This document shows, piece after piece, positions 1 through 44,015 of a DNA stretch of 44,015 nucleotides. The notes under the pieces are model-generated. The model had not been told where the DNA came from, searched no databases, and worked only from the letters and a program-made list of their open reading frames with translations. Positions within the stretch are counted from its first letter, which is position 1, and each line of letters starts with the position of its first letter. This stretch comes from Escherichia phage vB_VIPECOTPH05B. The position numbers were made by a program, and so were the translations under genes. The DNA is taken from sequence record PQ429080.1; one strand, given 5' to 3'.

Positions 1-1857
1 TTATCTTCTTCCTCTATGTTGTTTACCTCTGCCCCGGCTCTGCAGCCGAGCAGCTACACCCCGAAGGCCCTTAGACACTTTGCTCTGTGCCCAATCCAAC
101 GGGTTCTCAATGAAGGCCCGAGCCATCTTCTCAGACTCACGCTCAGCCACTACTTTCTCGTCTTCCACCAGGTGCCCGTTCAGCGTAGCCACCATCATGG
201 CGATTGCGTCTGCTCGGTCATCCTTAGCCAGGCTACCGCGGTCGTACGTGATACCAGCCAACTGTGTGAACGCAGAGTACAGCCAACGTCTATCGCGGGA
301 GTACGCCATACAGGTACTGATATCGTCGTGAACCGCACGCTCATGCACCACCAGGCGGTGACGGCGAGTAACTGGGCTGATTGTGTCGATTATACGACGC
401 TCTTTCTGCGTGGAGTTGTTCAGGTCCCTTACACCGATACCGGCGAGACGTCGCTCCCGTAACCGGTTCAGGATAAGCATAGACACGGTGCCGTGCCCCA
501 TGTTGCTCTCCACCACCATATCCGGGATGTCTAACTCTACGCACAGGTCAATCAGTTTATCAATGTTCTCTTCGCTGATACCTCCTTGGAAGCCGCCTAC
601 GGAGAATAGGTGGATGTACGAGTTCGCAGCACCACCAGCAGCGTAGGACACTTCGTCTCCGCCACAACCAGCCGGGTCCACCACCAGCACCTTATGCTGG
701 TACGGCAGGTGCATATCCCCGTAGAATGCTGGGAAGTACATCTGCTGACCCATAATCCCCTCATGCTCGTGCTGGTACAGGTACCGGCGGTCTGCAATGT
801 AAGAGAACGTCTCGGGAGAGGAATCCTGACTGCCTGAGTAAACCAGCATATCCGAAAGCTTGATGCGTGTACGCATCTGGTCGGACAGGGTGGTATCGAG
901 CATGTACTGTAGCTGGAAGCCCTCCGGACCGAAGTCCAGCTCCTTCTCAATCAGTGCATCCTCATCATAGCGCCCAGTGTCTGTGCTCTCGCCTAGCGTC
1001 CCGTCGACGCCGAAGCCGGTGCGTTTATAGCCGCGCTCAATAAGCTCCAGTATATAAGGAGCAAGTGTACTTCCATATCGCTCTTCCATTTCAACAGATG
1101 GAATGCGCCCAGGCCACACGCGGACCTCAAAGCCACGTCCCGGCAGGGTTTTATAGATGCTGTCCTTGGTCTGCGGTGTGCCAAGGTACAGTATGTCCCC
1201 ATGCGTACAGATAGCTGCGAAGTCCTTCGAAATCATCAGCAGCTGCTCACGCTGGGTTTGCGTTAAGCCGTTCTTGGTGGTCTCGATATCGTCTGGAATC
1301 AGCAGGTCCGCACGCTTCCCCTGCAGGGATGCAGTGATACCTACACAGGCCACGCTGGCGGACTTATCCAGTGGTTTCAGGTCGCAGTTGACATCATAAC
1401 CTTCGAATGAAGTACGGTCCCCACGAGTAGGGTCAGCCTTCAAGTAGCACAGCAGTGGCCAGGTTTCCAACATACGAATGATTAGGTTCGCTACATCGGA
1501 CGCCTGCTTCTCTGCACCAGACACAATCAGAATACGGCAGGATTGGTCCTGGATAAGCCTCCAGACGGCATAGAGTGCAGCCAGTGTAGACTTAGCTTCA
1601 CCACGCTGTGCGGCCACCATGCGCTTCCTAGGGCCCTTCTGCATGTACTCTGCAATGTCGGCCTGCATGTCCGTCAGCGTAAAACCCAGGAATCGCATAC
1701 CGATGTACGCGAATTCCCGGAAGTCACTTAACGCAGCGGCCATCATCATCGCGATGTCCTCGCGCTCCTCTTTGGGAATACTGCGCGGATTCGCACTATA
1801 ACCAGTAAGTTTCTGGTTGAGCATGCGCAGTCTTCGCGCAGTCTTCACCGATACCAT
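1..1857 (-). CDS. Terminase large subunit (T7 gp19-like packaging ATPase/nuclease)
   Basis: 618 aa; ATPase-like N-terminal half and nuclease-like C-terminal half typical of T7-group large terminases; last gene of the structural block; stop codon (TAA) occupies window positions 3..1. Confidence 0.88.
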   Translation of the reverse strand: MVSVKTARRLRMLNQKLTGYSANPRSIPKEEREDIAMMMAAALSDFREFAYIGMRFLGFTLTDMQADIAEYMQKGPRKRMVAAQRGEAKSTLAALYAVWRLIQDQSCRILIVSGAEKQASDVANLIIRMLETWPLLCYLKADPTRGDRTSFEGYDVNCDLKPLDKSASVACVGITASLQGKRADLLIPDDIETTKNGLTQTQREQLLMISKDFAAICTHGDILYLGTPQTKDSIYKTLPGRGFEVRVWPGRIPSVEMEERYGSTLAPYILELIERGYKRTGFGVDGTLGESTDTGRYDEDALIEKELDFGPEGFQLQYMLDTTLSDQMRTRIKLSDMLVYSGSQDSSPETFSYIADRRYLYQHEHEGIMGQQMYFPAFYGDMHLPYQHKVLVVDPAGCGGDEVSYAAGGAANSYIHLFSVGGFQGGISEENIDKLIDLCVELDIPDMVVESNMGHGTVSMLILNRLRERRLAGIGVRDLNNSTQKERRIIDTISPVTRRHRLVVHERAVHDDISTCMAYSRDRRWLYSAFTQLAGITYDRGSLAKDDRADAIAMMVATLNGHLVEDEKVVAERESEKMARAFIENPLDWAQSKVSKGLRGVAARLQSRGRGKQHRGRR

Positions 1858-2159
1858 TAGACAATTCCTTCTAGTAAGTCCTCAGAGTCTGAACCACCAA
1901 CTTTATTTAGAATCTCTTGCTTACGCGCCTCTCTGCGCGCCGCCAGTTCGTCATCGAACTCGTCACGAAGGTCCTGCATCTCCTCGGAATCTGCATCCGC
2001 GGTAATGTCATTGTCCTTCAAGAACTTAGCGATAACTGATTTATCTGCGGCGGGGAGCGGCACCTCATCTTCCTTAGACTGCTTGATTTCTTCAATCAAG
2101 GCCTCGGTGAACATGCGGTGCAGCTCCGAGAGGCGACTGCGTTTAGCCGCCCCTGCCAT
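1857..2159 (-). CDS. Terminase small subunit (gp18-like)
   Basis: 100 aa, charged and helical, immediately upstream of the large terminase; its TAA stop overlaps the large-terminase ATG (TAATG). Assigned by position and size. Confidence 0.55.
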   Translation of the reverse strand: MAGAAKRSRLSELHRMFTEALIEEIKQSKEDEVPLPAADKSVIAKFLKDNDITADADSEEMQDLRDEFDDELAARREARKQEILNKVGGSDSEDLLEGIV

Positions 2160-2183
2160 AATTATACCTCGTGGTTGATGCTA

Positions 2184-4430
2184 CTACATTTTAACTTTTA
2201 CAAACCCGTTAGCGTCCCTATACAGCCGCCCAGCAACTGTCGGTACTGTGTCGGTCAGTGATGGGAACGATACGTCATCGTCTGCACTAAACAATCCACT
2301 GGCGCTTATGTTTGCAAATTGCACATCACCAGCATTTATGGAGAATTCAGGCATTGTCAAGTTCGCTCCTAACCTGTTAGTGGAGTACTGGGGTGACATC
2401 ACGAACAGGTGCTCGTTTGTGGGAATGCTGCCTGTGATGATAGTACCCACCCCGCTAACCCCCGATACATTCAAGTCACCCTGTATATTGATGATGTTGC
2501 GCCCCGCGCTGCCAACATAGTTTATAAACTTACACCCGTATACGTAGGCATTAAACGAGCAGTTTTTTACCTGAGAAGAGGCGTCAGTACCCAATTGCAG
2601 CGCGTGCACAGCCGTAGCTGGCGTACTGTTCATTGGCGCCCCAACAAATCCGTGGAACATGTTAGCATCGCTAGCCATAATAACAGCTGCGCCCGCTTGC
2701 CAGTTCGAATACACTCGGGTATTTATTACGGAGTTTCTAGCACCCTCAAAATACACCTGAGCGCTTGCTGCGCCCTCAAAATGGCAGTTGCTAATAAAGG
2801 TGTCGTAGCCTGCCACGTACAGCCCGTAGCGCATACGGTTACTGTATAGAGGTGTCACGTTGGCATCCCCGAAAGCCCACACATGCATCTGAGAGCCGCG
2901 AGTACCCCCACCACCACCATAACGGATACCATCATAGGTGTTGTGTGCTAGCAAACCTGCGCTACGCACCATCAAATGGTCTGATTGGTTGTCGGAAGAA
3001 CCACCAATAACTATACCATGTTGCCCAACCATATCTACTCGGATATCCGAGTACTTGCTTGGAGCCATGTATTTTATACTGGTATTACCCCTGCCCCCCA
3101 GGTTTACCCCCACGCCTCTGCAGTACCCAGCACGGATGCCTTTTAGATTTGTACCCGCCCCGTAAATCCGGAGGCACTCAGTATGCGACCGAGTATTTTC
3201 AGCGGTCCCATCCCAACCTCCCTCAATTATAAGGTCCTCTATGTAGATGGAATTCACCATAGCCGAGGGCACGTTTACCGTAAGATAATCTCCGGCTGGC
3301 GCGTTGCGCGACTTAACTATAGCATCATCCCAACTGCTTAAAGCCAAAACCCTAGAGATGCCTTCCACCCCAACAACTTTTACGCTGTCAGGTAAAATCC
3401 AGGGGCCGGACGTGGCGTAGGTTTTGGGCCCCAGATAGATTGGGAGGGACAGGCTCGCAGCGTATTCCGCAGCCGAGTTTAGGGCTGCAATGTCATCTGT
3501 GACCCCATCCCCGACGGCCCCAAACTGTTCCGGAGTTATAAACCACAGTACCAGCTTAGGTATAATTGAACCCGCTTTATAGTCTAGCGCGGACTGTACT
3601 GTGCCGCCCTGCGAAGTTCCAATGTAACCGGCACCAGACGAGCTGCTCAGCATGGCGAGTATATTGGCTAACGCAGACGTATCTGCCTCTGTGTCTATGC
3701 CAATAGTACAATCCACCAAGGTGCCCGCCGGTAGTACTGAGGTGAATTTAATAGACCCATCAATGACATCGTAAGAGTACCCAGCTGTCTGGGTTACACC
3801 ATTTACGCGAACCTTAGCCTTAGTGAAAGGCATGCCGGGAGTTACGGTATCCGTAGCAGTTGTCAGTACAGTCCACCAAGGGAAGCTGTTAGTGTTTGCA
3901 TTGAAGTGAGTCTGCTCCAGATTCACTATACGCGTATCCAGTTCAGCGTCAGCAGCCTCACGAGCAGCTGCCTCAGCATCTACTCGCACATCCAGCCGGG
4001 CATCCCCGGCATCGACGTATTGCTTGTTCGCAGCGTCCTGTGCATCTACTGGGTCGCCCAGGTTCGTGATGCGGTAACGATGCATATTAATGTCGCCATA
4101 GAAGCCTTCGATATAGCGGCCCTCAACCAGCTCTTGAGCCAGGTGCAGGAGCTGCATATTCTGGGTATCTACGTTTACTTCGATGAACGGAGCACCACTA
4201 GCAAATTCAATGTAGAGGTACTCTCGTTCAGTCTTACGAATGAGCAGTACCTCCGTCTCTGCAGATAGCGCCGAATTCAGTCGAATATTGGTGGAGCTGG
4301 TCCAAGTAAAGGCGGTGGTCTCGACGCCATCCAAATAAACGTGAATATAGGACTTATCCAGGTACTCAATATCGCACTGGATATCCTGAGTACCTGCAGG
4401 CTTTACCGACTCTTGCCAGCTGAATGCCAT
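2184..4430 (-). CDS. Tail fiber / tailspike protein (T7 gp17-like N-terminal adaptor plus beta-helix-like C-terminal domain)
   Basis: 748 aa; N-terminal about 150 aa resembles the conserved gp17 tail-attachment domain; the remainder is Gly/Asn/Ser/Thr-rich in a way typical of right-handed beta-helix receptor-binding or depolymerase domains. Confidence 0.75.
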   Translation of the reverse strand: MAFSWQESVKPAGTQDIQCDIEYLDKSYIHVYLDGVETTAFTWTSSTNIRLNSALSAETEVLLIRKTEREYLYIEFASGAPFIEVNVDTQNMQLLHLAQELVEGRYIEGFYGDINMHRYRITNLGDPVDAQDAANKQYVDAGDARLDVRVDAEAAAREAADAELDTRIVNLEQTHFNANTNSFPWWTVLTTATDTVTPGMPFTKAKVRVNGVTQTAGYSYDVIDGSIKFTSVLPAGTLVDCTIGIDTEADTSALANILAMLSSSSGAGYIGTSQGGTVQSALDYKAGSIIPKLVLWFITPEQFGAVGDGVTDDIAALNSAAEYAASLSLPIYLGPKTYATSGPWILPDSVKVVGVEGISRVLALSSWDDAIVKSRNAPAGDYLTVNVPSAMVNSIYIEDLIIEGGWDGTAENTRSHTECLRIYGAGTNLKGIRAGYCRGVGVNLGGRGNTSIKYMAPSKYSDIRVDMVGQHGIVIGGSSDNQSDHLMVRSAGLLAHNTYDGIRYGGGGGTRGSQMHVWAFGDANVTPLYSNRMRYGLYVAGYDTFISNCHFEGAASAQVYFEGARNSVINTRVYSNWQAGAAVIMASDANMFHGFVGAPMNSTPATAVHALQLGTDASSQVKNCSFNAYVYGCKFINYVGSAGRNIINIQGDLNVSGVSGVGTIITGSIPTNEHLFVMSPQYSTNRLGANLTMPEFSINAGDVQFANISASGLFSADDDVSFPSLTDTVPTVAGRLYRDANGFVKVKM

Positions 4431-4431
4431 A

Positions 4432-7400
4432 TTAATCGTCTCCGAAGTTATTGATGATAGCTCGCGTAGGTGCGAATTCCTGTATTAGCGGCACCTGCTT
4501 AGTGAAGGTCTTTATATCCATATTACCGGTAGCCAGGTCCTGTACGGCCCCGAGCAACCCTGTGACGTAACCCATAGATGCCAACGAGTGACGAGGGGAA
4601 TCTCCCAGGAAGATATCCTGCAGTAAGGATACCCCGCCGATGGCACTCATACCCATTACGGACTCGCTGATGAGTTTCTGAGTGTCTACGTCCTTACCAT
4701 CCATGCCATGCTTAGCCATAGTAGCCAGCAGCATTAACGGGAACTGGTACGCCATAATATGGGCTACGCCAATCCACCCAGCGTCGTTCAGCTCTCTGCG
4801 CAGAATCTTGTTAGTGGCTGCCAGTGCGAAGCTCTGGTACCCTACAATGACTTTGCCGATAGGATTGAACTGTGCAAAGTGCGAGGTCTCTCCAGTACGA
4901 ATCTGCTGTACCAGGTAGTCCATCATACGCGTCCCCACAACCTCAACTTGCATCTGCAGGTCCGGCTGGAACATAGCGCCCGGGTTAGCCTTGTTGGCAG
5001 CGATAGCGCGGTCAGCAACATCGCGAGTAAGCCCGAAACGCTCCAGACGCTTAAACGCCTCAGCATCGCCCTTGAACATCTGAGTAAGCTCGTCCGCCAC
5101 AATACCGGAGTTCAGGTTCACCTGTAGCCGGTGCACCATGCTCATACCGTTGACGTGACGGGCAGCCTGCCCAACGTTCTGGGTGACGTTGAACCAGGAG
5201 GCCTGACGGGTCAGGTCCAGGTTATCGTCAGCGTACGTATTCAGCCAGCGGAAGCGCATCTCCTTCTGAATATTACCCCGCAGCACGGTATCTAGACGAG
5301 CAGCCATATCCGGGGTCTTGATAGCCACGGCACCTTCCTTGAACCAAGGCTGGTCACGCATACTGCGCAGCACTCTAGCCATACCGAACTCCTTCATAGC
5401 CAAAGCAGTATCGGTCAGCTGATACAGGCCGGAGTTCTTAAGCATAGTGGCGTTTGCCATATTCCCAGCTGCACGCAGCAAGTCCGGAAGCTGCCCAGCG
5501 TCAGCAGGTGCCCCACCCAGGATAAAGTCGATGGTGTCATTGACGGTCTTCTCCCACTTGGCGGAATCCGCTAGTACGTGCTTAGACTCATCAATCATCT
5601 TGGCGAGCTGTCCCAGGTCCTGTACGCCTGCATAGGCCATACCTACACGTCCAGACATACGGTTAGTGTACCCGTGCATAACCTTGGCTACGTCAGTATC
5701 CATCAGGTCCTGCATGCGCATGCTCTTACCGTTCACCAGATACTCTTTATCCATGTTGAACCGAGTACGCTGGCGCAAGTTCCGCGCAGGGGATGTGCTG
5801 CCGGATTCGCGTACGTTACCAGCCAGGAAGCTCTGGATTGCAGACTCTTCTACACCGGCGCTGCGCATAGCCATAACGACCTCGTCGTTACCCATGCCGT
5901 TAATCAGCTGCTTCCACATAGGGCCAGCCTGCCCAGCACGGCCATTGTAGATGCCGTCAACCATCTCCTTAGCAACACGCTGCACTACCTCTGACTCCAT
6001 GCTCGGGTACACATCCCGCAGGGCGGACCGGAACAGGGCGCGGTAGTCATCCAGGGTATTGCCTTGTGCGATACCTTGGCGCATCTTGTCGTAGCTGTAC
6101 TGGCGCGGGAAGTAGTAGTCGGATTTAACCAACGCACCATCATCCACTAAACCGGCATTGAGCATATGCTCGTGCCACTTGCTAGCCCAGCCAGAGCGGC
6201 GATAGGCGTCAACCAGTGGAGCAATCTCTGCGTCCGGCACCGGCACAGCGCGGCCGTTTACGTCAGCGCTGTAGGCAGCATCCAGGTACTTGCTCAGGCG
6301 GTCTTCCAGCGCAGCCCGCTCAGCGCGGAAATTACTACGATGGAAGAAGCGTGAGAGTACACCTACACCCTTATCCTTCAACGCGCCCAGGATAGCATCT
6401 TCCACTACGCTGGCGCGAGCATCCATCTCCAAAGTTAGGTTACGCTTGTAGTCTACCACTGACGGGCGACGGCCGCCTACTGCGGACGCATCCGACACTA
6501 GCAGTTTAGCCAAGTCTTCGTTGCCTTGGGCGATATTATCGTACAGGGCAAACATAGTGGAGAGCTTCTTCTTAGCGCCGTCCAGCATAGCTTGGGCGCG
6601 CTTAGCCTCATTGAGGGTGGTGCTGCCCGCCAGGTCCTGGAAGGCTTCGCTACGGAAGCTCTGGGCTTGGTCTGCATAATCCTTAGCTGTCCACTTAACT
6701 GCGTCCTCATACGCATCCAGGACATCTTCCAAGGCAGAGCCTTTTGCCTTGATGCCCAGAGCGTTCATGATGTACTCACCCAGTTGGCGGAGCATACTCT
6801 TACCGGTGGGAGACTGCGTACGTGCCAGGTGCTCAACCCACTCAGGGCTGTCGCCTAAGCCTGCCAGCATCTCATGCACATTACTTGCGTAATACCGCAT
6901 ACGCGGTGTCAGGGTGGAGTCAGCCGCAATAACAGCGCGCACTTCCTCCAGGCGTTTAGCAATCTCGGGATTACTGTCAATGGCGCGCGCAGTAGCAGCA
7001 TGAATCAGTTCGTGCACGGCCACCTTGCTTGTATCTGCATCCATAGCGCGCAGCGCATCGCCGACTGTAGTCCAGGTGCTGCCGTTAGCTTGCTTAGGCG
7101 CACGCAGGGATATCTCTCCCCGCTTAGCTAAATCTTGTTGTGCGTAAGTGTAGCGGCTACGGTTTGCGGAGCCTGCTACCAGTTTAAAATCAATGTCATT
7201 TACAGCATCGCCCAGCGTGTACAGAATAGCCTTCTGTCCTGCTGTCAAGTGCTCAGACTTCTTCAAGAACTGAACTACGTGCTGTGCTTTCATGTTCACG
7301 GAGGCGGTATTGTTTCTCGATACTTGGATGCTTTCATCCAGTGTCTTAGTGAGAATTTCCTCTCCCTCTCCTACTCCGGTAACATTAGCATCCCTCGCTG

Positions 7401-8130
7401 TACGAGTTGTAGGCGCTTCTGGGTCGAACATGGGCTCACGCCCAGTACGAGCCTTAGCGGCAGCTTTAGCAGCCCTAGACATATCCCAGAGCTGGTCTAA
7501 CCCAGCTACGCCCGCTATCAGTGCAGTTACCGCGGCGGACTGGCCCAGTTGGTCCTGTGCATAGAACGCAGTGCCTACATCAGCAGCGCGGATAGCGGTA
7601 CGTGCAGCTAAGCCCGCGCGGCCAGCAATACCGGCGGCAGACATCGGGGCCAGGATGAACGGGGAGTCGCCTACCAACATACCCGCGAACCCGGCTACTG
7701 TGTTGTCGGCCATTAAGCGGTCACGGTCACGTTGCTCAAGCATCTGCTGCATGCGGTAGTTGTAATCTTCCACAGACACGGAGTCGTGCAGGTACTCAAT
7801 CTCTTCCTGATTCGGAGCATACAGCTTAGCCCGAGTATCGCTACTCAGGGTCTGCTTAGCATTAAAGTTCGGGTCTCGGTCAAATGCCGGAGCAGAGGCC
7901 TTGCGGATAGCTGCGGCGATTATGCTGTTGCCCATACCTGACGCAAAGCTCTCTGCGGCTGTAGTAGCCGGAGTCTTGGCTTGCGCTAGTAATGAGGCAC
8001 GCTCCAGTGCGTTCAGGCCGTTGTCCCCGGCATCGTTCCAATCTACGCGCTCAGGCGCAGGTTTAAGTGTTGCGCCCTTAGCAGAATCCTTTTCCTGTGG
8101 ATTCGGTTCTTGGTTCAGAAACTGAGCCAT
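4432..8130 (-). CDS. Internal virion (core) protein, largest (T7 gp16 / phiKMV gp37-like)
   Basis: 1232 aa, Ala-rich and predicted helical; third of three consecutive large genes between tail tube B and tail fiber. No transglycosylase motif recognised by eye. Confidence 0.7.
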   Translation of the reverse strand: MAQFLNQEPNPQEKDSAKGATLKPAPERVDWNDAGDNGLNALERASLLAQAKTPATTAAESFASGMGNSIIAAAIRKASAPAFDRDPNFNAKQTLSSDTRAKLYAPNQEEIEYLHDSVSVEDYNYRMQQMLEQRDRDRLMADNTVAGFAGMLVGDSPFILAPMSAAGIAGRAGLAARTAIRAADVGTAFYAQDQLGQSAAVTALIAGVAGLDQLWDMSRAAKAAAKARTGREPMFDPEAPTTRTARDANVTGVGEGEEILTKTLDESIQVSRNNTASVNMKAQHVVQFLKKSEHLTAGQKAILYTLGDAVNDIDFKLVAGSANRSRYTYAQQDLAKRGEISLRAPKQANGSTWTTVGDALRAMDADTSKVAVHELIHAATARAIDSNPEIAKRLEEVRAVIAADSTLTPRMRYYASNVHEMLAGLGDSPEWVEHLARTQSPTGKSMLRQLGEYIMNALGIKAKGSALEDVLDAYEDAVKWTAKDYADQAQSFRSEAFQDLAGSTTLNEAKRAQAMLDGAKKKLSTMFALYDNIAQGNEDLAKLLVSDASAVGGRRPSVVDYKRNLTLEMDARASVVEDAILGALKDKGVGVLSRFFHRSNFRAERAALEDRLSKYLDAAYSADVNGRAVPVPDAEIAPLVDAYRRSGWASKWHEHMLNAGLVDDGALVKSDYYFPRQYSYDKMRQGIAQGNTLDDYRALFRSALRDVYPSMESEVVQRVAKEMVDGIYNGRAGQAGPMWKQLINGMGNDEVVMAMRSAGVEESAIQSFLAGNVRESGSTSPARNLRQRTRFNMDKEYLVNGKSMRMQDLMDTDVAKVMHGYTNRMSGRVGMAYAGVQDLGQLAKMIDESKHVLADSAKWEKTVNDTIDFILGGAPADAGQLPDLLRAAGNMANATMLKNSGLYQLTDTALAMKEFGMARVLRSMRDQPWFKEGAVAIKTPDMAARLDTVLRGNIQKEMRFRWLNTYADDNLDLTRQASWFNVTQNVGQAARHVNGMSMVHRLQVNLNSGIVADELTQMFKGDAEAFKRLERFGLTRDVADRAIAANKANPGAMFQPDLQMQVEVVGTRMMDYLVQQIRTGETSHFAQFNPIGKVIVGYQSFALAATNKILRRELNDAGWIGVAHIMAYQFPLMLLATMAKHGMDGKDVDTQKLISESVMGMSAIGGVSLLQDIFLGDSPRHSLASMGYVTGLLGAVQDLATGNMDIKTFTKQVPLIQEFAPTRAIINNFGDD
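7369..7388 (-). promoter_or_regulatory. Conserved element TTACCGGAGTAGGA, copy 3 (inside the largest internal virion protein gene)
   Basis: 14-nt exact match to the core of the other two copies, same orientation, followed by GAGGGAGAGG. Confidence 0.25.
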
Positions 8131-8180
8131 AATATCTCCTAAAAGAATTTTGATAAGGGGAGGCCCCGAAGGGCCTCTGG

Positions 8181-10865
8181 TTAGTGCGTTGCTTCAAAGA
8201 GCCAATCGCGTAGGTTTTGTTCCAGGTACTTCTTACGCTCAGGTTGGGCCTGCTTGTACGCCGGGGTATTCCGCAGCGCTTGCCAAGCCCTACCCTGGGC
8301 CTCAGATACAGGGTACTGATACGCCCCCACCGGGGACTTAGCAGCCTTGCGTACCTGTGCCATCGCCTCTGCTACAGGGCCAGAGCTACCATTACCACCG
8401 TGATAGTTCAGGTCCACCATTACCTTTAACGCCTCGTCGGAGGCATTCAAACCCTGCCCCTTGAGTTGCTTCTGCACGTTCGGGATGTACTGCTTCTCCA
8501 GGGAGGACTTGAGGATACTGATGCCGTCATCAATGGTCACTTTCTGTGGGACTGGCATGCCAGAGTTAACGTGCAGACCGAAGCCTACACTGCCCTTGCC
8601 CTTACCTTCTCGGAACCCTTCGAACTTCATAGTGGTGGCGAGAATGTCACTAAACAGTGATGGTTCCAGCCCTACCGAGTTACGGCCGTTGACCTGTACG
8701 CTGACAGCGCGCCCGTTGTCGTGGTCGTAGAAGGTGGCGGGACGTACACCTACTTGCTCGCTTCCAATCTTCATCTCCCCAGCCAGTGCTGAGTCATACG
8801 CAGCCTGAGCAGTAGCCTGAACGTCACGAAGATTCACAGACATATCCTGGAATTTGCCCTTCTTGTCAATGACGATTACGGACATGTTCTGGCCCGCGTT
8901 ACCGGCCGTGGCCGCCTGTATCACCACTCGCTCTATGTTGCTGGGGTCAGACAGGTACTGAACTTGATTCTGGATATGCTGCTGCAGCGATGCTGTAAAC
9001 TGCTCCACATCACCTTTGTAGTCCCCCATAAGGGACTGCAGGGAAGTGCCTGGTGGCAGGTACACATGCCTAGGCGCACCAGCAACCTCCAGCTCCAATT
9101 TACGGGATTGGATGTTGCCTTTGAGCATCTTATTAATATCGTCAGCATCCTTACCAGCGAAGGACTCTGGGTTATGGGTTTTAAGGTAGCGGAACTCCTC
9201 CACCATCGCCGCCCGTGCCTCTTGTCGCTGAGCATCAGCATCCCCGAAGAAGCTAAACCAGTTAGCGGTACCGCTTGGGTCCACCATCTTATCTGTCGGA
9301 GTTTCTGGGATATCAGTATAGCGCCCACTGGCCTTGTTACGCGCCTGGCGGCGCAGGTCGTCCAAGATGGTGTTGCTGGCGTTACTGGGGTTCTGGGCAA
9401 TAGCCGACTGCACCACTCCACGCCACTCAGACGGGACCTCGGATAGCAGCGCCATCTTGCCCAAGTCCGTACTAGTGCTATACGCCTGTGCCCACAAGTT
9501 GATGCTGTTGACGTTCTCCCGGGAAACCTCACCGTCCTCGCCGAGCTGGTCCAGCGTAGTAAGCGTACGTGCCATATCCGAAGACATACGCTTGTGCGCT
9601 TCGTTGACTGCCCACGCATCCTTGCTGTTGCTCCCGTATGACAGCAGCTGCAGGTTCCCTTCCGGGGTATCCGGAAAGCTCTTGAGCAGCCGAGTACGTG
9701 CCTTATCTAAGTCTCCCTTGAACATCCCCGCCAGAGTGGAGCTTGGCATATTCCCAGTAATTGCTGTGCGCAATGCTTGGGCGTCTGCTGCCTTCTCTCG
9801 AATGGTCTGGGCTTTGTTCCAGAACTCCATGCTGGTCCCGGCGCTAAGTACATCAGATGCCGACAGCTCAATGACACGACTACGAATACGCGCCATGGTC
9901 TGTTCTTGCTGCTCAGGAGTCTGCCCCTCAAGAGACTGTATTGCATCAGAGATTTCGAAACGGGCTTGGGTCTCAATCTGAGCACCAGCTCGCTTGAACT
10001 CCTGATACAGCGCTGCGTTGACATCCACGGAGTTGACGCCGAGTTCCTTGGTGGCCATTTCCTGCAGCTGGTTGATTACCAGCGGGTCCTGTGTCTGCTG
10101 CGCTACGCTGACCAGATACTGCTTGGCCCGGTCCAGCTTCTTGCTCTTATCCAGGTGCTCAGCAGCCAGGATACTGTCTAAGCCCGTCTTAATGGACATC
10201 TGCGCAGCGGCACCCTGTCCTGCCTGCAGACGCTGATAGAACTCATCGCTGGACGCACTCAGTCCACGGTCGAGGGCACGGTCAGCCTGGGCCAGGGCGA
10301 ACGCAGCACGTCCTTTCTGGAAGGCTGTGTAGTTCGCCATGCTGGTGGCACGGAGCTGCTGCAGTATATTCGTAGCAGACTGCTTGGACATATCCGGGAG
10401 ATACATACCGAGCTTGTCTGACATTGCCTGGACGTGCTCTTGCTCCTGCTGCTGAAATTCCTCGTCAGTCAGGCCAGACTCAGCAGCTTTTTTAGCTCGT
10501 GCGATACTGCTTGTGCGCCACTTGGCTAGCGAGTCATACGCAGCAGCAGATACGTAGCCGTCCTGGTAGGCTTCGCGCACGAAGATGTTTTGCTTCTGTA
10601 CAGCCTCGTCCTTGGAGGCCATTGCATCCACTGCACCCTGAGCATCCATAGCGCCGCGCACGGTGGCCGCCGCTGCATTTTCTTTTACTGCCTCGTCAAA
10701 GCCCACGCCGAAGTCCTGCACAAACCCAGACAGGGCAGCTAGGCGTTTTGCTTTGGAGGTATCAACAGACACTTCACTCACCGTTGACGGCAAGCTAACA
10801 TCGTTGGACTGCAATTGTACGCCGCCGATATTTAGCCCCTGTCTATTGGGTTGAATCACAGGCAT
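8181..10865 (-). CDS. Internal virion protein (gp15 / phiKMV gp36-like), possible C-terminal lysozyme-like domain
   Basis: 894 aa; syntenic with T7 gp15; C-terminal about 150 aa (FEGFREGKGKGSVGFGLH ... VTIDDGISILKSSLEKQY ... ALKVMVDLNYHGG) loosely resembles a T4-lysozyme-type fold. Domain call is tentative. Confidence 0.65.
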   Translation of the reverse strand: MPVIQPNRQGLNIGGVQLQSNDVSLPSTVSEVSVDTSKAKRLAALSGFVQDFGVGFDEAVKENAAAATVRGAMDAQGAVDAMASKDEAVQKQNIFVREAYQDGYVSAAAYDSLAKWRTSSIARAKKAAESGLTDEEFQQQEQEHVQAMSDKLGMYLPDMSKQSATNILQQLRATSMANYTAFQKGRAAFALAQADRALDRGLSASSDEFYQRLQAGQGAAAQMSIKTGLDSILAAEHLDKSKKLDRAKQYLVSVAQQTQDPLVINQLQEMATKELGVNSVDVNAALYQEFKRAGAQIETQARFEISDAIQSLEGQTPEQQEQTMARIRSRVIELSASDVLSAGTSMEFWNKAQTIREKAADAQALRTAITGNMPSSTLAGMFKGDLDKARTRLLKSFPDTPEGNLQLLSYGSNSKDAWAVNEAHKRMSSDMARTLTTLDQLGEDGEVSRENVNSINLWAQAYSTSTDLGKMALLSEVPSEWRGVVQSAIAQNPSNASNTILDDLRRQARNKASGRYTDIPETPTDKMVDPSGTANWFSFFGDADAQRQEARAAMVEEFRYLKTHNPESFAGKDADDINKMLKGNIQSRKLELEVAGAPRHVYLPPGTSLQSLMGDYKGDVEQFTASLQQHIQNQVQYLSDPSNIERVVIQAATAGNAGQNMSVIVIDKKGKFQDMSVNLRDVQATAQAAYDSALAGEMKIGSEQVGVRPATFYDHDNGRAVSVQVNGRNSVGLEPSLFSDILATTMKFEGFREGKGKGSVGFGLHVNSGMPVPQKVTIDDGISILKSSLEKQYIPNVQKQLKGQGLNASDEALKVMVDLNYHGGNGSSGPVAEAMAQVRKAAKSPVGAYQYPVSEAQGRAWQALRNTPAYKQAQPERKKYLEQNLRDWLFEATH

Positions 10866-10882
10866 TTAATATTCCTCTTAAG

Positions 10883-11470
10883 TTACCAGGTGTGAACTGA
10901 GCTGTTACCCTTACTCCCCCATAAGTCATAGGAGGCTGCTGTGCTCTGCGTAGCCGACGCACCACTACCAGGAGATGAGTCGCCAGAGTCAGAAGATGAC
11001 GCAGCGTTACCAGCGTATTTCCCAACAGCGGATGCCCCGACACTCAACAACGAGTTAAACATGTTATCGTACGGGTCCTCCATATCCATGTTAGCCAGGC
11101 CGCTGTCCACGGCCTTGTCCGTCATTAGACGGAAACCCTCTTCCTGAGTTGCCTGCTGGTCACGCACGCTGGCCTCTTGCCGCCCGGCTACAGTGTTCAC
11201 CGTGGCTACGGCGTCTTTAACAGAGGCTCCCATAGTGCCGGAAGCTGCTGCCTGCAGTCCTACTTGGCTCTGTGCCTGCAGCTTCTGCTGCTGGATGTTA
11301 AACAGGGAAACCTCAGTCCGGTCCCTGGACTGGGCGCGCTGTAGAGCGATGTCGTTTAGCTGTTTGGCTGTCTGTTGAATCACAGCCTTGTTCCTGGCCT
11401 TGGACACTTCAATCTGAGCACCCTGCCCCAGAACGGTCTTAGCGGCCATGGCCGCAACCATCCACCACAT
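10883..11470 (-). CDS. Internal virion protein (gp13/gp14-like)
   Basis: 195 aa, hydrophobic N-terminus, Q/A-rich; located between tail tubular protein B and the large internal virion proteins. Confidence 0.5.
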   Translation of the reverse strand: MWWMVAAMAAKTVLGQGAQIEVSKARNKAVIQQTAKQLNDIALQRAQSRDRTEVSLFNIQQQKLQAQSQVGLQAAASGTMGASVKDAVATVNTVAGRQEASVRDQQATQEEGFRLMTDKAVDSGLANMDMEDPYDNMFNSLLSVGASAVGKYAGNAASSSDSGDSSPGSGASATQSTAASYDLWGSKGNSSVHTW

Positions 11471-11471
11471 A

Positions 11472-13832
11472 TTAGATTCTCCGTCTGCGTTGGTTGTAGC
11501 GCAAGATATACGAGATATCCAGCACGTTCAGTTCCATAGAGCCCTCAGTAAACAGTGTAACCTCGGTCGTGTCTGCATTAGTACGGCACGGTACTGTAAT
11601 AGTTGCCAAGTCCATAAGCAGCGCCTGCCCAAGAGTCAGCTCTTTGGAGTTCATTAGGATTCCGGTTAGTTCCCCGTCCCAGCTTACATCGCGCGGCGTA
11701 TCTAGAACTTGCACGTCGAAGTGCCCAGAGTTACGCACAGCAACATCCAGGCGCAGTAGACGCACGTGCCCGCTACCCACTAGCTTATCATTCTGGTCAC
11801 GCAGGATAGGCGTAGTGAGGGTGAACGTGCTCTTGTAGCGCCTACCCAGTACGTAGGTACCATCTGGCACACCCCGGACGACACTCAAGGTGTTCTCCCC
11901 GGCAATCTCCTCGATGCCTACCTCAGTAGGTCCCATTGCATCACTAGAGAGATATGTAAGGATAAGGTCGTCCTTGTAACTATCAACCCAATCAGTCGGA
12001 CGCAATACCTCCGGAACCTCGAATACGCCGTCCTGCACTTGCACTTGCTTCTGCAAATCCGAGTAGGCTTCGCGGTATTCTGAGCCCAGCTGATAACCTT
12101 CACGCGGGTCCATAGACACAATCAGGAGCTTGTTGCTGGGACTGGGCCCTTGCATGTACAAGAACACCTCGTCCTCCAGCGCCTGTACGCTCAGGATTGG
12201 ATACGGGAACGACCACTTATGCCACGCCGCCTGCATCTTAGAGCCGTCACTTCCGCCCCACATGAACTCGTAGACCAGCAGGCTATTACGCTCTCCAGAC
12301 ATGCGCGAGAAGGCCATATTGGTGACACTGGAGTTTTGCATCTGCAATACCCTGCCCGGGATATACCGAGGTAGGTGCACCGTGGCATCCTGCGTAGTGT
12401 ACTGCGCCGCGGTGTAAGGTGATGGGATTAGCTCCAGTATACCAGCGTAGCTGTCGTTGCGCTTGTTCGGGTAGATTACTGTCTGACCAGCCATTACCGG
12501 GATAACGCGGCTGTCACAATCGTAGGTGCTGGTAATACTAATACTTGCGTTAGTTGGCGTGAGTACTGCCGAACCCGGCACAACCGCCTGCATGCTGTTA
12601 GCAAACAGGACCAAGTCCCGGTTGAACTGCACAGCGGTGCGGTACACAGAGTCCTGTGCAGACGCAGAGCTAATGCTGATACGGTCCGTATCCAGCAGTG
12701 ATGTCACAGTAGAGCGGTAGAAGCGCTGATACAGGCCCGAGGCGGACATATCCACGGAGCTACCACTAAGCAGAACCAGGCGCCCCTGGAAAGCTGCGAT
12801 TCCTGTGATGTAACCATTCTCGACGAATCCTGGATTGCTGTTGTTATCGTCGTTACCCGCTAAGCGCCCCTCCCAATCCCTCGCGATGATGTTGTCATCC
12901 GCGGCGAGCTCTCTGGGCATGTTCGTAATCTTAGTGATGCTGCCGTACGCCCCCACCTCAGACCAGGTGCGGGTGCTGTAGCTGAACTGGTACCATGCTG
13001 TCTCAGATGAGGCGGTACCTACACGGCACATTGCCCCGTCAGCTTGCGCCGGGAGCTGTGCAGGAAGGTCCTGCTCCTGGTCTACACGAGACTGGTTGGA
13101 TACCACGGCATAAGTATCTCCAGCGTCAGAGGACACCACGCAGTTGCTCAACCCGTAGAAGAACAAGTATGCTCCGCGTACGCTCACGTTCCCAGAAGGC
13201 AGCCCATTCTCTACAAGAGAGTCACGCAGTTGCTGAGCAACGTAAGCACCTGATACCTCCTCAGCATTACCGCTTGTGCTACCAGCAGCTGGGGCGGTGT
13301 AGTCTCCTGAGTAGTCTACCCCTGCCGAGGTAACGGTGACGTTCCAGCGTTTCTGGAATGCTGCGGATTTAACGTAGAAGAACCCCGTGGTGCTGGGGTC
13401 GATGCGCCCAGTGTTGTCCACGGTCGTGCTTGGGGCCATCTCCGTATTCAGGATATAAGTCAGTCCGGCAATACTTGCCGTCTGCAAAGACGTCTGACCC
13501 ACGGTGGTAATAAAGTATGAGTCATTGCCAGAGTTAAGGATGGTCTTGCCATTCTTAGACAGCAACCACCAGTTACCGTTGCTGGTGTTAATCAGCAGGT
13601 GCCTACCATCAGTCCCACGCTCTACGTATTCAGTGAACAGGGAATCAAGCCCAGGGTTATCGATTGTGCTTTCCCATACAATCTCACCCGGCGGTCTACG
13701 GCGGATACCGGAAACCGGGTCGCTGAGCATATTCAGCTGCGCCCCCAGTTGCCCGGGCTGGCGCTCTCTTGGAACCTGCTGGGAGACGCCCTGCAGCAGG
13801 CTCTGAATGGTACCATCTAGGGACTGGGCCAT
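11472..13832 (-). CDS. Tail tubular protein B (T7 gp12-like)
   Basis: 786 aa (T7 gp12 is of similar size), directly downstream of tail tubular protein A in conserved order. Confidence 0.8.
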   Translation of the reverse strand: MAQSLDGTIQSLLQGVSQQVPRERQPGQLGAQLNMLSDPVSGIRRRPPGEIVWESTIDNPGLDSLFTEYVERGTDGRHLLINTSNGNWWLLSKNGKTILNSGNDSYFITTVGQTSLQTASIAGLTYILNTEMAPSTTVDNTGRIDPSTTGFFYVKSAAFQKRWNVTVTSAGVDYSGDYTAPAAGSTSGNAEEVSGAYVAQQLRDSLVENGLPSGNVSVRGAYLFFYGLSNCVVSSDAGDTYAVVSNQSRVDQEQDLPAQLPAQADGAMCRVGTASSETAWYQFSYSTRTWSEVGAYGSITKITNMPRELAADDNIIARDWEGRLAGNDDNNSNPGFVENGYITGIAAFQGRLVLLSGSSVDMSASGLYQRFYRSTVTSLLDTDRISISSASAQDSVYRTAVQFNRDLVLFANSMQAVVPGSAVLTPTNASISITSTYDCDSRVIPVMAGQTVIYPNKRNDSYAGILELIPSPYTAAQYTTQDATVHLPRYIPGRVLQMQNSSVTNMAFSRMSGERNSLLVYEFMWGGSDGSKMQAAWHKWSFPYPILSVQALEDEVFLYMQGPSPSNKLLIVSMDPREGYQLGSEYREAYSDLQKQVQVQDGVFEVPEVLRPTDWVDSYKDDLILTYLSSDAMGPTEVGIEEIAGENTLSVVRGVPDGTYVLGRRYKSTFTLTTPILRDQNDKLVGSGHVRLLRLDVAVRNSGHFDVQVLDTPRDVSWDGELTGILMNSKELTLGQALLMDLATITVPCRTNADTTEVTLFTEGSMELNVLDISYILRYNQRRRRI

Positions 13833-13841
13833 ATACCCTCC

Positions 13842-14402
13842 TTAAACCATAAAACGAGCACGGCGGATTCTGCGTGCAAAGCGGGTCTTGCTGGTGCTGA
13901 ACTTCTGATTGCGCAGATGCTCGCGCAGCACCATGCTCTTGTAACGTTCAGCTTCCTGTGCGTAATTAGCGTAGTTGCTGTCGCCGCCCAGGTCGTTGAG
14001 GTACACCTGTGCAGTGGTGTAGTGAGCCACCCACATAGCGGCGTGCTCCGGCAGGTCCCCAAAGGCCAAGTCAAGGACTATCTTGAGCTTAACTGGGCTA
14101 TCGAAGTATTGGTTCTGCTCTACCAGGTCGTATAGGTTCCCGTCACGTACCCCGTACTTGGATTCTGAGCAGGCGTCATATACAGCCAGCTGGTTCCACG
14201 GTACCTTAATCAGGCCGTCGGTGGTGGGCGTAACTTCACGCTCGACCACGTTAAACCAGAACCCTGTGCTGAGCAGCCCACGACGATTGCGTGCAAGCGC
14301 AGAGCGAGCTAACCCTGCACTGGGGTTACTGGTGTTGATGTCCATAACGCGAGACTCCCCAAGGGCTTCCAGCGTCAGGTTCACAGCGTCTAATTCTCTC
14401 AT
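13842..14402 (-). CDS. Tail tubular protein A (T7 gp11-like)
   Basis: 186 aa (T7 gp11 is of similar size); follows the capsid gene and terminator, precedes tail tube B. Confidence 0.7.
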   Translation of the reverse strand: MRELDAVNLTLEALGESRVMDINTSNPSAGLARSALARNRRGLLSTGFWFNVVEREVTPTTDGLIKVPWNQLAVYDACSESKYGVRDGNLYDLVEQNQYFDSPVKLKIVLDLAFGDLPEHAAMWVAHYTTAQVYLNDLGGDSNYANYAQEAERYKSMVLREHLRNQKFSTSKTRFARRIRRARFMV

Positions 14403-14447
14403 ATTTGTTCCTCTATTAAAGACCCCTTGGACCTTTAAGACAGGGAC

Positions 14448-14482
14448 AAAAAAAAGCCCCTGGCACCCGAAGGCACCAGGGG
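14448..14482 (-). terminator. Rho-independent terminator downstream of the capsid gene
   Basis: On the minus-strand transcript: 11-bp stem (CCCCTGGTGCC / GGTGCCAGGGG, two G-U pairs) closed by a UUCG tetraloop and followed by eight U. The stem is poorer on the plus strand, so it is oriented with the genes. Confidence 0.7.
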
Positions 14483-14488
14483 CGCGTA

Positions 14489-14671
14489 TTACTCTTCCGT
14501 AGTGTCGGCGGCTACGTCAGCCGCCTTGCGGGTTTTCTTGGTAACCTTGCGGCCAGACTCGACCGAGGCCACCTGGATGTTCTTAGCTACATCGGTGGCG
14601 GCCTTAACCGCCTCCCGCTGAGCCGCATTGGCCTGGAGAGTCTCCAGACCGAACATAGCGATTACTGCCAT
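14489..14671 (-). CDS. Small hypothetical protein downstream of capsid (60 aa)
   Basis: ATG start with GGAGG 6 nt upstream; sits between the capsid stop and the terminator. Confidence 0.45.
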   Translation of the reverse strand: MAVIAMFGLETLQANAAQREAVKAATDVAKNIQVASVESGRKVTKKTRKAADVAADTTEE

Positions 14672-14682
14672 TGAACCTCCAA

Positions 14683-15702
14683 TTAGGACTTGGTGGTGAA
14701 GGTGAACTTGGTCACTGCAGCGGTGTCCGGACGACGCAGACCGATGTTGTACATCGCGTAGCAGTCCAGCACGTTGCTGAACTCACGCTCATCGTCCCAG
14801 ATACGGGAGGTGAACGGCTTAGCTTCAACAGTCACCAGAGTCTTGGACTTGCTGAAAGTCACCATACGGCACAGCGCGTCGTCAGCGGTGACGGTGTAAG
14901 CAGAGCCCAGAGGGTGTGTACCAGCCGAGGTCGGGAACTCGGTGCACTCTACTACAGGCACGCCGTTCATCTTCACTACACGACGGTCTTTGTAACCGTC
15001 GTTGTTGGACGCACCGAAGTCCAGGTTAAGGAGCTTCGGATGCTCCAGCAGACGCGAATAGGTATCGACATCCACCAGGGTAATCATGTCCGCCAGCGGG
15101 GTCTTGCGCTTGATGAGTTCATCAATACCAGCCTTGTGGGCCAGGTTGATGTTCATGGCGTTAGCCTCCATCTCAGCCTGGGTCAGCTGAGTGGCGGTAG
15201 TGGTACCCGGAACCAGGATAGCTGCACCTACCTCGATACCGTCGTTGAACGCAGGTTTCAGGTGCGCCGGTGCAACCCAGGAGCGGCCCTTGATGAGCTG
15301 AATCAGGTGCGCCTGGTCGAAGGTCTCTGCGAACTCGGAGCCGTTGTTCTGACCCATCTCGGTCAGGAAGTCCGGACCGGTCCAGTCATCCTGGTAATCA
15401 ATCGGGTTACGGATATACAGCACCGTATCCACCACGATAATCATCTTATCGTTACGGACCGGGGTGCTATCCAGCGCCTCACCGGAGCGACGACCCTTCA
15501 CCGAAGAGGTGTTCAGGCGGTCAATACGGTAGGTGTTGGAACCGCTGATAGAGCGCTGGCTGGAGAGGCCCAGGAATAGAGCCTGGTACTGGAAGCGGGT
15601 ATCCACTTCGTTCTGGTACACTTCCAGGTGAATATCTACGTCAGACGCCGCGCCGCCCCAGTGGGCTCTTGTCAGATTACCTTTATAGATAGTGTCGGCC
15701 AT
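14683..15702 (-). CDS. Major capsid protein (T7 gp10-like)
   Basis: 339 aa; size, composition and position (after scaffold, before terminator) match T7-group major capsid proteins; AAGGAA 8 nt upstream of ATG. Confidence 0.88.
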   Translation of the reverse strand: MADTIYKGNLTRAHWGGAASDVDIHLEVYQNEVDTRFQYQALFLGLSSQRSISGSNTYRIDRLNTSSVKGRRSGEALDSTPVRNDKMIIVVDTVLYIRNPIDYQDDWTGPDFLTEMGQNNGSEFAETFDQAHLIQLIKGRSWVAPAHLKPAFNDGIEVGAAILVPGTTTATQLTQAEMEANAMNINLAHKAGIDELIKRKTPLADMITLVDVDTYSRLLEHPKLLNLDFGASNNDGYKDRRVVKMNGVPVVECTEFPTSAGTHPLGSAYTVTADDALCRMVTFSKSKTLVTVEAKPFTSRIWDDEREFSNVLDCYAMYNIGLRRPDTAAVTKFTFTTKS

Positions 15703-15714
15703 ATTTTACTTTCC

Positions 15715-16191
15715 TTATTTAAGTACATTAGCAGATGCATAGGTGTGCATCTTCGCTTTAGCTTTTAGATAGGCATCCCGCGCTGCTTGTTTGCAGTCAA
15801 AATGCCCGAGGTGTGTTGTCTTACCGCCTAGCTTTATGTAGGCCCGCCACTTGTTAGCGCGGGAATCCCAACAATAACCTTTCCACACAGAGTTCTGAGC
15901 ATTGCCTGATTTATCAACTAGGCGCAGGTTCTCGATTCGATTGTCTGCTTTATCCAGATTAATGTGGTCCACCATCATTCCCTCGGGTATATCCCCATGG
16001 TGCATGAACCAAATAAGCCGGTGCGCATATTCTCGTACCCGACCCAGTGCCCCACGGTCCCAGGTCACGCGGCGATATCCCCAGTTATTCTGGTAGGTAT
16101 CCCCTAAGCGTCCAGTAGCCTTGTTAATCAAGCGCCCATCTTCTGTGTAGGTATAGCGATTGGCTAGTTCTTGCAAGAGATTAATCTCCAT
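15715..16191 (-). CDS. HNH homing endonuclease with C-terminal AP2-like DNA-binding domain
   Basis: 158 aa; HNH motif (HRLIWFMHHGDIPEG ... DHINLDKADNRIENLRLV ... NAQN) and AP2-like C-terminus (WRAYIKLGGKTTHLGHFDCKQAARDAY); inserted between scaffold and capsid genes. Confidence 0.8.
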   Translation of the reverse strand: MEINLLQELANRYTYTEDGRLINKATGRLGDTYQNNWGYRRVTWDRGALGRVREYAHRLIWFMHHGDIPEGMMVDHINLDKADNRIENLRLVDKSGNAQNSVWKGYCWDSRANKWRAYIKLGGKTTHLGHFDCKQAARDAYLKAKAKMHTYASANVLK

Positions 16192-16203
16192 TATTGGTAA
16201 GTA

Positions 16204-17046
16204 TTAAAGACCTACGCGCTTACCAGCCTCACGGCGTGCGAGCAAATCATTATAACGTTGACTGAACTGCGGAGATGCCAAGCTACGGTTGCCCGCTTCC
16301 TGACGGAGTTTGGTATATTCTGCGCGGAATTCCGCAGCAGACAGAGCATTGTTGCTGGCCACGCCTCGTACCATTGGGTTCTGTGTCTTGATAAGACCCA
16401 TATCCCGGCAGAAGCTTGCTACCAGCTCGGCGGCCTGCTTGAGCTCACCCGAGTTAGCGAGTACACGAGCTGCATTACGCAGAGGTTCAGGGGCCTTGGA
16501 ATTAAACAGCTGCGCTGCTACCCCCCAGTTCTCCTTGCCGCCCACGATATCGTAAGCTTCCTGCACTGCTTTGGTGGCTTGACCAACCTGGTCCTCCAGG
16601 TACGCCTTAGCCAACAGCTCTGCATAAGCAGCGTGCTCGCCGAAACGTTCCTTAATGAAGGCCGTATCGATTAGGTTAGGGTCCTGATACTCCAGGGCCT
16701 TACCAAGTGCCCGCACCATATCAGAGTCAGTTAACCCAGAGACTCTCTGCAACATAGCTACACCGGCGTCAATCGTCGGGTTGCCTGTCTTAGCCAGCTC
16801 CTGAGGCTGCTCTTTAGCGCTATCGCCACCCTTATCCAGGGCCGCTTTTAGGGCTTCGATATCCAGAGGAATCTTAGCAGGGTCAGGGGAATCTTTGCCC
16901 TGTTGCTGCTGGGTAGTGGTCTGTGCATCCTGCACGCCTTGATTGTTCGGGGCGCTAAGGGGAGCACCTAGGCCCGGAATCTTAGGGCCGCCTTGGTTCT
17001 CTACCTGTGTAGTTTCTACGTTTTGACCGTTTTCTACGTTATCCAT
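16204..17046 (-). CDS. Scaffolding protein (T7 gp9-like)
   Basis: 280 aa, acidic, Q/A-rich, low complexity; between portal and capsid. Confidence 0.65.
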   Translation of the reverse strand: MDNVENGQNVETTQVENQGGPKIPGLGAPLSAPNNQGVQDAQTTTQQQQGKDSPDPAKIPLDIEALKAALDKGGDSAKEQPQELAKTGNPTIDAGVAMLQRVSGLTDSDMVRALGKALEYQDPNLIDTAFIKERFGEHAAYAELLAKAYLEDQVGQATKAVQEAYDIVGGKENWGVAAQLFNSKAPEPLRNAARVLANSGELKQAAELVASFCRDMGLIKTQNPMVRGVASNNALSAAEFRAEYTKLRQEAGNRSLASPQFSQRYNDLLARREAGKRVGL

Positions 17047-17060
17047 CTATGCCTCTGTTG

Positions 17061-18656
17061 TTAACTTGGTAATAAGCCCAGCTGCTTACCTGCTACTGTC
17101 GGGTCTGCTGCTGTCAAGCCCTGGAGTTGGTCCTGTGTTGCACCTGCGGATACATCGGCAGACGCATCTTGAACCTGTTGCTTCTTCTGCAGCTGCTCTT
17201 CGGTGTACATGAACGGCTCGCTGACGATACCATAGGCGTCGAAGTACCAGTCTACACACGCATCCTTGTTGAAGCGCGGAGTAATCTGCTCAAGCACCGG
17301 GATAGCCAGCTGCATGGACTGTGCCGCCTCTAACAGCTTGTCAGCTGCCGCGGCTTTAGCCAGTGCAGAAGTACCCACCGTAACGTTGATGCTCACTACA
17401 CCTTCGCTGAGGTACAGCTTAAAGCGAGGATACACAAGTGCAGTGTACAGGTACGCCAGCTTACGCAGCCAGGTGTCGCTTAGGATACTGAACCCGCCAC
17501 CCATAGCAGCTTCCGCCTCTTTGGCATTCTGGCGAATCTCGTAAGCCGTGACACGCTCGCCTTGCCGGGAGTTACCAGTGTACATAAACGCACGAGACAG
17601 TTTCTGTTCGAGCATCTGAATGTTGCTGGCAATCCACTGAATCTTCTGGGCAGAGCCACCCTCGTAAGCAGTGACGGGGGATTTGCTGTTCCCGTTGGAA
17701 CCACCACCACCCACCTGCACAGCCTCACCTGTCTCCGACGTTGAGAACTCGTCCACGTCTAACCCAGAGCTTGCGTCAATCAGTGGGATTAACCTCGCAG
17801 ACTCAACCTCGTAGTTAGTCAACGCTTCCGACAGTACCGATAATCGGGCGAAGTCCCCGGCGTAGTCCTCTACCAAGCCGCGCCCGTAGTGTTCACCGCT
17901 AACAAGGTTCCACACCAGCACGTTGTAGGGAAGCTCCAGCTCCGGGTAGGTGCTGCTGGCCCCAATGCGGTGTCCATCTGCTTCTTGGTACACCTCGTAG
18001 CTTACTACCTCTACGCCTTCCTCTGTCCGCTTAACCTTGCGACAAGCGGCAGTGTAGATATCAACGTCGCCGTATGGGTCTTTGTCACGGTAGAAGGTGC
18101 CGCGGAAATCTTCTGGCAGGTCCTGGACGCTTGCGCGCTCTCTGATAATGAGTCGCAGGACGTTACCGCTGCCATCCCTTCGAACGGTAAAGTTACGGAC
18201 TGAGTAGACGATGGATTTACCTGTCCGCTCATCAATATACTCCAACGCGTTACCTGTAACCAGCAGCAGCTTCACAGCTTGCAACTTCGCAGCATAACCG
18301 TCTTTCTCAAATACTTTCTGTGACGCCGTGTTCTCGACCTCGGCCAGCTTAGATTCTGCTGTAGCTGCACTGCCAAGCGAACTAATGAACTCGTCCAGGT
18401 CCGAACTCTTGGAGAACCGGAAGAAGCTAGTGCCTTGCGGGAACAGCGCGCCTACAATCTTAGTGGCTGCAGTGTTGACCAACTGTGCGCCGGTGCTCTG
18501 GTAATCACGCTCCAGGGGCCTGCGTCTACCGTCCAGGGAATCGTCCCGGGTAAAGATAGTGCTGAGCGTCCACTGCGCGAACTTCTCAGAGGCATCCAAG
18601 ACACCTGCGTCCTGGTCCTTCTTAAAGAGTTCTGCTAATGTTGCTTTTTGTTCCAA
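17061..18656 (-). CDS. Portal (head-tail connector) protein (T7 gp8-like)
   Basis: 531 aa; first large gene of the structural module; apparent TTG start preceded by AAGGGGG 4 nt upstream. Confidence 0.85.
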   Translation of the reverse strand: MEQKATLAELFKKDQDAGVLDASEKFAQWTLSTIFTRDDSLDGRRRPLERDYQSTGAQLVNTAATKIVGALFPQGTSFFRFSKSSDLDEFISSLGSAATAESKLAEVENTASQKVFEKDGYAAKLQAVKLLLVTGNALEYIDERTGKSIVYSVRNFTVRRDGSGNVLRLIIRERASVQDLPEDFRGTFYRDKDPYGDVDIYTAACRKVKRTEEGVEVVSYEVYQEADGHRIGASSTYPELELPYNVLVWNLVSGEHYGRGLVEDYAGDFARLSVLSEALTNYEVESARLIPLIDASSGLDVDEFSTSETGEAVQVGGGGSNGNSKSPVTAYEGGSAQKIQWIASNIQMLEQKLSRAFMYTGNSRQGERVTAYEIRQNAKEAEAAMGGGFSILSDTWLRKLAYLYTALVYPRFKLYLSEGVVSINVTVGTSALAKAAAADKLLEAAQSMQLAIPVLEQITPRFNKDACVDWYFDAYGIVSEPFMYTEEQLQKKQQVQDASADVSAGATQDQLQGLTAADPTVAGKQLGLLPS

Positions 18657-18665
18657 GCTACCCCC

Positions 18666-18929
18666 TTACAGGCCCAGAGGATTGCTCTGCCCTGCTTGTC
18701 GCCGTTTCTTCTGCTCAGATGTAATTGCATCTGCAGATGCAGAGGCAGCCCCTGCTGGGTCAATCTCAGCGATGTTATCTGCGGCGCTATTAGCCTCTAA
18801 GGCAGCCTGTTGTTTCTGTGCAGCTGCAGCTTGTTCTGCTTGCCGCTGCTGTTGTTCTAATCCTGCGTTGTCCGTAAGGCCGAGCATATCCGTGGCCTTG
18901 CCTAACAGTTTACCTAAACCACCACTCAT
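18666..18929 (-). CDS. Hypothetical small protein (87 aa), Q/A-rich
   Basis: ATG start overlaps the stop of the upstream gene (ATGA); position just before the portal is where T7-like phages carry small virion-associated proteins. Confidence 0.4.
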   Translation of the reverse strand: MSGGLGKLLGKATDMLGLTDNAGLEQQQRQAEQAAAAQKQQAALEANSAADNIAEIDPAGAASASADAITSEQKKRRQAGQSNPLGL

Positions 18930-19366
18930 TCTGACCTCACTAAATGATAAGTTGTATTGTATGTGTTATCCGATGCACCTCGGCTAATGGCGATACGCCC
19001 AGCCCGCATACTCTTAGCTATTGCGCGAAGGCCCTGCATAATCACAAGTACCGCCTTACTGTTACCCGGCTTCAATACGAAGAAGTCTGTATACAGCACA
19101 GGCTCTACGTAATGACAGTCCTCTACAGCTTCTGGGTAGTAGCTGACAGCACCGACTAAGTCGCCTTGGGAGTCATAGACTCCTAGTATATACTGTTTAC
19201 CCAGTATGCTGCCCAGTACTCTCCAGTAGTGCTGCTCTGGAGCTAGGCCCCGACTAATGCCGTGGCCCAGTTCGTGCAGTTGCCTCACTGCGTCTGTAAT
19301 GTCGTTAGACTTATACAGAATCTTGAGAGTGTAATCGGAAGTTTTACTAGTGTGTTTTAACTTCAT
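18926..19366 (-). CDS. Hypothetical protein (146 aa), first gene after RNAP
   Basis: ATG with GGAGTAGGA immediately upstream; that upstream sequence is part of a repeated element (see findings). Confidence 0.45.
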   Translation of the reverse strand: MKLKHTSKTSDYTLKILYKSNDITDAVRQLHELGHGISRGLAPEQHYWRVLGSILGKQYILGVYDSQGDLVGAVSYYPEAVEDCHYVEPVLYTDFFVLKPGNSKAVLVIMQGLRAIAKSMRAGRIAISRGASDNTYNTTYHLVRSE

Positions 19367-19388
19367 TCCTACTCCGGTAACTTCATTT
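19367..19388 (-). promoter_or_regulatory. Conserved element AAATGAAGTTACCGGAGTAGGA, copy 2 (candidate phage-RNAP promoter)
   Basis: Between the RNAP stop and the first late-side gene; 21 of 22 nt identical to the copy at 41059..41080. Confidence 0.35.
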
Positions 19389-19389
19389 A

Positions 19390-21858
19390 TCAGCAGAAGA
19401 AGAAAGGTGATTCCAATACCTGCCGGATGTCCAGAGTACCAACCTCAGGCATATCCAGGTCCGTCAAATCCGCCCCGGCGGCTGCCGCCGCGCGAGTGAT
19501 ATCCCCAAGCAGGTCGTGCTCTTCATAGAGGCGCACAAACTGTTCTCGGATGTGTCGGTGCAGAGCGTCAACATCGGCTGCATGTGTAGCCAGGGAGTCG
19601 TGAATCGGCACAATGTCCAGACCCTCGGCGGCACATAGAACCATCATCAAGTGTGTACTATCCAGGCTATGCACAAAGTTCGGGGCAATCCCAGAGGCTG
19701 CCTTGCGCTTGTTGCAGGTCTTGAAATCCCGATTATGCACGCGCATGATTGTGAGGTTCATACAGTCAATTCGTACCCGCACTTCTTCACGCTGTGTGTA
19801 GCGGTTCATTACGAGCCCACCCAGTGGCGTATACCACTGCAGGTGCTGGCTTGCCGGTACACGCCTAGCGAGGTTCTGCAAGTACGACATAACTGCCGCA
19901 GCAGCAGGGTTTGCCTCCTCGATAGCGGCGCGCATACGCGGAGCCAGGTAGCACGACAGATTCCATAGACTGTTAGTGTCGGTACCTTCATACCCCTCAG
20001 CGCAAGCGCCTTCAAAGATGTAGTCACTGCAGCTGCGCACCGTGGCGCTGTAGAAGTAGGTCATACTGGGGCGCTTGGTCATACTGCGGGTGATTTCGTT
20101 CTCTCTCCAGTACGTACTTTGGATAACGAAATCCTCCTTGTCCAGGTCCAGTATCACCTTCTCGTCCGTACGGCGCTTCACGTCCATGTACAGGTCCGCT
20201 TTCTTGTCGTTACCCTCCCAGTACAGGTTCGTTAGACGACCTCCCACAGGGTCTCTCAGGAGCGCTGAGAGGTGTTGCCCACCTGAGTTTGTAGCGTCCA
20301 TAGCAACTGGGATTCGGCTAATATGCTCTTCTGGGCATCCAGAACGCACAGCATTAACCAGATCGATAGCGGCCGCCAGAAAACACCAGGGGCTGTCTGC
20401 CTCGGCAAAAGCATGGCAATCAAACGGTGAAACCACAAGCTCTTCGAGCGCTGCAAAGTTCGCATCAACCCAAGCTGCGCGGTCTTCGAATAGGGTTTTG
20501 TCATAACCAAAGCATGTGGCGACGTGTACCTTGAGCCAGAATAGTCCCCGCTCACCCAGAGGTTTTCCTCTGCCAAACTCAAGAAGGGCTTTCTGCAAAT
20601 CAGAACCTTGGGGGTGCAGCGAGGACTTGAAGTACAGGCGGTAGCGCCAGTCCACACAAGTCGGGAAGTACAGTGCTTTCTCATCTTTGAATTCCTCTGC
20701 CATTTCCAACGTAGTCAGAAGGCTGCGCAGTTGCGATACACGCTTACGGTCGGCGCTGTACCATAGGGACATACGCGTCTTCCACTCACCGAAGCGGTCA
20801 AGCTCTTCCTCGGTGTAGTTCTCTTTCGGAACCCCGTCCAGATACCACTCCGGTTTCGGCTCCGGTACTGAGCGAGGCATACCTATCCCAACACCCAGGG
20901 CCCGTGCTTCTTGCACCAGTTCAAGTATGCGCTTATTAATACGGTATGGGGTTTCCTGTGCCTTATTAAGCGCTTTTTTGATGCCATCCGCGGACTTAAA
21001 TGCTTCCGCTACTTCACGGAGACGAGCTCTGTCAATGTGCGAGTTATGATAGGTTCCGCGATTGTCGATAGTGGTGAGGTACCCACCGTCCCACAGAGTA
21101 GTGTGCTGCACCGGCGGTACCAGCATAGGCGGCTTCATGGTTACAGTGTCAGCGGACTCTACCAGTTTCTGGAAGGCCTCCATAACGTCGTCAGCCGGAT
21201 AGAGCATGCTCAGATTCCCGCTACAGTTCTTCCACTGGAACAGTCCCGTCTCAAACACTGCGGCACACAGCAGACGCCCTACGGAGATGTTCTGGGCATT
21301 GGTCCAAGGCTCGTGCCCGTAGTGTACGTTCTCGGCACTGGCACGGAGCGTACGCAGGATGTGCGTAGGGGACTTCGTACGGCGCTCTGTGAGGTACTCA
21401 TACACGCGGTCCATGTACGCTGGGGCTACGTTGCGTAACTGCAGAGCCAGTAGCTCTGACTGTACGTTTCTGCCTAGTGCGGACATTACAGCCTGTGCAG
21501 TCTGACGGCGACTGGCGGACTCGCCGGGGGCGACGCTGAACGCCTCAAACATTGTGCACAGGCTCAGGGTGGTCAGGACATCCAAGGGGATTAAGCGCAG
21601 GAACCGGCGGTACTTCCCACCTATGCCAGGGGCTTTGACATTTCGCATCTCATCTATAGCGGCAGCAGCCACTTCGTATGCCGAAGTGAGCATACGCTGC
21701 GTCATAGGCAGGTTCATAATACCACCGTTCTGCAACGCGTCCGTAATCAGCTTACGTGCCCGCTCGATTCCGCGAATCTTATAGGCCTCTTCAAGCTCCA
21801 GCTGGCGTTTCACCAGTGCTTCCTCTGGTACTACAACCGTATTCAGGGCGCTAATCAT
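19390..21858 (-). CDS. Single-subunit DNA-dependent RNA polymerase (T7 RNAP family)
   Basis: 822 aa; T7-RNAP-like motifs (VAMDATNSGGQHLSALL; late PNFVHSLD/H-D region); located at the end of the replication block, directly upstream of structural genes. Confidence 0.95.
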   Translation of the reverse strand: MISALNTVVVPEEALVKRQLELEEAYKIRGIERARKLITDALQNGGIMNLPMTQRMLTSAYEVAAAAIDEMRNVKAPGIGGKYRRFLRLIPLDVLTTLSLCTMFEAFSVAPGESASRRQTAQAVMSALGRNVQSELLALQLRNVAPAYMDRVYEYLTERRTKSPTHILRTLRASAENVHYGHEPWTNAQNISVGRLLCAAVFETGLFQWKNCSGNLSMLYPADDVMEAFQKLVESADTVTMKPPMLVPPVQHTTLWDGGYLTTIDNRGTYHNSHIDRARLREVAEAFKSADGIKKALNKAQETPYRINKRILELVQEARALGVGIGMPRSVPEPKPEWYLDGVPKENYTEEELDRFGEWKTRMSLWYSADRKRVSQLRSLLTTLEMAEEFKDEKALYFPTCVDWRYRLYFKSSLHPQGSDLQKALLEFGRGKPLGERGLFWLKVHVATCFGYDKTLFEDRAAWVDANFAALEELVVSPFDCHAFAEADSPWCFLAAAIDLVNAVRSGCPEEHISRIPVAMDATNSGGQHLSALLRDPVGGRLTNLYWEGNDKKADLYMDVKRRTDEKVILDLDKEDFVIQSTYWRENEITRSMTKRPSMTYFYSATVRSCSDYIFEGACAEGYEGTDTNSLWNLSCYLAPRMRAAIEEANPAAAAVMSYLQNLARRVPASQHLQWYTPLGGLVMNRYTQREEVRVRIDCMNLTIMRVHNRDFKTCNKRKAASGIAPNFVHSLDSTHLMMVLCAAEGLDIVPIHDSLATHAADVDALHRHIREQFVRLYEEHDLLGDITRAAAAAGADLTDLDMPEVGTLDIRQVLESPFFFC

Positions 21859-21978
21859 AGGCGCTTAGTCTCCTTGGTTATGTCCGGTACTTCTAACTAC
21901 TGATTGCGACTTACCCAGAGATTGTACATCTCCAGGTAGTTTTTAGCGGCGAGTTCGTCGCCGCGCTCTACTGCTTTC

Positions 21979-21995
21979 TGCCACATCATGTGGCA
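21979..21995 (-). promoter_or_regulatory. Perfect 17-bp palindrome (TGCCACAT-C-ATGTGGCA) upstream of the RNAP gene
   Basis: 8-bp arms; lies 4 nt downstream of the stop of gene 22000..22461 and about 120 nt upstream of the RNAP start. Confidence 0.3.
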
Positions 21996-21999
21996 CCAC

Positions 22000-22461
22000 T
22001 CACTTGGCGTCAATGCACTTACCTCGGTGCTGCTCGTACAGTTCTGAGTACTTGTCGGACTTGGCAATGTCCTGCTCCAGCTTATCCTTGTTCCCGGCGC
22101 GCAGTCTGTACTTGAGCCGATTCCCTAAGCAGTAGCCGTAGAACTGCTCTTGTGTCATGCTGCGTGCAATGACCTCAATCGCCTCCAGGTCCGGGAAGAA
22201 CTGGTAGTGCTGAGGGGAGTTTACTGCGTCAGGCGCTTTCGGAGTACTTTTCGGCAGTCTCGTCGTACTAATCAGTTGGAAGCAGTCAGGGTCCCACGTG
22301 TGACCGTTACAGCCCTCCAGTATTAAAAGGCCGTGAAATGTGTCTGTAACAACAAGAGGGTGCCCGTCCGACATGCCTAGTTCGTGGCAGAATTGAGCCC
22401 AGTGTGGTTTCCTATGTTGTGCAAGGCGCATAACTACATCACCTTCTTTGAACTTACTCAT
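22000..22461 (-). CDS. Hypothetical protein, member 3 of the MSKFK-G-D-VV paralog family; C-terminus DUF3310-like
   Basis: 153 aa; N-terminus MSKFKEGDVVMR shared with two other genes; C-terminal HYQFFPDLEAIEVIARSMTQEQFYGYCLGNRLKYRLRAGNKDKLEQDIAKSDKY recalls the phage DUF3310 pattern (from memory, unverified). Confidence 0.5.
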   Translation of the reverse strand: MSKFKEGDVVMRLAQHRKPHWAQFCHELGMSDGHPLVVTDTFHGLLILEGCNGHTWDPDCFQLISTTRLPKSTPKAPDAVNSPQHYQFFPDLEAIEVIARSMTQEQFYGYCLGNRLKYRLRAGNKDKLEQDIAKSDKYSELYEQHRGKCIDAK

Positions 22462-22880
22462 TTAATAGTCTCCCGTGCTTTGCGTCGTGCCCGGGCCTTG
22501 CGGGCCTTGAGCTTCTGTGCCTGTGCCAATTCTTCCGGCGTCTTGTGCGTATAGTATAGCATATCCGTGGGTTCACGGTCTAAGTAATCGGCGACCCTAC
22601 GTAGAGATTCAGCAATAGCCCTAGAAGATTGCATGCTACCAACAATCCAGCGCCCAGCGGCAGATGCCACTTTGCCTTCCCCTCCATTGCATGAGCGATG
22701 AAGAGCACCCCGAATACGCCCAGTAATATGATCGTGGTCAACGACAACAGAATCACCAGTTACCCCCTTTATTGTGAAGTCCAAAGGTTTGCCACAAAGG
22801 AGGCATATGCCTCCTTGGTCTTTGGCAAGCTTAATAGCCACGGAGCGAATCTGTGCCCGTGTAATCTTACGTAGGCTCAT
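22458..22880 (-). CDS. Endonuclease VII-like (Holliday-junction resolvase type)
   Basis: Cys-rich zinc site plus DHDHITGRIRGALHRSCN motif, basic C-terminal tail; start taken as the first in-frame ATG (M4 of the track ORF), which overlaps the upstream stop as ATGA. Confidence 0.7.
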   Translation of the reverse strand: MSLRKITRAQIRSVAIKLAKDQGGICLLCGKPLDFTIKGVTGDSVVVDHDHITGRIRGALHRSCNGGEGKVASAAGRWIVGSMQSSRAIAESLRRVADYLDREPTDMLYYTHKTPEELAQAQKLKARKARARRKARETIK

Positions 22881-23080
22881 GCAATACAATCCTCCACCGC
22901 CAAGATTCTGCGGTAGGTGCGCTGCACCCTGCGAAGTTGCTTCTTAGTAGGGCGCGCCCAGAAGAACCAGTAGTAGGTTTCGCTAGGGCTACTGACGGTC
23001 CACATGTACGTAAAGGGATATGGGTTGCAGTTTACGCACTCCCGATGCTTTTTACGTGGTGCTTCAACGTTCAAATTCAT
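22877..23080 (-). CDS. Hypothetical protein (67 aa), Cys/aromatic-rich
   Basis: ORF with ATG start, tightly packed between neighbours; CVNCNPYPF may be a small zinc-binding element. Confidence 0.4.
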   Translation of the reverse strand: MNLNVEAPRKKHRECVNCNPYPFTYMWTVSSPSETYYWFFWARPTKKQLRRVQRTYRRILAVEDCIA

Positions 23081-23274
23081 AGTTCAATCTCCCCGACTAC
23101 ATCCAGCAGAGCATTGTCGTGAATGAGAGAATCCAAATGCTCAACCGTTCTTCGATGTGTTTTGGGTGCCCGTTCACGCAGCGCATCCAGAATAGTTTCA
23201 AGTTCATCATGTTTCCCCTCATAGTATAACTCAATCGCCCGCAGGCTCATTTCCTTCGCAGACATCTTCGCCAT
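23077..23274 (-). CDS. Hypothetical protein (about 65 aa from internal ATG)
   Basis: Track ORF extends to 23343 but would overlap the exonuclease 3' end by over 100 nt; the ATG at 23274 has AGGAG about 11 nt upstream. Confidence 0.4.
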   Translation of the reverse strand: MAKMSAKEMSLRAIELYYEGKHDELETILDALRERAPKTHRRTVEHLDSLIHDNALLDVVGEIEL

Positions 23275-24199
23275 TGTCTGGGTGCTCCTGTATCCACTGT
23301 ATATGCTGTTTATGGTACTCGTGCAGCGAATGCACCCAGTCACGTAGACTGGGAGTAGTCAACAGTGACATCAGATACAGATACGCTGAATCTGATTGGG
23401 AGCGTCTCAGCCACAGGCATTCTGCCTCTGCGAGTACGTCTTGGTTGTTTCGAGCATAGGCCGCTACAACGAATTCTGCGGCGTCCTGCTCCGAGGTAAT
23501 AGGGTAGATAGCATCAAAGGCCGTTCGCTTCCCACAGAGCTTCCCATCAAGCAATGTGATGCCTTTGACATTATCCGCGTCATCCCCTGCTAGCATTTGC
23601 CACCAGAAGAACTTAGTGCCGTGCGCTCGTACCGGCATAGCCTGGGTATCGTCCCACTTAATCCAGCCGAATGGGTTATCCAAGGCAGGCCACACGGTTC
23701 CGGTAGGGATATCGAACCGAGCCATAGGGCTTAGCCAGGAATCCTTGTCCTGCGACATCAGGATTCCCCGGTCCCCGAAGCTGTACGAATCCATTACAAA
23801 GAGGTCGTCGGCCTCAAAGTAGTCACTGCTTACCACCTGTATGCCATGCTCAGAATACTGGTCCGGGTTCTCAATCAGGTGCCGCTTCAACGGTGCCTTG
23901 AGTGGCAGCTCCTGACGCTTATTGCGGTTCCCTTGGTACGGCTTAGCCGTAGGCAGGTGCCAGCGCAGGCACTTAGCACACCCCGTAGGCGTCAGATACG
24001 CCACTGCTTCTGAGCAGCCGACCAGGAACATGTCCTCAAGCAGTAGCTGATAGAAGCGGCGGATTGCGGTGTCCAAACGTTTCACTGTAGCGGCAGATTT
24101 ATAAACTGTGAAATCCGCGTCATACAGCAGAATCTTCCCAGAGTTCTGTGGAGCTAACTGCTCCCCGAGCTGGGACAAGTCAACCCCGTTGATAATCAT
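23231..24199 (-). CDS. 5'-3' exonuclease (T7 gp6 / FEN-like)
   Basis: 322 aa; acidic clusters typical of the FEN/PIN-like fold (YDADFTVYK, FEADDLFVMD, GDDADNVKG). Confidence 0.85.
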   Translation of the reverse strand: MIINGVDLSQLGEQLAPQNSGKILLYDADFTVYKSAATVKRLDTAIRRFYQLLLEDMFLVGCSEAVAYLTPTGCAKCLRWHLPTAKPYQGNRNKRQELPLKAPLKRHLIENPDQYSEHGIQVVSSDYFEADDLFVMDSYSFGDRGILMSQDKDSWLSPMARFDIPTGTVWPALDNPFGWIKWDDTQAMPVRAHGTKFFWWQMLAGDDADNVKGITLLDGKLCGKRTAFDAIYPITSEQDAAEFVVAAYARNNQDVLAEAECLWLRRSQSDSAYLYLMSLLTTPSLRDWVHSLHEYHKQHIQWIQEHPDNGEDVCEGNEPAGD

Positions 24200-24357
24200 T
24201 AGCGCCCCGTAATATCACGGGCCTTCTTGTCGGCCCAGTTAACCCAACGCTCTGCCCACTTTGCCTTGCTGAGCTTGTCGCCCAGGTAGCATAGTCCCGC
24301 CAACGGAATCAGTGGGAGAATCAAAGCTACGTAAATTGCGCGAGATACGTACAGCAT
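24199..24357 (-). CDS. Small putative membrane protein (52 aa)
   Basis: Hand-translated (below the 60-aa track cutoff): MLYVSRAIYVALILPLIPLAGLCYLGDKLSKAKWAERWVNWADKKARDITGR; one hydrophobic helix; TAA stop overlaps the exonuclease ATG (TAATG). Confidence 0.3.
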   Translation of the reverse strand: MLYVSRAIYVALILPLIPLAGLCYLGDKLSKAKWAERWVNWADKKARDITGR

Positions 24358-24359
24358 AA

Positions 24360-24557
24360 TTAAATCTCCAGTCTAGCTACTGATTTAGCTGCCAACTTCA
24401 CCTGCTTGCGGGTAGGTTTAGCGGCCCAGCGCACCACATACATGGTGCCAGGGTCGTCCTCCCGGATAAAGGTTACGTACCAGCGGTTGCAGGCATGTTC
24501 AGCATAAGGTGCCATAAAGCTGTGTCTAGGTGCAGACACCTTTACACGTACGCTCAT
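24360..24557 (-). CDS. Hypothetical protein (65 aa)
   Basis: ATG start; tightly packed between two small membrane-protein ORFs. Confidence 0.4.
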   Translation of the reverse strand: MSVRVKVSAPRHSFMAPYAEHACNRWYVTFIREDDPGTMYVVRWAAKPTRKQVKLAAKSVARLEI

Positions 24558-24559
24558 GC

Positions 24560-24721
24560 TTAAATCTCCAAATTGGCGGTAAAAGCACGGATTGCACGGG
24601 TTAGCACAGATACACCCTTTGCGCCGCCTACCACACTAAGCGCCAATGCCATTAACGTCAAGCCAACTGCGAGTAGCGCCAGCGCAGGAACTAAGATTAT
24701 GTAGGATATAAGTTTACGCAT
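24560..24721 (-). CDS. Small putative membrane protein (53 aa)
   Basis: Hand-translated: MRKLISYIILVPALALLAVGLTLMALALSVVGGAKGVSVLTRAIRAFTANLEI; hydrophobic core consistent with one or two TM helices; ATG overlaps the upstream TGA stop. Confidence 0.3.
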   Translation of the reverse strand: MRKLISYIILVPALALLAVGLTLMALALSVVGGAKGVSVLTRAIRAFTANLEI

Positions 24722-25095
24722 CATTCACCCTCCAGTTCAGAAAGCACCAGCACGGTGCCGAGCATGTCCCCGATTACTTCCGGAGTACGCAGACTCTGGT
24801 CTGCATCGTAAATACAGGAACCAATCTCCGCCAGCCCGATGCTGAGCGTGCCCACTACACGGATAATCACGAGGTCATCACCTCGCAGCTTATCGGCATG
24901 TGCCGCCAGGTCGTTGTGCTCTTTGAAGGCAGTGGCGGCCAGCTCCAGGTCCATGCCGTATAGGGCCGCTAACTCATCTAATGCGTTGTAGATATCATCC
25001 AGGCTAATGTTGCGTACACTGTACGCTGCTGAATCATATACTGCAGCACTAACTGTGATAGCCAGATTCTTGTATGCGTCTAATACTTTATCCAT
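24721..25095 (-). CDS. Hypothetical protein (124 aa), acidic
   Basis: ATG start, four nucleotides after the stop of the upstream gene. Confidence 0.45.
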   Translation of the reverse strand: MDKVLDAYKNLAITVSAAVYDSAAYSVRNISLDDIYNALDELAALYGMDLELAATAFKEHNDLAAHADKLRGDDLVIIRVVGTLSIGLAEIGSCIYDADQSLRTPEVIGDMLGTVLVLSELEGE

Positions 25096-25098
25096 TGC

Positions 25099-25353
25099 TT
25101 ATACCCCCAGGAAGTTAACTACTTCATCACGCTTAGCGCGCAGTTTATCGGCCTGCTCGGCATGCTTCGCCGCTTCATCTTTGCTGTGCTTGGAGGCTTC
25201 TACGCGCGCCTCAGATTGAGCGGCCAGACGCACGGCGTCGTCTGCGAACTTAACTGACAGCTGCTCGTTAAACTGCGCTTTGGCATCGGCGCGTTTAGCT
25301 TCTGCTGTGTAGGCTGCACTCAGGAGTTTGATGAGAATGTTGATGATGTTCAT
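25099..25353 (-). CDS. Hypothetical protein (84 aa), likely coiled-coil
   Basis: ATG with GAGGAAG 5 nt upstream; A/K/E-rich heptad-like sequence. Confidence 0.45.
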   Translation of the reverse strand: MNIINILIKLLSAAYTAEAKRADAKAQFNEQLSVKFADDAVRLAAQSEARVEASKHSKDEAAKHAEQADKLRAKRDEVVNFLGV

Positions 25354-25564
25354 AGGCTTCCTCTAAGGCCCCATGCGGGGCCATATTAGTTTAGATTAGT
25401 GTCGTTTAGCTTTGTGTGCAGAGTGCACTTCGGGGCTAGTAGACTTCTCCGAAAGCAGGGAGTCGCGTCTGGCTTTCATATCAGCAACAAGCCCGTTAAG
25501 GCGCACAGCTAAAGATAGCATGTATTCAAGGCTTCTTTGTCTGTTCACGGATACCTCCGGTATA

Positions 25565-26398
25565 TTAGGCTTGAGGTGCAGCAGGCGCTGCTGGCGCTAC
25601 AGGAGCCGCGGGGGCCACTGGAGCAGCTGGGGCTGCCGGTGCTTGCGGTGCAGCGGGAGCCGCCGGTGCAGAAGGAGCAGCAGGTGCCTGCATAGCTGCC
25701 GGACTCGGAACAGAGCCAGCGTTCAGCATAATATCCAGAGCACTGCCCGGGAAGTCAACAGCCTTGTACATGTCTTCCTGAATCCAGTTCTTGCTCTTAC
25801 CGTCGTCGAAGGTGCCTTCGATGTGCAGGCTATCCCAGGTCTCTTTGGTTGGGTTGTTCCACAGGAACAGCTTAATCTCAGAGGCATCCAGGGCTGGCAT
25901 CTTGATAGGCTCGCCGGTGTTCGGGTCGAACTTCGGAATCGGGCGGATACCGGACAGGTCCACGATGTTAGACTTCTTGCCCGCGGCACTGGTGTGCTCA
26001 TCAATCGGGAAGGTGAAGGCCTGCCCCAGACGCTGTGCCGCATGCTTAATGCTGTTGTCGTAATTGAGCTTGTCGAAGAACTTCTTGAAGCCTGCTCGCT
26101 CAAAGTTACTGATAGCCATCGGGTACGGGCGGATACGCTTCACTTCGCCGTTAGGGCCGAACACTACAATGCCAATGCGTACGTTAGACACTGCAGGCTT
26201 ACCAGTAGGCTTACCACCCTTAGTCGGCAGGCGCTTACCGATTTCCACGTACTCGGTGAAGTAGCCGTAGTACTCACCCTTCGGAAGCAGCACATCCTCG
26301 TACGCACCACCCTGTGAGGTCTCGGTCATATCAACATCTTGCGTTTCGATCGCAGCAGCTACCAGGGAGTTCAGAGTGTCCAGTGCATTCATAGTCAT
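25565..26398 (-). CDS. Hypothetical protein with C-terminal Ala-Pro repeat tail (possible ssDNA-binding protein)
   Basis: 277 aa; GAGGA 10 nt upstream of ATG; ends in about 40 residues of (A/P/Q/V/S) repeats; sits in the replication block where T7-like phages encode SSB, but no diagnostic motif was recognised. Confidence 0.5.
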   Translation of the reverse strand: MTMNALDTLNSLVAAAIETQDVDMTETSQGGAYEDVLLPKGEYYGYFTEYVEIGKRLPTKGGKPTGKPAVSNVRIGIVVFGPNGEVKRIRPYPMAISNFERAGFKKFFDKLNYDNSIKHAAQRLGQAFTFPIDEHTSAAGKKSNIVDLSGIRPIPKFDPNTGEPIKMPALDASEIKLFLWNNPTKETWDSLHIEGTFDDGKSKNWIQEDMYKAVDFPGSALDIMLNAGSVPSPAAMQAPAAPSAPAAPAAPQAPAAPAAPVAPAAPVAPAAPAAPQA

Positions 26399-26453
26399 AT
26401 AATTACGTCCTCGTTTATTTCAAATGATATTTACGTGCAGATGCAGGCCCAAC

Positions 26454-26651
26454 CTAGCGGTTCTTGAGTGCGGACTTAATGCCGATAGCCGCAGCTGCCG
26501 CCACTCCACCCGCCGCCAGAATTGCCAACAGCAAGGCGATGCCGCCGTAGAATGGAAGCAGTACCCACCACCAGGACCAGGCGATAACTCCGGTCAGTTT
26601 CAGGGTTACAAAGATAAGGCCCAGTACAGAACAGATTCCCATTTTCATCAT
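26454..26651 (-). CDS. Small membrane protein (two predicted TM helices)
   Basis: Start taken at the internal ATG cluster (ATGATGAAAATG) just after the phosphoesterase stop, with GAGGTG upstream; sequence GICSVLGLIFVTLKLTGVIAWSWWWVLLPFYGGIALLLAILAAGGVAAAAAIGI. Confidence 0.45.
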   Translation of the reverse strand: MMKMGICSVLGLIFVTLKLTGVIAWSWWWVLLPFYGGIALLLAILAAGGVAAAAAIGIKSALKNR

Positions 26652-26661
26652 CACCTCGATA

Positions 26662-27687
26662 TTATTTAGAACGACCAACCCAACGACCATCGTCGTCGAG
26701 CAGCATCGGAATTAACTGCGGGCAACCCTCAGTGATTACCATCACACCCAGGATTGGTTTCTTGCGGGTGAGCCTGCCATAAGCAAAGGCCATACTCTTG
26801 CGGTCAATTAGACACCCTGCGTACGCCCCGAAGTACAACGCCATGCTGCTAGCCGCATATTGGACCTCGAAGCGGCCATGCTCATGCCCCAACACCAGAG
26901 AGGTGCGCTCATGGGATGCATTGAGCATGAAATCACCGCTGACTTGATGCTGGAACCGTACAGGCCCCAGCGGTGTATTGAGCACCCAAGCATCGGCCCA
27001 CGACCACGCCGGAGCACCGTGCTCAGGGAATAGGATATCCCGGTACTTCTTGATAAATTGCACTGGCAAACCGTGAGCTTTAGCGCGGCGATATACGAGT
27101 GAACCATGATTGGAATCGCAAACCAGTAGGTTCGGGAATAGTTCATGCAGCTCCTCCAGTACGAGCTTGGCTTTCTCCAGCTCAACCCCGGCGCTGTCCA
27201 GGTTAGGGTCAGAGTCATGGAAGCTGATAGCGTGCCCGTCGGTTTCGTCACCAACCTGCACTACCATGTCCGGGCAGTACGCATCACGTACGCTCTCAAG
27301 GAATGGCATAGCGTCTACGTGGGTATACGGAGCGTGCAGGTCTCCTACCACCAGGATGCGGTGGCACATGTCCGGCACCTTTGTATTCCCGATATCGTCC
27401 GTTGGGCTTGGTTGGATTAGCTTACGCGCCGCCTGCAGCCCGCGGTTGGCACTGGCCTTGCTGCCCTTGTTATCCATGAATATGCTGCGCCAGTAGCGCA
27501 CAAGCTGGCGGGATACACTAATGTCCGTATCCACATCCCCACGGTTGTCCAGCTCCTGGTTGTAGTACTGCGCGGCCAGGGCGTTGTCAAGGTACTGACC
27601 TAGGATTGCCTGGTGCTGCTCTTTGGTGAATAGTTTTATTAGACTGACTCTAGCCAAGGTTGCCTCTCTTGTGTTGTTCCTACTCAT
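26662..27687 (-). CDS. Calcineurin-like metallophosphoesterase with an N-terminal extension of about 100 aa
   Basis: 341 aa; motifs VVGDLHAPY, GDETDGH, DSNHG, GHEHGRF match the metallophosphatase signature; no obvious SD before the ATG. Confidence 0.75.
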   Translation of the reverse strand: MSRNNTREATLARVSLIKLFTKEQHQAILGQYLDNALAAQYYNQELDNRGDVDTDISVSRQLVRYWRSIFMDNKGSKASANRGLQAARKLIQPSPTDDIGNTKVPDMCHRILVVGDLHAPYTHVDAMPFLESVRDAYCPDMVVQVGDETDGHAISFHDSDPNLDSAGVELEKAKLVLEELHELFPNLLVCDSNHGSLVYRRAKAHGLPVQFIKKYRDILFPEHGAPAWSWADAWVLNTPLGPVRFQHQVSGDFMLNASHERTSLVLGHEHGRFEVQYAASSMALYFGAYAGCLIDRKSMAFAYGRLTRKKPILGVMVITEGCPQLIPMLLDDDGRWVGRSK

Positions 27688-27818
27688 ATCACATTAATTT
27701 GCTGAGAATCACAGAATCAAGCCAGAGTCAACAAATAATTTTATTTAATTATTTAGTTGACCCTAGTGTATTTCCATGCTACCCTAACCCCCTACACCAC
27801 TCAAGGATCCACCTATCA
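27688..27818 (-). promoter_or_regulatory. AT-rich intergenic region with imperfect inverted repeat (GTCAACAAATAA ... TTATTTAGTTGAC)
   Basis: 131 bp with no ORF in a genome where most genes overlap; AT content well above the rest; repeat arms at about 27727..27738 and 27749..27761; TTGACT/TTGATT -35-like hexamers on the minus strand. Confidence 0.35.
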
Positions 27819-28037
27819 CTATTCCACGATAAGCTTGTACTCCCCGGCGAAGAAGGTAACACCATCCCCTGGTTCTTCTGAACCGCCTGGGTTAACAAGC
27901 TCCACCTCCCACGTGACGGGGTCGTACCCGATAACCCGATGCTGTGTGCCCGGGGCGTAATACAATGCCAGCTTAGGGTCGATTGGCTCTGGCCCAAGTT
28001 CCAACATCTCCACAATACTGCCAGGTTTGATAGTCAT
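27819..28037 (-). CDS. Hypothetical protein (72 aa)
   Basis: ATG overlaps the DNA polymerase stop (ATGA). Confidence 0.45.
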   Translation of the reverse strand: MTIKPGSIVEMLELGPEPIDPKLALYYAPGTQHRVIGYDPVTWEVELVNPGGSEEPGDGVTFFAGEYKLIVE

Positions 28038-30391
28038 TCTACTTTCTCCTTACTGTACATACTCGTACCCATCTCAGCCTCTGCTGGGAACGGGACCTCA
28101 CCAATGATACCGTAGTTAGGCCAGAGCTGGTGGATACGCTTAGGTGCGTCCTCCATGCACTGCTTAACCAGCAGGCTCGCCTCACGTCCAACCTCCGGGT
28201 TGGCGCTGTCCAGATACAATGCATCGTGTACGTTCGTAATCAGGCACACCTGATTGTCGAACCAGTCACGGGCCAGGAGTGCACGCAGAACCATACCAGC
28301 CGCCACCGCCATCAGGAAGAATGCTTCCCCCTGGCACCAGTAGTTAGCCATCTCGGTTTCCTTGTAGTCCATGACCTTCTGCTTACGCTGCCCAGGCACA
28401 ACCTCCTTCCACTGCTCCTTCTGGCGGAAGCTATAGCGGGCACCGGCTGGGCTGGTCCACGTCCCAATGCGATACAGTCGGTAGCTGCCGTCGTCCGCCT
28501 GCTCGCGGTACATGCGCCCCTCGTTCCCGGTACGCTCTACCTCTTCCTTGACAACAGCACGGAATCCGATGGTGTCTGGAAACAGCTTCGCCTCGTTATC
28601 CAGGAACGACTGCGCATACTCCACTGTACAGCCTGTAGCAAACGCGATCCCTTTAGCCGTAGCCCCGTACTGTGCAGCAAAGCTGGGCGGCTTAATATCA
28701 GTACGCTGCTGCTTCCAGTACTTGTAGTCCGGTCCGTCTGGGTTATGGCAGAGGTCGTACATCTCCTCGTACGTCTTACCTTCCTTGAACGCTAGGCGAT
28801 AGCAGTGCATGTCCGTGCCCGCCTGTAGTAACCCCAATAATTTGCGGTCTCCAGTGTGAACACAAGACATAACCACTTCCAGGGCAGAGTAGTCAACCTC
28901 AGTGATACGACCAGCTTCTCCGAAACGAGAGGTGAACATCTGCTTAACCCGGCTTGTGCCATCGCGCGGTAGATTCTGGAGGTTCGGGTTAGAGCCCGAC
29001 AGTCGCCCGGTGACAGTGGCACAGGTGTTAAGACGGTGGTGGATAATACCTGAACCATCAGGGTTCTGAGGTATGACGTATTGAAGCATGCCCGAGGTCT
29101 TTTTAACTGACCCATCTTCGTTGTACTCCGTTCTCAGGTAATAGGTCCCTGTGTCTTTCTCTAGAGCACCTAACTCGTTTACCAATCGGCAGAGCTCGAA
29201 ACCTTGGCGAGCCAGTGCCTCCATTGCGTCAGTGCTGGTGCTGTATACTGGCGTACCGTCCTGCAGGGTGCGCGCCTGTCGGAACTCTCCGCGCTCTGCG
29301 TACTTCTCCCGGATAACTTCCGGAAGCTCCTGTATGTTCACCAGTCCCGGGCAGAAGTAAAGGTCATCCTCCCACTTGAGCTTCTCCTCGTCAGTGTCCA
29401 CTCGGAACACTTTAGGTAGGCCCTTGTTCTTCCCTGCTTTGTAGACTACGTAATTGTGAGGTCCAGAGACGTCCGTGCTTTCACATGGTACGAATGTTCC
29501 ATCAGTGCCCTGTACCAGATATGCGTCATACTTAACGTACTGCGGAGGGTCATAGGGTACCTTCTTGCGGTACTTGATAGGCCCGCCGTATACCAGTGCA
29601 GACATATGGAAGTCCGAGCCGAAGTTGAAATCCAGTGTCTCCGGCAAGTCCTTCGGGATGTACTGCTGCAGCTCCTGCTTAATCTCACGGATGCGCTGCT
29701 CCTGCTCCTCCTGGTTCTTGCGCGCAATTGGCATGTTCACGAACAGGCCGAACCATTGACAATAGCTCCAAGCTAGTACTGCCTCCATCCGTTCGTAGAC
29801 ATATTGCATCTGGTTGCGTTCGGCGAATAGGGCGCATTGCCCATAGAAGCACAGCCCGGTATTTGGCACGTCACCGTTGACAAGGTAATCGTGAAGCAGG
29901 TACGGGTCAATTTCGGAAGTCCGCTTTCCTTGCTCCCACAGTATCTTTACCCCATCGACTTTGTGCTGACCACCCCATTTTGGGGCGGTCTCATCTAGCC
30001 CCGGATACATCTCCTGGAAATCTGAGGCTATGTACTGCCCATGCTGCGTACAATATACGCGCCCGCCGCGCTTTAGGAAATCCTCAAAATGTTTTCTCTG
30101 ATATGAGAGGAACCAAGACACCTCGAAGCTGCTGTTGTGCGCGACTATCATAGTGCAGTGTTCTGGTATGGAAAACCACTGGTGCGGCCCCTCGTTGTCC
30201 GCCAGAAACTCAGCCTTGTTGTTGAAGCGAATACTGAATACGTCCCCTATATGCAACTGCCCGGCATCGTCCACCGTGTCTATGCGGTATGCGCTTTCTA
30301 CAACATAGTTATCGGGGCAGTACGGGGATGCTACGTTGCCGTAGTACTCAAAGTTCTCGACCTCTAAATCCACTATCATAATCTGGTACAT
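28034..30391 (-). CDS. DNA polymerase, family A (T7 gp5-like) with N-terminal 3'-5' exonuclease domain
   Basis: 785 aa; DnaQ-like exo motif near the N-terminus (IVDLEVENFEY) and Pol I-type polymerase motifs in the C-terminal half. Confidence 0.95.
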   Translation of the reverse strand: MYQIMIVDLEVENFEYYGNVASPYCPDNYVVESAYRIDTVDDAGQLHIGDVFSIRFNNKAEFLADNEGPHQWFSIPEHCTMIVAHNSSFEVSWFLSYQRKHFEDFLKRGGRVYCTQHGQYIASDFQEMYPGLDETAPKWGGQHKVDGVKILWEQGKRTSEIDPYLLHDYLVNGDVPNTGLCFYGQCALFAERNQMQYVYERMEAVLAWSYCQWFGLFVNMPIARKNQEEQEQRIREIKQELQQYIPKDLPETLDFNFGSDFHMSALVYGGPIKYRKKVPYDPPQYVKYDAYLVQGTDGTFVPCESTDVSGPHNYVVYKAGKNKGLPKVFRVDTDEEKLKWEDDLYFCPGLVNIQELPEVIREKYAERGEFRQARTLQDGTPVYSTSTDAMEALARQGFELCRLVNELGALEKDTGTYYLRTEYNEDGSVKKTSGMLQYVIPQNPDGSGIIHHRLNTCATVTGRLSGSNPNLQNLPRDGTSRVKQMFTSRFGEAGRITEVDYSALEVVMSCVHTGDRKLLGLLQAGTDMHCYRLAFKEGKTYEEMYDLCHNPDGPDYKYWKQQRTDIKPPSFAAQYGATAKGIAFATGCTVEYAQSFLDNEAKLFPDTIGFRAVVKEEVERTGNEGRMYREQADDGSYRLYRIGTWTSPAGARYSFRQKEQWKEVVPGQRKQKVMDYKETEMANYWCQGEAFFLMAVAAGMVLRALLARDWFDNQVCLITNVHDALYLDSANPEVGREASLLVKQCMEDAPKRIHQLWPNYGIIGEVPFPAEAEMGTSMYSKEKVE

Positions 30392-30392
30392 A

Positions 30393-30866
30393 CTAAACCT
30401 CTAAATATCCCAGAGAATTGGCGGCCGCCTTTCTGGCAGCAGCGGCCTCTTCCAGTGAGTGGAATCTTCCCAAACGCACTTGCTTTCCGTCCCGGTTTAC
30501 GTATGCCGACCAGCGTTTCCGCCTGGCATCGTATGACACCCCGGGGACTCCAGAACTATTGCGCTTATCCGTGGTTTTGTTTCGGTTATTTAGTGTCACC
30601 GGAACTGCCCTGAGATTGTCAATACGGTCGTCTTCCCGGTTTCGGTTTATGTGGTCTATAACGCACCCACTAGGAATATCCCCGTAGTGCATTTCCCAAA
30701 CAATCCTTGCGCGTTTGTACGCCCTTCCATTTAACCCCACAACCCAGCGGTTGTGGTGCCTTTCCAGGTACCCCGCCAATTTACCAGGCTGACACGCGCC
30801 ATTTGGGCTGGTGTGGGTCCAGTATAGTTTACCATCCTTGTACGTGAAGTGTTCTTTCCAGTTCAT
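30393..30866 (-). CDS. HNH homing endonuclease with AP2-like domain (paralog of 15715..16191)
   Basis: HNH motif (RIVWEMHYGDIPSGCVIDHINRNREDDRIDNLRAV) and AP2-like C-terminus (WSAYVNRDGKQVRLGRFHSLEEAAAARKAA); track ORF begins at GTG 30872, first ATG is 30866. Confidence 0.8.
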   Translation of the reverse strand: MNWKEHFTYKDGKLYWTHTSPNGACQPGKLAGYLERHHNRWVVGLNGRAYKRARIVWEMHYGDIPSGCVIDHINRNREDDRIDNLRAVPVTLNNRNKTTDKRNSSGVPGVSYDARRKRWSAYVNRDGKQVRLGRFHSLEEAAAARKAAANSLGYLEV

Positions 30867-31018
30867 TTCCACTTAGCCCTCCGAGCCTTGTTGATAGCCA
30901 GATGCACAATCAGCTGGCTGCTATCCAGTGCGAATCGTTTACGGAAAGTACCTGCAGATGCAGCGTACGCCTTGATTACCTCGTCGTCGAGGTAGTTAAT
31001 GTCTGACGGTTTAAGCAT
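30863..31018 (-). CDS. Small hypothetical protein (51 aa)
   Basis: Hand-translated: MLKPSDINYLDDEVIKAYAASAGTFRKRFALDSSQLIVHLAINKARRAKWK; AGGAGG 6 nt upstream of ATG; TGA stop overlaps the HNH ATG. Confidence 0.3.
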   Translation of the reverse strand: MLKPSDINYLDDEVIKAYAASAGTFRKRFALDSSQLIVHLAINKARRAKWK

Positions 31019-31040
31019 AATCTCCTCCTGTGTACCTACA

Positions 31041-31063
31041 TAGCGCCCTCGTAGAAGGCGCTA
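31041..31063 (-). promoter_or_regulatory. Conserved intergenic hairpin, copy C
   Basis: Inverted repeat TAGCGCC / GGCGCTA around a loop containing GTAG; same architecture as copies at 38491 and 39519. Confidence 0.4.
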
Positions 31064-31069
31064 GGGAAG

Positions 31070-31396
31070 TCACTTGATTGGCGGAATATCAATAGCCTCT
31101 AGCAGCGGCTGCTGCAGCAGGTACGTGTTATATTCCTGTATCGCCTGCACCGCCAAGCCTCGCAGTCGCAATGCTTCGTTTACGTCCCAGCTAGTGCCTG
31201 GCGATTCCAGGACGAACGCTTCCTCATCAAAGTGGAATGTAGTCTCCTTAGATTCGGCCAGTCTTATGGAAGCGTCCCTGTCGCTTACGGCACACACAGT
31301 GTATACCGTACCCACCCGCACTCCAGTGCGGCGTTTTATTTCGGGGCTAACCTTGCCGGTCCGTACAACTTTATCACCAACTTTAAATTTAGACAT
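31070..31396 (-). CDS. Hypothetical protein, member 2 of the MSKFK-G-D-VV paralog family
   Basis: 108 aa from internal ATG (M47 of the track ORF); begins MSKFKVGDKVVRTG; ATG overlaps the last codons of the helicase (8-nt overlap). Confidence 0.5.
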   Translation of the reverse strand: MSKFKVGDKVVRTGKVSPEIKRRTGVRVGTVYTVCAVSDRDASIRLAESKETTFHFDEEAFVLESPGTSWDVNEALRLRGLAVQAIQEYNTYLLQQPLLEAIDIPPIK

Positions 31397-32669
31397 TAAC
31401 CTGACCCTCATCAAATCTACAACGTCCAGGCTCGAATCCCACCTCGAATTGCAGGAGCGACTCTTTACCAGATAGTGCCATCTTGTTCTTAGGAGTACTG
31501 ATACCGCGGACGTTTTGCATGTGCGGCTGCTCATTTCTGTCCAAGCACCCCATCATAATCGCCAAGTCCAAGGCACCCTGTACGCCAATCTTGCTCTGCT
31601 TCATAGCGGTGAGCGGAGGAAAGAGCATGTTGTAACCTTCGAGTGAAAGCTGCATAGTGCCTACTATAGCGCAGTCATTCTCGCACCCAAGTATGCGCAG
31701 CTCCTGCCATTTCGCTTCGAGGTTCTGGTGCTCGGTCTCCATAGTACCGCCACGGATGTTAGCCACCATGTCGATGATGATTACCGCGGGGCGCATCTCC
31801 TCCATGAGTGTGGATATCTGGGCCATCGTCAAGGAGTGCGCAGCCTTAACACGAATCCGGTCAGCCCTGCCTACTTTCTTGAGGTAGGCTGGCACGAACT
31901 CTTGCTTACTGTGCCGGTCCTTAATCTCAGCCAGAGTCCAGTGTAGCGCCGCTTGATATACCCTCGGCACTGTGCGCGTCGCCGGACCCTCGTTAACCAG
32001 CCAGAGGATAGGGCGGTCCCCGTACACTTCCGGCTGCTGCTGCATTTGCTCAGCAAAATCCACAGCAATAGCAGCAAGCAGACTAGTTTTACCAGAGTCC
32101 ACAGGAGCAGCCACTGCGATGCAGTCCCCGCCACGTAGACCTCGGATGTTGCTAGCGAGTTGCTCGAACACGCCCAGTTTAAGACCGCCGCTCTCATCAG
32201 TCGCGGCAAGTATCTCGTCAACACTACCGCTCTCCCATTCAAGCAGCGAATCATGCACCGCAGCGCCATCACCGTACTTGCGCTGCAGGTGCTTCATCTC
32301 CAGTAGGTAATCAATCTCCTCGCCGTCTTGGTAGCGTTGCGTAAGCGCCGCAACCTCCCCACTATAGGCCAGCTCGTTCAGGGTCTGGACAATCCCTACC
32401 ACAGAATCCTGCGGCACGGCTTGTACCCCCCGCATAAGCTCATCCATGATTACCCGCTCTTCCCGGGATAAGTGCCCGGCCCGGAGATTGAGCATGCTCT
32501 GCATCGCATCCCACTGCACCTCCTGGTGCTCCGGATACGTGTTCCAGTACAGCCCCACCCAGTCCAGAAGGTTCGAAGTATCCGGAGCAAGCATCGACTT
32601 AGGTATCTGCTCTCTCAGGCGGCTCCATACCTTCTGCGTGCACATTGCACGAACAACTATAAGGTCCAA
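31389..32669 (-). CDS. Replicative DNA helicase (DnaB-like / T7 gp4 helicase-domain-like)
   Basis: 426 aa; Walker A (VDSGKTSLL) and RecA-like core motifs; apparent TTG start with AAGGAGGT 6 nt upstream (first ATG would be 32645). Confidence 0.85.
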   Translation of the reverse strand: MDLIVVRAMCTQKVWSRLREQIPKSMLAPDTSNLLDWVGLYWNTYPEHQEVQWDAMQSMLNLRAGHLSREERVIMDELMRGVQAVPQDSVVGIVQTLNELAYSGEVAALTQRYQDGEEIDYLLEMKHLQRKYGDGAAVHDSLLEWESGSVDEILAATDESGGLKLGVFEQLASNIRGLRGGDCIAVAAPVDSGKTSLLAAIAVDFAEQMQQQPEVYGDRPILWLVNEGPATRTVPRVYQAALHWTLAEIKDRHSKQEFVPAYLKKVGRADRIRVKAAHSLTMAQISTLMEEMRPAVIIIDMVANIRGGTMETEHQNLEAKWQELRILGCENDCAIVGTMQLSLEGYNMLFPPLTAMKQSKIGVQGALDLAIMMGCLDRNEQPHMQNVRGISTPKNKMALSGKESLLQFEVGFEPGRCRFDEGQVNV

Positions 32670-32797
32670 TTCTTACCTCCTTCCAAAGCCTCTTGCACCA
32701 GTCTGGCTATTACTGCCCGAAGCTGCTGTGTCCCATGATAGAGAACAGCCGCGTCTCTTAGTTTGTTAACTAGCTCCCGCTGGATGTGTGGTTGCAT
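32657..32797 (-). CDS. Small hypothetical ORF (46 aa)
   Basis: Hand-translated: MQPHIQRELVNKLRDAAVLYHGTQQLRAVIARLVQEALEGGKNWTL; ATG overlaps upstream stop (TGATG); its 3' end contains the helicase SD. Could be untranslated leader. Confidence 0.25.
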   Translation of the reverse strand: MQPHIQRELVNKLRDAAVLYHGTQQLRAVIARLVQEALEGGKNWTL

Positions 32798-32991
32798 CAA
32801 ACCTCCTTCGGAATGCAGATTGCCTTAGCGGTATACACCCGGAATGTGTTGAACTTCTCTTCGAACGCCTTAGCTGCCTTGTTGCAGGCGGCCTCAGTTG
32901 TGAACTCTTGTGTAGTCAGGGCGGCGAAATCTGTATCGCTAACCGCGCTGCCATTAATCGCCATGATTAAAACCCAGATACCCGTAGTCAT
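32797..32991 (-). CDS. Hypothetical protein (64 aa), hydrophobic N-terminus
   Basis: ATG overlaps the primase stop (ATGA); MTTGIWVLIMAINGSAV may be a signal peptide or TM segment. Confidence 0.4.
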   Translation of the reverse strand: MTTGIWVLIMAINGSAVSDTDFAALTTQEFTTEAACNKAAKAFEEKFNTFRVYTAKAICIPKEV

Positions 32992-33773
32992 TGTAAAGCC
33001 TCCAGAATCTCTTTGATTGTTGCATCCTTAGGGTCCGCAGCGAAGTAATGCTCACGGCACTGCATGAACGGACGCAGTGCTCGACGTGCTGCTGCTACCC
33101 CAGCGTGCCCTGCCGGGTCATTGTCCAGCATCAGAATCACTTCCGGGCGATTCTGAATCAGCCAAGCCCTCAGCGGCGTGGGCAAGCGTGTACCCAGCAT
33201 AGCTATAGCCTGCACGTTCAACGCACTGTAGTTCGTAACTGCGTGCTGTATCTTCCGGGCTGAGAGTAAGTCCTCGGTAAGCACGACCTTTAGAGGCGCG
33301 GCCGCAGCTACAGCCGGTGCTACGGCAGGTGCCGCGACAGCGAAAGCTATTGGCTGGCCGTACATTACCCACTTCGGTTGCTGCCGAGCATGCACTGCAC
33401 GGCCCAGAGCAGCGCTTCCGACACGGAAGATTATCCGCTGTTTCTCTTTGCTCCATTCTGCATCCTCCACCATTTCAGGCATGATTCCCTTTGTGGTCAG
33501 GAATCCGTAAATAAAACTCTGCGTTTCCGCAGGCGCTTGGCTAATGCAAATTGCATCTGCAGGTGCAGAGGGCTGCACCCTCGGCTCTTCCTGTAACTGT
33601 ATGCGCTGGTACTGCTTGTGCTCCTTGCCCACCTGCTTGCAGCGGTGGCAATAATATTCCCAGGCATCCGGGTTATTGTAGAGCACCCCGGCTTCGTCCC
33701 TGCCGCAGCACCGAAAGCGCGCCCTCTGCCCCACGGCCAGGCGCTTGCACGCTCTAAGCCAGGGTTGGTCCAT
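32988..33773 (-). CDS. DNA primase (zinc-binding domain plus TOPRIM)
   Basis: 261 aa; Cys pairs in the N-terminus (CCGRDEAG ... CHRCK) and TOPRIM-like acidic motif (VILMLDNDPAG); encoded separately from the helicase. Confidence 0.8.
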   Translation of the reverse strand: MDQPWLRACKRLAVGQRARFRCCGRDEAGVLYNNPDAWEYYCHRCKQVGKEHKQYQRIQLQEEPRVQPSAPADAICISQAPAETQSFIYGFLTTKGIMPEMVEDAEWSKEKQRIIFRVGSAALGRAVHARQQPKWVMYGQPIAFAVAAPAVAPAVAAAAPLKVVLTEDLLSARKIQHAVTNYSALNVQAIAMLGTRLPTPLRAWLIQNRPEVILMLDNDPAGHAGVAAARRALRPFMQCREHYFAADPKDATIKEILEALQ

Positions 33774-33991
33774 TACGGCACCTCGTGCAGCACTATCCCT
33801 TGGTAGTTCTCGTAGATGCCGCAGCGGTCCCCCACGTCATCTACAAGCTCGTAGAATGTGAAGCAATTAACATACCCCATGGCGTATTCACCCACCTCGG
33901 AACGGGTAGCTGGGTAAATCTTGTTCAAGGTTAAGTCCGCTGCAGCAGGGTTGCGTCCCTTGTCAGTTACTACAATATTAACAGCCTTCAT
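33773..33991 (-). CDS. Hypothetical protein (72 aa)
   Basis: ATG overlaps upstream stop; its TAA overlaps the primase ATG (TAATG). Confidence 0.4.
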   Translation of the reverse strand: MKAVNIVVTDKGRNPAAADLTLNKIYPATRSEVGEYAMGYVNCFTFYELVDDVGDRCGIYENYQGIVLHEVP

Positions 33992-34470
33992 TGTGCTTTC
34001 TCCTTACGCTTGATTTCCATAGCCATGCGGCGCAGGTCGTGGGCCAACTGCAGTGCAGCGTCAGGTTCCAGGTTGATAGCCAGTATATTGCCGTAAGCTA
34101 GGGGATCAAACTTTTTACCGCTCTTCACTATGGCAATACTTAGGTGCCCCTCTAACTCCCAATGTGGCTGCACTAGCATGTGCTGGAAGTTGTCTTCACT
34201 GCTAGTGCTGTTATAGTACATAACGCTATCCGGAACCGGCGGCAGTTCGTCCTCTGGTTCTTGGTACAGCTCAAAGTTGCAGGCGGCCCAAGGATGTTCA
34301 TCATACACCTTAGACACACCATTTACCTGCAACCAGTAGCCCCCGGAAGGTACCGACGTAACTGTATAGTAGGCAGAGTCTCCGAGCATATGCAGAAAGT
34401 CTTCATCTTTACGGCCGCCTACTGTACGTACAACCTTATCACCAACTTTAAACTTAATAAACTTAGACAT
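33988..34470 (-). CDS. Hypothetical protein, member 1 of the MSKFK-G-D-VV paralog family
   Basis: 160 aa; begins MSKFIKFKVGDKVVRTVGG; ATG 2 nt after the stop of the peptidase-like gene. Confidence 0.5.
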   Translation of the reverse strand: MSKFIKFKVGDKVVRTVGGRKDEDFLHMLGDSAYYTVTSVPSGGYWLQVNGVSKVYDEHPWAACNFELYQEPEDELPPVPDSVMYYNSTSSEDNFQHMLVQPHWELEGHLSIAIVKSGKKFDPLAYGNILAINLEPDAALQLAHDLRRMAMEIKRKEKAQ

Positions 34471-34472
34471 AA

Positions 34473-35528
34473 TTAACCATCCACAATATTATCGTATCCG
34501 CCCCAGTCCTCTACGACTCTGGTGCCTAGTTCAATCAGTTCTTCTTTGAAGCCGTAATCGGAGAACACCATGATGTACTCCGCCGCCTTCGCTGGATTCT
34601 CCTGCACCCAGCTAACCAGCTGCTGTTTAGAAAGCTGTGACACTACACGGAACGCAGCCAGCAATTGCGGGTCCTCGTCCGGCGGCATATCCCACGGCTG
34701 CCGTAAACTGAGCGTCGAAGCAGAGAGCCACTGGTCTGGCTCCAGTACCTTCGGGTCCCGCTCAATCGGAAGGTGCGAGAACGTACCATCTTGCAGTACC
34801 CGCTCAAGCACTTGCCCCAGGATGTTCAGGTCCAGTACCTCATCCGGAGTGTGTTCGTGCATGTACCCTACGCCGACGTTGGTGCACTCAGGTATAATTC
34901 CAACGAACTCGGCTGAGTCAGTGTACACCCCCTTCTGTAAGTGCTGCTCCGTGCGTCCCAGGCGCTCTGCTAGGGTCTTTGCAAAGGTATCAGAGCAGCA
35001 GCGCATATACCTTTGATGCGTAATGATTCCGTCGCCGCGTCGGTCGAAGCTAATCATTGCCTTGACCCCAGTCCAAAATCCAGAGTCATCCTTGACCGAT
35101 GCAGCGCTACCCTCGCAGCCTACCTCTTCATCCACGAAGAAGCAGTAGCGTCCATGCACACCCCGTCGCAGCATCTCCAGCATCAGATAGATACCGGCAC
35201 CACAGTCAGCACCCAAGCAGTCAGCTTGTTGCGGATTCTTTACGAACAGTACACCCTTGTTAGTGCAGCCGACGTCCGGCGCAGCGCTGGTTGGCCTCGC
35301 CACTGTGTCGAGATGAGACGTAAACGCTACGTCACTTTGCTCTGAGTCCCCCACCAGCACGAAGTAGTTCCCGTGCTTGTCCTTTACGTAGTGCATACCA
35401 CTACCCAGCGCCTGTAAAGACTGCATAAGCAGCGGCTCAAACCACTTAGTGCTTGCCCAGCTAGGCCGGTGCGTTTGCAGTATCTGCAAGAGCAGCTGCA
35501 CATCAATCCCGTGCGGATTCAAGAACAT
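34473..35528 (-). CDS. Putative zinc metallopeptidase / deacylase (M20/M28/M42-like)
   Basis: 351 aa; candidate metal ligands in the expected order: FTSHLDTV, GADCGAG, DEEVGCEGS, YMHEHT. Family from motif pattern only. Confidence 0.5.
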   Translation of the reverse strand: MFLNPHGIDVQLLLQILQTHRPSWASTKWFEPLLMQSLQALGSGMHYVKDKHGNYFVLVGDSEQSDVAFTSHLDTVARPTSAAPDVGCTNKGVLFVKNPQQADCLGADCGAGIYLMLEMLRRGVHGRYCFFVDEEVGCEGSAASVKDDSGFWTGVKAMISFDRRGDGIITHQRYMRCCSDTFAKTLAERLGRTEQHLQKGVYTDSAEFVGIIPECTNVGVGYMHEHTPDEVLDLNILGQVLERVLQDGTFSHLPIERDPKVLEPDQWLSASTLSLRQPWDMPPDEDPQLLAAFRVVSQLSKQQLVSWVQENPAKAAEYIMVFSDYGFKEELIELGTRVVEDWGGYDNIVDG

Positions 35529-35869
35529 TAAGCTGCCTCCTCTACTTCTTCTTCATCATCGTTTCCAAGGTACTTCTCTCCCAAGCAATCGGCTGCATGC
35601 TCAGTTAGAATTAACCCGTGCACTGGATGTTCTTCTGCGTGCTCAATAAGCACCTGCCGGTCCTGTGCATACACCAGTTCTTCTTGGTCGTGCACTACCC
35701 CTTCTACCGAACAGTGCTCAATGTCCGCGTCATATACATAGGCGTCGTGGTAATCAGACCAGGTGCAGTTCCAGCGACTATGCAGCCCTTCTCGGCCAAC
35801 TACATATACAAAGTCCCCATCTTCGACACAGCCGTCGCAGACCATTTCACCGTCGGCGGTTTCGTGCAT
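35528..35869 (-). CDS. Highly acidic small protein (about 113 aa), possible DNA-mimic-type host-takeover protein
   Basis: By my count about 31 D/E against 4 K/R in 113 residues, C-terminus NDDEEEVEEAA, plus CDGC/HC Cys-His pairs; start uncertain (alternatives at 35941 and 35974 overlap the upstream gene). Confidence 0.45.
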   Translation of the reverse strand: MHETADGEMVCDGCVEDGDFVYVVGREGLHSRWNCTWSDYHDAYVYDADIEHCSVEGVVHDQEELVYAQDRQVLIEHAEEHPVHGLILTEHAADCLGEKYLGNDDEEEVEEAA

Positions 35870-35873
35870 ATCA

Positions 35874-37202
35874 TCAGTGGAGTAACGCCCCCCCGCAGCA
35901 GCAGCACCGAGCAGACTCTGTACCTGCGTAGATGTATCCATCGGCTTCTTGCGCCTCGTACTCGTAGTCATCACGGATTACAAAGGCGTCATCCTCATAC
36001 TCATCTACGCCGCGCTGGCTGCTATCTAGGTATGGCATCAGCACTGCGCCGTTGTATGTTGGGTGCGGTATCCGCGCCAGCATGACCCCTTCGAGACACT
36101 CAGTGTTTCTGGTGTACCCATGCCCCCGCAGGATTGCATCCGCAGCGTTGCCATAAGCACGGACGTACTCTTTGGTTTCAGGTTTTACGATTGCTCGTGC
36201 CTGCACTTCGAAGTCGTCCCCGAACAGCTCCCCGGTATACTGGATGAATAGGCGCAACCCGTTATCCGGCAACCCGTGGCTAGTAGTAGCGTACGTCCGC
36301 ACAGGGCTATACTCAAATGAGTACCCGCTCATGCAGCTACTTGGGCCGTTCTCGTAGGCGTCGTACCACTCCTGCTCGGTCTTGCACAGGTACACTGTAG
36401 GCTCTACGTTCATAGCCTTGAGGTCTTCGATAGCATCGCGGAAGTCCACCCCGTTGCCATAGTAGTTAGCGAGCCACTTACCTACGCGCATCTCCACGCA
36501 GCGGTACTCAGTAACTGCGGCGAAGTCCTTGTGCATCCGCGGCTGCCCCAGCATCACGATGGGCTCGCCGTTGCGGAAGCCAAAGCCCAAAGGCACGGCG
36601 AATCTAGACACTACGAAGCCGTGCAACTTCATGAGCAGGGCAGCAGTATAACCATCGCGGATGCATCTGCTGTAATCGTAGCCAGTGTATAGGCGGCGCT
36701 GATTATCTTCTGGTGCAAGCATAATGCGCTCGAATAATTGCACGGCCTGCTTGTGCACCTTGTAGCCGGTTAACTCTTCGACGCGAGCAACTACGCGCTC
36801 AACCACTACATCATCACCATCATAGAAGTCTCGGCGCTGTTCCCAGAACTTGCTATCAATGGTGCGCCGCGCCGGGGCAAAGAGTTCGTAGAAAGTTCCG
36901 CTGTTATACAGGTCCACCTTTTGCAACGGGCCGAGAGTCCTCATCAACCCGCGGTATTTTGGGTGCAGTGCCCCGCCTATAGTCACCTCTAAGCCGGGAG
37001 TGAGCATGCTCACAGTGCGGAGACCCGTAAGCGCCTGCAGTGGACCTTCGGTGTGGGGGTGGTCAGCGCCCTGCATTTGCAAGTCCTGGAACGGGGTCCA
37101 GTAATCACCGCTGGAATACATTGATTCTTTCATCGGCAGTGCGTTTGCACCTTCCGGTAACACTACTTTCCATTCGATAGGTGCTGTGTTAGTCTCTTGC
37201 AT
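35874..37202 (-). CDS. Large early protein of unknown function (about 442 aa), C-terminus ends in CCCC
   Basis: Track ORF reaches 37496 but overlaps the upstream gene; the ATG at 37202 has AGGAG 9 nt upstream (alternative ATG at 37259). No kinase, ligase or Walker motif recognised. Confidence 0.5.
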   Translation of the reverse strand: MQETNTAPIEWKVVLPEGANALPMKESMYSSGDYWTPFQDLQMQGADHPHTEGPLQALTGLRTVSMLTPGLEVTIGGALHPKYRGLMRTLGPLQKVDLYNSGTFYELFAPARRTIDSKFWEQRRDFYDGDDVVVERVVARVEELTGYKVHKQAVQLFERIMLAPEDNQRRLYTGYDYSRCIRDGYTAALLMKLHGFVVSRFAVPLGFGFRNGEPIVMLGQPRMHKDFAAVTEYRCVEMRVGKWLANYYGNGVDFRDAIEDLKAMNVEPTVYLCKTEQEWYDAYENGPSSCMSGYSFEYSPVRTYATTSHGLPDNGLRLFIQYTGELFGDDFEVQARAIVKPETKEYVRAYGNAADAILRGHGYTRNTECLEGVMLARIPHPTYNGAVLMPYLDSSQRGVDEYEDDAFVIRDDYEYEAQEADGYIYAGTESARCCCCGGALLH

Positions 37203-37248
37203 TTTAATTTGCTCCTGGGTTAGTTGTATTTCATCGTACGTTAAGAGT

Positions 37249-37593
37249 TCAGCGTGCATACCACGCAGCGAGCTGTCTTTGCTTATAATACGAGCGCACA
37301 GCCGCCTTAAATCTAGTATAGGCTCCACGATATCCGTACCGTAGTAGTGCTGCAACCACATCGAACTGAATGTGCTCTTGCAACTGCCGCGCGGCAGCTT
37401 CTGTATACTCGCGGTACGTGGTGAGCACCACCGTAGAGTCCTGCCTACGAACTCGGAGGAGTCTACGCTCGACCGGTATGATTTGCTTGAGTTCATTAGG
37501 AACCTCTTTGAATGTTTCCCAAGTGCAGCCGCACTTGCCCTGTGTTTCCAGCAGACGCCAGCACAGCAGCGCTGTTTCGTCTACTGTGAGCAT
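37249..37593 (-). CDS. Hypothetical protein (114 aa), basic
   Basis: ATG start; overlaps upstream gene by 13 nt. Confidence 0.4.
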   Translation of the reverse strand: MLTVDETALLCWRLLETQGKCGCTWETFKEVPNELKQIIPVERRLLRVRRQDSTVVLTTYREYTEAAARQLQEHIQFDVVAALLRYGYRGAYTRFKAAVRSYYKQRQLAAWYAR

Positions 37594-37799
37594 GAGCAGT
37601 CCCTGAATATTACGTTCCGGGCCACTAGGGTGCTGCGGTCACTAGATATTAACCCACCAACCTTGTGCCCGGATGGTATCCACCGCTGCAAACGCTCTGC
37701 ATAGAACTCCGCGCGCTTATGCAGTGGGCCATCAAGTACAACCCTGTATAGTAACCCATTCGGGCGCTTGTATACGTCATACAGGTTCTGTTTGCTCAT
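37581..37799 (-). CDS. Hypothetical protein (72 aa)
   Basis: ATG overlaps the stop of the upstream small ORF (ATGA). Confidence 0.45.
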   Translation of the reverse strand: MSKQNLYDVYKRPNGLLYRVVLDGPLHKRAEFYAERLQRWIPSGHKVGGLISSDRSTLVARNVIFRDCSCSQ

Positions 37800-37975
37800 A
37801 CAATACCCCTTACATTAAACCGTAAGCAGTAGCCGCGCAGGGTCATACCCAGGCGCTGCGCTTGCTTCTCATAGTGCTGGCGCAGCGCTGCCTTCGCGTT
37901 GTACTCGCGCGCCAGTCCGTCTATTGTTGGTTGCTGCTTATGCATCAGCAGCGTCTCAGGATTCTTTCCGTGCAT
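37796..37975 (-). CDS. Small hypothetical protein (59 aa), basic
   Basis: Hand-translated: MHGKNPETLLMHKQQPTIDGLAREYNAKAALRQHYEKQAQRLGMTLRGYCLRFNVRGIV; GAGGT 7 nt upstream of ATG. Confidence 0.3.
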   Translation of the reverse strand: MHGKNPETLLMHKQQPTIDGLAREYNAKAALRQHYEKQAQRLGMTLRGYCLRFNVRGIV

Positions 37976-37983
37976 ACCCTACC

Positions 37984-38247
37984 TCAAATATCGTTGTTGC
38001 TCTTACCGTCCACCGTGAGCGTTACAGCGGCGTCCGGGTACTGCTCTTGCACCGCCGCAAGGATACGTGCGCCCAGCTCTTTGCAACCACCGTCCGGGTT
38101 CTCAAAGAGGTCATAGTCAGGGCGTGACTGCGGCTCCTGCGCCGCCGGTTGCTGTAACTGCACTGTGCAATATGGCACCGGGTTGTTTACGTCGTTGCCC
38201 AGCACCAACATAGCGCTAGTCACAATAATGTTGAATACGTTAACCAT
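37984..38247 (-). CDS. Small protein with N-terminal hydrophobic segment (about 87 aa)
   Basis: Start at internal ATG (M11 of the track ORF) with GGAG 9 nt upstream; MVNVFNIIVTSAMLVLG resembles a signal peptide or TM anchor. Confidence 0.4.
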   Translation of the reverse strand: MVNVFNIIVTSAMLVLGNDVNNPVPYCTVQLQQPAAQEPQSRPDYDLFENPDGGCKELGARILAAVQEQYPDAAVTLTVDGKSNNDI

Positions 38248-38461
38248 AGAGTTGTCTCCAGTCGTTGATAATACCAAGATTCACGGCGTCCAGCACAGTG
38301 CGGGCAGCCATTTCGGTGTAGGTATCCACAAATTCTAAAGGGGATTCCTGATTAGTGTCTTTGTCAGAGAATATAACCACAGTGTAGTTGTATTCCTCGT
38401 ATACCCGATTGCACCACACAGGCCAGAGTTCATGGCCCGGATAGACCAGTATTGCTTTCAT
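38240..38461 (-). CDS. Hypothetical protein (about 73 aa)
   Basis: Start at second ATG (M5) with GAGG 6 nt upstream; immediately downstream of hairpin copy A. Confidence 0.45.
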   Translation of the reverse strand: MKAILVYPGHELWPVWCNRVYEEYNYTVVIFSDKDTNQESPLEFVDTYTEMAARTVLDAVNLGIINDWRQLYG

Positions 38462-38490
38462 ATGAAACCTCATACTCCAGTTGCATTCAC

Positions 38491-38512
38491 ATAGCGCCCC
38501 GTAGGACGCTAT
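38491..38512 (-). promoter_or_regulatory. Conserved intergenic hairpin, copy A
   Basis: Minus-strand RNA AUAGCGUCC-UACG-GGGGCGCUAU: 9-10 bp stem with a UACG tetraloop; about 27 of 30 nt identical to copy B. Confidence 0.45.
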
Positions 38513-38522
38513 AGGCTTGCTA

Positions 38523-38696
38523 CTAAAGCACGCTTATACCGATACGTGAATAGAAGTCGCTGAGCTTAATCAAGCCCGCCGTGATGGTGTTCTGGAGGCT
38601 AGGCCGCGCCAGCGACTTCTGTGCAGCACTGGGTTTACGCTTGCTACGCATTTCAGCAGCATCAGCACGACGTTGGGCACGGTTACGGTATGGCAT
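38523..38696 (-). CDS. Small basic protein (57 aa)
   Basis: Hand-translated: MPYRNRAQRRADAAEMRSKRKPSAAQKSLARPSLQNTITAGLIKLSDFYSRIGISVL; AAGGAGAG 7 nt upstream of ATG; Arg/Lys-rich. Confidence 0.35.
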   Translation of the reverse strand: MPYRNRAQRRADAAEMRSKRKPSAAQKSLARPSLQNTITAGLIKLSDFYSRIGISVL

Positions 38697-38895
38697 AGTT
38701 TACTCTCCTTTGTTGTGGCATGATTGCCCTCTAGGGTACTCGTTAGAATACCCTATGAGAAATCACGCTAGAGATACTCACCCAATCCCTCGTACACCCA
38801 TTTTTGAGCGATTGCCCGCATAGGGATATCGAAGGCGTCCGCATCGTTCGCTGCGGGGCACAGGGCCCACCACTTGATAACCGGGACTTTATAAA

Positions 38896-39471
38896 TCATG
38901 CTGCCACCTTCAAAGTTGCGTCCAGTACAGCGCGTACATCCACGCCCTGATTGATAAGCATGCTCACCAAATCAGAGTCGCTTACGCCAGTCTCTTTAGC
39001 CTTCTTGATAGCGTTTTTAACGCGCCCCAGCGCCTGCAGGCGCACTGCATCGGCATCCAGTGCGTCATTCTTCACCTGCTCCGCTTCGGCGGCGTACAGG
39101 GCCATACAGGAGCTATAGAAGCTGGCTACAATCACTTCGCGGCCCTGCTTGTCAGCTTGTTTATAGTCCAGACGCATAGTGTCCAGTTCAATGCCCAGCT
39201 TCTCTGCCGAGGCGTAGCACTTCTTCGCGTTGAATTCGTACTTACCGGACTCTTTATTGAACTTGATAGGCAGCAGAGTACGCAGCACCATATCGAAGTC
39301 AGCAGCATCACTGCGCTGCATATCCGTAGCCCATGAGATGTTGCTGCTAATCAGGCCGTGAAAGAGCGCGCTGATAGTGATGTTACGTTTTGCTTCCACT
39401 ACGTCACCCAGCGCTTTGCGAATGCTGCCCGCAGCAGTGAGCTTGAATACTTTACCAGTTGAATGAGTCAT
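38896..39471 (-). CDS. Hypothetical early protein (191 aa)
   Basis: ATG with GAGGTG upstream; downstream of hairpin copy B; no recognisable motif. Confidence 0.5.
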   Translation of the reverse strand: MTHSTGKVFKLTAAGSIRKALGDVVEAKRNITISALFHGLISSNISWATDMQRSDAADFDMVLRTLLPIKFNKESGKYEFNAKKCYASAEKLGIELDTMRLDYKQADKQGREVIVASFYSSCMALYAAEAEQVKNDALDADAVRLQALGRVKNAIKKAKETGVSDSDLVSMLINQGVDVRAVLDATLKVAA

Positions 39472-39518
39472 AATGCACCTCGTTGATTGTTGGTTGTTTA
39501 CTTATCGAATTACTTCAC

Positions 39519-39540
39519 ATAGCACCCCATAGGATGCTAT
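39519..39540 (-). promoter_or_regulatory. Conserved intergenic hairpin, copy B
   Basis: Same stem-loop as copy A; one stem base pair is G:C in A and A:T in B (both partners changed), so pairing is preserved. Confidence 0.45.
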
Positions 39541-39549
39541 AGGCTGTAA

Positions 39550-39765
39550 TTAACGTCCGAACTGTCCGGCAGTGTACCAACCTTGCGGAGCCTTGCTGCT
39601 GCCCTTTGTTTTGGTCTTACCACGCACATTCGTGCTGAACGTGGCGGATTGCTTAGTCCGCATATACCCTGCGCGGTTCAGTGCATCCCGGCGCTTTCTC
39701 AATTCCGAACCGGATAACTTCTCCAGCCCAGCGAATTGCTGCGCTAACTTCTCACGATATTTCAT
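39550..39765 (-). CDS. Hypothetical small basic protein (about 71 aa), first gene after the ORF-free leader
   Basis: Start at first ATG (M6 of the track ORF) with AAGGAG 6 nt upstream; K/R-rich. Confidence 0.45.
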   Translation of the reverse strand: MKYREKLAQQFAGLEKLSGSELRKRRDALNRAGYMRTKQSATFSTNVRGKTKTKGSSKAPQGWYTAGQFGR

Positions 39766-40033
39766 TGCGTACTCCTTCAAAGTTAATGATTAACGCCCTA
39801 GCAGTATCTAGCAGGACGCTAACTCTTAACCTTGTTACCCACTGCACTACCGTGGAACCTGTGGTCAGGTCTCGGCGCTATTCTTTTAAGGGGCAGCGCC
39901 TCAGCGCCCCAGCCGTTTGTCGTCTCTGCTCTTGACGTTACATCTTTAATGCTACTGATTGTCTAGGATTGGTCGTCATCGTACCAGTCAAGGTACTGGG
40001 CCTCCCCGCAAACCAGCTTACTGCTTGCTATCT

Positions 40034-40062
40034 AAGTTACTCAGTGAATCAGAACTTGTCAA
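40034..40062 (-). promoter_or_regulatory. Candidate sigma70-type early promoter (TTGACA - 17 nt - TAACTT)
   Basis: Perfect -35 hexamer, 17-nt spacer, weak -10; in the ORF-free leader about 250 nt upstream of the first early gene. Confidence 0.3.
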
Positions 40063-40263
40063 GCGTTTATTTCTTACTGCATCGGGAGCCTGTTAACCTC
40101 CCCTGTGAGCTGTAGCCCCTCAGCGGGCGACTCTCTGGCTCCTGCCTTGCTCCACCACGGTGGGACACTTGCCGGGCTAGTCACGCCCTTGTTGGGTTGT
40201 AGTACCCTTCGGAACTGCTACCGTGGGAGCCGGTAGCGACCCTTACTACTTACTTCGGGATTC

Positions 40264-40292
40264 AATCTAGCTTATGTTCTTCGCGGTGTCAA
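40264..40292 (-). promoter_or_regulatory. Candidate sigma70-type early promoter (TTGACA - 17 nt - TAGATT) with A-rich upstream tract
   Basis: Minus strand reads GATAAAAAGAG-TTGACA-CCGCGAAGAACATAAGC-TAGATT; perfect -35, 17-nt spacer, 4 of 6 at -10. Confidence 0.4.
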
Positions 40293-40461
40293 CTCTTTTT
40301 ATCGAGTATCTAACCCTTCACACTATCTAGCCTTAATCCGGCGGAGCCTCCCGGCTAGGCCCCGGTTAGCCTAGCTAGTCGCTAGTGCCTCCCGGTGATT
40401 GAACTATAGCCCTATAGAACCAAAAGAAGCAAGCACTATTTTCAACTTTTTATCTCTGAGA

Positions 40462-40494
40462 GCAAAAAGGGTAAGCAGACCCCTAAAGGTCTGC
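40462..40494 (-). terminator. Possible terminator-like hairpin at the 3' end of the HNH gene
   Basis: GCAGACC-6 nt loop-GGTCTGC stem overlapping the HNH stop codon, followed on the minus transcript by UUACCCUUUUUG. Confidence 0.3.
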
Positions 40495-40869
40495 GTGCAG
40501 TAAGCTATTGTAATCCCCATAGGTTACGTCGAACTCTCGCCAGTTAGTGTCGTAGTCCGGACTAGCCAATAACTCCTCTTTTGTGAAACATCTCCCCTCC
40601 TTAATCTGCGCTAGGTGAATGGCGCGGTGAGTGTCGGCGCTAACCAATATCAGGTTATCAAAGGCGCAGTTAAGACGGTTACTGTCACAGTGATGTACAT
40701 GGTAGCCAGAGCCGTAGCTAGTGATACCCAGTGCATCCATAACCACGGCTCTATGCAGCGCCATAGTCCTACGGTCCTTTTTACCGTTCTTACGTATACA
40801 CGCTGGACCAGCACCGTTAATCACTGGATAGCCCTCTTTATCAACCACAATCTTAAATGTTCTAGCCAC
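40483..40869 (-). CDS. HNH endonuclease (third HNH gene in the window)
   Basis: 128 aa; HVHHCDSNRLNCAFDNLILVSADTHRAIH motif; apparent GTG start with TAAGGAG 8 nt upstream; flanked by the two longest ORF-free stretches. Confidence 0.7.
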   Translation of the reverse strand: MARTFKIVVDKEGYPVINGAGPACIRKNGKKDRRTMALHRAVVMDALGITSYGSGYHVHHCDSNRLNCAFDNLILVSADTHRAIHLAQIKEGRCFTKEELLASPDYDTNWREFDVTYGDYNSLLHADL

Positions 40870-40879
40870 AACAATAACT

Positions 40880-41694
40880 CCTTACATAGTGATGAGTAGC
40901 GTAACCATAGCGACGATATCCCGGAGGGATAGGAGCGGAGGTTACAAGATTCTAGGGATAGCAGCCTACTGCGTAGGCACAGGGCTATCCTAGTGAATAC
41001 CTAGTAGGGACTAGTAAGGACTAGTATTAAGTAGTGTGTATATAGTGCCCTAAAACCCTCCTACTCCGGTTACTTCATTTCATAATAGCTTTCGAATGAA
41101 AGTAAGAGCAAAGGGATAGCATTGGGATAGCGCTGGGATAGCGGCAGAGTGTGGATGTGCGCCCTAGTGGGGAGCGCGCAGCGTAGCATATAATTAGCAC
41201 AATGTAAAGCCCCAAGGATAGCCAGTGGATAGCCTAGTGCATACTAGGGATAGCACTAGGGATAGCACCACAGCGCACTAGCTGGCCCACTAGGCAGGCA
41301 CAAAATAAGCAAGGCAGAGCGCACCCCTATGGCCCACAGGGAGCGCACAGGGAGCGCCTAGTGAACGCACAGGGATAGCACCAGTGCCCCATAGAGCGCA
41401 CAGGAAGCCCTACAAGGCACGCACAGGCAAAGCCATAGGGTAGCACTAGCAATAGCCCTAGCGCAGCGCAGAGAGCCACTGAGGCCCACTGGTGCGCCCT
41501 AGCAGGCCCACCCAGTGCCCCCCCCCTAAATTGGCGCTAGGCACCCCCTATGGGGGCAATTGGGCGCGCTGAGGGTGAGGGACCCTGCCGCGTGAGTATA
41601 ATAAATTTCGGGTTCAGGTATAGACGTGCACCCGGATAGCCCCAGATAGCCCCACATAGACGCCCAGTGCTTACTCTAGTACTTACCCTAGCAC
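40880..41694. repeat. ORF-free repeat-rich region: at least 10 copies of GGATAGC plus CACAGGG/CACTAGG motifs, a C9 homopolymer and short tandem repeats; probable genome-terminus region
   Basis: No ORF of 60 aa or more on either strand across about 800 bp; GGATAGC at about 40956, 41114, 41125, 41136, 41216, 41227, 41248, 41259, 41373, 41634 (first three tandem copies spaced 11 bp); C-run at 41518..41526. Confidence 0.6.
41059..41080 (-). promoter_or_regulatory. Conserved element AAATGAAGTAACCGGAGTAGGA, copy 1 (candidate phage-RNAP promoter)
   Basis: 21 of 22 nt identical to the copy after the RNAP gene; lies in the repeat region upstream of the HNH gene. Confidence 0.35.
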
Positions 41695-41880
41695 TTATTC
41701 TGCGATAGCCCCGGAGGCCCGCAGGGACGCTAACAGGGCCGCCAGAGTAACCGCCAGTGCCTCTGCCGTAGTATCGGTAGCATCAGCTACAGCAACCCCT
41801 TGCAGTACCCCGCCGATAGAGTCCGTAGTAGCTTCCGGTAATACCGGTGCCTTTGCTTGTACAAGCTCAACCAGTGCCAT
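41695..41880 (-). CDS. Hypothetical small protein (61 aa) at the distal end of the lysis cassette
   Basis: ATG 1 nt after the endolysin stop; Ala/Val/Thr-rich with a hydrophobic C-terminal stretch; no lipobox. Confidence 0.4.
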   Translation of the reverse strand: MALVELVQAKAPVLPEATTDSIGGVLQGVAVADATDTTAEALAVTLAALLASLRASGAIAE

Positions 41881-41881
41881 A

Positions 41882-42490
41882 TTAACCTCCTACCCCTTTA
41901 AGCGCAGCGATTGCTGCATTCACATTCTTGTACTGGTTCCCAATAGCTTTGCTCTGCCACTGCCTGCGCTCCCATAGGCCCCAGCACACTTTATTGCGCT
42001 GCCCGTTAACGTATTGGGAACAGTCGAAGGTCCAGCGGTTGCCGCCCTTGTACACCCAGCCAGTGCCGGGGGACTTCTGCTGGTACTTGCTAATATAGCG
42101 CCAGTCCAGCACAGCCTTCGCGGCCGATGCATAATCAAGGCTTTTGAGGTGGCGCTTCACGGAGCTTCCGTTGAAACCCGCCACGCCTACGTTGTACGTG
42201 AAGTCCAGGGCACCTAGCAGGGCCACGTCAGAGAGCTGCATAGGAAGCCCGTCAAGAGCTTTTGCATGCTCCCCTGCTGATTGTATCAGTTGCTTCTGAC
42301 AATCGCTCAGCGTGGCTCTCTGGCCCATTTTGACGCCCTTTGTCTCACCGTAGCAGATAGTCGGGACACCGGCGCTATCCTTATAGGCAGTAAGGCTCAA
42401 CCCCTCGTTATGCTGCACCACCCCGGTAATAGCGCCGCCAAGCATAGTGGCCCCCGTAAGGGCCGCCACAACCTTAGTCCTTAAACTCAT
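41882..42490 (-). CDS. SAR endolysin, T4-lysozyme-type muramidase (GH24-like)
   Basis: 202 aa; weakly hydrophobic Gly/Ala-rich N-terminus (KVVAALTGATMLGGAITGVV) followed by the catalytic E-x8-D-x5-T pattern (NEGLSLTAYKDSAGVPT); start overlaps the holin 3' end. Confidence 0.85.
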   Translation of the reverse strand: MSLRTKVVAALTGATMLGGAITGVVQHNEGLSLTAYKDSAGVPTICYGETKGVKMGQRATLSDCQKQLIQSAGEHAKALDGLPMQLSDVALLGALDFTYNVGVAGFNGSSVKRHLKSLDYASAAKAVLDWRYISKYQQKSPGTGWVYKGGNRWTFDCSQYVNGQRNKVCWGLWERRQWQSKAIGNQYKNVNAAIAALKGVGG

Positions 42491-42725
42491 ATTTAATAGT
42501 CCCCTTACGTGCCTGCTCCTCTAGGAGCTTGAATGTACGCCGCTTGTAATACGCATTCCACGCCAGGGTTAGCACTGCGCACACCGTCGCAGTGATGAAG
42601 CTGATAGTGCTCCAGTTCCAGCTCATTACTTCTGCCACCCAACCTCCAGATACAGCCGCTGTAGTGGCTGTAGTCCCTGCCTTGGTGATTACGTCAGTAG
42701 ACACTACATCCGAAACCTTAATCAT
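42474..42725 (-). CDS. Holin (pinholin-like)
   Basis: About 83 aa from first ATG; weakly hydrophobic first segment, strong TM helix (WSTISFITATVCAVLTLAW), charged C-terminal tail; immediately upstream of and overlapping the SAR endolysin. Confidence 0.55.
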   Translation of the reverse strand: MIKVSDVVSTDVITKAGTTATTAAVSGGWVAEVMSWNWSTISFITATVCAVLTLAWNAYYKRRTFKLLEEQARKGTIKYEFKD

Positions 42726-42733
42726 GTACACCT

Positions 42734-43099
42734 CTATACAATTATCAGTGACTGTGAGAACACAGGCATCGGATAGTTAGTATCTTCCGCCGGGTAGAAG
42801 CCGTACCAGGGGCACCATATATCTCGGTTAGGGTACAGTATCACCCAGTGACTGTGACTTGTACCGCGTTCGCATCTAGCCCTCGTTATACGAGTAGCAT
42901 TCGATTTCGACCACCACACCCTGCCCAGACTCACCCCGCAGGTCCTCGCCACTTTAATTAAATCGCTAAAGGTGCTGGCATCTGTAGGACGTTTAAGGGT
43001 GCTTAGCCATGCGGCCTCAATATCCTCATAAGGGATATCTAAAAGGGATGACAGCGCGGCCGCGCCGCAATCGTCGTCCTTACGTTGTAGCGTCTGCAT
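42734..43099 (-). CDS. Small cysteine-peptidase-like protein (papain/C39-like Cys...His...Asp arrangement) in the lysis cassette
   Basis: About 121 aa from ATG with AAGGAA 8 nt upstream; N-terminal DDDCGAAALSSLL and downstream HSHWVILYPNRD resemble the Cys and His/Asp motifs of C39-type peptidases. Motif-level call only. Confidence 0.45.
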   Translation of the reverse strand: MQTLQRKDDDCGAAALSSLLDIPYEDIEAAWLSTLKRPTDASTFSDLIKVARTCGVSLGRVWWSKSNATRITRARCERGTSHSHWVILYPNRDIWCPWYGFYPAEDTNYPMPVFSQSLIIV

Positions 43100-43499
43100 C
43101 TTCTCGTTCCTTACTTTTACCAAACACTCTGCGCATCACCAGGATGACCACTAGGAAGATAAGTGGAATACTGGCCCCGGCTAATCCCGCCAGGATTAGA
43201 CTGTAGCTGTCGTTGTTTACTACCTGTAAACGGTCAGCCTGGATAGTACCAGTACTAATAGTCTGGACCTGCTTCTTACTAGAAGTGTCCAAAGTCCCAA
43301 CTGTAGAATCGGTTACGTCAGTCTTATTGGTGGTGCTGGCATCCACCTTGTTATTCAAGCCAACGGTTTGTTTGGTGTTCTCGGCACCAACCTGAGCAGA
43401 TACATCCGGCTTAGAACCAACTAAGCCGGTGAGTGCAGAGGTCGCCGAGCAACCAGTCAGAGTAACCGCGAGCAGTAACCCAGCGACCAGTTTACGCAT
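43080..43499 (-). CDS. Candidate unimolecular spanin: outer-membrane lipoprotein with C-terminal transmembrane helix
   Basis: 139 aa; lipoprotein signal with lipobox LTGC and Ser at +2; Ser/Thr-rich middle of about 80 aa; C-terminal TM helix (LILAGLAGASIPLIFLVVILVM) followed by RRVFGKSKERE; no Rz/Rz1 pair seen elsewhere. Confidence 0.5.
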   Translation of the reverse strand: MRKLVAGLLLAVTLTGCSATSALTGLVGSKPDVSAQVGAENTKQTVGLNNKVDASTTNKTDVTDSTVGTLDTSSKKQVQTISTGTIQADRLQVVNNDSYSLILAGLAGASIPLIFLVVILVMRRVFGKSKEREDADATT

Positions 43500-43681
43500 T
43501 AGCTTGCCGCCTTCACTGCGGCTACCGCGGCTTCAAGCGCAGCAATCTTGGTATCGAAGTCTGCGCCAGTCTGGGCAACGTTCTGCGGCTGCGTAAGGAT
43601 AGCATACAGGTCCTTACCGAGAATGTTCAGCTGGCGCAGCAGCTCCTGCTGTTGCGCTGAGGTTGCTTTTGCAATTGCCAT
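43499..43681 (-). CDS. Hypothetical small protein (60 aa), helical
   Basis: ATG with AAGGGG 8 nt upstream; TAA stop overlaps the ATG of the lipoprotein gene (TAATG). Confidence 0.4.
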   Translation of the reverse strand: MAIAKATSAQQQELLRQLNILGKDLYAILTQPQNVAQTGADFDTKIAALEAAVAAVKAAS

Positions 43682-43692
43682 AGTATTACCCC

Positions 43693-44015
43693 TTACTCAA
43701 TAGAGATTGCTGTGATTACACCGTCTTCTACAGTGATCGTCGCTGCTACGGTAGCAGTAGCTCCCGCCTCCCGGGCGGTGGTAAACGTAATGGGTACGGT
43801 TACTTCTGCGCCATTACCTACAACCACTACAGCGCCACCATCAGAGGCGCCTGCAGCAGCCAGTGCAGCTACTGCTACAGCCCCTGCTGCATCTACGTCC
43901 GGACCAAGAGTATCTAGCGGGCCGGTATCATGTGCCAAGGTTGTTGCTTTATCAAGTGCTACCGCTGCATTACGTACTGCCTGGCGCTGTGCCAGTGTTG
44001 CTTCTGCAAATGCCA
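43693..44015 (-). CDS. Hypothetical Ala-rich protein, 5' end runs off the window edge; likely starts at an ATG formed by position 1 plus 44015..44014
   Basis: Reading frame is open to position 44015; under circular wrap the codon (1, 44015, 44014) on the minus strand is ATG, in frame, overlapping the large-terminase stop as TAATG, giving a 107-aa protein. Confidence 0.5.
   Translation of the reverse strand, partial: AFAEATLAQRQAVRNAAVALDKATTLAHDTGPLDTLGPDVDAAGAVAVAALAAAGASDGGAVVVVGNGAEVTVPITFTTAREAGATATVAATITVEDGVITAISIE

Follow-up and report, generated by a model that had tools for sequence, protein, structure and literature searches.

Contiguous ends and a terL-boundary origin in a unit-length Drulisvirus genome record

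The 44,015-nucleotide stretch of DNA that was analysed here at its full length, and that we call the window, is one unit length of a KP34-like Drulisvirus genome (Slopekvirinae, Autographiviridae), and its two ends are contiguous. The ATG that spans those ends is the genuine start of a genuine gene, which follows directly upon the large terminase gene, terL. In sequence the window is all but identical to the vB_VIPKPN... isolates from the Philippines, which we refer to as its siblings, and we consider it very probable that it holds the unit-length genome of a Klebsiella pneumoniae Drulisvirus, as a circle that came from a collapsed direct terminal repeat (DTR) and was opened at a terL boundary. 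The permutation is a property of the record and not of the virus, and it gives no support to circular or circularly permuted virion DNA.

Three genes, all on the minus strand, are needed to follow the argument at the junction:

1..1857, minus strand: terL, large terminase subunit, 618 aa (Pfam PF22530, Terminase-T7 RNaseH-like, 1.3e-30; PHROG 38/17672; sibling annotation)
1857..2159, minus strand: terS, small terminase subunit, 100 aa (Pfam PF11123, 1.7e-19; PHROG 891, 7.5e-32)
43693..44015 (323 nt) plus position 1, which supplies the A of its ATG, minus strand: junction gene, 107 aa (translation across the joined ends)

The window starts with TTATCTTC... and ends with ...GCAAATGCCA. Plus-strand positions 1-3 are TTA and the last letters are ...GCCA; over positions 3, 2, 1, 44015 and 44014 the minus strand reads TAATG. 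The TAA stop codon of terL occupies positions 3..1, and the ORF that is open at 44015 shares its frame with the ATG made by positions 1, 44015 and 44014, just as a first, sequence-only reading of the letters had claimed. Position 1 is thus both the last base of the terL stop and the A of the next start, a one-base overlap. That reading had asked for the end to be joined to the start and for ORFs to be called anew, and translation across the joined ends yielded an intact 107-aa ORF with its stop codon at 43695..43693 and the product MAFAEATL...AISIE. A Shine-Dalgarno-like motif, GAGGAAG, lies 7-13 nt upstream of the ATG, and the reading frame upstream of the ATG is closed. The chance that an ATG would arise at a random cut is about 1 in 64. 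Stop-start coupling had also been said to recur in this genome, and it does: the annotation of an identical sibling holds six one-base TAATG or TGATG overlaps, the junction included, plus that of terS and terL (again TAATG, the terS stop sharing one base with the terL ATG), together with ten ATGA overlaps. The overlap at the junction would couple terL and the gene behind it translationally.

What decides that the ends are contiguous is that siblings and raw-read assemblies carry the exact junction sequence uninterrupted. A 3-kb query made of 1,500 bases from each side of the joined ends was searched against annotated phage genomes and was recovered in a single piece at 100% identity in five GenBank records of 44,014-44,016 bp, those of the Klebsiella phages vB_VIPKPNMC07C, TPH03, TPH06, TPH09 and TPH10 (PQ505478, PQ505480, PQ505481, PQ505483 and PQ505484). 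All five siblings have the gene order of the window and the same TAATG overlap between terL and the 107-aa gene, which is annotated in PQ505478 and PQ505480 as a 'hypothetical protein' CDS at 1857..2180. Independent support comes from Logan assemblies of five SRA runs, which are collinear across the junction at 99.98-100% identity; their contigs carry an identical terL and pass straight into the 107-aa gene, which is called there as a gene of that length. Together with the conservation of the 107-aa protein described below, these records and assemblies bear out the contiguity that had been proposed from the letters.

Beyond the siblings, the joined ends matched about 250 Drulisvirus genomes with the 3-kb query and 248 with a 400-bp junction probe. 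When 40 rows were sampled across the ranking of the 248 relatives, the match with the 400-bp probe passed from terL beyond the junction in 39, and terL plus a hypothetical protein was nearly always annotated under it. Identity in the other relatives was ~90-93% in the terL-junction region, and the 3' 200 nt of terL were 95-98% identical in most of them. Full-length homologues of the 107-aa protein, at 95-100% identity, occur in 19 phage records with terL as the neighbour in every one, and the match begins at residue 1 in 18 of the 19. The Pfam search with this protein gave no match, and the PHROG search gave a marginal one (phrog_9732, E = 0.008).

A further reading, for which only the supply of the sequence as a linear window speaks, would make the window ends true physical or contig ends and the ATG across them a coincidence. 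This is refuted: five GenBank genomes and five raw-read assemblies run through the junction without a break. In addition, the encoded protein is kept from its first residue in nearly all of its homologues, and it is implausible that a physical end would coincide exactly with a stop codon and fall within the conserved start of a gene. Moreover, the ends of relatives map 2.4 kb away.

The gene after terL is hypervariable. The phage vB_KpnP_fHeKpn01 (fHe-Kpn01, MN380459) has the same genome plan, in which a gene overlapping terL by one base comes next; this is gp52, which encodes a virion-associated protein of 124 aa, and the allele differs from the 107-aa gene of the window. We considered gp52, given its identical position, as a homologue of the junction protein, and found the similarity unconvincing (E = 7e-4 over 41 aa), so that the virion-associated status cannot be transferred with confidence. 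The phage vB_KpnP_Dlv622 (Dlv622, MT939252), whose aligned segments are 71-97% identical to the window in nucleotide sequence, also carries the 107-aa junction gene, with a product that is 95% identical in amino acids. The annotations of the siblings, of Dlv622 and of fHe-Kpn01 all contain the CDS after terL, with one base shared between the two genes.

Apart from the genes at the junction, the content of the window is as follows, in the order in which the minus strand is read from the predicted left end. Coordinates within 41695..43681 were converted from the CDS table of the sibling PQ505480, and Logan gene calls also support the genes there.

22000..41315, minus strand: DNA metabolism and early region, which also holds small early ORFs (Pfam, sibling annotation, collinearity with the left end of Dlv622)
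40483..40869, minus strand: HNH gene in a largely non-coding leader adjoining the DTR (Pfam HNH_3, 1e-7)
32988..33773, minus strand: primase (sibling annotation)
31389..32669, minus strand: DnaB-like helicase (Pfam DnaB_C/AAA_25)
28034..30391, minus strand: DNA polymerase A (Pfam DNA_pol_A, 2e-26)
2184..21858, minus strand: structural module and RNA polymerase (ORFs, Pfam, sibling annotation)
19390..21858, minus strand: single-subunit RNA polymerase (RNAP), 822 aa (Pfam RNA_pol, 5.1e-88)
17061..18656, minus strand: portal (Pfam Head-tail_con, 5e-52)
16204..17046, minus strand: scaffold (ORFs and sibling annotation)
15715..16191, minus strand: HNH gene (ORFs and sibling annotation)
14683..15702, minus strand: capsid (ORFs and sibling annotation)
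13842..14402, minus strand: tail tube (Pfam Tube, 2e-24)
11472..13832, minus strand: nozzle (Pfam Phage_nozzle, 4e-170)
4432..11470, minus strand: internal virion proteins (ORFs and sibling annotation)
2184..4430, minus strand: tail fibre (Pfam Phage_T7_tail, 2e-15, the T7 tail fibre N-terminal domain)
43499..43681, minus strand: 60-aa ORF (sibling annotation)
43080..43499, minus strand: Rz-like spanin (sibling annotation)
42734..43099, minus strand: 121-aa ORF (sibling annotation)
42474..42725, minus strand: holin (sibling annotation)
41882..42469, minus strand: endolysin (sibling annotation; Pfam Phage_lysozyme, 2e-21)
41695..41880, minus strand: small 61-aa ORF, the last late ORF (sibling annotation)

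Read from the predicted left end, the minus strand gives the early and small ORFs, primase, helicase, DNA polymerase A and RNAP, then portal, scaffold, capsid, tail tube, nozzle, internal virion proteins, tail fibre, terS and terL, and, past the junction, the 107-aa gene, the 60-aa gene, spanin, holin, endolysin and the small ORF. All annotated genes (60 CDS in the sibling annotation) lie on one strand. Assignment to Drulisvirus follows from the 100% identity to five records classified in that genus, from collinearity, from the single-subunit RNAP and from the complete set of modules. The earlier mention of a complete T7-like gene set was well founded, as RNAP, DNA polymerase, helicase, portal, tail tube, nozzle, tail fibre, terS, terL and lysozyme were all recovered. 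With T7 itself the window shares the T7-type terL and terS, the single-subunit RNAP and genes on one strand; the gene order, however, is phiKMV/KP34-like, with RNAP beside the structural genes and the lysis cassette after terL, whereas terL is nearly the last gene of T7.

The replication, structural, packaging and lysis modules are all present by Pfam and sibling annotation. Calling the genome complete is therefore right as far as the modules go, but it holds only with the terminal repeat collapsed to a single copy at 41316..41580. In the same way, the description of the window as a circular permutation of a complete genome stands, as it is one unit length with joined ends, with the qualification that the permutation belongs to the record and not to the virus.

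A slice of some longer contig (a concatemer, a prophage or a chimeric assembly) might also have come out one genome long by chance. We think this very unlikely, as the length of 44,015 bp compares with 44,014 and 44,016 bp in complete sibling genomes that are collinear over their full length, the cut falls exactly on a gene boundary, and the sibling annotation contains no integrase. To our knowledge, the genus Drulisvirus is strictly lytic. If the slice came from a concatemer, moreover, it would not differ biologically from the unit-length genome that we favour.

The position of the cut also fits that preferred reading. The sibling records open at the A of the terL ATG, with terL as CDS 1..1857, and the window opens on the opposite strand, where its position 1 is the final base of the terL stop. 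Save for one homopolymer base, the window equals the reverse complement of bases 1..1857 of PQ505478 and PQ505480 followed by the reverse complement of base 1858 to the end, which is a rotation of 1,857 bases in opposite orientation. Since both origins lie exactly on boundaries of one gene, terL, we take the cut to be annotation-driven and not a matter of chance. Many Drulisvirus records have terL at 1..1857, and in a paper on other phages, apparently from the same laboratory (judging from the VIP naming and the country), assemblies were reoriented on terL.

We infer that the origin of the window was set to the low-coordinate end of a terL match on the minus strand. A short-read assembly would close to a circle through collapse of the two DTR copies, and the circle would then have been opened at a terL boundary: for the siblings presumably at the terL ATG on the plus strand, and for the window, as the reverse complement, probably at the far side of terL, on the final base of its stop codon. 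Because terL overlaps both of its neighbours by one base, either cut harms one of them. A cut at the terL stop would take the A from the downstream gene's ATG and so produce the apparent start codon across the ends; in the window, the start codon that is split is indeed that of the gene downstream of terL. The mirror-image cut at the terL ATG of the siblings splits the terS stop codon and accounts for the absence of terS from their 60 annotated CDS.

If the ends of the record are not those of the virion, the physical ends should lie elsewhere, and homology points to the following stretch:

41316..41580, minus strand: predicted DTR, ~264-265 bp, present as a single copy in the window (homology to annotated DTRs of four relatives)

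The predicted physical left end is 41580 on the minus strand, beginning CCTCACCCT..., and the repeat would end ...GGGGTGCGCTC(T) at 41317/41316. This end lies ~2.4 kb from the window end, and the predicted repeat sits in non-coding DNA that has the last late ORF (41695..41880) on one side and the early region on the other. In all four of fHe-Kpn01 (222 bp), KpV41 (KT964103; 214 bp), SAA231 (267 bp) and Dlv622 (278 bp), the annotated DTR starts at the homologue of 41580/41579, with the common start (C)CTCACCCT... on the minus strand, and in three of the four records the repeat ends ...GGGCCATAGGGGTGCGCTC(T), which corresponds to 41317/41316. The first 40 nt of KpV41 are identical to window positions 41580..41541, and the left end of fHe-Kpn01, CCTCACCCT..., is homologous to the window at 41580. 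The termini of fHe-Kpn01 are blunt physical ends with a 222-bp DTR, established by PhageTerm, restriction digests, ligation and Sanger sequencing (PMC7291057), and the 278-bp terminal repeat of Dlv622 was derived from PhageTerm (PMC8381472). The fHe-Kpn01 record is in physical form with both 222-bp repeats annotated, in contrast to the single copy in the window; the Dlv622 and KpV41 records are likewise linear with both repeat copies, unlike the window, in which the repeat boundaries of these two phages are conserved. Termini calls are not uniform within the genus, since the annotated DTRs of NKA196 (167 bp) and VKV295 (181 bp) have other boundaries. We gave these two less weight as guides to the termini, as they disagree with four concordant records, one of them experimentally verified.

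The virion DNA of the phage is accordingly predicted, by homology to these relatives, to be linear, with an expected length of ~44.28 kb running from 41580 down through 1 and 44015 to 41316. It would have fixed blunt ends and a DTR of ~264 bp, and it would probably be packaged from concatemers by a T7-type terminase. T7-type packaging is suggested by a terL of that type, which has the nuclease domain of the T7 terminase (PF22530), and by a stretch homologous to mapped DTRs with conserved boundaries, the latter being non-coding and placed, as in T7-type systems, after the last late gene and before the first early one.

Headful packaging would offer another explanation. Its products would be real circular permutations with terminal redundancy, every rotation of the record would represent them equally well, and, at variance with the mapped relatives, the continuity across the junction would have biological meaning. 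The assemblies do close into a circle, and the window has no visible terminal repeat: a search for a terminal overlap or direct repeat of at least 40 nt in the window found none, the longest repeat family being 39 nt at 72% identity. GenBank relatives have also been deposited in many rotations, but these cluster on terL boundaries, which points to convention. We nevertheless judge headful packaging highly unlikely. The terL is of the T7 type and not of the headful type. Dlv622, to which the aligned segments of the window are 71-97% identical, is annotated with fixed ends, and for one member of the genus blunt, fixed ends with a 222-bp DTR have been verified experimentally. The four annotated DTRs also share boundaries that are kept in the window.

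For the unit-length genome with a collapsed repeat, the practical consequences are modest. The split start codon is a bookkeeping property of a rotated phage assembly that has already been deposited, and it carries no new biology. The window can be used as a complete Drulisvirus genome, and ORFs are best called on the circularised sequence, as the 107-aa gene after terL is otherwise lost or truncated. No circular or permuted chromosome should be deduced from the record. It is one repeat copy short and does not follow the physical orientation; the virion DNA is expected to be linear and ~264 bp longer than the record.

Some differences from the relatives were seen outside the junction. An early gene is frameshifted in the window where Dlv622 has an intact 557-aa gene, and there is an HNH insertion in the leader region, the gene at 40483-40869, which Dlv622 lacks. 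Dlv622 has an extra tailspike gene, and fHe-Kpn01 has a second tailspike gene before its right repeat. The only difference between the window and its GenBank siblings lies inside the predicted DTR:

41518..41526: homopolymer, C9 on the plus strand and G9 on the coding strand, inside the predicted DTR

The window has C9 in this tract, as against C8 or C10 in the siblings, and two Logan contigs terminate in it. The poly-G tract inside the repeat is thus variable, and assemblies break there. A near-complete contig from raw reads has a single gap, at window positions 33511-33666, which spans the homologue of the site-specific nick reported in fHe-Kpn01, and this suggests that the nick in the primase gene is conserved among Drulisviruses.

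Judged by sequence comparison, the slot directly 3' of the large-terminase gene (terL) is hypervariable in Drulisvirus. In the window it is filled by the junction gene, whose start codon is divided between the window ends.

43693-44015 plus position 1, minus strand: junction gene of 107 aa, directly 3' of terL

In most sampled rows, drawn from 248 relatives, the nucleotide alignment ends 6 nt beyond the terL stop, so that the conserved part comprises ATGGCA only. The 107-aa allele of this slot is rich in Ala, Gly and Val and is present in 19 records. Its positional counterpart in fHe-Kpn01 is gp52, to which its similarity is marginal; gp52 was found in virions by mass spectrometry. The GenBank siblings PQ505478 and PQ505480 start at the terL ATG, the A of which doubles as the final base of the stop codon of the small-terminase gene, terS (TAATG). 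As a consequence of this origin, terS spans the record ends and is absent from the 60-CDS annotation, a loss that is the mirror image of the window's own split-start artefact.

The predicted terminal repeat and the adjoining leader contain a homopolymer, many short motifs and an HNH gene.

41150-41700, minus strand: repeat and leader region, with many short reiterated motifs
41518-41526: run of nine C (G on the coding strand) within the predicted terminal repeat
40483-40869, minus strand: HNH endonuclease gene (Pfam HNH_3, 1.2e-7)
15715-16191 and 30393-30872: two further HNH genes

The reiterated motifs are CTAGTG, CCTGTGCGCTC and GGCTATCC. Among the elements of this region there is, in addition, a core that does not vary: CTCACCCT.A.CG...CCCCCATAGGGGGTGCCT.GCG. 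This core includes the palindrome CCCCCATAGGGGG, sited at the predicted left end, and is put forward as a candidate signal for recognition or cutting by the terminase. The poly-C tract is the sole difference between the window and its GenBank siblings, with 8, 9 or 10 bases, and two Logan contigs from separate runs terminate precisely there (41518/41519); together, these observations suggest heterogeneous length or sequencing trouble at the tract. The leader HNH gene lies in an early leader that is elsewhere non-coding. It corresponds to a stretch of approximately 475 bp that Dlv622 lacks, and VKV295 has an HNH gene in a similar position. The HNH genes of the window look like mobile homing-endonuclease insertions.

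Two further observations concern the primase gene and an early gene.

32988-33773: primase gene, of which one raw-read contig lacks 33511-33666
35528-37201, minus strand: split early gene, with a G7 run at 35888-35894

The near-complete raw-read contig SRR30781907_19 (43,858 bp) is missing only the approximately 156 bp that correspond to 33511-33666. In fHe-Kpn01, a nick at nt 7873 has support from S1 nuclease (PMC7291057). Its site maps to window position 33564, within this gap and adjoining the inverted repeat ATGCAATTTGCAT, and a site-specific nick may be conserved here between the two phages. The early gene is an intact 557-aa ORF in Dlv622 (dlv622_00011), whereas its window counterpart is broken into 442 and 113 aa by one additional G in the G7 homopolymer; this could be a genuine frameshift, a slippage site or a consensus error common to the records. 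Both pieces are annotated in the siblings, each with PHROG 6980.

Follow-up and report, generated by a model that had tools for sequence, protein, structure and literature searches.

Receptor-binding proteins of KP34-like phages and of phage K5-4

In KP34-like phages, the first receptor-binding protein (RBP) has an anchor (pfam03906, aa 14-142), and the T4gp10-like fragment behind the anchor (aa 186-242) docks the second RBP (Latka et al. 2019, PMC6872550). The first RBP of phage KP34, gp49 (307 aa), has nothing beyond the docking domain; the enzyme is a separate protein, gp57 (K63), which is encoded after the endolysin and docks via the sequence MALTKLV. A different arrangement defines the "group C KP34viruses", where, as in the type phage KP-Rio/2015, the ORF in the second-RBP position (42920-43003) is truncated and probably non-functional (Latka et al. 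2019, PMC6872550). The first RBP of KP-Rio/2015 is a large protein in which an enzymatic domain accompanies the anchor and the T4gp10-like fragment.

ORF37 of the Przondovirus K5-4 (K8dep, 749 aa; PMC5496888) also carries a beta-helix depolymerase behind a T7-type anchor. The purified protein decapsulated three K8 strains, the reference strain and two clinical ones, had no such effect on 78 other reference types, and degraded the capsular polysaccharide (CPS) on Alcian-blue gels (Hsieh et al. 2017, PMC5496888). It was re-tested on K1-K82 and KL101-KL186 in DepoCatalog, where the K8dep activity was recorded with purified protein and the enzyme was placed in the "tail-fibre-like plus short C-domain" class (PMC13385381).

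The gene described below, from a phage genome already present in GenBank, very probably encodes the receptor-binding tailspike of a Drulisvirus infecting Klebsiella pneumoniae, a two-module mosaic with a K8dep-family capsule depolymerase that serves as the single functional RBP.

Genome context and gene organisation

The window, the whole stretch of 44,015 nucleotides analysed here (PQ429080.1, Escherichia phage vB_VIPECOTPH05B), is a complete Drulisvirus genome (KP34-like; Autographiviridae, Slopekvirinae), rotated and reverse-complemented. The RBP gene occupies positions 2184..4430 on the minus strand and, from an ATG start preceded at about 9 nt by GGAG, encodes 748 aa and a stop codon. A single nucleotide separates the stop codon of the internal virion protein gene (1232 aa) from its start. 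The gene closes with a double stop, TAG TAG, and the ATG of the small terminase gene, at 2159 and preceded by GAGG, lies 22 nt past the second TAG. The location between the internal virion protein gene and the genes of the small and large terminases repeats the gene order of KP34, and in KP-Rio/2015 the first RBP is likewise encoded between the internal core protein and maturase A.

The gene is identical over all 2247 nt (100%) to the "tail fiber protein" gene of Klebsiella phage vB_VIPKPNMC07C (PQ505478.1) and equally close to those of four sibling isolates (Philippines), all propagated on K. pneumoniae OMCS-22-1557. The sequence is annotated merely as "tail fiber protein"; its architecture and family are known, and this member itself is uncharacterised. 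A literature search with the phage name found no papers. Four plus-strand ORFs inside the gene (2248-2520, 2409-2849, 2938-3165 and 3906-4268) were judged to be antisense artefacts, because the annotation of the phage places every gene on the same strand. The features discussed below are the following (all on the minus strand):

2184..4430, minus strand, aa 1-748: RBP gene
4056..4430, minus strand, aa 1-125: T7 gp17-type N-terminal anchor for tail attachment (PF03906, beta-domain of the AF2 model, matches to PDB sequences)
3915..4043, minus strand, aa 130-172: single long alpha-helix (AF2 model), presumed trimeric coiled-coil neck
3693..3893, minus strand, aa 180-246: small beta-domain, homologue of the branching/docking domain ("T4gp10-like") of KP34 gp49 (identity over aa 1-249, AF2 strands)
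3534..3692, minus strand, aa 247-299: helical linker with the junction motif SGAGYIGTSQGGTVQSAL (overlapping homology tracts)
2391..3533, minus strand, aa 300-680: right-handed parallel beta-helix, predicted capsule-depolymerase catalytic domain (model, fold searches, family conservation)
2187..2390, minus strand, aa 681-748: C-terminal part peculiar to the family, with the conserved motif GRLYRDANGFVKVK at its end (aligned by the close family only)
2164..3672, minus strand: swapped cassette of 1.5 kb (BLASTN breakpoints)
41695..41880, minus strand: 61-aa ORF beginning with MALVELV, directly after the endolysin, truncated second RBP (MALxxLV heptapeptide, synteny, KP-Rio)

The N-terminal attachment module

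The PF03906 profile (T7 tail fibre N-terminal domain) matched aa 13-140 with an E-value of 1.8e-15 and 57.4 bits, above the cutoff of 25.2. The homology to structural proteins of related phages extends further. In a comparison with PDB sequences, aa 1-274 aligned to the solved 307-aa "tail fiber gp9" (23sh, E 1.7e-106), and the N-module also matched 8es4 Gp44 and 8vbx gp47. KP34 gp49 is 67.6% identical to aa 1-249 and the tail fiber of phi1_066009 is 82.7% identical to aa 1-271. The sequence-only reading had limited the conserved attachment module to about 150 aa; the anchor it recognised is real, but the alignments with 23sh, KP34 gp49 and phi1_066009 extend the module to about 250-275 aa.

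The full-length AF2 model (pLDDT 75.9) consists, in its N-terminal part, of a beta-domain (aa 1-125), a helix (130-172), a second beta-domain (180-246) and linker helices (251-282). The protein has a homologous counterpart of KP34 gp49 aa 186-242, a segment whose likeness to T4 gp10 is that described in PMC6872550. The protein is similar to KP34 gp49 in this N-module, but it continues into a fused enzyme where gp49 ends.

Fold of the C-terminal module

The region aa 261-748 was modelled from an alignment of 23 homologues, with a mean pLDDT of 77.5 and block means in the core mostly of 80-98. A Foldseek search of the PDB with this model gave 112 matches with E<=1e-3, and the best 50 of the 112 were all right-handed beta-helix proteins; AlgE4, phi29 gp12 and the tailspikes of Sf6 and CBA120 were among the PDB matches listed. 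The top structural match in BFVD was "Depolymerase 1, capsule K8-specific [Klebsiella phage K5-4]" (E 2e-20). The cap helix of the beta-helix comprises aa 314-327, and the first rung with the cap (aa 302-354) resembles PF12708. The Pfam beta-helix and pectate-lyase models scored below their gathering thresholds (PF12708, 25.5 vs 27; PF13229, 17.5 vs 25.9), so the assignment to the beta-helix tailspike depolymerases of the pectate-lyase-like superfamily is based on the fold and on the homology to K8dep.

The sequence-only reading had taken everything after the first 150 or so residues for a beta-helix. A right-handed beta-helix does exist, at aa ~300-680, but it does not make up the whole remainder, since the last ~65 aa are family-specific. 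Residues 683-720 were not modelled in the monomer models (pLDDT <50), which is consistent with an intertwined trimer part. By analogy with the "tail-fibre-like plus short C-domain" organisation of K5-4 ORF37, aa 681-748 are probably an intertwined trimerisation region.

The GenBank name "tail fiber protein" and the T7-type N-terminal domain might suggest a fibrous, non-enzymatic T7-type tail fibre. The sequence-only reading had named structure prediction as a check of its proposal, which a fibrous fold lacking a beta-helix would have contradicted. Instead of the coiled-coil shaft and tip of a T7 gp17-type fibre, the models contain a lone helix at aa 130-172 and a beta-helix at aa 300-680. Together with the fold searches they refute the fibrous reading, which can practically be dismissed.

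The K8dep family and the predicted enzymatic function

A tblastn search with aa 291-748 among 50,697 phage records matched 15 records. Five belong to identical isolates and one to the Webervirus vB_VIPKPNMC07A, which has the same host strain (58.7% identity, aa 258-748). A further match is a gene of the jumbo phage Centimanus annotated as "EPS depolymerase" (53.5%), a phage whose published description gives no capsule types, and the other eight are Przondoviruses of the K5-4 type (49%). The match to K5-4 ORF37 had an E-value of 4e-112 and 49.3% identity over 91% of the query. Among 5.8 billion proteins, the depolymerase family comprises 23 clusters at the 90% level. Among 1.84 billion proteins, 7 representatives at the 50% clustering level were found with E<=1e-30, all aligning through the C-terminus; beyond these 7 there are generic beta-helix proteins with ~29% identity, in which the helix core is aligned and the last ~85 aa are not.

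The C-module (aa ~258-748) is homologous to that of K5-4 ORF37 throughout, including the terminal motif G-x-LY-x-D-x-NG-x-VKVK, with 46-49% identity end to end. The similarity is unevenly distributed: identity is 53-70% in the helix core (aa 366-560), a range found also for the K8dep-like member P0023, 33-53% to the latter at aa 560-680 and 13-30% at aa 681-725. The distal third differs between the protein and K5-4 ORF37. Their N-modules are those of different genera, and the full-length identity is 36.6%.

In all 24 aligned family sequences (46-98% identity), seven carboxylates, D381, E403, D462, D480, D522, D543 and E552, are invariant, as are H516, H550, R511, R565, R572, K634 and several Tyr and Trp residues. 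Such invariance of charged residues across four virus backbones favours a working enzyme over a passive adhesin. A beta-helix RBP that only binds its receptor, or one that acts on the LPS O-antigen without degrading the capsule, would have precedents: among KP34-like phages there are first RBPs that lack a predicted enzymatic domain, and that of KpV74, as for some Drulisviruses, was reported to be without enzymatic activity (Latka et al. 2019, PMC6872550). The fold matches, too, include adhesins with a beta-helix, such as PfbA. Against this reading, the family includes an enzyme with proven CPS-degrading activity (PMC5496888), the charged residues are strictly conserved across the backbones, and the protein is the sole full-length RBP of a phage infecting encapsulated K. 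pneumoniae; a role limited to binding or to the O-antigen is thus quite improbable. The capsule or LPS depolymerase tailspike that had been suggested as a possibility is supported by the beta-helix model and by the homology to the K8dep family, and capsule-degrading activity is predicted on these grounds.

When the family profile was compared with PDB sequences, only the linker and the first rung were matched (phi92 gp150, Depo32 and K64-ORF41), and no match was found for the catalytic core. The catalytic core thus has no solved structure of related sequence onto which the active site could be mapped.

Mosaic structure of the gene

Positions 1-9000 of the window were compared by BLASTN with two other Drulisviruses, phi1_066009 and KP34. 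An identity of ~91% to both extends from the upstream virion genes into the RBP gene, where it ends at 3673 for phi1_066009 (codon ~252) and at 3816 for KP34 (codon ~205). Overall, the nucleotide similarity of other Drulisviruses is lost after aa ~160-252 of the RBP gene, and the Drulisvirus homology restarts at 2163, immediately past the stop codon. A stop of homology within the gene and its restart after the stop codon indicate that positions 2164-3672 are an exchanged cassette.

At the protein level, the homology of the N-module reaches aa 271-274 and that of the C-module starts at aa 258, so that the two tracts overlap at aa ~253-275, in the linker. The linker motif SGAGYIGTSQGGTVQSAL also occurs in phi92 gp150, K64-ORF41 and others. 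The overlap of the tracts and the presence of the motif elsewhere make the linker the likely recombination joint. The C-module is found on four backbones, those of the Drulisvirus, the Przondovirus K5-4, the Webervirus MC07A and the jumbo phage Centimanus. The GC content (51.1% in the C-module, 50.7% in the N-module and 53.8% in the genome) is uninformative about a foreign origin. For Klebsiella phages, such an architecture and such an exchange of modules are textbook features and raise no new biological question; through this locus, a rare family with one characterised member, K8dep, gains a clear recombination joint and its second podophage lineage.

The second RBP position

In the position of KP34 gp57, the genome carries only the stub of 61 aa. 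Over its first 28 residues, this ORF shares 85.7% identity with the ORF of KP-Rio/2015 at 42920-43003, and the 61-aa, MALxxLV-containing second "RBP" follows the endolysin in both phages. A BLASTP comparison of the 61-aa ORF with KP34 gp57 gave no significant alignment; the link to gp57 is drawn from the conserved MALxxLV docking heptapeptide, synteny and the published case of KP-Rio. The annotation of the phage genome contains no further tail fibre or spike. As the second-RBP position holds merely this stub, the phage is a member of group C, and the 748-aa protein is its only functional RBP. The depolymerase cassette differs from that of KP-Rio/2015. Phage K5-4 is different in this respect, too: it carries a full-length second RBP (K5 depolymerase) immediately downstream of ORF37, whereas the stub lies in a distant position.

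Proposed mechanism of adsorption

[quoted passage not shown] The C-module would be a horizontally acquired depolymerase made up of the linker, the right-handed beta-helix and a short intertwined trimerisation part. By comparison with the family, six trimers on the tail may bind capsular polysaccharide along the groove of the beta-helix and degrade it by processive cleavage, which may allow the virion to tunnel through the capsule to the outer membrane. If so, the depolymerase module would set the capsule type that can be infected, and the target would be the capsule of the isolation host, OMCS-22-1557. As a predicted determinant of capsule type, the protein is relevant to the matching of phages in therapy, to capsule typing and to the use of depolymerases as anti-virulence enzymes.

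Catalytic chemistry

The structural neighbours of the beta-helix model include both hydrolases and lyases. The A-module of AlgE4 (2pyg), the coliphage K5A lyase (2x3h) and other beta-helix carbohydrate enzymes share 10-17% identity with the protein, being structural neighbours only, and no catalytic motif shared with these enzymes was established. Nothing in the protein obviously corresponds to YG(F/I)DPH, the catalytic motif of AlgE4; the conserved stretch T-Y499-D-G-I-R is different, and no mechanism is assigned from it.

A polysaccharide lyase acting by beta-elimination is an unlikely though not negligible alternative to a hydrolase. The lyases found among the neighbours are almost equalled in score by hydrolases (GH87 glucanase, 31.7; Dettilon tailspike, 31.5), and seven carboxylates are invariant across the family. 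In the K8 polysaccharide, the glucuronic acid (GlcA) forms a terminal side branch, and beta-elimination in the backbone would then be ruled out. The Klebsiella CPS depolymerases characterised so far are mostly hydrolases, and the classical K8 phage enzymes are termed "polysaccharide hydrolases" in the title of Sutherland (1976). Hydrolysis of glycosidic bonds via two of the invariant carboxylates is therefore weakly favoured over beta-elimination.

Capsule specificity

The chances are roughly even that the target is K8/KL8 or a chemically related capsule type of OMCS-22-1557. Nearly as probable, at slightly under even, is that a protein of the same kind recognises another capsule type, perhaps one without a characterised depolymerase, its specificity being set by the divergent distal third. 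The identity to K8dep is just 46-49% overall and 13-43% in the distal third (aa 560-725), and the protein forms a clade of its own with P0001 and P0002 (78-98% identity), separate from the other clades of the family. A different strain served for the isolation of MC04, a phage of the same laboratory whose depolymerase is 98.9% identical to K5-4 ORF37. In DepoCatalog (PMC13385381), switches of specificity are tied to C-terminal changes. On the other hand, enzymes of the same K-specificity from different phage groups commonly share 28-58% identity (PMC13385381), and the catalytic core is 53-70% identical to that of K8dep.

It is conceivable, with a probability somewhat short of even, that the cassette represents a variant within the K8dep family whose specificity is for a capsule type other than K8, in which the switch lies in aa ~560-725 and the conserved core has kept the same chemistry. 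If this is true, the variant cassette and the copy in the Webervirus MC07A, which has the same host, constitute a natural pair for mapping the determinants of specificity.

Second receptor-binding protein locus

Immediately 3' of the endolysin gene, where the gp57 depolymerase of KP34 is encoded, a short ORF was found with a MALVELV start, which fits the MALxxLV docking heptapeptide of the second receptor-binding proteins (RBPs) of KP34-like phages.

Window 41695..41880 (-): 61-aa ORF

Its residues 12-60 are matched by PHROG 20838, annotated as 'head fiber protein' (E 7.8e-11). The counterparts in KP-Rio/2015 and KPR2 are also 61 aa each, and homologues are present in K66PH128C1 and other phages; this conservation suggests a small protein that is stably retained rather than a chance truncation.

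The second RBP of the K5-4-like phage vB_VIPKPNMC04, from the same laboratory, may be a further instance of truncation, since its gene comprises only 768 nt versus 2055 nt for the K5 depolymerase gene of K5-4. The K8dep of vB_VIPKPNMC04 is 98.9% identical to K5-4 ORF37.

PQ505476.1 4270-5037: second RBP gene of vB_VIPKPNMC04, 768 nt

Relatives of the tailspike

The closest database relative of the window protein is P0001 (759 aa, encoded on a 29-kb Logan contig; 94% identity). It differs chiefly in the helical neck (aligned to window protein aa ~150-175), where 11 residues are inserted; neck length thus varies within the lineage. In the Webervirus vB_VIPKPNMC07A, a siphovirus isolated on the host strain of the window phage, a related depolymerase module shares 58.7% identity with the window protein over aa 258-748 and is joined to a wholly dissimilar N-terminal part. 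The two proteins are a natural pair for work on specificity and on module exchange across virus families.

PQ505477.1 2389-4338: locus of vB_VIPKPNMC07A that carries the depolymerase module

Probable genome ends and other genes

A stretch of ~0.8 kb (window ~40870..41694), flanked by the 61-aa ORF and an HNH homing-endonuclease gene, contains no minus-strand ORF of at least 60 aa. By analogy with KP34, where the direct terminal repeat follows gp57, the physical genome ends, together with early promoters, probably lie here.

The small terminase ORF lacks annotation in GenBank PQ505478.1, the record of Klebsiella phage vB_VIPKPNMC07C. That record is linearised at base 1 of terL, which is also the final base of the small terminase stop codon, and the ORF therefore loses one base at the record end.

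Window 1857..2159 (-): small terminase ORF, 100 aa (PHROG 891, E 7.5e-32)

HNH homing endonucleases are encoded at three sites in the genome, and one of these genes is an insertion that separates the scaffolding gene from the major capsid gene.

Window 40483..40869 (-): HNH homing-endonuclease gene
PQ505478.1 15006-15479: HNH homing-endonuclease gene
PQ505478.1 29681-30157: HNH homing-endonuclease gene

What the first reader, a model, noticed from the sequence alone, without database searches (positions are those of the whole stretch)
7369..41080. Repeated 14-22 bp element that may be the phage-RNAP promoter
AAATGAAGT(T/A)ACCGGAGTAGGA occurs at 19367..19388 (between the RNAP gene and the first late-side gene) and at 41059..41080 (terminal repeat region); a 14-nt exact core match occurs inside the largest internal virion protein gene at 7369..7388. 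All are on the minus strand. The placement (start of late region, within late region, near genome end) parallels how T7-type promoters are distributed.
Basis: partly seen in the sequence, partly recalled or inferred. Interest (0 to 1): 0.65.

Follow-up and report, generated by a model that had tools for sequence, protein, structure and literature searches.

The report
KP34-type phage RNA polymerase promoters
The repeated element is real and is this Klebsiella phage's version of the promoter read by its own RNA polymerase, a promoter type already shown by experiment in the close relative KP34, so the finding is correct but largely known.

Summary
The window is a Klebsiella Drulisvirus (KP34-like) genome with its genes on the minus strand. 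The three copies exist as described and are far beyond chance.

They are positional and sequence orthologues of the KP34 strong promoter T(A/G)ATGTTACAGGAGTA. Lu et al. 2019 defined that promoter by in vitro transcription and 5'-RACE, and it occurs at the same three places: about 500 nt from the left genome end, directly before the gene after the RNA polymerase gene, and about 745 nt inside the large internal virion protein gene.

The window carries a variant with C at -7. In 59 related loci this base tracks four residues of the polymerase specificity loop without exception: TIMR with C, SAVL with A. All three promoters of a genome always share the same -7 base (18 of 18 genomes). The copy inside a gene is frozen at synonymous sites (1 of 7 variable, against 91 of 99 in the flanks).

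The third copy is a full promoter, not just a core.

By-product: Klebsiella lambdoid prophages carry this same 19-mer behind T7-like and SP6-like promoters, in front of a tiny hydrophobic ORF. This may be a phage-polymerase "tripwire". I found no description of it.

The parts
41059..41080 (-). P1, the left-end promoter. The 16-mer TGAAGTAACCGGAGTA is at 41077..41062, with the predicted start G at 41061 (GGAGGG...). It lies about 500 nt from the physical left end and about 770 nt upstream of the sigma-70 early promoter.
   Evidence: Orthologue of KP34 S2 (nt 475-490), which is active in vitro. The same context is conserved in 23 distinct relatives.
19367..19388 (-). P2, the promoter between the RNAP gene and the first late-side gene. 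The 16-mer TGAAGTTACCGGAGTA is at 19385..19370, with the predicted start G at 19369, only 3 nt before the ATG at 19366. GGAG at -6..-3 doubles as a Shine-Dalgarno sequence for read-through transcripts.
   Evidence: The KP34 orthologue is at 22197-22212 with the 5'-RACE start at 22213 and the gp38 ATG at 22216. The GGAGTAGG(A/G)ATG junction is present in 63 of 66 related loci. The other three lack it because the locus ends inside RNAP, an insertion displaces it, or the RNAP is only 57% identical.
7369..7390 (-). P3, the intragenic promoter 743 nt inside the 1232-aa internal virion protein gene. The 16-mer TAATGTTACCGGAGTA is at 7387..7372, with the predicted start G at 7371. It encodes A-N-V-T-G-V-G, and -7 is the synonymous third base of the Thr codon.
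   Evidence: KP34 orthologue at 33721-33736.
19390..21858 (-). Single-subunit RNA polymerase gene (822 aa), the enzyme predicted to read the promoters.
   Evidence: phmmer against T7 RNAP gives E=2e-68.
19741..19752 (-). Codons for RNAP residues 703-706 (T-I-M-R) in the specificity loop. This tetrapeptide covaries with promoter base -7.
   Evidence: The alignment to T7 places R706 at T7 R756, R696 at R746, D698 at N748 and H708 at Q758.
27678..27699 (-). P4, a fourth degenerate promoter-like site, AATTAATGTGATATGAGTAGGA, in an AT-rich intergenic region. It lies 20 nt upstream of a TTG start at 27657. Its function is unresolved.
   Evidence: PWM score 19.9 bits against a shuffle maximum of 10.9. 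TAATGTGATACGAGTAGGA is invariant in 52 of the 59 typed loci (one-base variants in two more, including the window), whatever the RNAP class. Sequence context.
19418..19437 (-). Counterpart of the KP34 'weak promoter' inside the RNAP 3' end: ACTCTGGACATCCGGCAGGT, 3 mismatches to the KP34 sequence.
   Evidence: The region varies freely among relatives, so there is no sign of extra constraint.
14456..14483 (-). Stem of the conserved rho-independent terminator after the capsid gene block. It lies between P2 and P3.
   Evidence: Exact match to the terminator tabulated by Eriksson et al. 2015.
40264..40292 (-). Predicted sigma-70 early promoter TTGACACCGCGAAGAACATAAGCTAGATT, downstream of P1.
   Evidence: Exact match to the host promoter tabulated by Eriksson et al. 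2015.

Best explanation
The three copies are promoters for the phage's own T7-family single-subunit RNA polymerase. They belong to the KP34 (Drulisvirus) strong-promoter class.

Proposed mechanism:
- Host RNA polymerase transcribes the early and middle genes, including the RNAP gene at 19390-21858.
- The phage enzyme then binds the duplex 16-mer at -16..-1. Its specificity-loop hairpin (about residues 693-712) reads the core around -11..-7.
- It opens the GAGTA|GG region and starts with G at +1 (GGA).

Roles of the three sites:
- P2 starts the late, virion operon.
- P3, beyond the post-capsid terminator, re-supplies transcripts for the tail fibre, terminase and lysis genes.
- P1, near the left end, lets the phage enzyme transcribe from upstream of the host promoters.

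This phage uses a specificity variant with C at -7. It is matched by Thr-Ile-Met-Arg at RNAP 703-706, where KP34 has A at -7 and Ser-Ala-Val-Leu.

Shown here: sequence, synteny, conservation, covariation. Shown by others for KP34 only: promoter activity and start site in vitro. Inferred: activity in this phage, the Arg706-guanine contact, and the division of labour among P1-P3.
For: 1. Orthology to an experimentally defined promoter. KP34 has three 16-mers at the same three locations, with the start site immediately after GTA (coordinates checked). The window 16-mers match at 13, 14 and 15 of 16 positions.
2. The element occurs three times, always on the coding strand, in every complete Drulisvirus contig examined.
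3. Covariation with the polymerase. In 59 loci, -7 A (28 loci) goes with SAVL and -7 C (31 loci) with TIMR at RNAP 703-706. No other column separates the groups. These residues align inside the T7 specificity loop. With the loop masked, the trait needs at least 6 changes on the RNAP tree.
4. P1 and P3 lie 22 and 12 kb from the RNAP gene, yet share the -7 base of P2 in 18 of 18 genomes.
5. P3 lies in a coding region. Only 1 of 7 synonymous sites varies in the element, against 91 of 99 in the flanks (Fisher p = 1e-5), and the one variable site is -7.
6. P2 stays glued to the downstream ATG even when an HNH gene or another gene is inserted after RNAP.
7. Independent context. The same 19-mer, with both -7 variants, is strictly conserved in Klebsiella prophages. 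There it lies beside promoters of two other phage RNAP lineages, while the flanks diverge.
Against: - No transcript 5' ends or in vitro transcription exist for this phage or for any -7C / TIMR enzyme. The KP34 data are in vitro only.
- The complement CCTACTCCGG equals the 3' half of the phiKMV nick consensus, so a second DNA-level role is not excluded.
- P2-initiated mRNA would have a 3-nt leader before the first gene, which is odd for translation.
- By the phmmer alignment, the covarying Arg706 aligns with T7 R756. From my own knowledge of the T7 complex, R756 contacts -9, not -7. The proposed contact therefore needs a 2-nt register shift, or the loop alignment is imprecise.
- A fourth conserved look-alike (P4) does not follow the covariation rule.
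Confidence: 0.93

Rival explanations
1. The sites are recognition sequences for localized single-strand nicks in packaged DNA, as in phiKMV-like Pseudomonas phages. That role could replace promoter function or sit alongside it.
For: The phiKMV-group nick consensus is CGACxxxxxCCTA/CTCCGG on the non-coding strand (Kulakov 2009, quoted in PMC3517423). All three window sites read CCTACTCCGG on the non-coding (+) strand.
Against: - The CGAC half is absent at all three sites.
- About half of the genus has CCTACTCCTG instead, and the difference tracks the RNAP loop, which a nickase model does not predict.
- In the close relative fHe-Kpn01, PhageTerm and S1 nuclease found one nick, at nt 7873. That position falls in CCCTCTGCA|CCTGCAGATGCAATT, not at its promoters at 483, 22074 and 33614.
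- In LUZ19 the mapped promoter motif differs from the nick motif.
Confidence: 0.07
2. The repeat is a translation-initiation cassette (a Shine-Dalgarno GGAG plus the start of a gene) that has been duplicated.
For: At P2, GGAG lies 7 nt before the ATG at 19366. AATGAAGTTA occurs both inside the element and at the start of the downstream gene.
Against: P1 is followed by no start codon. P3 lies in frame inside a 1232-aa gene. The conserved block extends 10 nt upstream of GGAG, and -7 covaries with the RNA polymerase.
Confidence: 0.02
3. The sites bind some other phage protein involved in replication or packaging, not RNA polymerase.
For: P1 sits in the non-coding left-end region beside an array of GCTATCC repeats and a conserved 20-nt upstream block. 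T7 promoters near genome ends also serve replication and maturation (own knowledge).
Against: In vitro, KP34 RNAP alone starts from the 16-mer cloned in pUC19. The covariation is with RNAP residues. The element is co-opted in prophages next to other phage RNAP promoters.
Confidence: 0.04

Closest known systems
KP34 strong promoter S1/S2, T(A/G)ATGTTACAGGAGTA (Lu et al. 2019, Front Microbiol 10:2487). The KP34-like promoter class was later mined in 135 genomes by PhageProm (NAR 2025, PMC11880802).
   Same: Same genus and a 96%-identical RNAP. The same three genomic positions and strand, the same GGA start region, and 13-15 of 16 identical bases.
   Different: C instead of A at -7 in all three copies, matched by TIMR instead of SAVL in the specificity loop. 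P1 and P2 carry TGAAG instead of TAATG/TGATG at -16..-12, and P1 has A instead of T at -10. This variant has not been tested biochemically, and I found no published statement of the loop / -7 rule.
T7 class III promoters and T7 phiOL (Studiervirinae)
   Same: Works the same way: a short duplex promoter of about 17-19 bp read by a single-subunit RNAP through a specificity loop, with a G start. One copy lies near the left end upstream of the host promoters, as T7 phiOL lies ahead of A1-A3 (own knowledge). Other copies head and punctuate the late region.
   Different: Unrelated sequence (no CACTATAG). Only 3 (perhaps 4) copies, against about 17 in T7. The RNAP gene sits mid-genome, directly before the late genes.
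LUZ19/phiKMV phage-specific promoters GgtTATGTCACacACAnnGG (Putzeys et al. 2024, PMC10914365)
   Same: Few copies per genome. Some lie directly after the RNAP gene and one in the structural region.
   Different: Different motif. LUZ19 has one antisense copy, whereas all window copies are on the coding strand.
phiKMV-group nick consensus CGACxxxxxCCTA/CTCCGG (Kulakov et al. 2009)
   Same: The 10-nt half CCTACTCCGG is identical and lies on the non-coding strand.
   Different: There is no CGAC half. The only nick reported in a Drulisvirus maps elsewhere.

Membership tests
KP34-type (Drulisvirus) strong promoter | 16-nt sequence T(A/G)ATGTTACAGGAGTA directly followed by a G start | tested here: met
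   P3 matches at 15 of 16, P2 at 14 of 16 and P1 at 13 of 16 positions, and all are followed by GGA. The differences fall at -13 and -7 (and -10 in P1); those at -13 and -7 also vary among the promoters of relatives.
KP34-type (Drulisvirus) strong promoter | The genome encodes a KP34-like single-subunit RNAP | tested here: met
   822-aa ORF, 96% identical to KP34 RNAP (locus L016). T7 RNAP family, E=2e-68.
KP34-type (Drulisvirus) strong promoter | Three syntenic copies on the coding strand: about 0.5 kb from the left end, immediately upstream of the gp38 homologue, and inside the gp48 homologue | tested here: met
KP34-type (Drulisvirus) strong promoter | Specific initiation by the cognate RNAP at the G after GTA | not testable with these tools
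   Shown only for KP34, in vitro. No data exist for this phage.
KP34-type (Drulisvirus) strong promoter | Promoter bases co-evolve with the RNAP specificity loop | tested here: met
   59 of 59 loci concordant between -7 and residues 703-706. 18 of 18 genomes concordant across P1-P3.
T7-group (Studiervirinae) promoter | Consensus TAATACGACTCACTATAG or close variants (CACTATAG/CACTAAAG core) | tested here: not met
   None of the three sites has a CACTATAG core. The mechanism is analogous but the promoter family is different.
phiKMV-type nick site | Full consensus CGAC-N5-CCTA/CTCCGG on the non-coding strand | tested here: not met
   Only the CCTACTCCGG half is present.
phiKMV-type nick site | A physical single-strand interruption in virion DNA at the site | not testable with these tools
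   In the relative fHe-Kpn01 the one detected nick is at nt 7873, away from its three promoters.

The most novel reading that the evidence does not exclude
This promoter is also used as bait by the host's prophages. Klebsiella pneumoniae lambdoid prophages carry a module between the lysis cassette and the terminase genes, on the strand opposite to the prophage late genes. I saw it in 12 IMG/VR loci and in about 5 GenBank temperate phages such as MK714353.

The module holds three tandem promoters. They match the RNA polymerases of the three Autographiviridae lineages that infect Klebsiella:
- T7/K11/T3-like
- Molineuxvirinae, AATAGTGGCGAGTATAGA
- KP34-like, TAATGTTACCGGAGTAGGA, identical to the window's P3 over 19 nt

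After the promoters come a 70-nt leader, a strong ribosome-binding site and an unannotated 35-38-codon hydrophobic ORF.

Reading: a tripwire that expresses a small membrane peptide only when a virulent podophage's own polymerase appears, giving abortive infection or exclusion. Both -7 variants occur in these modules, as if they track the phage polymerase classes.
Probability: 0.45. Interest if true: 0.85.

Novelty: new member of a known kind. Interest (0 to 1): 0.3.

Why it matters
For the phage itself, the result gives a transcription map that can be annotated. There are three RNAP promoters with predicted start sites, one terminator and one host promoter. It also replaces the older, probably wrong, "phage promoter" annotation of this genus.

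The loop / -7 rule (SAVL with A, TIMR with C) is a natural orthogonal polymerase-promoter pair. The two forms differ by four adjacent residues and one base. This is directly useful for engineering KP34-type in vitro transcription systems, which are valued for clean 3' ends.

The prophage three-promoter module, if it works as proposed, would be a defence logic that senses a virus by the virus's own transcription machinery. It would bear on the choice of therapeutic Klebsiella podophages.

Tried and rejected
It was rerun with TRAWGTWACMGGAGTAGG.
- I looked for the promoter used for phiBO1E RNAP in Takatsuki et al. 2025, and for the PhageProm lists. The supplements are not held as text.
- The KP34 "weak promoter" counterpart at 19418-19437 has 3 mismatches and lies in freely varying coding sequence. 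It is not counted as a part of the system.
- Other hits with up to 3 mismatches (2386, 33586 and 38473 on the minus strand; 7960, 26257 and 32574 on the plus strand) score 8.3 bits or less. The hit at 38473 is the outer stem of an RNA hairpin. All were rejected as promoters.
- The sequence TTTTAGGGCACTATATAC just downstream of P1 resembles the K11-type promoter AATTAGGGCACACTATAGGGA but is out of register by 2 nt. It was not pursued.
- Nick-site hypothesis: checked against fHe-Kpn01 and found unsupported.
- The small prophage ORFs have no Pfam or NCBIfam match, and Rfam finds nothing in the module. They are too short for the large protein search.
- Four full-text literature searches for a phage-RNAP-promoter tripwire found nothing. 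The library is incomplete, so this is weak evidence of novelty.
- I did not predict the RNAP structure. The fold tools return no residue-level mapping that would settle the loop register.


Full report
**What the window is**

The RNAP region is 100% identical to Klebsiella phage vB_VIPKPNMC07C (PQ505478) and 95-96% identical to SU503, fHe-Kpn01, Kp2 and phiBO1E. All of these are Drulisvirus (KP34-like), Slopekvirinae, Autographiviridae. All long ORFs are on the minus strand.

The window is a circular permutation with one collapsed copy of the terminal repeat. The first bases of fHe-Kpn01 and KP34 align to about window 41580. The sequence before their right-hand repeat aligns to 41629-41581.

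**Observation**

The three copies are present as stated. On the minus strand they read:
- AAATGAAGTTACCGGAGTAGGA at 19388..19367
- AAATGAAGTAACCGGAGTAGGA at 41080..41059
- TGCTAATGTTACCGGAGTAGGA at 7390..7369

No shuffle of the window gives even one match to the 22-mer with up to 3 mismatches. A weight matrix built from relatives scores the three sites at 31-35 bits, against a maximum of 10.9 bits in shuffles.

The copy at 19.4 kb fills the 23-nt gap between the RNAP stop (19392-19390) and the next ATG (19366). The copy at 7.4 kb is 743 nt inside the 1232-aa internal virion protein gene. The copy at 41 kb is about 500 nt from the left genome end and inside the repeat's inner edge, so it is not within the terminal repeat.

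**Identity**

Lu et al. 2019 purified KP34 RNAP. They mapped transcripts starting at KP34 nt 22213, right behind the RNAP gene. They showed that the 16-mers TAATGTTACAGGAGTA (nt 22197-22212 and 33721-33736) and TGATGTTACAGGAGTA (nt 475-490) each drive transcription, while the shared 14-mer is much weaker.

I confirmed those coordinates in the KP34 record. RNAP is at 19723-22191, gp38 starts at 22216, and the third copy is 743 nt inside gp48.

The window 16-mers are TGAAGTAACCGGAGTA, TGAAGTTACCGGAGTA and TAATGTTACCGGAGTA. They differ from KP34 by A to C at -7 in all three, by T to A at -13 in P1 and P2, and by T to A at -10 in P1. Position, strand and the GGA start region are the same. By homology the starts are at 41061, 19369 and 7371.

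The class has since been mined computationally: 467 KP34-like promoters in 135 genomes. An older prediction for this genus, AGCCTATAGCGTCCTACGGGGCGCTATGTGAA, is a different element.

**New evidence that the element works with the polymerase**

I fetched 65 related loci around the RNAP gene and 120 loci around exact promoter matches.

1. In 63 of 66 loci the promoter abuts the ATG of the gp38 homologue as GGAGTAGG(A/G)ATG. This holds even where a 365- or 501-nt gene is inserted after RNAP. The three exceptions are a truncated locus, a locus with an insertion in RNAP, and one distant relative (57% identity).
2. Among 59 full-length polymerases, -7 is A in 28 and C in 31.
   - The only alignment columns that separate the two groups are residues 703-706: S-A-V-L with A and T-I-M-R with C. 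Residues 703, 704 and 706 are exception-free, and 705 has two exceptions.
   - Apart from two rare changes at 688-689, these are the only variable positions in the whole loop region.
3. phmmer alignment to T7 RNAP puts this segment in the specificity loop. Window R696, D698, R706 and H708 align with T7 R746, N748, R756 and Q758. From my knowledge of the T7-promoter complex of Cheetham et al. 1999, these are the four base-contacting residues.
   - Gain of an arginine together with a C:G pair fits the usual arginine-guanine contact on the template strand.
   - The register is uncertain: T7 R756 reads -9, and the loop here is 5 residues shorter.
4. With the loop masked, the trait needs at least 6 changes on a neighbour-joining tree of the polymerases, yet it never separates from -7.
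   - P2 lies only about 360 nt from the loop codons, so linkage could explain that pair.
   - P1 and P3, 22 and 12 kb away, carry the same -7 base as P2 in 18 of 18 genomes.
5. P3 is coding (A-N-V-T-G-V-G). Across 26 distinct sequences, 1 of 7 synonymous positions in the element varies, against 91 of 99 in the 300 flanking bases (p = 1e-5). The one variable position is -7, the third base of the Thr codon.

Positions -15 and -13 vary freely without regard to the enzyme. This fits the equal activity of KP34 S1 and S2.

**How it most likely works**

Host polymerase starts at the sigma-70 promoter at 40292-40264 and transcribes as far as the RNAP gene. The phage enzyme then starts at P2 and transcribes the head genes up to the conserved terminator at 14483-14456. 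P3 restarts transcription for the tail fibre, terminase and lysis genes. P1 lies upstream of the host promoter, in the position of T7 phiOL (own knowledge). It allows phage-polymerase transcription of the whole genome. Its exact role is inferred, not shown.

One oddity is conserved in nearly every relative. P2 transcripts carry only GGA before the first AUG. The GGAG at -6..-3 can serve as a ribosome-binding site only on read-through transcripts.

**Rivals**

The complement CCTACTCCGG equals half of the nick consensus of phiKMV-like phages. Several points count against a nick site:
- The CGAC half is missing.
- Half the genus has CCTACTCCTG.
- The one nick found in fHe-Kpn01 (nt 7873) maps to a different repeat, CCCTCTGCA|CCTGCAGATGCAATT, and not to its promoters at 483, 22074 and 33614.

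A duplicated ribosome-binding cassette cannot explain P1 or P3.

**Search for further copies**

One more site stands out: 27699..27678, AATTAATGTGATATGAGTAGGA, at 19.9 bits. It lies in an AT-rich intergenic region 20 nt before a TTG start. Its form TAATGTGATACGAGTAGGA is invariant in 52 of the 59 typed loci, with one-base variants in two more (including the window). It does not follow the -7 rule.

It shares both ends of the promoter but not the specificity core. I cannot say whether it is a weak phage promoter, a host promoter or something else. All other hits are at chance level.

**Comparison and novelty**

This is a member of a known, experimentally founded promoter class. It works like T7 promoters but is not a T7-group promoter in sequence.

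What I did not find in the papers read is the explicit pairing of -7 A/C with SAVL/TIMR. Eriksson et al. 2015 noted two specificity-loop groups but tied them to the wrong motif.

**By-product**

The IMG/VR scan also returned 12 contigs of a different kind. They are Klebsiella lambdoid prophages. The GenBank relatives are ST13-OXA48phi12.5, RCIP0114, Kp4864-1 and ST101-KPC2phi6.1, and the module is rare in E. coli, at 5 of 5426 genomes.

Between the lysis genes and the terminase genes, on the opposite strand, they carry in order:
- a palindrome;
- a T7-group promoter in several natural variants: GACTCACTATAG, AATTAGGGCCCACTATAG and AACTCACTAAAG. These match Klebsiella Studiervirinae phages;
- AATAGTGGCGAGTATAGA, which is the 12-copy, same-strand motif of Klebsiella Molineuxvirinae phage F5M1D and occurs 7-10 times in about 20 similar phages;
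- 20-25 nt later, TAATGTTACCGGAGTAGGA. One locus has the -7A form and one has TGAAG;
- a 70-nt leader, AAGGAGG, and a 35-38-codon hydrophobic ORF in at least three unrelated sequence types. It has no family match.

The promoters are conserved while the spacers and the ORF diverge. The simplest reading is a sensor of phage polymerases that drives a small membrane peptide.

Caveat: the ORF's 3' end overlaps a lysC-like gene on the other strand. An antisense-RNA output therefore cannot be excluded. Four literature searches found no description.

Noticed in passing
Not in the window. Loci L069, L108, L114, L123 (11880-12210), L128, L129, L130 (3100-3480), L143, L155, L176, L177, L186; GenBank MK714353 19553-20102: Klebsiella lambdoid prophages carry three tandem promoters, for T7-like, Molineuxvirinae and KP34-like phage RNA polymerases. 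They are followed by a strong ribosome-binding site and an unannotated 35-38-aa hydrophobic ORF, antisense to the prophage lysis genes. The KP34-type 19-mer is identical to the window's P3. This may be a phage-polymerase tripwire, and I found no description of it in four searches.
   Followed up: partly
window 27678-27699 (-): A fourth promoter look-alike, AATTAATGTGATATGAGTAGGA, in an AT-rich intergenic region. It is invariant in nearly all relatives (52 of 59 typed loci) but keeps the same core whatever the RNAP class. It scores 19.9 bits against a shuffle maximum of 10.9. Its function is unknown.
   Followed up: partly
window 38486-38517 and 39514-39545 (-): Two copies of AGCCTATAGCGTCCTACGGGGCGCTATGTGAA, published in 2015 as the 'putative phage promoter' of this genus. 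They fold into long interrupted hairpins (z = -5.4 and -2.3), with a compensatory G-C to A-U change between the copies. They look more like RNA processing or structure sites in the early transcript than promoters.
   Followed up: partly
window 33549-33571 and 18723-18745 (+): The 23-nt repeat AATTGCATCTGCAG(G/A)TGCAGAGG. The first copy corresponds to the only nick mapped in the relative fHe-Kpn01 (nt 7873). These two sites, not the promoters, are therefore the candidate nick sites of this phage.
   Followed up: partly
window 40832-41640 (-), densest at 41120-41266: 11 of the 18 minus-strand copies of GCTATCC(C) cluster in the non-coding left-end region. They include runs spaced 11-12 nt apart, ending about 40 nt upstream of P1. 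This is an iteron-like array of unknown role. A conserved block, CTTACTTTCATTCGAAAGCTA, lies between the array and P1.
   Followed up: no
window 41030-41058 (-): Directly after P1, the conserved sequence GGGTTTTAGGGCACTATATACAC resembles the K11/KP32-type promoter AATTAGGGCACACTATAGGGA. It is 2 nt out of register, so it may be a relic or a coincidence.
   Followed up: no
Related loci L001, L003, L008, L018, L023, L026, L032-L034, L037, L043, L058, L059: In many relatives an extra gene (an HNH endonuclease or another ORF, 365 or 501 nt) is inserted between the RNAP stop and P2. The window has none. L051 and L052 have an insertion inside the RNAP gene itself.
   Followed up: no
window 26662-27687 (-): The mechanical ORF starts at an ATG inside the P4 element. 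The real start is more likely the in-frame TTG at 27657, which is preceded by AAGAGAGG, as in relatives.
   Followed up: no

Follow-up and report, generated by a model that had tools for sequence, protein, structure and literature searches.

A probable T4-lysozyme-like domain at the end of the gp15-type ejection protein in a KP34-like podophage

Does the gp15-type internal virion protein of a KP34-like phage carry a wall-degrading domain at its C-terminus, as in phiKMV, or does the arrangement of T7 apply, in which this activity belongs to gp16? Lysozyme domains on ejection proteins are textbook knowledge for phiKMV, SP6 and now phiM1, and the C-terminal lysozyme of phiKMV gp36 (gp36C) was reportedly described by Lavigne in 2004 and by Briers in 2006. 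The question was raised here by a sequence-only reading of the 44,015-nt stretch of DNA under analysis (the window), in which a faint T4-lysozyme-like pattern had been noticed in residues of about 730-894 of one predicted protein.

The ejection-protein gene and its neighbours

The window comes from a Klebsiella podophage of the KP34-like group (Drulisvirus), and its genes lie on the minus strand. The interval 8181-10865, for which the sequence-only reading had given no strand, proved to be exactly one ORF on the minus strand, with its ATG at 10865, its stop codon at 8181-8183 and a ribosome-binding site, AAGAGGAA, upstream. The 894-aa product was 100% identical to CDS XLQ25960.1 of Klebsiella phage vB_VIPKPNMC07C (PQ505478), and its gene already bears the GenBank label "internal virion lysozyme motif", which is also the name of PHROG 2083, matched over the full length (E=0, 1100.7 bits, residues 1-894 vs. 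profile positions 1-908). The protein was also matched end to end by PDB 23sg_N 'gp11' (E=0) and, over residues 45-539, by the octameric ejection protein of phiM1 (8vb2_I; phmmer, 8.5e-10). A near-identical protein is a chain of PDB 23sg, alongside the gp16-like protein; a literature search for papers on PDB 23sg, 28sd and 9sfd found nothing relevant. The stretches taken from records KU310944 and MN270887 did not cover the ejection-protein gene, these records being permuted. The features of the region are collected in Table 1.

Table 1. Coordinates of the ejection-protein genes, the parts of the 894-aa protein and the lysis endolysin in the window
Feature	Residues	Position	Strand	Basis
gp16-like tetrameric ejection protein, downstream neighbour	1232 aa	4432..8130	-	PDB 23sg_S E=0, 8vb2_A 5e-91
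gp15-type ejection protein, KP34 gp47 orthologue	894 aa	8181..10865 incl. stop codon	-	ORF list + translation
Predicted T4-lysozyme-like (GH24-type fold) C-terminal domain	733-894	8184..8669	-	profile + fold evidence
YKQAQPER, counterpart of T4 lysozyme W138-YNQTPNR145	870-877	8235..8258	-	hhalign
C-lobe cleft helix motif DLNYHGG	818-824	8394..8414	-	hhalign
Putative catalytic Glu segment EGFREGKGKGSVGFG	749-763	8577..8621	-	hhalign/BLASTP alignments
Beta-hairpin linker PATFYDHDNGRAVSVQVNGRNSVG, running into the lysozyme-like domain	709-732	8670..8741	-	AF2 secondary structure
gp15-like body	1-708	8742..10865	-	phmmer to phiM1 protein; collinear with phiKMV gp36
gp14-like ejection protein, upstream neighbour	195 aa	10883..11470	-	Pfam T7_gp14 1.6e-29; PHROG 4295
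Dedicated lysis endolysin, canonical GH24	202 aa	41882..42490	-	Pfam Phage_lysozyme 2e-21

The gp14-like, gp15-like and gp16-like genes follow the order of T7 and phiKMV, and the gene under study occupies the same slot as in the latter, with product sizes of 195/894/1232 aa compared to 181/898/1337 aa for phiKMV genes 35/36/37. When the gp16-like protein was searched, either at full length or with its first 250 residues, no Pfam SLT domain was found, whereas T7 gp16, used as a positive control, gave a clear match (1.7e-31, residues 15-127), and PHROG 342 aligned with the gp16-like protein only from profile position 180. Thus, the absence of an N-terminal SLT domain supports an arrangement of the phiKMV type, as the sequence-only reading had proposed, rather than that of T7.

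The gp16-like protein may not be enzyme-free. It contains an internal domain with a zincin-like motif, made up of an invariant HExxH (H373-H377, nt 7000-7014) and E420 (nt 6871-6873); HExxH, T380 and E420 were invariant in seven diverged gp16-like proteins, and HExxH was also found in seven more partial sequences. In sequence, this domain can also be linked with sub-domain C1 of the virion RNA polymerase of N4.

A role of the C-terminal domain of the ejection protein as the lysis enzyme of the phage was considered and rejected, since a separate, canonical GH24 endolysin is encoded in the window; a SAR endolysin is described in the KP34 literature.

Profile and fold evidence for the C-terminal domain

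Single-sequence searches were nearly silent. Neither the 894-aa protein nor its last 186 residues gave a Pfam match with a cutoff as loose as E<=10, and NCBIfam gave no match for the ejection protein. The gathering score of PF00959 (Phage_lysozyme) was not reached, with weak matches in only three of 12 relatives (best E 0.0017); the experimentally active phiKMV gp36 is likewise without a Pfam match at E<=0.01. BLASTP against phiKMV gp36 yielded E=1.0 with ~20% identity, though the alignment was collinear.

A different picture emerged from a family profile (A1). A scan of 1.84 billion representatives yielded no more than 12 genuine cluster representatives of the family, besides one spurious eukaryotic repeat protein. 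A separate search for homologous proteins returned only seven fragments, whether it started from the single sequence or from the profile. When compared by hhalign, A1 matched phiKMV gp36C with a probability of 91.4% (E 9e-7), FEGF being aligned to FEAY and SVGFG to SVGLG, and matched a mini-profile of seven GH24 sequences at 95.5% (E 1.4e-8) over 134 columns that include both lobes. In an hmmsearch of PDB sequences, A1 matched residues 727-850 of a phiKMV-type internal virion protein of 898 aa (E 0.0029). By the same hhalign approach, nothing was obtained against T4 lysozyme as a single sequence, and the endolysin of the phage itself gave E 0.02 only.

The AlphaFold2 model of residues 709-894, for which the alignment (A2) was a rebuilt A1, reached a pLDDT of 93.8 and a pTM of 0.89. 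It has a two-lobed fold like that of T4 lysozyme, in which the first helix ends with the putative catalytic Glu, and the strands of the linker that precedes the domain lie at model positions 2-6 and 11-15, with G727 and N729 invariant. Foldseek related the domain to an 898-aa protein, taken to be phiKMV-like, with E 1.5e-5, and gave no match at E<=1e-3 when the domain model was run against the PDB.

The T4-lysozyme-like pattern is therefore well beyond chance, at the level of profile and fold only. As pairwise and single-sequence methods are nearly blind to the domain, "faint" was an accurate description of it, and the span of 730-894 first proposed lies close to the one found here (about 733-894). 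Residues ~733-894 very probably adopt a T4-lysozyme-like fold homologous to gp36C, with hmmsearch, hhalign and Foldseek all pointing to a remote homologue of that domain, so that the likeness to phiKMV that had been suggested is borne out.

The putative active site and its shortened hairpin

E749 (codon 8619-8621) aligns with the catalytic E11 of T4 lysozyme. The segment that starts at this residue continues as a shortened Lys/Gly-rich beta-hairpin, followed by S759 (equivalent to T26 of T4 lysozyme) and by G761 and G763 (G28 and G30), S759-V-G-F-G being the counterpart of T26-I-G-I-G. E749, G750, G761 and G763 were invariant in the 12 family representatives and in 10 full-length relatives, and Ser/Thr was conserved at position 759. 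Relatives down to ~30% identity kept E749 as well as the Ser/Thr, GxG and the Arg of the C-lobe. Conservation along the full ejection protein peaks in residues 701-800, and the dN/dS values (0.018-0.08) indicate purifying selection.

The C-lobe side of the cleft was also recognizable. D818, Y821, H822 and G824 correspond to N101, F104, Q105 and G107 of T4 lysozyme, D818 being invariant in A1, and the DLNYHGG motif is in register with LDFTYNVG of the GH24 endolysin that the phage itself encodes. R877 is invariant and lies within one position of R145. Thus, the cleft pattern of T4 lysozyme (F104-Q105-x-G107 and Y139-x-Q141...R145) has its counterpart in Y821-H822-G-G824, Y870-K-Q872 and R877.

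The exception is the second carboxylate. Asp20 is essential in T4 lysozyme, and in the hhalign alignment this residue falls inside a deletion, the beta-hairpin being 4-5 residues shorter here. Regarding the GH24 triad (Glu-8-Asp/Cys-5-Thr), no Asp/Cys was found at its expected place, as position +9 after E749 is a Gly. E753, the only acidic residue of the hairpin, stands at D-x5-S spacing and is variable even in the nearest genera; it was rejected as a substitute for Asp20, as S, A, G, T or K occupies its position in related genera. Because the hairpin is shorter and no second carboxylate is conserved, the sequence points to Glu-only chemistry, of the kind of goose-type lysozyme or lytic transglycosylases, as most likely, over the canonical inverting mechanism with Glu, Asp and Thr.

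Candidate role in wall opening, alternatives and related systems

We favour, as the probable explanation, a wall-opening T4-lysozyme-like enzyme at the C-terminus of the ejection protein, remotely homologous to gp36C, and its activity on peptidoglycan appears fairly likely; we infer this activity, its bond specificity and the role in wall penetration. The location in the virion and the stoichiometry would be those of the homologues. In related KP34-like phages, SDS-PAGE bands have been correlated by the authors with the internal virion proteins of KP34. By homology, eight copies of the ejection protein would be packed in the capsid core and, at infection, would be expelled through the tail, refolding in the periplasm to form a periplasmic tunnel. 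The lysozyme-like domains would then point outward, level with the murein, and cut the MurNAc-beta-1,4-GlcNAc bond locally, with E749 as general acid, and this opening would let the tunnel and the gp16-like complex get to the inner membrane. A literature search for a zymogram of a Drulisvirus found no such paper.

A chance resemblance, with no lysozyme-related domain at all, is hardly credible: Pfam, NCBIfam, pairwise BLASTP and Foldseek against the PDB were all non-significant and the KP34 authors saw no significant similarity, but the matches to the GH24 mini-profile (95.5%, E 1.4e-8) and to the 898-aa protein (Foldseek, E 1.5e-5) effectively refute it. The domain could instead be a pseudo-enzyme that keeps the lysozyme fold and the cleft, has lost cutting and binds murein to anchor or position the periplasmic tunnel. 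We regard this as unlikely, given that the catalytic Glu, the Ser/Thr, GxG and the Arg are retained to ~30% identity, exactly the kind of residues that pseudo-enzymes usually lose, and given that Glu-only enzymes of the lysozyme superfamily are active (PMC5674055).

Two further explanations place the main function elsewhere. The domain might act mainly within the capsid, shaping the stack of ejection proteins and the path of the last-packaged DNA, its lysozyme ancestry being incidental; the corresponding domain of Ar-KM is indeed an ordered part of the pre-ejection stack. This is quite improbable, as packing would leave the invariance of the catalytic Glu and of the cleft motifs unexplained, and T7 has a similar stack although its gp15 is without the domain (747 aa; 0.1 bits to the A1 HMM). 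Little credence is also given to the gp16-like protein breaching the wall mainly through its HExxH domain, as a murein endopeptidase to which the lysozyme-like domain would be auxiliary. The invariance of HExxH, T380 and E420 in the seven diverged proteins speaks for such an enzyme, as do a weak Pfam match to 'putative zincin peptidase' (E 0.084) and the phiM1 paper, in which the gp16-like region is called endolysin/exotransglycosidase-like (PMC11440229); however, HExxH is also found in non-protease folds, as noted in the N4 paper, and a peptidase of this kind would be compatible with a wall-opening lysozyme-like domain rather than exclusive of it.

phiKMV is among the closest known systems. 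In both phages the gene that lies between those for the gp14-like and gp16-like proteins codes for a product with a found or predicted T4-lysozyme-like fold at its C-terminus, and the catalytic Glu, the Ser and the GxG motif align with gp36C. The latter is clearly T4-lysozyme-like (BLASTP E 8e-16 with E11, D20 and T26 aligned; tblastn matches to T4 e and gp5) and has the canonical E-x8-D spacing (YKDADGYS), whereas here the hairpin is 4 residues shorter and without the Asp. gp36C is also proven to be active, and thermostable (PMC5380687), whereas the domain described here is predicted from sequence and model. In the phiKMV-like phage Ar-KM, the lysozyme domain of gp42 (residues 740-881) faces outward in the predicted tunnel.

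The octameric ejection protein gp49 of phiM1 has a lysozyme-like domain at G718-S903 (PDB 8VB2; PMC11440229). It is a full-length homologue of the 894-aa protein, the A1 HMM matches its residues 736-898, and it has a short Asp-less hairpin too, YEGYTPSKGFSVLG, with the Glu and the Arg kept. In contrast, its GxG motif is altered, phmmer fails to bridge the divergence between the C-terminal domains, and phiM1 belongs to another subfamily (Corkvirinae) and infects another host. T7 gp16 presumably does the same job, the local opening of murein by an ejected internal protein, and is also a single-Glu catalyst, but its SLT (GH23-like) domain is at the N-terminus of gp16 and not, T4-lysozyme-like, at the C-terminus of a gp15-type protein. 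Mutants of the T7 gp16 transglycosylase are defective at low temperature and in stationary-phase cells. Unlike T4 lysozyme and the GH24 endolysins, the domain is fused to an ejection protein of ~730 residues and is not a free lysis enzyme. With the Glu-only enzymes known to be active (goose-type lysozyme, lambda R and bacterial lytic transglycosylases, and AP3gp15 of a Burkholderia phage; PMC5674055) it shares the pattern of one conserved catalytic Glu and no other conserved carboxylate, although these belong to different families and folds of the superfamily and the likeness is in the presumed mechanism only.

Given the textbook arrangement and the existing GenBank label, the basic finding is an ordinary one; only the absence of one catalytic residue, the Asp20 equivalent, is unusual, and it would make the domain a clear-cut case in which to test catalysis by Glu alone in the T4 lysozyme fold. 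Phages of the genus Drulisvirus are in wide use as candidates for therapy of Klebsiella infections, and lysins carried by virions attract interest as thermostable enzybiotics. There is also modest value in the correction of earlier descriptions. The paper describing KP34 reported no significant similarity of the protein to gp36 or lysozyme, and a 2026 InterPro-based survey of Autographivirales, with one genome per genus, lists KP34 as N/A for a murein-degrading domain and scores many genera with tunnel proteins of ~890-930 aa as without one. The A1 profile found the domain in nine further 'N/A' genomes of this survey; together with its presence in KP34-like phages, this means that such surveys undercount. 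Tentatively, the short-hairpin, Asp-less, Glu-only domain might form a widespread subclass of its own among the wall-cutting domains of ejectosomes, present in at least 10 genomes surveyed as having no domain, maybe a lytic transglycosylase rather than a hydrolase and maybe paired with the so far unremarked zincin-like HExxH domain of the gp16-like protein, in which case these phages would have a two-enzyme (glycan plus peptide) machine for breaching the wall.

The ejection protein gene and its neighbours

The window (44,015 bases) is the whole genome of a Klebsiella podophage of the KP34-like type, from the genus Drulisvirus (Autographiviridae, Slopekvirinae), in which all the large genes lie on the minus strand. 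The region 8181-10865 does not differ from that of Klebsiella phage vB_VIPKPNMC07C or of its four sister isolates (100% identity), and shares 93.7% identity with that of KP34. Its ORF is preceded by the ribosome-binding site AAGAGGAA, and the identity of the product was fixed by the neighbouring genes. The 894-aa protein was matched over its whole length by PHROG 2083 (E=0), a family called 'internal virion lysozyme motif', which is already the GenBank product name of the gene. A full-length match was also found with PDB chain 23sg_N ('gp11', 893 aa), and the N-terminal body matched the Pectobacterium phage phiM1 octameric ejection protein (8vb2_I).

Coordinates of the ejection protein gene and of other features of the window
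Feature	Position	Strand	Details
gp15-type ejection protein gene	8181-10865	-	Single ORF, ATG at 10865, stop 8181-8183, 894 aa
gp14-like protein gene			Upstream of the 894-aa ORF; 195 aa; Pfam T7_gp14 1.6e-29
Nozzle protein gene			Upstream, beyond the gp14-like gene
gp16-like protein gene	4432-8130	-	Downstream of the 894-aa ORF, then tail fibre; 1232 aa
gp16-like protein, internal domain	6634-7362	-	Residues ~257-499; HExxH at nt 7000-7014; E420 at nt 6871-6873
Tail fibre/tailspike gene	2184-4430	-	748 aa
HNH endonuclease gene	15715-16191	-	158 aa; between scaffolding and major capsid genes
Endolysin gene	41882-42490	-	Separate canonical GH24 lysis enzyme; PF00959 at 2e-21
Small ORF adjoining endolysin	42734-43123	-	
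Small ORF adjoining endolysin	43080-43499	-	

The HNH endonuclease gene (phrog_99 in PQ505478) has a counterpart at the equivalent scaffolding/capsid place in phiKDA1, where another HNH gene follows the gp16-like gene. The tail fibre/tailspike carries an N-terminal T7 tail-fibre adaptor domain (1.8e-15) followed by weak pectate-lyase-like/beta-helix matches, consistent with a capsule depolymerase. One of the two small ORFs beside the endolysin gave a sub-threshold Peptidase_C39 match (E 4.6e-4) and the other a lipoprotein signal (LPAM_1), the latter being presumably the spanin that has been reported in phages of the KP34 type.

The C-terminal lysozyme-like domain

Single-sequence evidence for a lysozyme-like domain was nearly nil. 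No match was obtained with Pfam at E<=10 for the whole 894-aa protein or its last 186 residues, nor with NCBIfam, and BLASTP against phiKMV gp36 reached E=1.0 at 20% identity, in a collinear alignment that pairs KFEGFREGKGKG----SVGFGLH with QFEAYRGEAYKDADGYSVGLGH. As a control, phiKMV gp36 was not matched by Pfam either, despite its experimentally characterised C-terminal lysozyme, and therefore the silence of Pfam is uninformative.

When residues 709-894 were compared exhaustively with 1.84 billion cluster representatives by phmmer, only 12 genuine representatives were recovered. The full-length ones are proteins of 870-930 aa with a C-terminal match, and the remainder are shorter fragments; the domain family is narrow. 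A 1775-aa repetitive protein (P0018), which we take to be eukaryotic, also appeared in this search (E 3.8e-13, seven stretches against query residues 711-792), and was excluded from the family as a presumed repeat-driven artefact. A 62%-identical copy of this domain of Gram-negative podophages was seen in the 3.7-kb record OR848779.1, named 'Listeria phage LM 4-14-1', whose host attribution looks doubtful.

The family alignment (A1) was made from 12 of the sequences found by phmmer, with 30-60% identity to the query, and its invariant positions are E749, G750, G761, G763, S768, L785, D818 and R877. By hmmsearch against PDB sequences, A1 matched residues 727-850 of a phiKMV-type 898-aa 'internal virion protein' (E 0.0029). 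By hhalign, it matched the C-terminal lysozyme of phiKMV gp36 (gp36C) with a probability of 91.4% (E 9e-7), and a GH24 mini-profile with 95.5% (E 1.4e-8) over 134 columns covering both lobes. This mini-profile was built from seven sequences (T4 e with three more phage lysozymes, an internal virion protein that includes a lysozyme, the window endolysin and gp36C), and gp36C is itself unambiguously similar to T4 lysozyme (BLASTP E 8e-16).

The AlphaFold2 model of residues 709-894, obtained with a 13-sequence alignment, had a mean pLDDT of 93.8 and a pTM of 0.89. Nothing significant was found by Foldseek in the PDB, the best weak matches being lysozyme-superfamily proteins. Among predicted viral structures, the model was linked to several internal virion proteins, those of a Providencia phage (TM 0.90), LIMElight (TM 0.83) and Ralstonia phage RSB3 (E 3e-4) and one of 898 aa (E 1.5e-5) that is presumably phiKMV-like, and also to the 'lysozyme' of Pseudomonas phage LKA1 (E 0.024). 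Therefore, profile and fold evidence confirm the T4-lysozyme-like C-terminal domain, of which the sequence-only reading had noticed a faint pattern, and place it at residues ~733-894. By these comparisons, it belongs to the known class of lysozyme domains on ejection proteins, as a divergent member that lacks the Asp, with a predicted activity.

For KP34, two papers run counter to this domain. One is the description of KP34, in which no significant resemblance to gp36 or to lysozyme was reported. The other is the 2026 Ar-KM survey, where neither of the two large ejection proteins of KP34 (GQ413938.2) is given a lysozyme InterPro domain (10.64898/2026.05.18.726046). Among the other 'N/A' rows of its Table S2, with no murein-degrading domain listed, the A1 HMM matched the C-terminus in all six proteins successfully fetched, always at about residues 735-900: phiKDA1 (231 bits), PAS7 (207 bits), Ep4 (29.9 bits), phiM1 (19.8 bits), BF25/12 (19.3 bits) and RSB3 (18.1 bits), the weaker matches resting on a nine-sequence database and being backed by the published structure for phiM1 and by Foldseek for RSB3. 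T7 gp15, the negative control, scored 0.1 bits. In KF1, LIMElight and Micant, also 'N/A' rows, the domain had already been found via tblastn. Many 'N/A' rows of this 205-genome table have tunnel proteins of 885-930 aa (10.64898/2026.05.18.726046), about 150 residues longer than T7 gp15 (747 aa), an excess that an unrecognised C-terminal domain would add.

Active site and selection

Residues were mapped on T4 lysozyme from the hhalign alignment of A1 with the GH24 mini-profile, in agreement with the BLASTP and gp36C hhalign alignments. E749 corresponds to E11, S759 to T26, G761/G763 to G28/G30, D818 to N101, Y821 to F104, H822 to Q105, G824 to G107, Y870 to Y139 and Q872 to Q141, and the invariant R877 lies at most one position from R145. 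The sole missing element is the counterpart of Asp20, which falls in a gap, and from the Glu to the Ser/Thr the hairpin has 4-5 residues fewer than in T4 lysozyme. This hairpin is variable across the family, with an Asp near the canonical place in P0011 (E-x8-D), P0014, P0016 and RSB3 (YDD) and none there in the Klebsiella, LIMElight and phiM1 clades. In Drulisvirus, E753 sits at the D-x5-S spacing, but the nearest genera have S, A, G, T or K at this position, and it was therefore rejected as a conserved catalytic residue.

The triad of T4 and P21 is Glu-8-Asp/Cys-5-Thr, whereas a single Glu suffices in goose-type lysozymes, in lytic transglycosylases including lambda R and in the active lysozyme AP3gp15 (PMC5674055). 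As the Asp is absent, the chemistry would probably be Glu-only, either goose-type hydrolysis or lytic transglycosylation via the MurNAc C6 hydroxyl, with E749 as the general acid.

Among ten diverged full-length relatives, no part of the protein was better conserved than residues 701-800, with identity fractions of 0.45 and 0.41 vs. 0.22-0.39 elsewhere, and 12 of the 38 invariant positions fall in the last 190 residues. The dN/dS of the C-terminal domain was 0.018 against KP34 (dS 0.26), about 0.06 against KpV74 and 0.04 against Minorna. Purifying selection on the domain is strong, and the catalytic Glu is kept throughout. The main alternative, a non-catalytic domain that binds murein, is considered unlikely. 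In the preferred, catalytic reading, drawn by analogy with T7, Ar-KM, phiM1 and gp36C, the 894-aa protein would reside in the capsid core until its ejection and then refold as a periplasmic tunnel, with the C-terminal domain locally opening the murein. In the phiKMV-like phage Ar-KM, the stoichiometry is 4:8:8 and the lysozyme domains face outward in the predicted tunnel (10.64898/2026.05.18.726046), and gp36C is active and thermostable (PMC5380687).

A mosaic gene was observed in Klebsiella phage AltoGao, with residues 1-708 being 92% identical to the window (dS 0.55) and residues 709-894 77% identical (dS about 2.2), falling to 65% in residues 801-894, which points to recombination with a breakpoint within the lysozyme-like domain or immediately ahead of it.

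The gp16-like protein

In T7 gp16, used as positive control, the Pfam SLT domain (lytic transglycosylase) was detected at residues 15-127 (1.7e-31), whereas no SLT match was found by Pfam in the whole gp16-like protein of the window or in its first 250 residues alone, and its alignment with PHROG 342 begins only at profile position 180. With a gp36C-like C-terminal domain in the 894-aa protein, no SLT in the gp16-like protein and a separate endolysin, the proposal of a phiKMV arrangement and not that of T7 was supported.

Seven gp16-like proteins with 19-42% identity were compared, from the window phage, phiM1 (gp48), phiKDA1, PAS7, RSB3, Ep4 and phiKMV (gp37). H373-E-x-x-H377, T380 and E420 were invariant in their internal domain, named 'endolysin/exotransglycosidase-like' in the phiM1 paper (PMC11440229). 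These residues make up a gluzincin-like metallopeptidase signature, which is offered as a lead and not as a result. The motif hHEhhHA[A/S/V/K/G]T was also present in seven partial gp16-like sequences (VP93, LIMElight, Micant, KpV74, AltoGao, Minorna and Peggy), and the only Pfam match of the region was a weak one to a 'putative zincin peptidase' (E 0.084). Neither HExxH nor zinc is mentioned in the phiM1 paper (PMC11440229) or the Ar-KM preprint (10.64898/2026.05.18.726046).

A profile of the HExxH region matched residues 2182-2267 of the N4 virion RNA polymerase (PDB 9pnr_A/11gp_A; E about 0.003), pairing LIHELVHAST with AVHELIHAAT inside the C-terminal C1 sub-domain, where a conserved HExxH motif was described by the N4 authors. 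According to these authors, no sequence similarity to T7 gp14-16 can be detected in the ejection proteins of DEV, an N4-like phage whose operon has no clear gp16 analogue. Marginal as it is, the N4 match could reflect real homology between the largest ejection proteins of two podophage groups.

Follow-up and report, generated by a model that had tools for sequence, protein, structure and literature searches.

The capsid gene cluster of Drulisvirus phages ends in a stable RNA hairpin that is followed by a run of uridines. We put the probability at about 0.85 that this hairpin and its U8 tract are the Drulisvirus counterpart of the T7 terminator T-phi and, as an intrinsic (class I type) terminator, end the late transcripts of the minus strand, and that the 60-codon open reading frame (ORF) found between the major capsid protein gene and the hairpin is a separate, co-expressed gene. 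The element has the full anatomy of a strand-specific intrinsic (Rho-independent) or T7 class I type terminator, and no other strong terminator occurs in the genome. It has been described before. An identical hairpin was published as a Rho-independent terminator common to the "Kp34likevirus" or Drulisvirus genus (Eriksson 2015, Table 3), and the terminator is annotated as a regulatory feature in the GenBank record of phage KpV74 (KY385423). There is little new for the terminator itself, beyond showing that an element already published and annotated occurs here with good support. For phage engineers, it is a compact and strongly conserved terminator candidate for KP34-type RNA polymerase systems. 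The 60-codon gene matters because it is under capsid-like constraint and would be read from the most abundant late mRNA, yet its product is absent from the solved virion structures.

Genome Context and Gene Order

The window is the whole stretch of DNA that was analyzed, 44,015 nucleotides from Escherichia phage vB_VIPECOTPH05B (sequence record PQ429080.1). Over 2 kb around the terminator and the small gene, the sequence is 100% identical to that of Klebsiella phage vB_VIPKPNMC07C, and more than 200 further Klebsiella phages of the genus Drulisvirus match it at 92-96% identity. Sequence identity at this level identifies the window as a Drulisvirus genome, that of a KP34-like Klebsiella podophage (Autographiviridae, Slopekvirinae). 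All genes of the window are on the minus strand (Table 1).

Table 1. Genes and sequence elements of the window that bear on the terminator and the 60-codon gene.
Feature	Position	Strand	Remarks
RNA polymerase gene	21858-19390	-	Gene order and profile matches; two small genes follow, before the portal gene
Candidate strong phage-RNAP promoter, TGAAGTTACCGGAGTA	19370-19385	-	Just after the RNA polymerase gene; position and sequence correspond to KP34 promoter S1
Portal gene	18656-17061	-	Profile matches
Scaffold gene	17046-16204	-	Profile matches
HNH endonuclease gene	16191-15715	-	Profile matches
Major capsid protein gene	14683-15702	-	phrog_267; PDB 23sf_I "major capsid protein gp17", 339 aa, E = 3e-222
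Shine-Dalgarno GGAGG of the 60-codon gene	14676-14680	-	4 nt before the ATG
60-codon gene	14489-14671	-	Next gene after the major capsid gene; homologue of KP34 gene 43 (KP-KP34p43), phrog_7403
Terminator hairpin	14456-14483	-	12-bp stem (9 G-C, 1 U-A, 2 G-U), c(UUCG)g tetraloop
U-tract (T8)	14448-14455	-	Immediately 3' of the stem
Conserved leader, U-tract to tubular A start codon	14404-14450	-	Tentative second hairpin; tubular A Shine-Dalgarno at 14409-14413
Tail tubular protein A gene	13842-14402	-	PF17212, phrog_446; would be the first gene dependent on terminator read-through
Tail tubular B gene	13832-11472	-	Gene order; internal virion protein genes next
Decoration protein gene, 60 residues	43499-43681	-	Just after the terminase genes; matches 23sf_G and HRP29 Gp48

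Anatomy and Strand Specificity of the Hairpin

The minus strand around the element reads ...GAAGAG TAA TACGC GCCCCTGGTGCC-TTCG-GGTGCCAGGGGC TTTTTTTT G.... The 5' arm of the hairpin occupies 14483-14472, the UUCG loop (closed by a C-G pair) 14471-14468, and the 3' arm 14467-14456. The U8 tract at 14455-14448 begins at the base right after the stem. The hairpin is located 5 nt past the stop codon of the 60-codon ORF, and the terminator ends 45 nt ahead of the tubular A ATG. Minus-strand RNA forms a perfect hairpin with a centroid energy of -26.5 kcal/mol (z = -3.3 in a 61-nt context). In plus-strand RNA, A-C mismatches replace the adjacent U-G and G-U pairs and open up an internal loop, and the folding energy is -19.5 kcal/mol. 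The plus-strand transcript also has the wrong geometry, with an A-run 5' of the weakened stem and no U-run after it. The transcript of the coding strand, and only that transcript, has a U-run immediately 3' of a G+C-rich stem-loop, and the element is intergenic, past a stop codon and at the end of a transcription unit.

A consensus scan recovers the hairpin together with its T-run and counts 12 pairs, of which 9 are G-C, and a 4-nt loop. Such scans found nothing near this quality elsewhere in the 44-kb window, where the remaining hits equal the shuffled expectation. A search of 14300-14800 against Rfam returned one chance miRNA-like match only, far below threshold. The original prediction had placed a terminator with a UUCG tetraloop downstream of the capsid gene, had argued that its G-U pairs make it specific to the minus transcript, had noted that it sits where T7 has its major late terminator, and had named terminator prediction as a check. 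All of this is borne out: the 12-bp stem and U8 are there, the two strands differ in folding energy and in the placement of the A-run, the location is after the capsid cluster and before tail tubular gene A, and the scan recovers the stem together with its T-run.

Conservation of the Terminator Across the Genus

The published genus terminator is located at 26623-26660 of KP34, between KP-KP34p43 and KP-KP34p44, and is also reported for SU503, SU552A, and F19 (Eriksson 2015). The 28-nt hairpin of the window, GCCCCTGGTGCCTTCGGGTGCCAGGGGC, is identical to that of KP34, SU503, SU552A, and F19 and is followed by a T-run in the same slot. The T-run has 8 residues in the window vs. 9 or 10 in the five published phages, and there is otherwise no material difference.

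The comparison set comprised 63 sequences, namely the window, two GenBank records and 60 IMG/VR contigs. The terminator is present in all 63. Across 57 related loci the hairpin is near-invariant, with a mean pairwise difference of 0.010 per site vs. 0.167 at the third codon positions of the neighboring ORF. Two pairs vary, and the only substitutions seen are U-A to U-G and G-C to G-U. All of them keep pairing on minus-strand RNA, and the opposite strand would not pair. The variation is too low for double-compensatory covariation, none of which was seen in the hairpin, and shuffle controls are therefore uninformative; the support from conservation consists of the low divergence together with the one-sided, pair-preserving changes. 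The U-tract varies from 5 to 19 T among relatives and is lost in none. The hairpin also stays intact after the 60-codon gene where extra genes have been inserted. The inserted genes are one for a 155-residue HNH endonuclease past the terminator, a 114-residue ORF ahead of it and, in sequence L015, an 86-codon ORF that separates the capsid gene from the small gene.

Proposed Transcription Unit and Comparison With T7

The promoters of the KP34 RNA polymerase were mapped by 5'-RACE and in vitro transcription (Lu 2019). A strong promoter lies immediately after the RNA polymerase gene, a second is in the internal-virion-protein region and a third is near the left end. According to a figure legend of that paper, the plasmid template carries a T7 class I hairpin terminator at which the KP34 RNA polymerase is expected to stop (Lu 2019). 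KP34-promoter-like sequences occur in the window at 19370-19385, past the stop codon of the RNA polymerase gene, at 7370-7385 and at 41062-41073. A homologue of the KP34 weak promoter is found at 19418-19437. There are no further phage-promoter matches in the window, and none between 14448 and 7385. The candidate at 19370-19385 differs from KP34 S1/S2 at two or three positions. It is probably a strong promoter of the phage RNA polymerase, from which the unit closed by the terminator would start.

Transcription by the phage RNA polymerase would probably start at about 19370-19385, just downstream of the polymerase gene. Read most simply, this would be a late unit that spans about 4.9 kb between about 19369 and 14448. 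Its transcript would carry a small virion gene followed by the portal, scaffold, HNH, capsid and 60-codon genes, and would mostly end at 14448-14455. Far more mRNA would in this way be available for the head genes than for the tail genes, and the 3' end of the transcript would be shielded by the stable c(UUCG)g hairpin. Termination is probably incomplete because no phage promoter was matched between the terminator and about 7370-7385 that could serve tail tubular A, tail tubular B and the first two internal virion protein genes, and read-through of a leaky terminator would feed the tail genes. The literature yielded no 3'-end mapping or termination assay of this site for any Drulisvirus.

In phage T7, T-phi is a class I terminator that is found after gene 10 and before tail tubular gene A (gene 11). 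Read-through of T-phi is needed for the downstream genes 11 and 12. The Drulisvirus element resembles T-phi in that a stable hairpin and a U-run follow the capsid region and precede tail tubular gene A, that the late transcripts would be made by a single-subunit phage RNA polymerase, and that the downstream tail genes are proposed here to need read-through. The two differ in that their sequences are unrelated, the loop here being a c(UUCG)g tetraloop, and in that a separate small gene, not a 10B frameshift extension, is placed between the capsid gene and the terminator. In the T7-like phage LUZ100, long-read transcriptomics also revealed a strong terminator directly past the capsid gene. The order of capsid gene, small ORF, hairpin with T-run and tubular A recurs in VP93, PS3, and Entb_48-like phages. 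Each of these has a hairpin and U-run of unrelated sequence in the same slot; that of VP93 also has a c(UUCG)g loop, and that of PS3 is annotated.

The 60-Codon Gene

The 60-codon ORF starts 11 nt past the capsid stop codon. It is intact and has an ATG start in 63/63 sequences, which represent 51 distinct nucleotide sequences, and its length is 60 codons, or 65 in the Minorna/SFN6B-like subgroup. The variable sites are distributed 14/14/37 over the three codon positions. The ratio pN/pS is 0.18 in frame vs. 2.39 and 1.03 in the other two frames, and the capsid gene of these genomes has a comparable value, 0.13. The first 50 codons are under selection of roughly capsid-gene strength, and the C-terminus evolves fast. 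The Shine-Dalgarno sequence is GGAGG in 61 of the 63 sequences and GGGGG in the other two, and it is kept even where a gene is inserted upstream (L015). A 60-residue ORF with a good ribosome binding site had been predicted between the capsid gene and the terminator, and the spacing and conservation of this site agree with that. Purifying selection, together with start and stop codons that are intact across relatives, marks the ORF as a genuine, independently translated gene.

The product matches the phrog_7403 profile over its full length (residues 1-60 vs. positions 1-60 of 60, E = 9.3e-40) and belongs to the family of KP34 gp43. It is 95-98% identical to its homologues in KP34, F19, and phiKpS2, and the family has no assigned function. 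The ORF was found by tblastn in 247 phage records, nearly all of which label it "hypothetical protein." Drulisvirus phages are widely used in Klebsiella phage therapy, and every Drulisvirus sequence compared carries this gene.

Family and Predicted Role of the 60-Residue Product

The product has a hydrophobic N-terminus and an amphipathic helix. These are followed by a basic patch of charge +6 (RKVTKKTRKA) and then by an acidic decapeptide of net charge -4. Across the family, the N-terminal residues (about 30) are conserved and precede the basic patch and an acidic or variable tail. Searches of Pfam, NCBIfam, and PADLOC gave no function by homology, and PHROGs gave a function-unknown family only. 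A word-index search retrieved Drulisvirus copies only. A HMMER profile search of 1.84 billion representative proteins retrieved the product's own cluster and one weak repetitive match that was taken as spurious. By direct search, the family is restricted to the genus.

Relatives whose capsid proteins are 64-83% identical almost always have a small ORF in the same slot. Many of these ORFs begin with MA[VI][IL]..[FY], are helical in the middle and end in a Lys/Ala-rich tail, as in MAVLASFSS...KKAKKAAKAAE, MAVLKQFTSEH...KAKAKAKAKE, and MALIASIGFEPL...KKKAKKAE. Gp38 of Providencia phage PS3, a 72-residue protein of Entb_48/phiKDA1 and an unannotated 42-codon ORF of VP93 occupy the same slot between capsid gene and terminator and have this form of N-terminus and tail; a function is known for none of them. 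BLAST and HMMER comparisons of the ORF with its positional counterparts gave nothing significant. Profile-profile alignment against two groups of them gave scores of 27.2 (hhalign probability 79%) and 21.9 (27%), with residues 1-30 in register. None of 200 column-shuffled controls reached the observed scores, the maxima being 16.2 and 19.7. The ORF is probably homologous to the small post-capsid proteins of neighboring genera, which would form a fast-diverging family that keeps one genomic position. The proposed range of this family comprises Drulisvirus, phiKDA1/Entb_48-like phages, Kakivirus and possibly Maculvirus, and its proposed traits are the conserved N-terminal helix of about 30 residues and the Lys/Ala-rich tail.

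The placement of the gene suggests that its product would be made from the same abundant mRNA as the capsid protein. Our best guess for the role of the product is a head-morphogenesis accessory or an internal, non-icosahedral and disordered head protein, rather than a surface decoration. This guess is made because of the sequence features, the presumed capsid-level expression and the invisibility of the protein in icosahedral maps. We suggest more tentatively, and at odds clearly below even, that the post-capsid proteins are a single position-locked family that is made in capsid-like amounts and stays invisible in icosahedral maps, either as internal or DNA-associated head proteins or as assembly cofactors.

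The Decoration Protein Gene of the Window

The capsid protein of the window matches several solved structures. These include chain I of 23sf, HRP29 Gp37 (8eld), and also 8vb0 and 9s9b, which we take to be PhiM1 and a phiKMV-type phage, respectively. Small helix-turn-helix dimers (about 60 residues) staple such capsids at the two-fold axes. The PhiM1 dimers go by the name "alpha-claw," and an "alpha-paw" or spike variant occurs alongside them. The product of the gene at 43499-43681 matches the 23sf_G "decoration protein gp5" with E = 2.5e-29 and HRP29 Gp48 with E = 3.5e-21. As judged by these matches, the alpha-claw family member of the window is this gene and not the capsid-adjacent ORF.

The capsid-adjacent product resembles the alpha-claw proteins (PhiM1 gp44, HRP29 Gp48, Ar-KM gp55, and 23sf gp5) in being about 60 residues long, alanine-rich and helical, and in coming from the same phage supergroup. 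It differs from them in three ways. It has no sequence similarity to a solved member: no PDB chain matched at E <= 10, and BLAST gave no alignment with the window's own gp5 homologue. It is encoded beside the capsid gene and not after the terminase gene. AlphaFold2 predicts one continuous helix (residues 2-58) and not a helix-turn-helix, at a pLDDT of 64 and with a low-confidence stretch of 20 residues at the C-terminus, which limits what this model says about the fold. The gp5 homologue used as a control is predicted with helices 9-30 and 32-59 at a pLDDT of 82, even from a single sequence. Some records label the capsid-adjacent ORF "capsid and scaffold protein" or "tail tubular protein." It should not carry a decoration or capsid protein label, and recognizing that the true decoration gene is elsewhere in the genome prevents the spread of a wrong annotation.

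Alternative Explanations

The hairpin might not terminate transcription and might mainly be an RNA processing or 3'-stabilizing element, or a site that works at the DNA level. The hairpin and the next 45 nt are more conserved than a simple terminator would need, and homing endonuclease genes insert nearby. However, a perfect G+C-rich stem with 5 to 19 U directly after it is the anatomy by which intrinsic and class I terminators are defined, substitutions are tolerated only in a form that suits the RNA of the coding strand, and VP93, PS3, and Entb_48 have unrelated analogues of hairpin and U-run in the same place. We consider a processing element or DNA site quite improbable. A different proposal concerns the ORF, which could be a C-terminal extension of a minor capsid protein made by -1 ribosomal frameshifting, similar to T7 gene 10B. 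The ORF is read in the -1 frame of the capsid gene, and in the window this frame has no stop codon over the 37 codons that precede the ATG. The relation of the two frames is not conserved, though: the open stretch varies from 0 to 40 codons among relatives, an in-frame TAA stands immediately ahead of the ATG in 13/63, a 1-nt spacer indel alters the relation in L049, and the 86-codon gene of L015 separates the two reading frames. The overlap contains no X XXY YYZ slippery heptamer, and the Shine-Dalgarno sequence and ATG are conserved. A 10B-type extension was rejected on the absence of a slippery site and the unstable frame relation, and we regard it as extremely improbable. The one record that annotates a capsid-ORF fusion (MT360680.2) is riddled with frameshift sequencing errors and was discarded.

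For the protein product, the original prediction had favored a minor capsid or decoration protein, which would be located on the head exterior. The ORF adjoins the capsid gene and is placed upstream of the terminator in the same unit, so that its product should be abundant, and the related podophages PhiM1, HRP29, and Ar-KM do carry decoration proteins of about 60 residues. This role did not find support, as the solved capsid of a near-identical phage (23sf) fills it with the protein encoded at 43499-43681, another 60-residue gene. An ordered, stoichiometric surface role is unlikely because that other gene matches gp5, and the ORF product lacks both a PDB match and any sequence resemblance to the gp5 homologue, with a single helix as its predicted structure. 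The Entb_48 counterpart likewise matches only three unrelated, non-phage PDB chains (best E = 0.016). An exterior decoration protein is improbable on these grounds, and a disordered, low-copy, internal, portal-proximal or purely assembly-phase role is possible. No virion proteomics or mass spectrometry was found in the literature searched for Drulisvirus. The strongest competitor is a late non-structural factor, whether regulatory, host-directed or anti-defense, that would lie beside the capsid gene just for high late expression. Such a factor would fit with the absence of the product from all solved structures, with a family that direct searches detect within the genus only, with the quick evolution of the C-terminus, and with a site that is an insertion hot spot for unrelated accessory genes. 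It fits less well with selection of nearly capsid strength on the first 50 codons, with a conserved position and probable remote homologues in other genera, and with the lack of any match to anti-defense or defense models. We hold it to be less likely than not, but a serious competitor.

The Leader Between Terminator and Tail Tubular A

The 45-nt leader of tail tubular A, from the U-tract to the tubular A ATG, is near-invariant across the genus, with a mean pairwise difference of 0.02 per site. A second hairpin can form in this leader, with the Shine-Dalgarno sequence of tubular A among its paired bases, and all four variable pairs of this hairpin keep pairing. The folding energy of this hairpin is unexceptional (-15.1 kcal/mol, z = -1.4). 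Tentatively, the leader hairpin could act as a translational damper for a low-copy tail protein.

Decoration Protein and Other Small Open Reading Frames

Sequence matches and a structure model show that the capsid decoration protein of this phage is the product of the gene at 43499-43681, which is distinct from the 60-codon ORF adjacent to the capsid gene. Among PDB entries, the product matches 23sf_G, the "decoration protein gp5" in the solved capsid of a near-identical phage (E = 2.5e-29), and Gp48 of phage HRP29 (8eld_H; E = 3.5e-21). AlphaFold2 predicts a helix-turn-helix, and the corresponding PHROGs entry, phrog_7375, is labelled as unknown function. Two alanine-rich ORFs are also found near the lysis/terminase region. 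With an E value of 8e-11, the 61-residue ORF matches families that PHROG labels "head fiber protein". Its product may be the partner of the decoration protein, of the spike or alpha-paw-like type described for PhiM1. Searches of PHROG and PDB with the 81-residue ORF returned zero matches.

In the Vibrio phage VP93, an unannotated 42-codon ORF (MAKVIDLRAKW...) follows the capsid gene and precedes a hairpin terminator with a c(UUCG)g loop. Two related IMG/VR contigs also have this ORF, which is probably a missed gene in the same slot as the small ORF of Drulisvirus. A different kind of record is the deposited sequence of Klebsiella virus 2019KP1 (MT360680.2, locus L071), the capsid region of which contains many frameshift errors. 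The CDS annotated there as "major capsid protein" continues past the capsid gene across both the small ORF and the terminator, and it was rejected as an artefactual fusion within frameshift-ridden sequence.

Features of the window and of related loci. Loci of relatives (L numbers) are in their own coordinates
Feature	Location	Strand	Remark
Decoration protein gene, 60 residues	43499-43681	-	just downstream of terminase genes
Alanine-rich ORF, 61 residues	41695-41880	-	near lysis/terminase region
Alanine-rich ORF, 81 residues	43693-43938	-	near lysis/terminase region
VP93 ORF, 42 codons	L064 2511-2639		FJ896200
HNH endonuclease gene	15715-16191	-	in window phage, between scaffold and capsid genes
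HNH gene, 155 residues	about 2770-3250 in L016, L056, L061		immediately 3' of terminator
ORF, 108-114 residues	L021 2721-3065; L063 2774-3100		upstream of terminator
ORF, 86 residues	L015 2241-2501		between capsid gene and small gene
Tubular A leader, 45 nt	14404-14450	-	terminator U-tract to start codon
KP34 promoter homologues, strong and weak	19370-19385, 7370-7385, 41062-41073, 19418-19437	-	by sequence
30-nt motif CCTATAGCRTCCTAYGGGGYGCTATGTGAA, two copies	38486-38515, 39514-39543	-
Terminase large subunit gene	1-1857	-	window begins exactly at its stop codon

Insertions and the Tail Tubular A Leader

Gene insertions are concentrated where the capsid gene, terminator and tubular A meet, a hot spot whose inserted genes are listed in the table. 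The 155-residue HNH gene of the relatives carries a copy of the MREL start of tubular A. The leader of tubular A is nearly invariant across the genus and contains a possible hairpin that would sequester the Shine-Dalgarno sequence of this gene. All substitutions seen in the hairpin retain pairing; its computed folding energy was not significant.

Promoter Homologues and Genome Layout

Strong and weak promoters of the KP34 RNAP have been defined by experiment (Lu, 2019). Their homologues in the window sit where the KP34 positions predict, with C in place of the A of TTACAGGAGTA, giving TTACCGGAGTA. The copy after the RNAP gene has additional differences from KP34 in its 5' part. The 30-nt motif was formerly put forward as the phage promoter of the genus but was shown not to drive in vitro transcription by the KP34 RNAP (Lu, 2019). 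The window, with its ends at 1 and 44015, is a circular permutation relative to deposited genomes, and its high-coordinate end holds the lysis cassette and the left-end region of the genome.

Follow-up and report, generated by a model that had tools for sequence, protein, structure and literature searches.

The free-standing Seg and Mob endonucleases of phage T4 are the model for intergenic homing with co-conversion. I-HmuI and I-HmuII, from the Bacillus phages SPO1 and SP82, are among the closest systems described. HNH-AP2 homing endonuclease genes situated beside polymerase and capsid genes have been described in ICP1 and other phages (PMC10448857), and the Xanthomonas phages Xp10, OP1, and Xop411 present a gain-and-decay series of such genes (PMC2248197). 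That homing endonuclease genes of the HNH-AP2 and H-N-H kinds neighbour polymerase and capsid genes in phages is already on record, and GenBank annotates the very genes considered here.

The window, a stretch of 44,015 nucleotides, is the genome of the Klebsiella podophage vB_VIPKPNMC07C (Drulisvirus, PQ505478.1) in circularly permuted and reverse-complemented form. A sequence-only reading had called three HNH endonuclease genes in this DNA, and both the coordinates and the assignment proved correct, with HNH_3 above the Pfam cut-off in 3/3. All genes, including the three HNH ORFs (HNH1, HNH2, and HNH3), are carried by the minus strand. We consider it probable, at roughly 85%, that the three ORFs of this Drulisvirus are homing endonuclease genes of the free-standing type, selfish and mobile. 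The relevant features are as follows.

15715..16191, minus strand: HNH1, endonuclease gene with HNH_3 and AP2 domains, flanked by the scaffold and capsid genes (Pfam, PHROG, PQ505478.1 annotation)
15703..16203, minus strand: HNH1 cassette, 501 bp, filling the scaffold-capsid intergenic slot (junction alignment)
15603..15702, minus strand: first 100 nt of the capsid gene, apparently moving with the HNH1 cassette (association and divergence tests)
14683-15702, minus strand: capsid gene
16204-17046, minus strand: scaffold gene
30393..30866, minus strand: HNH2, endonuclease gene with HNH_3 and AP2 domains, inserted precisely where the DNA polymerase gene begins; 30872 is an alternative GTG start
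28034-30391, minus strand: DNA polymerase gene, adjoining HNH2
29642..30391, minus strand: polymerase nucleotides 1-750, HNH2-linked allele with the DxE exonuclease-motif codons
30863..31018, minus strand: conserved 51-aa ORF at the left edge of the HNH2 slot, its stop overlapping the HNH2 start (ATGA)
40483..40869, minus strand: HNH3, H-N-H endonuclease gene that starts with GTG behind a strong Shine-Dalgarno sequence; counted inward from the left genome end, it is the first gene
40479..40954, minus strand: HNH3 cassette, ~476 bp (comparison with Kp2, VLCpiA1k, and KPPK108.1)
40460..40494, minus strand: candidate terminator over the HNH3 stop codon, a hairpin GCAGACC-TTTAG-GGGTCTGC with a T-rich tail (consensus match)
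41290..41580 (extent approximate), minus strand: region with homology to the direct terminal repeat found at the left physical genome end in relatives

HNH1 (158 aa), HNH2 (157 aa), and HNH3 (128 aa) matched Pfam HNH_3 (PF13392, curated gathering threshold 24.8 bits) with 73.0 bits (E=1.5e-20), 63.0 bits (E=2e-17), and 31.7 bits (E=1.2e-7), respectively. All three also matched PHROG families named 'HNH endonuclease', the label that each already bears in the PQ505478.1 record. Against the curated AP2 cut-off of 33.3 bits (PF00847), HNH2 scored 33.0 bits (E=7.3e-8), slightly under the cut-off, and HNH1 scored 21.1 bits (E=3.8e-4); the Pfam search gave no AP2 match in HNH3. AP2 was matched at E<=0.01 by 11/14 members of the family comprising HNH1 and HNH2, and the 14-member profile matched the plant AP2 proteins WRI1 (E=1.6e-8) and TEM1 (E=0.0027); the C-terminal AP2 domain of HNH1 and HNH2 is very likely genuine. 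The same profile matched I-HmuI (PDB 1U3E) with E=1e-12. Residues D75/H76/N88/N97 of HNH1 and D71/H72/N84/N93 of HNH2 align with D74/H75/N87/N96 of 1U3E, which we take to be the catalytic and metal-binding residues of I-HmuI. Across the 14 family members His-76, Asn-88, and Asn-97 (HNH1 numbering) are invariant, and Asp-75 is kept in at least 90%. The translation of HNH3 displays the classical H-N-H variant, H59-H60...N72...H81/H85; a sequence search of the PDB with HNH3 returned nothing, and no recognised DNA-binding domain was found in the protein.

HNH1 and HNH2 had been proposed to be paralogs, and their alignment agrees with this, giving 35-41% identity (41% over 96 aa, E=8e-21). A recent duplication within the genome was ruled out because each gene is 61-97% identical to its site-specific orthologues in other phages, compared with only 35-41% between the two. 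By these identities, both genes belong to one family, in which they are long-standing members and not recent duplicates. When eight Drulisvirus HNH proteins were searched against the window with tblastn, no HNH copies or remnants besides HNH1-3 were detected. A 13-aa match at 23234-23272 was rejected as a remnant, because it belongs to the exonuclease gene, whose native 3' end it forms; in VLCpiA1k an inserted HNH gene is fused to the exonuclease gene. Scanning the window with Rfam gave no RNA family at the gathering threshold and no intron, and in one relative Rfam places a group I intron in the DNA polymerase gene. HNH1, HNH2, and HNH3 are separate ORFs between genes, outside any intron or intein.

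The distribution of the genes was determined in 272 related phage records and 160 IMG/VR loci. HNH1 is present in 21/272 records, HNH2 in 19/272 (14 full length), and HNH3 in 22/272 (14 full length); in IMG/VR, HNH1 occurs in 13/60 Drulisvirus capsid loci and HNH2 in 5/~65 polymerase loci. Kp2, at ~92% identity among the closest phages outside the near-identical isolate group, has none of the three, and VLCpiA1k has three HNH genes in slots partly different from those of the window. When the relatives were inspected for an ancestral, syntenic origin, no such picture emerged, each gene being absent from most of them. The closest overall relatives lack the HNH genes and some more distant phages carry them, which argues against a purely vertical history, in which ancient accessory genes of the Slopekvirinae would have been lost repeatedly, would be immobile today, and would owe their patchiness to deletion only. 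We regard such a history as improbable, and the individual slots bear on it in both directions.

HNH1 lies between the scaffold and capsid genes, as had been read from the sequence. Junction alignment with Kp2 and VLCpiA1k shows empty sites in both, with a 25-bp spacer where the window has the 501-bp cassette, the 3' end of which provides the ribosome-binding site of the capsid gene. HNH1 itself shows no evident Shine-Dalgarno sequence. Across 80 IMG/VR capsid loci the scaffold-capsid gap measures 9-66 bp or 472-506 bp. Alleles in this slot are 44-97% identical at the amino acid level and include that of phiKDA1 (genus Koutsourovirus); occupation of the same slot in another genus would fit vertical descent, as would truncated copies, such as the HNH1 genes shortened to 96 aa in L070 and L075, and deletion scars, which point to frequent loss. 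The empty sites of Kp2 are of a different kind, however, its 25-bp spacer and the ATGA overlap at the HNH2 slot being scar-free, unlike true deletion derivatives. HNH1 is also discordant with its surroundings. HNH1 together with nucleotides 1-100 of the capsid gene differs from phi1_146001 at 3/601 positions, compared with 71/1888 in the flanks (p=5e-6), and from RCIP0099 at 159/606 positions, compared with 143/1890 in the flanks (p=4e-30). HNH1 is thus 99.4% identical where the flanks are ~96% identical and 72% identical where they are ~92% identical, indicating that its history differs from that of the flanks, which is difficult to reconcile with loss from a vertically inherited state. Capsid nucleotides 1-100 show 0/100 differences to phi1_146001 and KPPK108.1, with flanks at ~4-5%. 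Association with HNH1 presence is limited to capsid nucleotides 1-60, where 11 sites reached p<1e-3 in tests that take haplotypes as independent, though the haplotypes are related; the final 300 nt of the scaffold gene contained no associated site. The first 100 nt of the capsid gene may represent the co-conversion tract of HNH1, and this region probably holds the HNH1 target or immunity site.

HNH2 had been placed right after the DNA polymerase gene, which needs correction: with every gene on the minus strand, HNH2 directly precedes the polymerase gene on its 5' (upstream) side and meets it at the start codon. Junction alignment positions HNH2 at the ATGA junction between the 51-aa ORF and the polymerase gene, and in Kp2, without the HNH gene, the stop of the 51-aa ORF overlaps the polymerase start through the same ATGA. 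In the window, HNH2 is translationally coupled to the 51-aa ORF. The alleles in this slot are 42-94% identical in amino acid sequence and include that of KP34. Many unrelated inserts occupy the slot among relatives, in support of the suggestion that these sites are insertion hot spots. The window's allele of polymerase nucleotides 1-750 is found with at least 89% identity only in 9 loci with HNH2 or its deletion scar and in L105, where the region upstream of the polymerase gene was not recovered; ~55 other Drulisvirus loci have at most 76% identity to the window over these nucleotides. HNH2, in turn, occurs only together with this allele. As the genomes are mosaic throughout, some of the linkage at HNH1 and HNH2 could be ordinary recombination block structure. 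Four loci (L101, L142, L146, and L148) carry a deletion at a microhomology (AGCAGCCA) that leaves the ~35 last nt of HNH2. The linked flanking alleles of HNH1 and HNH2 and the discordant divergence of HNH1 fit homing with co-conversion.

HNH3 had been described as lying between two ORF-free regions. The ORF-free stretches are indeed present, but they correspond to the genome terminus and the early promoter region. AttikonH4, with a terminal repeat at 1-297, and KPPK108.1, with one at 1-244, both have their position 1 at window 41579-41580, and the region upstream of HNH3 is free of ORFs because 41290..41580 is homologous to the terminal repeat of relatives. The right boundary of the HNH3 cassette is sharp at 40478/40479 in comparison with three different relatives, and Kp2 and VLCpiA1k have an unrelated 170-210 bp in its position. 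The HNH3 gene of RCIP0082 has a 92-nt deletion. A promoter and terminator scan of the HNH3 region gave sites no more numerous than in shuffled sequence. Beyond five near-identical isolates, the nearest copies of HNH2 are only ~88% identical and those of HNH3 are at 94% identity or less, which gives no indication that either gene was transferred recently; the lack of near-identical copies of HNH2 and HNH3 in otherwise diverged genomes would fit vertical inheritance with repeated loss.

The positions of the genes also bear on whether one or more of them has been domesticated, as a packaging HNH (HK97 gp74-like), as a nuclease against competing phages or host DNA, or as an AP2 regulator of the downstream capsid or polymerase gene. 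HNH1 is located among the head genes and HNH3 leads the early genes next to the terminal repeat, yet no HNH gene adjoins the terminase genes, the gene for the large subunit being at window 1-1857, distant from all three. Autographiviridae package from terminal repeats, not cos sites. A packaging-associated HNH of the HK97 gp74 type was ruled out, the genes being distant from terminase, absent in most relatives, and dispensable. I-HmuI-type enzymes reportedly favour flanking markers in mixed infection, which would suit a nuclease in service of its phage. Other systems have recruited AP2-type DNA-binding domains of homing-endonuclease origin as repressors (PMC10448857), but the intact catalytic residues speak against a purely regulatory role. 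Each gene is missing from most viable relatives, so no HNH gene is essential, and we consider domestication highly unlikely.

The suggestion that these are homing-type endonucleases is instead supported by their domains with intact catalytic residues, sporadic presence, precise slots with empty counterparts in relatives, alleles linked in the flanks, divergence at odds with the surroundings, and products of decay. During co-infection, such an enzyme would nick or cut a related genome without the gene near the empty slot. HNH1 would probably act within the first few tens of capsid-gene bases, HNH2 in the 5' portion of the polymerase gene, and HNH3 in early non-coding DNA adjoining the terminal repeat. 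Recombinational repair on the gene-bearing template would then copy the endonuclease gene and adjacent markers into the recipient, with differences in the target sequence shielding the carrier genome, and copies would spread before decaying and being lost by deletion. The enzymatic activity of HNH1-3, nicking or double-strand cutting, their target positions, and their current mobility are predictions from sequence comparison. More tentatively, and in our view less likely than not, the endonuclease genes may set the boundaries of exchanged Drulisvirus modules, with HNH2 dragging the 750-nt 5' allele of the polymerase gene and HNH1 the first 100 nt of the capsid gene, and with HNH3 cutting co-infecting relatives early and excluding their markers. 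If so, they would influence how mosaic the phages become and which of them prevail in therapeutic mixtures against Klebsiella. The weight for basic biology is small and the practical value modest; Drulisviruses are used in Klebsiella therapy cocktails, where homing endonucleases, if active, could skew recombination and the inheritance of markers among related phages in a mixture, and the empty sites, linked alleles, and deletion scars mapped here are ready substrates for testing such bias.

When comparing the window with the known systems, the N-terminal region and His-Asn-Asn core of I-HmuI align with HNH1 and HNH2 (E=2.4e-4 for the single sequence, E=1e-12 for the profile), the alignment stopping short of their C-terminal AP2 part. 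HNH2 shares with I-HmuI its association with a DNA polymerase gene, but the I-HmuI gene resides in a group I intron, and HNH1 and HNH2 are free-standing. By analogy with I-HmuI, it is plausible that HNH1 and HNH2 make a strand-specific nick and not a double-strand cut. Homologues of HNH3 in other podophages include KPPK108.1 gp01, an 'HNH homing endonuclease' in the same slot with 55% amino acid identity, and proteins of Acinetobacter, Dickeya, Pectobacterium, and Providencia phages and of PhAPEC5/7 at 33-48% identity; the more distant ones are at other genome positions, some beside or inside polymerase genes. The PhAPEC5/7 homologue is labelled 'HNH endonuclease inducing intron mobility'. The HNN-AP2 and IPA-HNH genes (PMC2248197, PMC10448857) resemble HNH1 and HNH2, as described, in their two-domain layout, and resemble the genes of the window in being dispersed over ~44 kb, in lying beside polymerase and capsid genes, and in forming an intact-truncated-deleted series. 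Hosts and phage genus differ, and the Xanthomonas phages carry six to eight copies in genomes of the same size compared with three in the window; as VLCpiA1k also has three, the view that three such genes in 44 kb constitute a high load was not upheld. The T4 Seg proteins are GIY-YIG enzymes and the Mob proteins are HNH enzymes without an AP2 domain, whereas HNH1 and HNH2 combine HNH with AP2, and HNH1-3 are known here from sequence. Like the genes of the window, those of T4 are intergenic beside a conserved essential gene, with the cut presumably made in the recipient's adjacent gene, and they co-convert flanking markers, for which capsid nucleotides 1-100 and polymerase nucleotides 1-750 are the candidate counterparts in the window.

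When window 14000-32000 was compared by megablast with the phage collection, the matches at 100% identity were vB_VIPKPNMC07C (PQ505478.1), a Klebsiella phage, and its four sister isolates; the search also gave about 270 related records, of which 235 are Klebsiella phages. PQ505478.1, which is 44,014 bp long, belongs to Drulisvirus (Autographiviridae, Slopekvirinae), and the window is its reverse-complemented and circularly permuted form (record position = 45872 - window position), so that every gene lies on the window minus strand; the first window base falls within the gene for the terminase large subunit. In this record, three genes whose coordinates are exactly those proposed by the sequence-only reading are annotated "HNH endonuclease", and all three are intact ORFs.

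15715-16191, minus strand: HNH1, 158 aa
30393-30866, minus strand: HNH2, 157 aa; alternative start at a GTG six bases upstream
40483-40869, minus strand: HNH3, 128 aa, GTG start
30863-31018, minus strand: conserved 51-aa ORF ending in ATGA

HNH1, HNH2, and HNH3 exceed the Pfam HNH_3 threshold and fall in PHROG HNH endonuclease families, and no further HNH copies or remnants are present in the window. The AP2 domain previously ascribed to two of them is retained with qualification, as HNH2 (33.0 bits, E=7e-8) and HNH1 (21.1 bits, E=3.8e-4) score below the Pfam cut-off of 33.3 bits; AP2 was not detected in HNH3 in the Pfam search. Alignment of HNH1 with HNH2 gave 41% identity over 96 residues. 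A family profile built from a 14-member alignment of the HNH1 and HNH2 lineages together matches WRI1 (1.6e-8) and TEM1 (0.0027) at their AP2 domains, and 11 of the 14 members match Pfam AP2 at E<=0.01. As a single sequence HNH1 matches I-HmuI (1U3E), a nicking enzyme encoded in an intron, at E=2.4e-4, and the profile does so at 1e-12; the I-HmuI residues D74/H75/N87/N96 align with D75/H76/N88/N97 of HNH1 and D71/H72/N84/N93 of HNH2. His-76, Asn-88, and Asn-97 (HNH1 numbering) are invariant in the alignment, and Asp-75 is kept in at least 90% of members. HNH3 reads as a classical His-Asn-His arrangement (HH60...N72...H81..H85), with no solved relative found by sequence. HNH1, HNH2, and HNH3 each behave as a homing endonuclease gene of the free-standing type; we infer their cleavage activity, whether they nick or cut, and their exact targets.

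In the related phages Kp2 and VLCpiA1k, 25 bp separate the scaffold stop from the capsid start, and in the window this gap holds a 501-bp cassette whose last bases re-form the capsid ribosome-binding site. In 80 capsid loci from IMG/VR this gap measures 9-66 bp or 472-506 bp, and the longer form encodes an HNH1-family protein in every case (44-97% identity), Koutsourovirus included. Across 58 unique Drulisvirus haplotypes, variants associated with HNH1 presence occur only in capsid nt 1-60 (11 sites at p<1e-3), and the final 300 nt of the scaffold gene contain none. Taken together, the cassette and capsid nt 1-100 show 3/601 differences from phi1_146001 (flanks 71/1888, p=5e-6), 6/601 from KPPK108.1 (91/1888), 63/601 from XP4 (81/1888), and 159/606 from RCIP0099 (143/1890), a mismatch indicating that this unit has a separate history, as would be predicted if homing co-converts a short tract downstream. 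The rival reading, vertical descent alone with loss occurring again and again, is weakened by the discordant divergence of HNH1 and by the clean empty sites, but may hold for HNH2 and HNH3, neither of which shows recent transfer. We read the three homing genes as different stages of a cycle of invasion, decay, and loss.

By blastn HNH1 occurs in 21 records, 12 at 89-100% identity, 7 full length at ~72-73%, and 2 (phiKDA1) partial at 72%. It is 5'-truncated to 96 aa in two loci, and the 73% allele group (L029, L060, L067, L068, L072, L073, and L083 at ~1011-1487; L008:6014-6439) has no ATG at the window's start-codon position, the annotated start in RCIP0099 being internal; these alleles may start at a non-canonical codon or be partially disabled. 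A second HNH1-like gene (36-40% amino acid identity) is found in many relatives between the tail tubular protein A gene and a small ORF that follows the capsid gene (~2950-3270 in L020, L027, L046, L047, L051, L052, L054, L057, L061, L063, L065, L066, and L069), a position occupied in the window by nothing but an 86-bp spacer (14403-14488).

HNH2, placed "right after" the polymerase gene by the sequence-only reading, is immediately upstream in the direction of transcription. The ATG within the ATGA of the 51-aa ORF is the polymerase gene start in Kp2 and the HNH2 start in the window and like phages; here the polymerase gene restarts one base past the HNH2 stop, with its ribosome-binding site embedded in the HNH2 coding sequence. 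Over its first 750 nt the polymerase gene exists in two allelic forms. Ten IMG/VR loci have the window allele (at least 89% identity): five carry HNH2, one lacks upstream sequence, and in four (L101, L142, L146, L148) a deletion across the microhomology AGCAGCCA has fused the small ORF with the final ~35 nt of HNH2. Elsewhere in Drulisvirus, about 55 loci reach at most 76% identity in this region, and none carries HNH2. In KP34 and VLCpiA1k the slot is occupied by a 61%-identical allele. Varied inserts at the same ATGA bear out the proposed insertion hot spots, and the HNH2 slot is a true one. The blastn search found HNH2 in 19 records, 14 of them with the full-length gene, and the closest non-clonal copy is 88% identical.

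The unrelated inserts of this hypervariable slot, which start at the same overlap (window 30863-30866 junction), are 60-aa ORFs, CxxC (zinc-finger-type) HNH genes, and a methyltransferase-like ORF (~238 aa); loci with other inserts here are L102, L108, L115, L117, L118, L123, L125, and L127. In several relatives the polymerase gene itself is interrupted at residue 572/573, either by a 231-bp group I intron (L141:3212-3420; Rfam RF00028, 70.6 bits) or by a 621-bp form without an Rfam match (L149, L155); the window gene (28034-30391) is uninterrupted. At the exonuclease gene 3' end, a slot empty in the window, VLCpiA1k carries an HNH gene (L003:27898-28407) ending in frame with the last 13 exonuclease codons as in the window (23234-23272).

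HNH3 does lie between two ORF-free regions, and these can now be identified. Position 1 of relatives with determined physical ends (terminal repeats 244-297 bp) corresponds to window 41579-41580, making the upstream stretch the genome terminus and the downstream stretch the early promoter region; the relatives' left end and direct repeat map from ~41580 downward (41290-41580), so the repeat is collapsed to a single copy in the window. The cassette has its left edge near 40954, and homology to Kp2, VLCpiA1k, and KPPK108.1 restarts exactly at 40478, five bases beyond the HNH3 stop. The slot holds unrelated 170-210 bp in Kp2 and VLCpiA1k and a 55%-identical homologue in KPPK108.1, and the RCIP0082 copy has a 92-nt 5' deletion. 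HNH3 is found in 22 records by blastn (14 full length) and its family in 26 Klebsiella phage records by tblastn, with distant homologues in other podophages. Just upstream of the cassette is a hairpin (40957-40991, minus strand; GGATAGC..CCTAC-GCA-GTAGG..GCTATCC) whose outer stem in relatives is TATGGC/GCCATA, TATGTC/GACATA, or TAATGC/GCATTA, apparently compensatory, with a folding z-score of only -1.96.

Setting aside the near-identical isolates, Kp2 is among the closest relatives, and it has no HNH gene at all; of the three in VLCpiA1k, just one shares its slot with the window, as a 39%-identical allele. A domesticated role for these genes is unlikely because most relatives manage without each of them. 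Apart from the points corrected here, the sequence-only reading is correct.

The three genes are an already known kind of feature, already annotated in PQ505478.1. HNH-AP2 ("HNN-AP2", "IPA-HNH") homing endonuclease genes have been described in phages, often near polymerase and capsid genes (PMC10448857), and homing endonuclease content differs between closely related Drulisviruses (PMC7013548). Three copies in 44 kb, earlier taken as a high load, are not unusual, since Xop411, Xp10, and OP1, Xanthomonas phages of 44 kb, have eight, seven, and six such genes, respectively, with the same range from intact to degenerate copies as the Drulisvirus HNH genes (PMC2248197).
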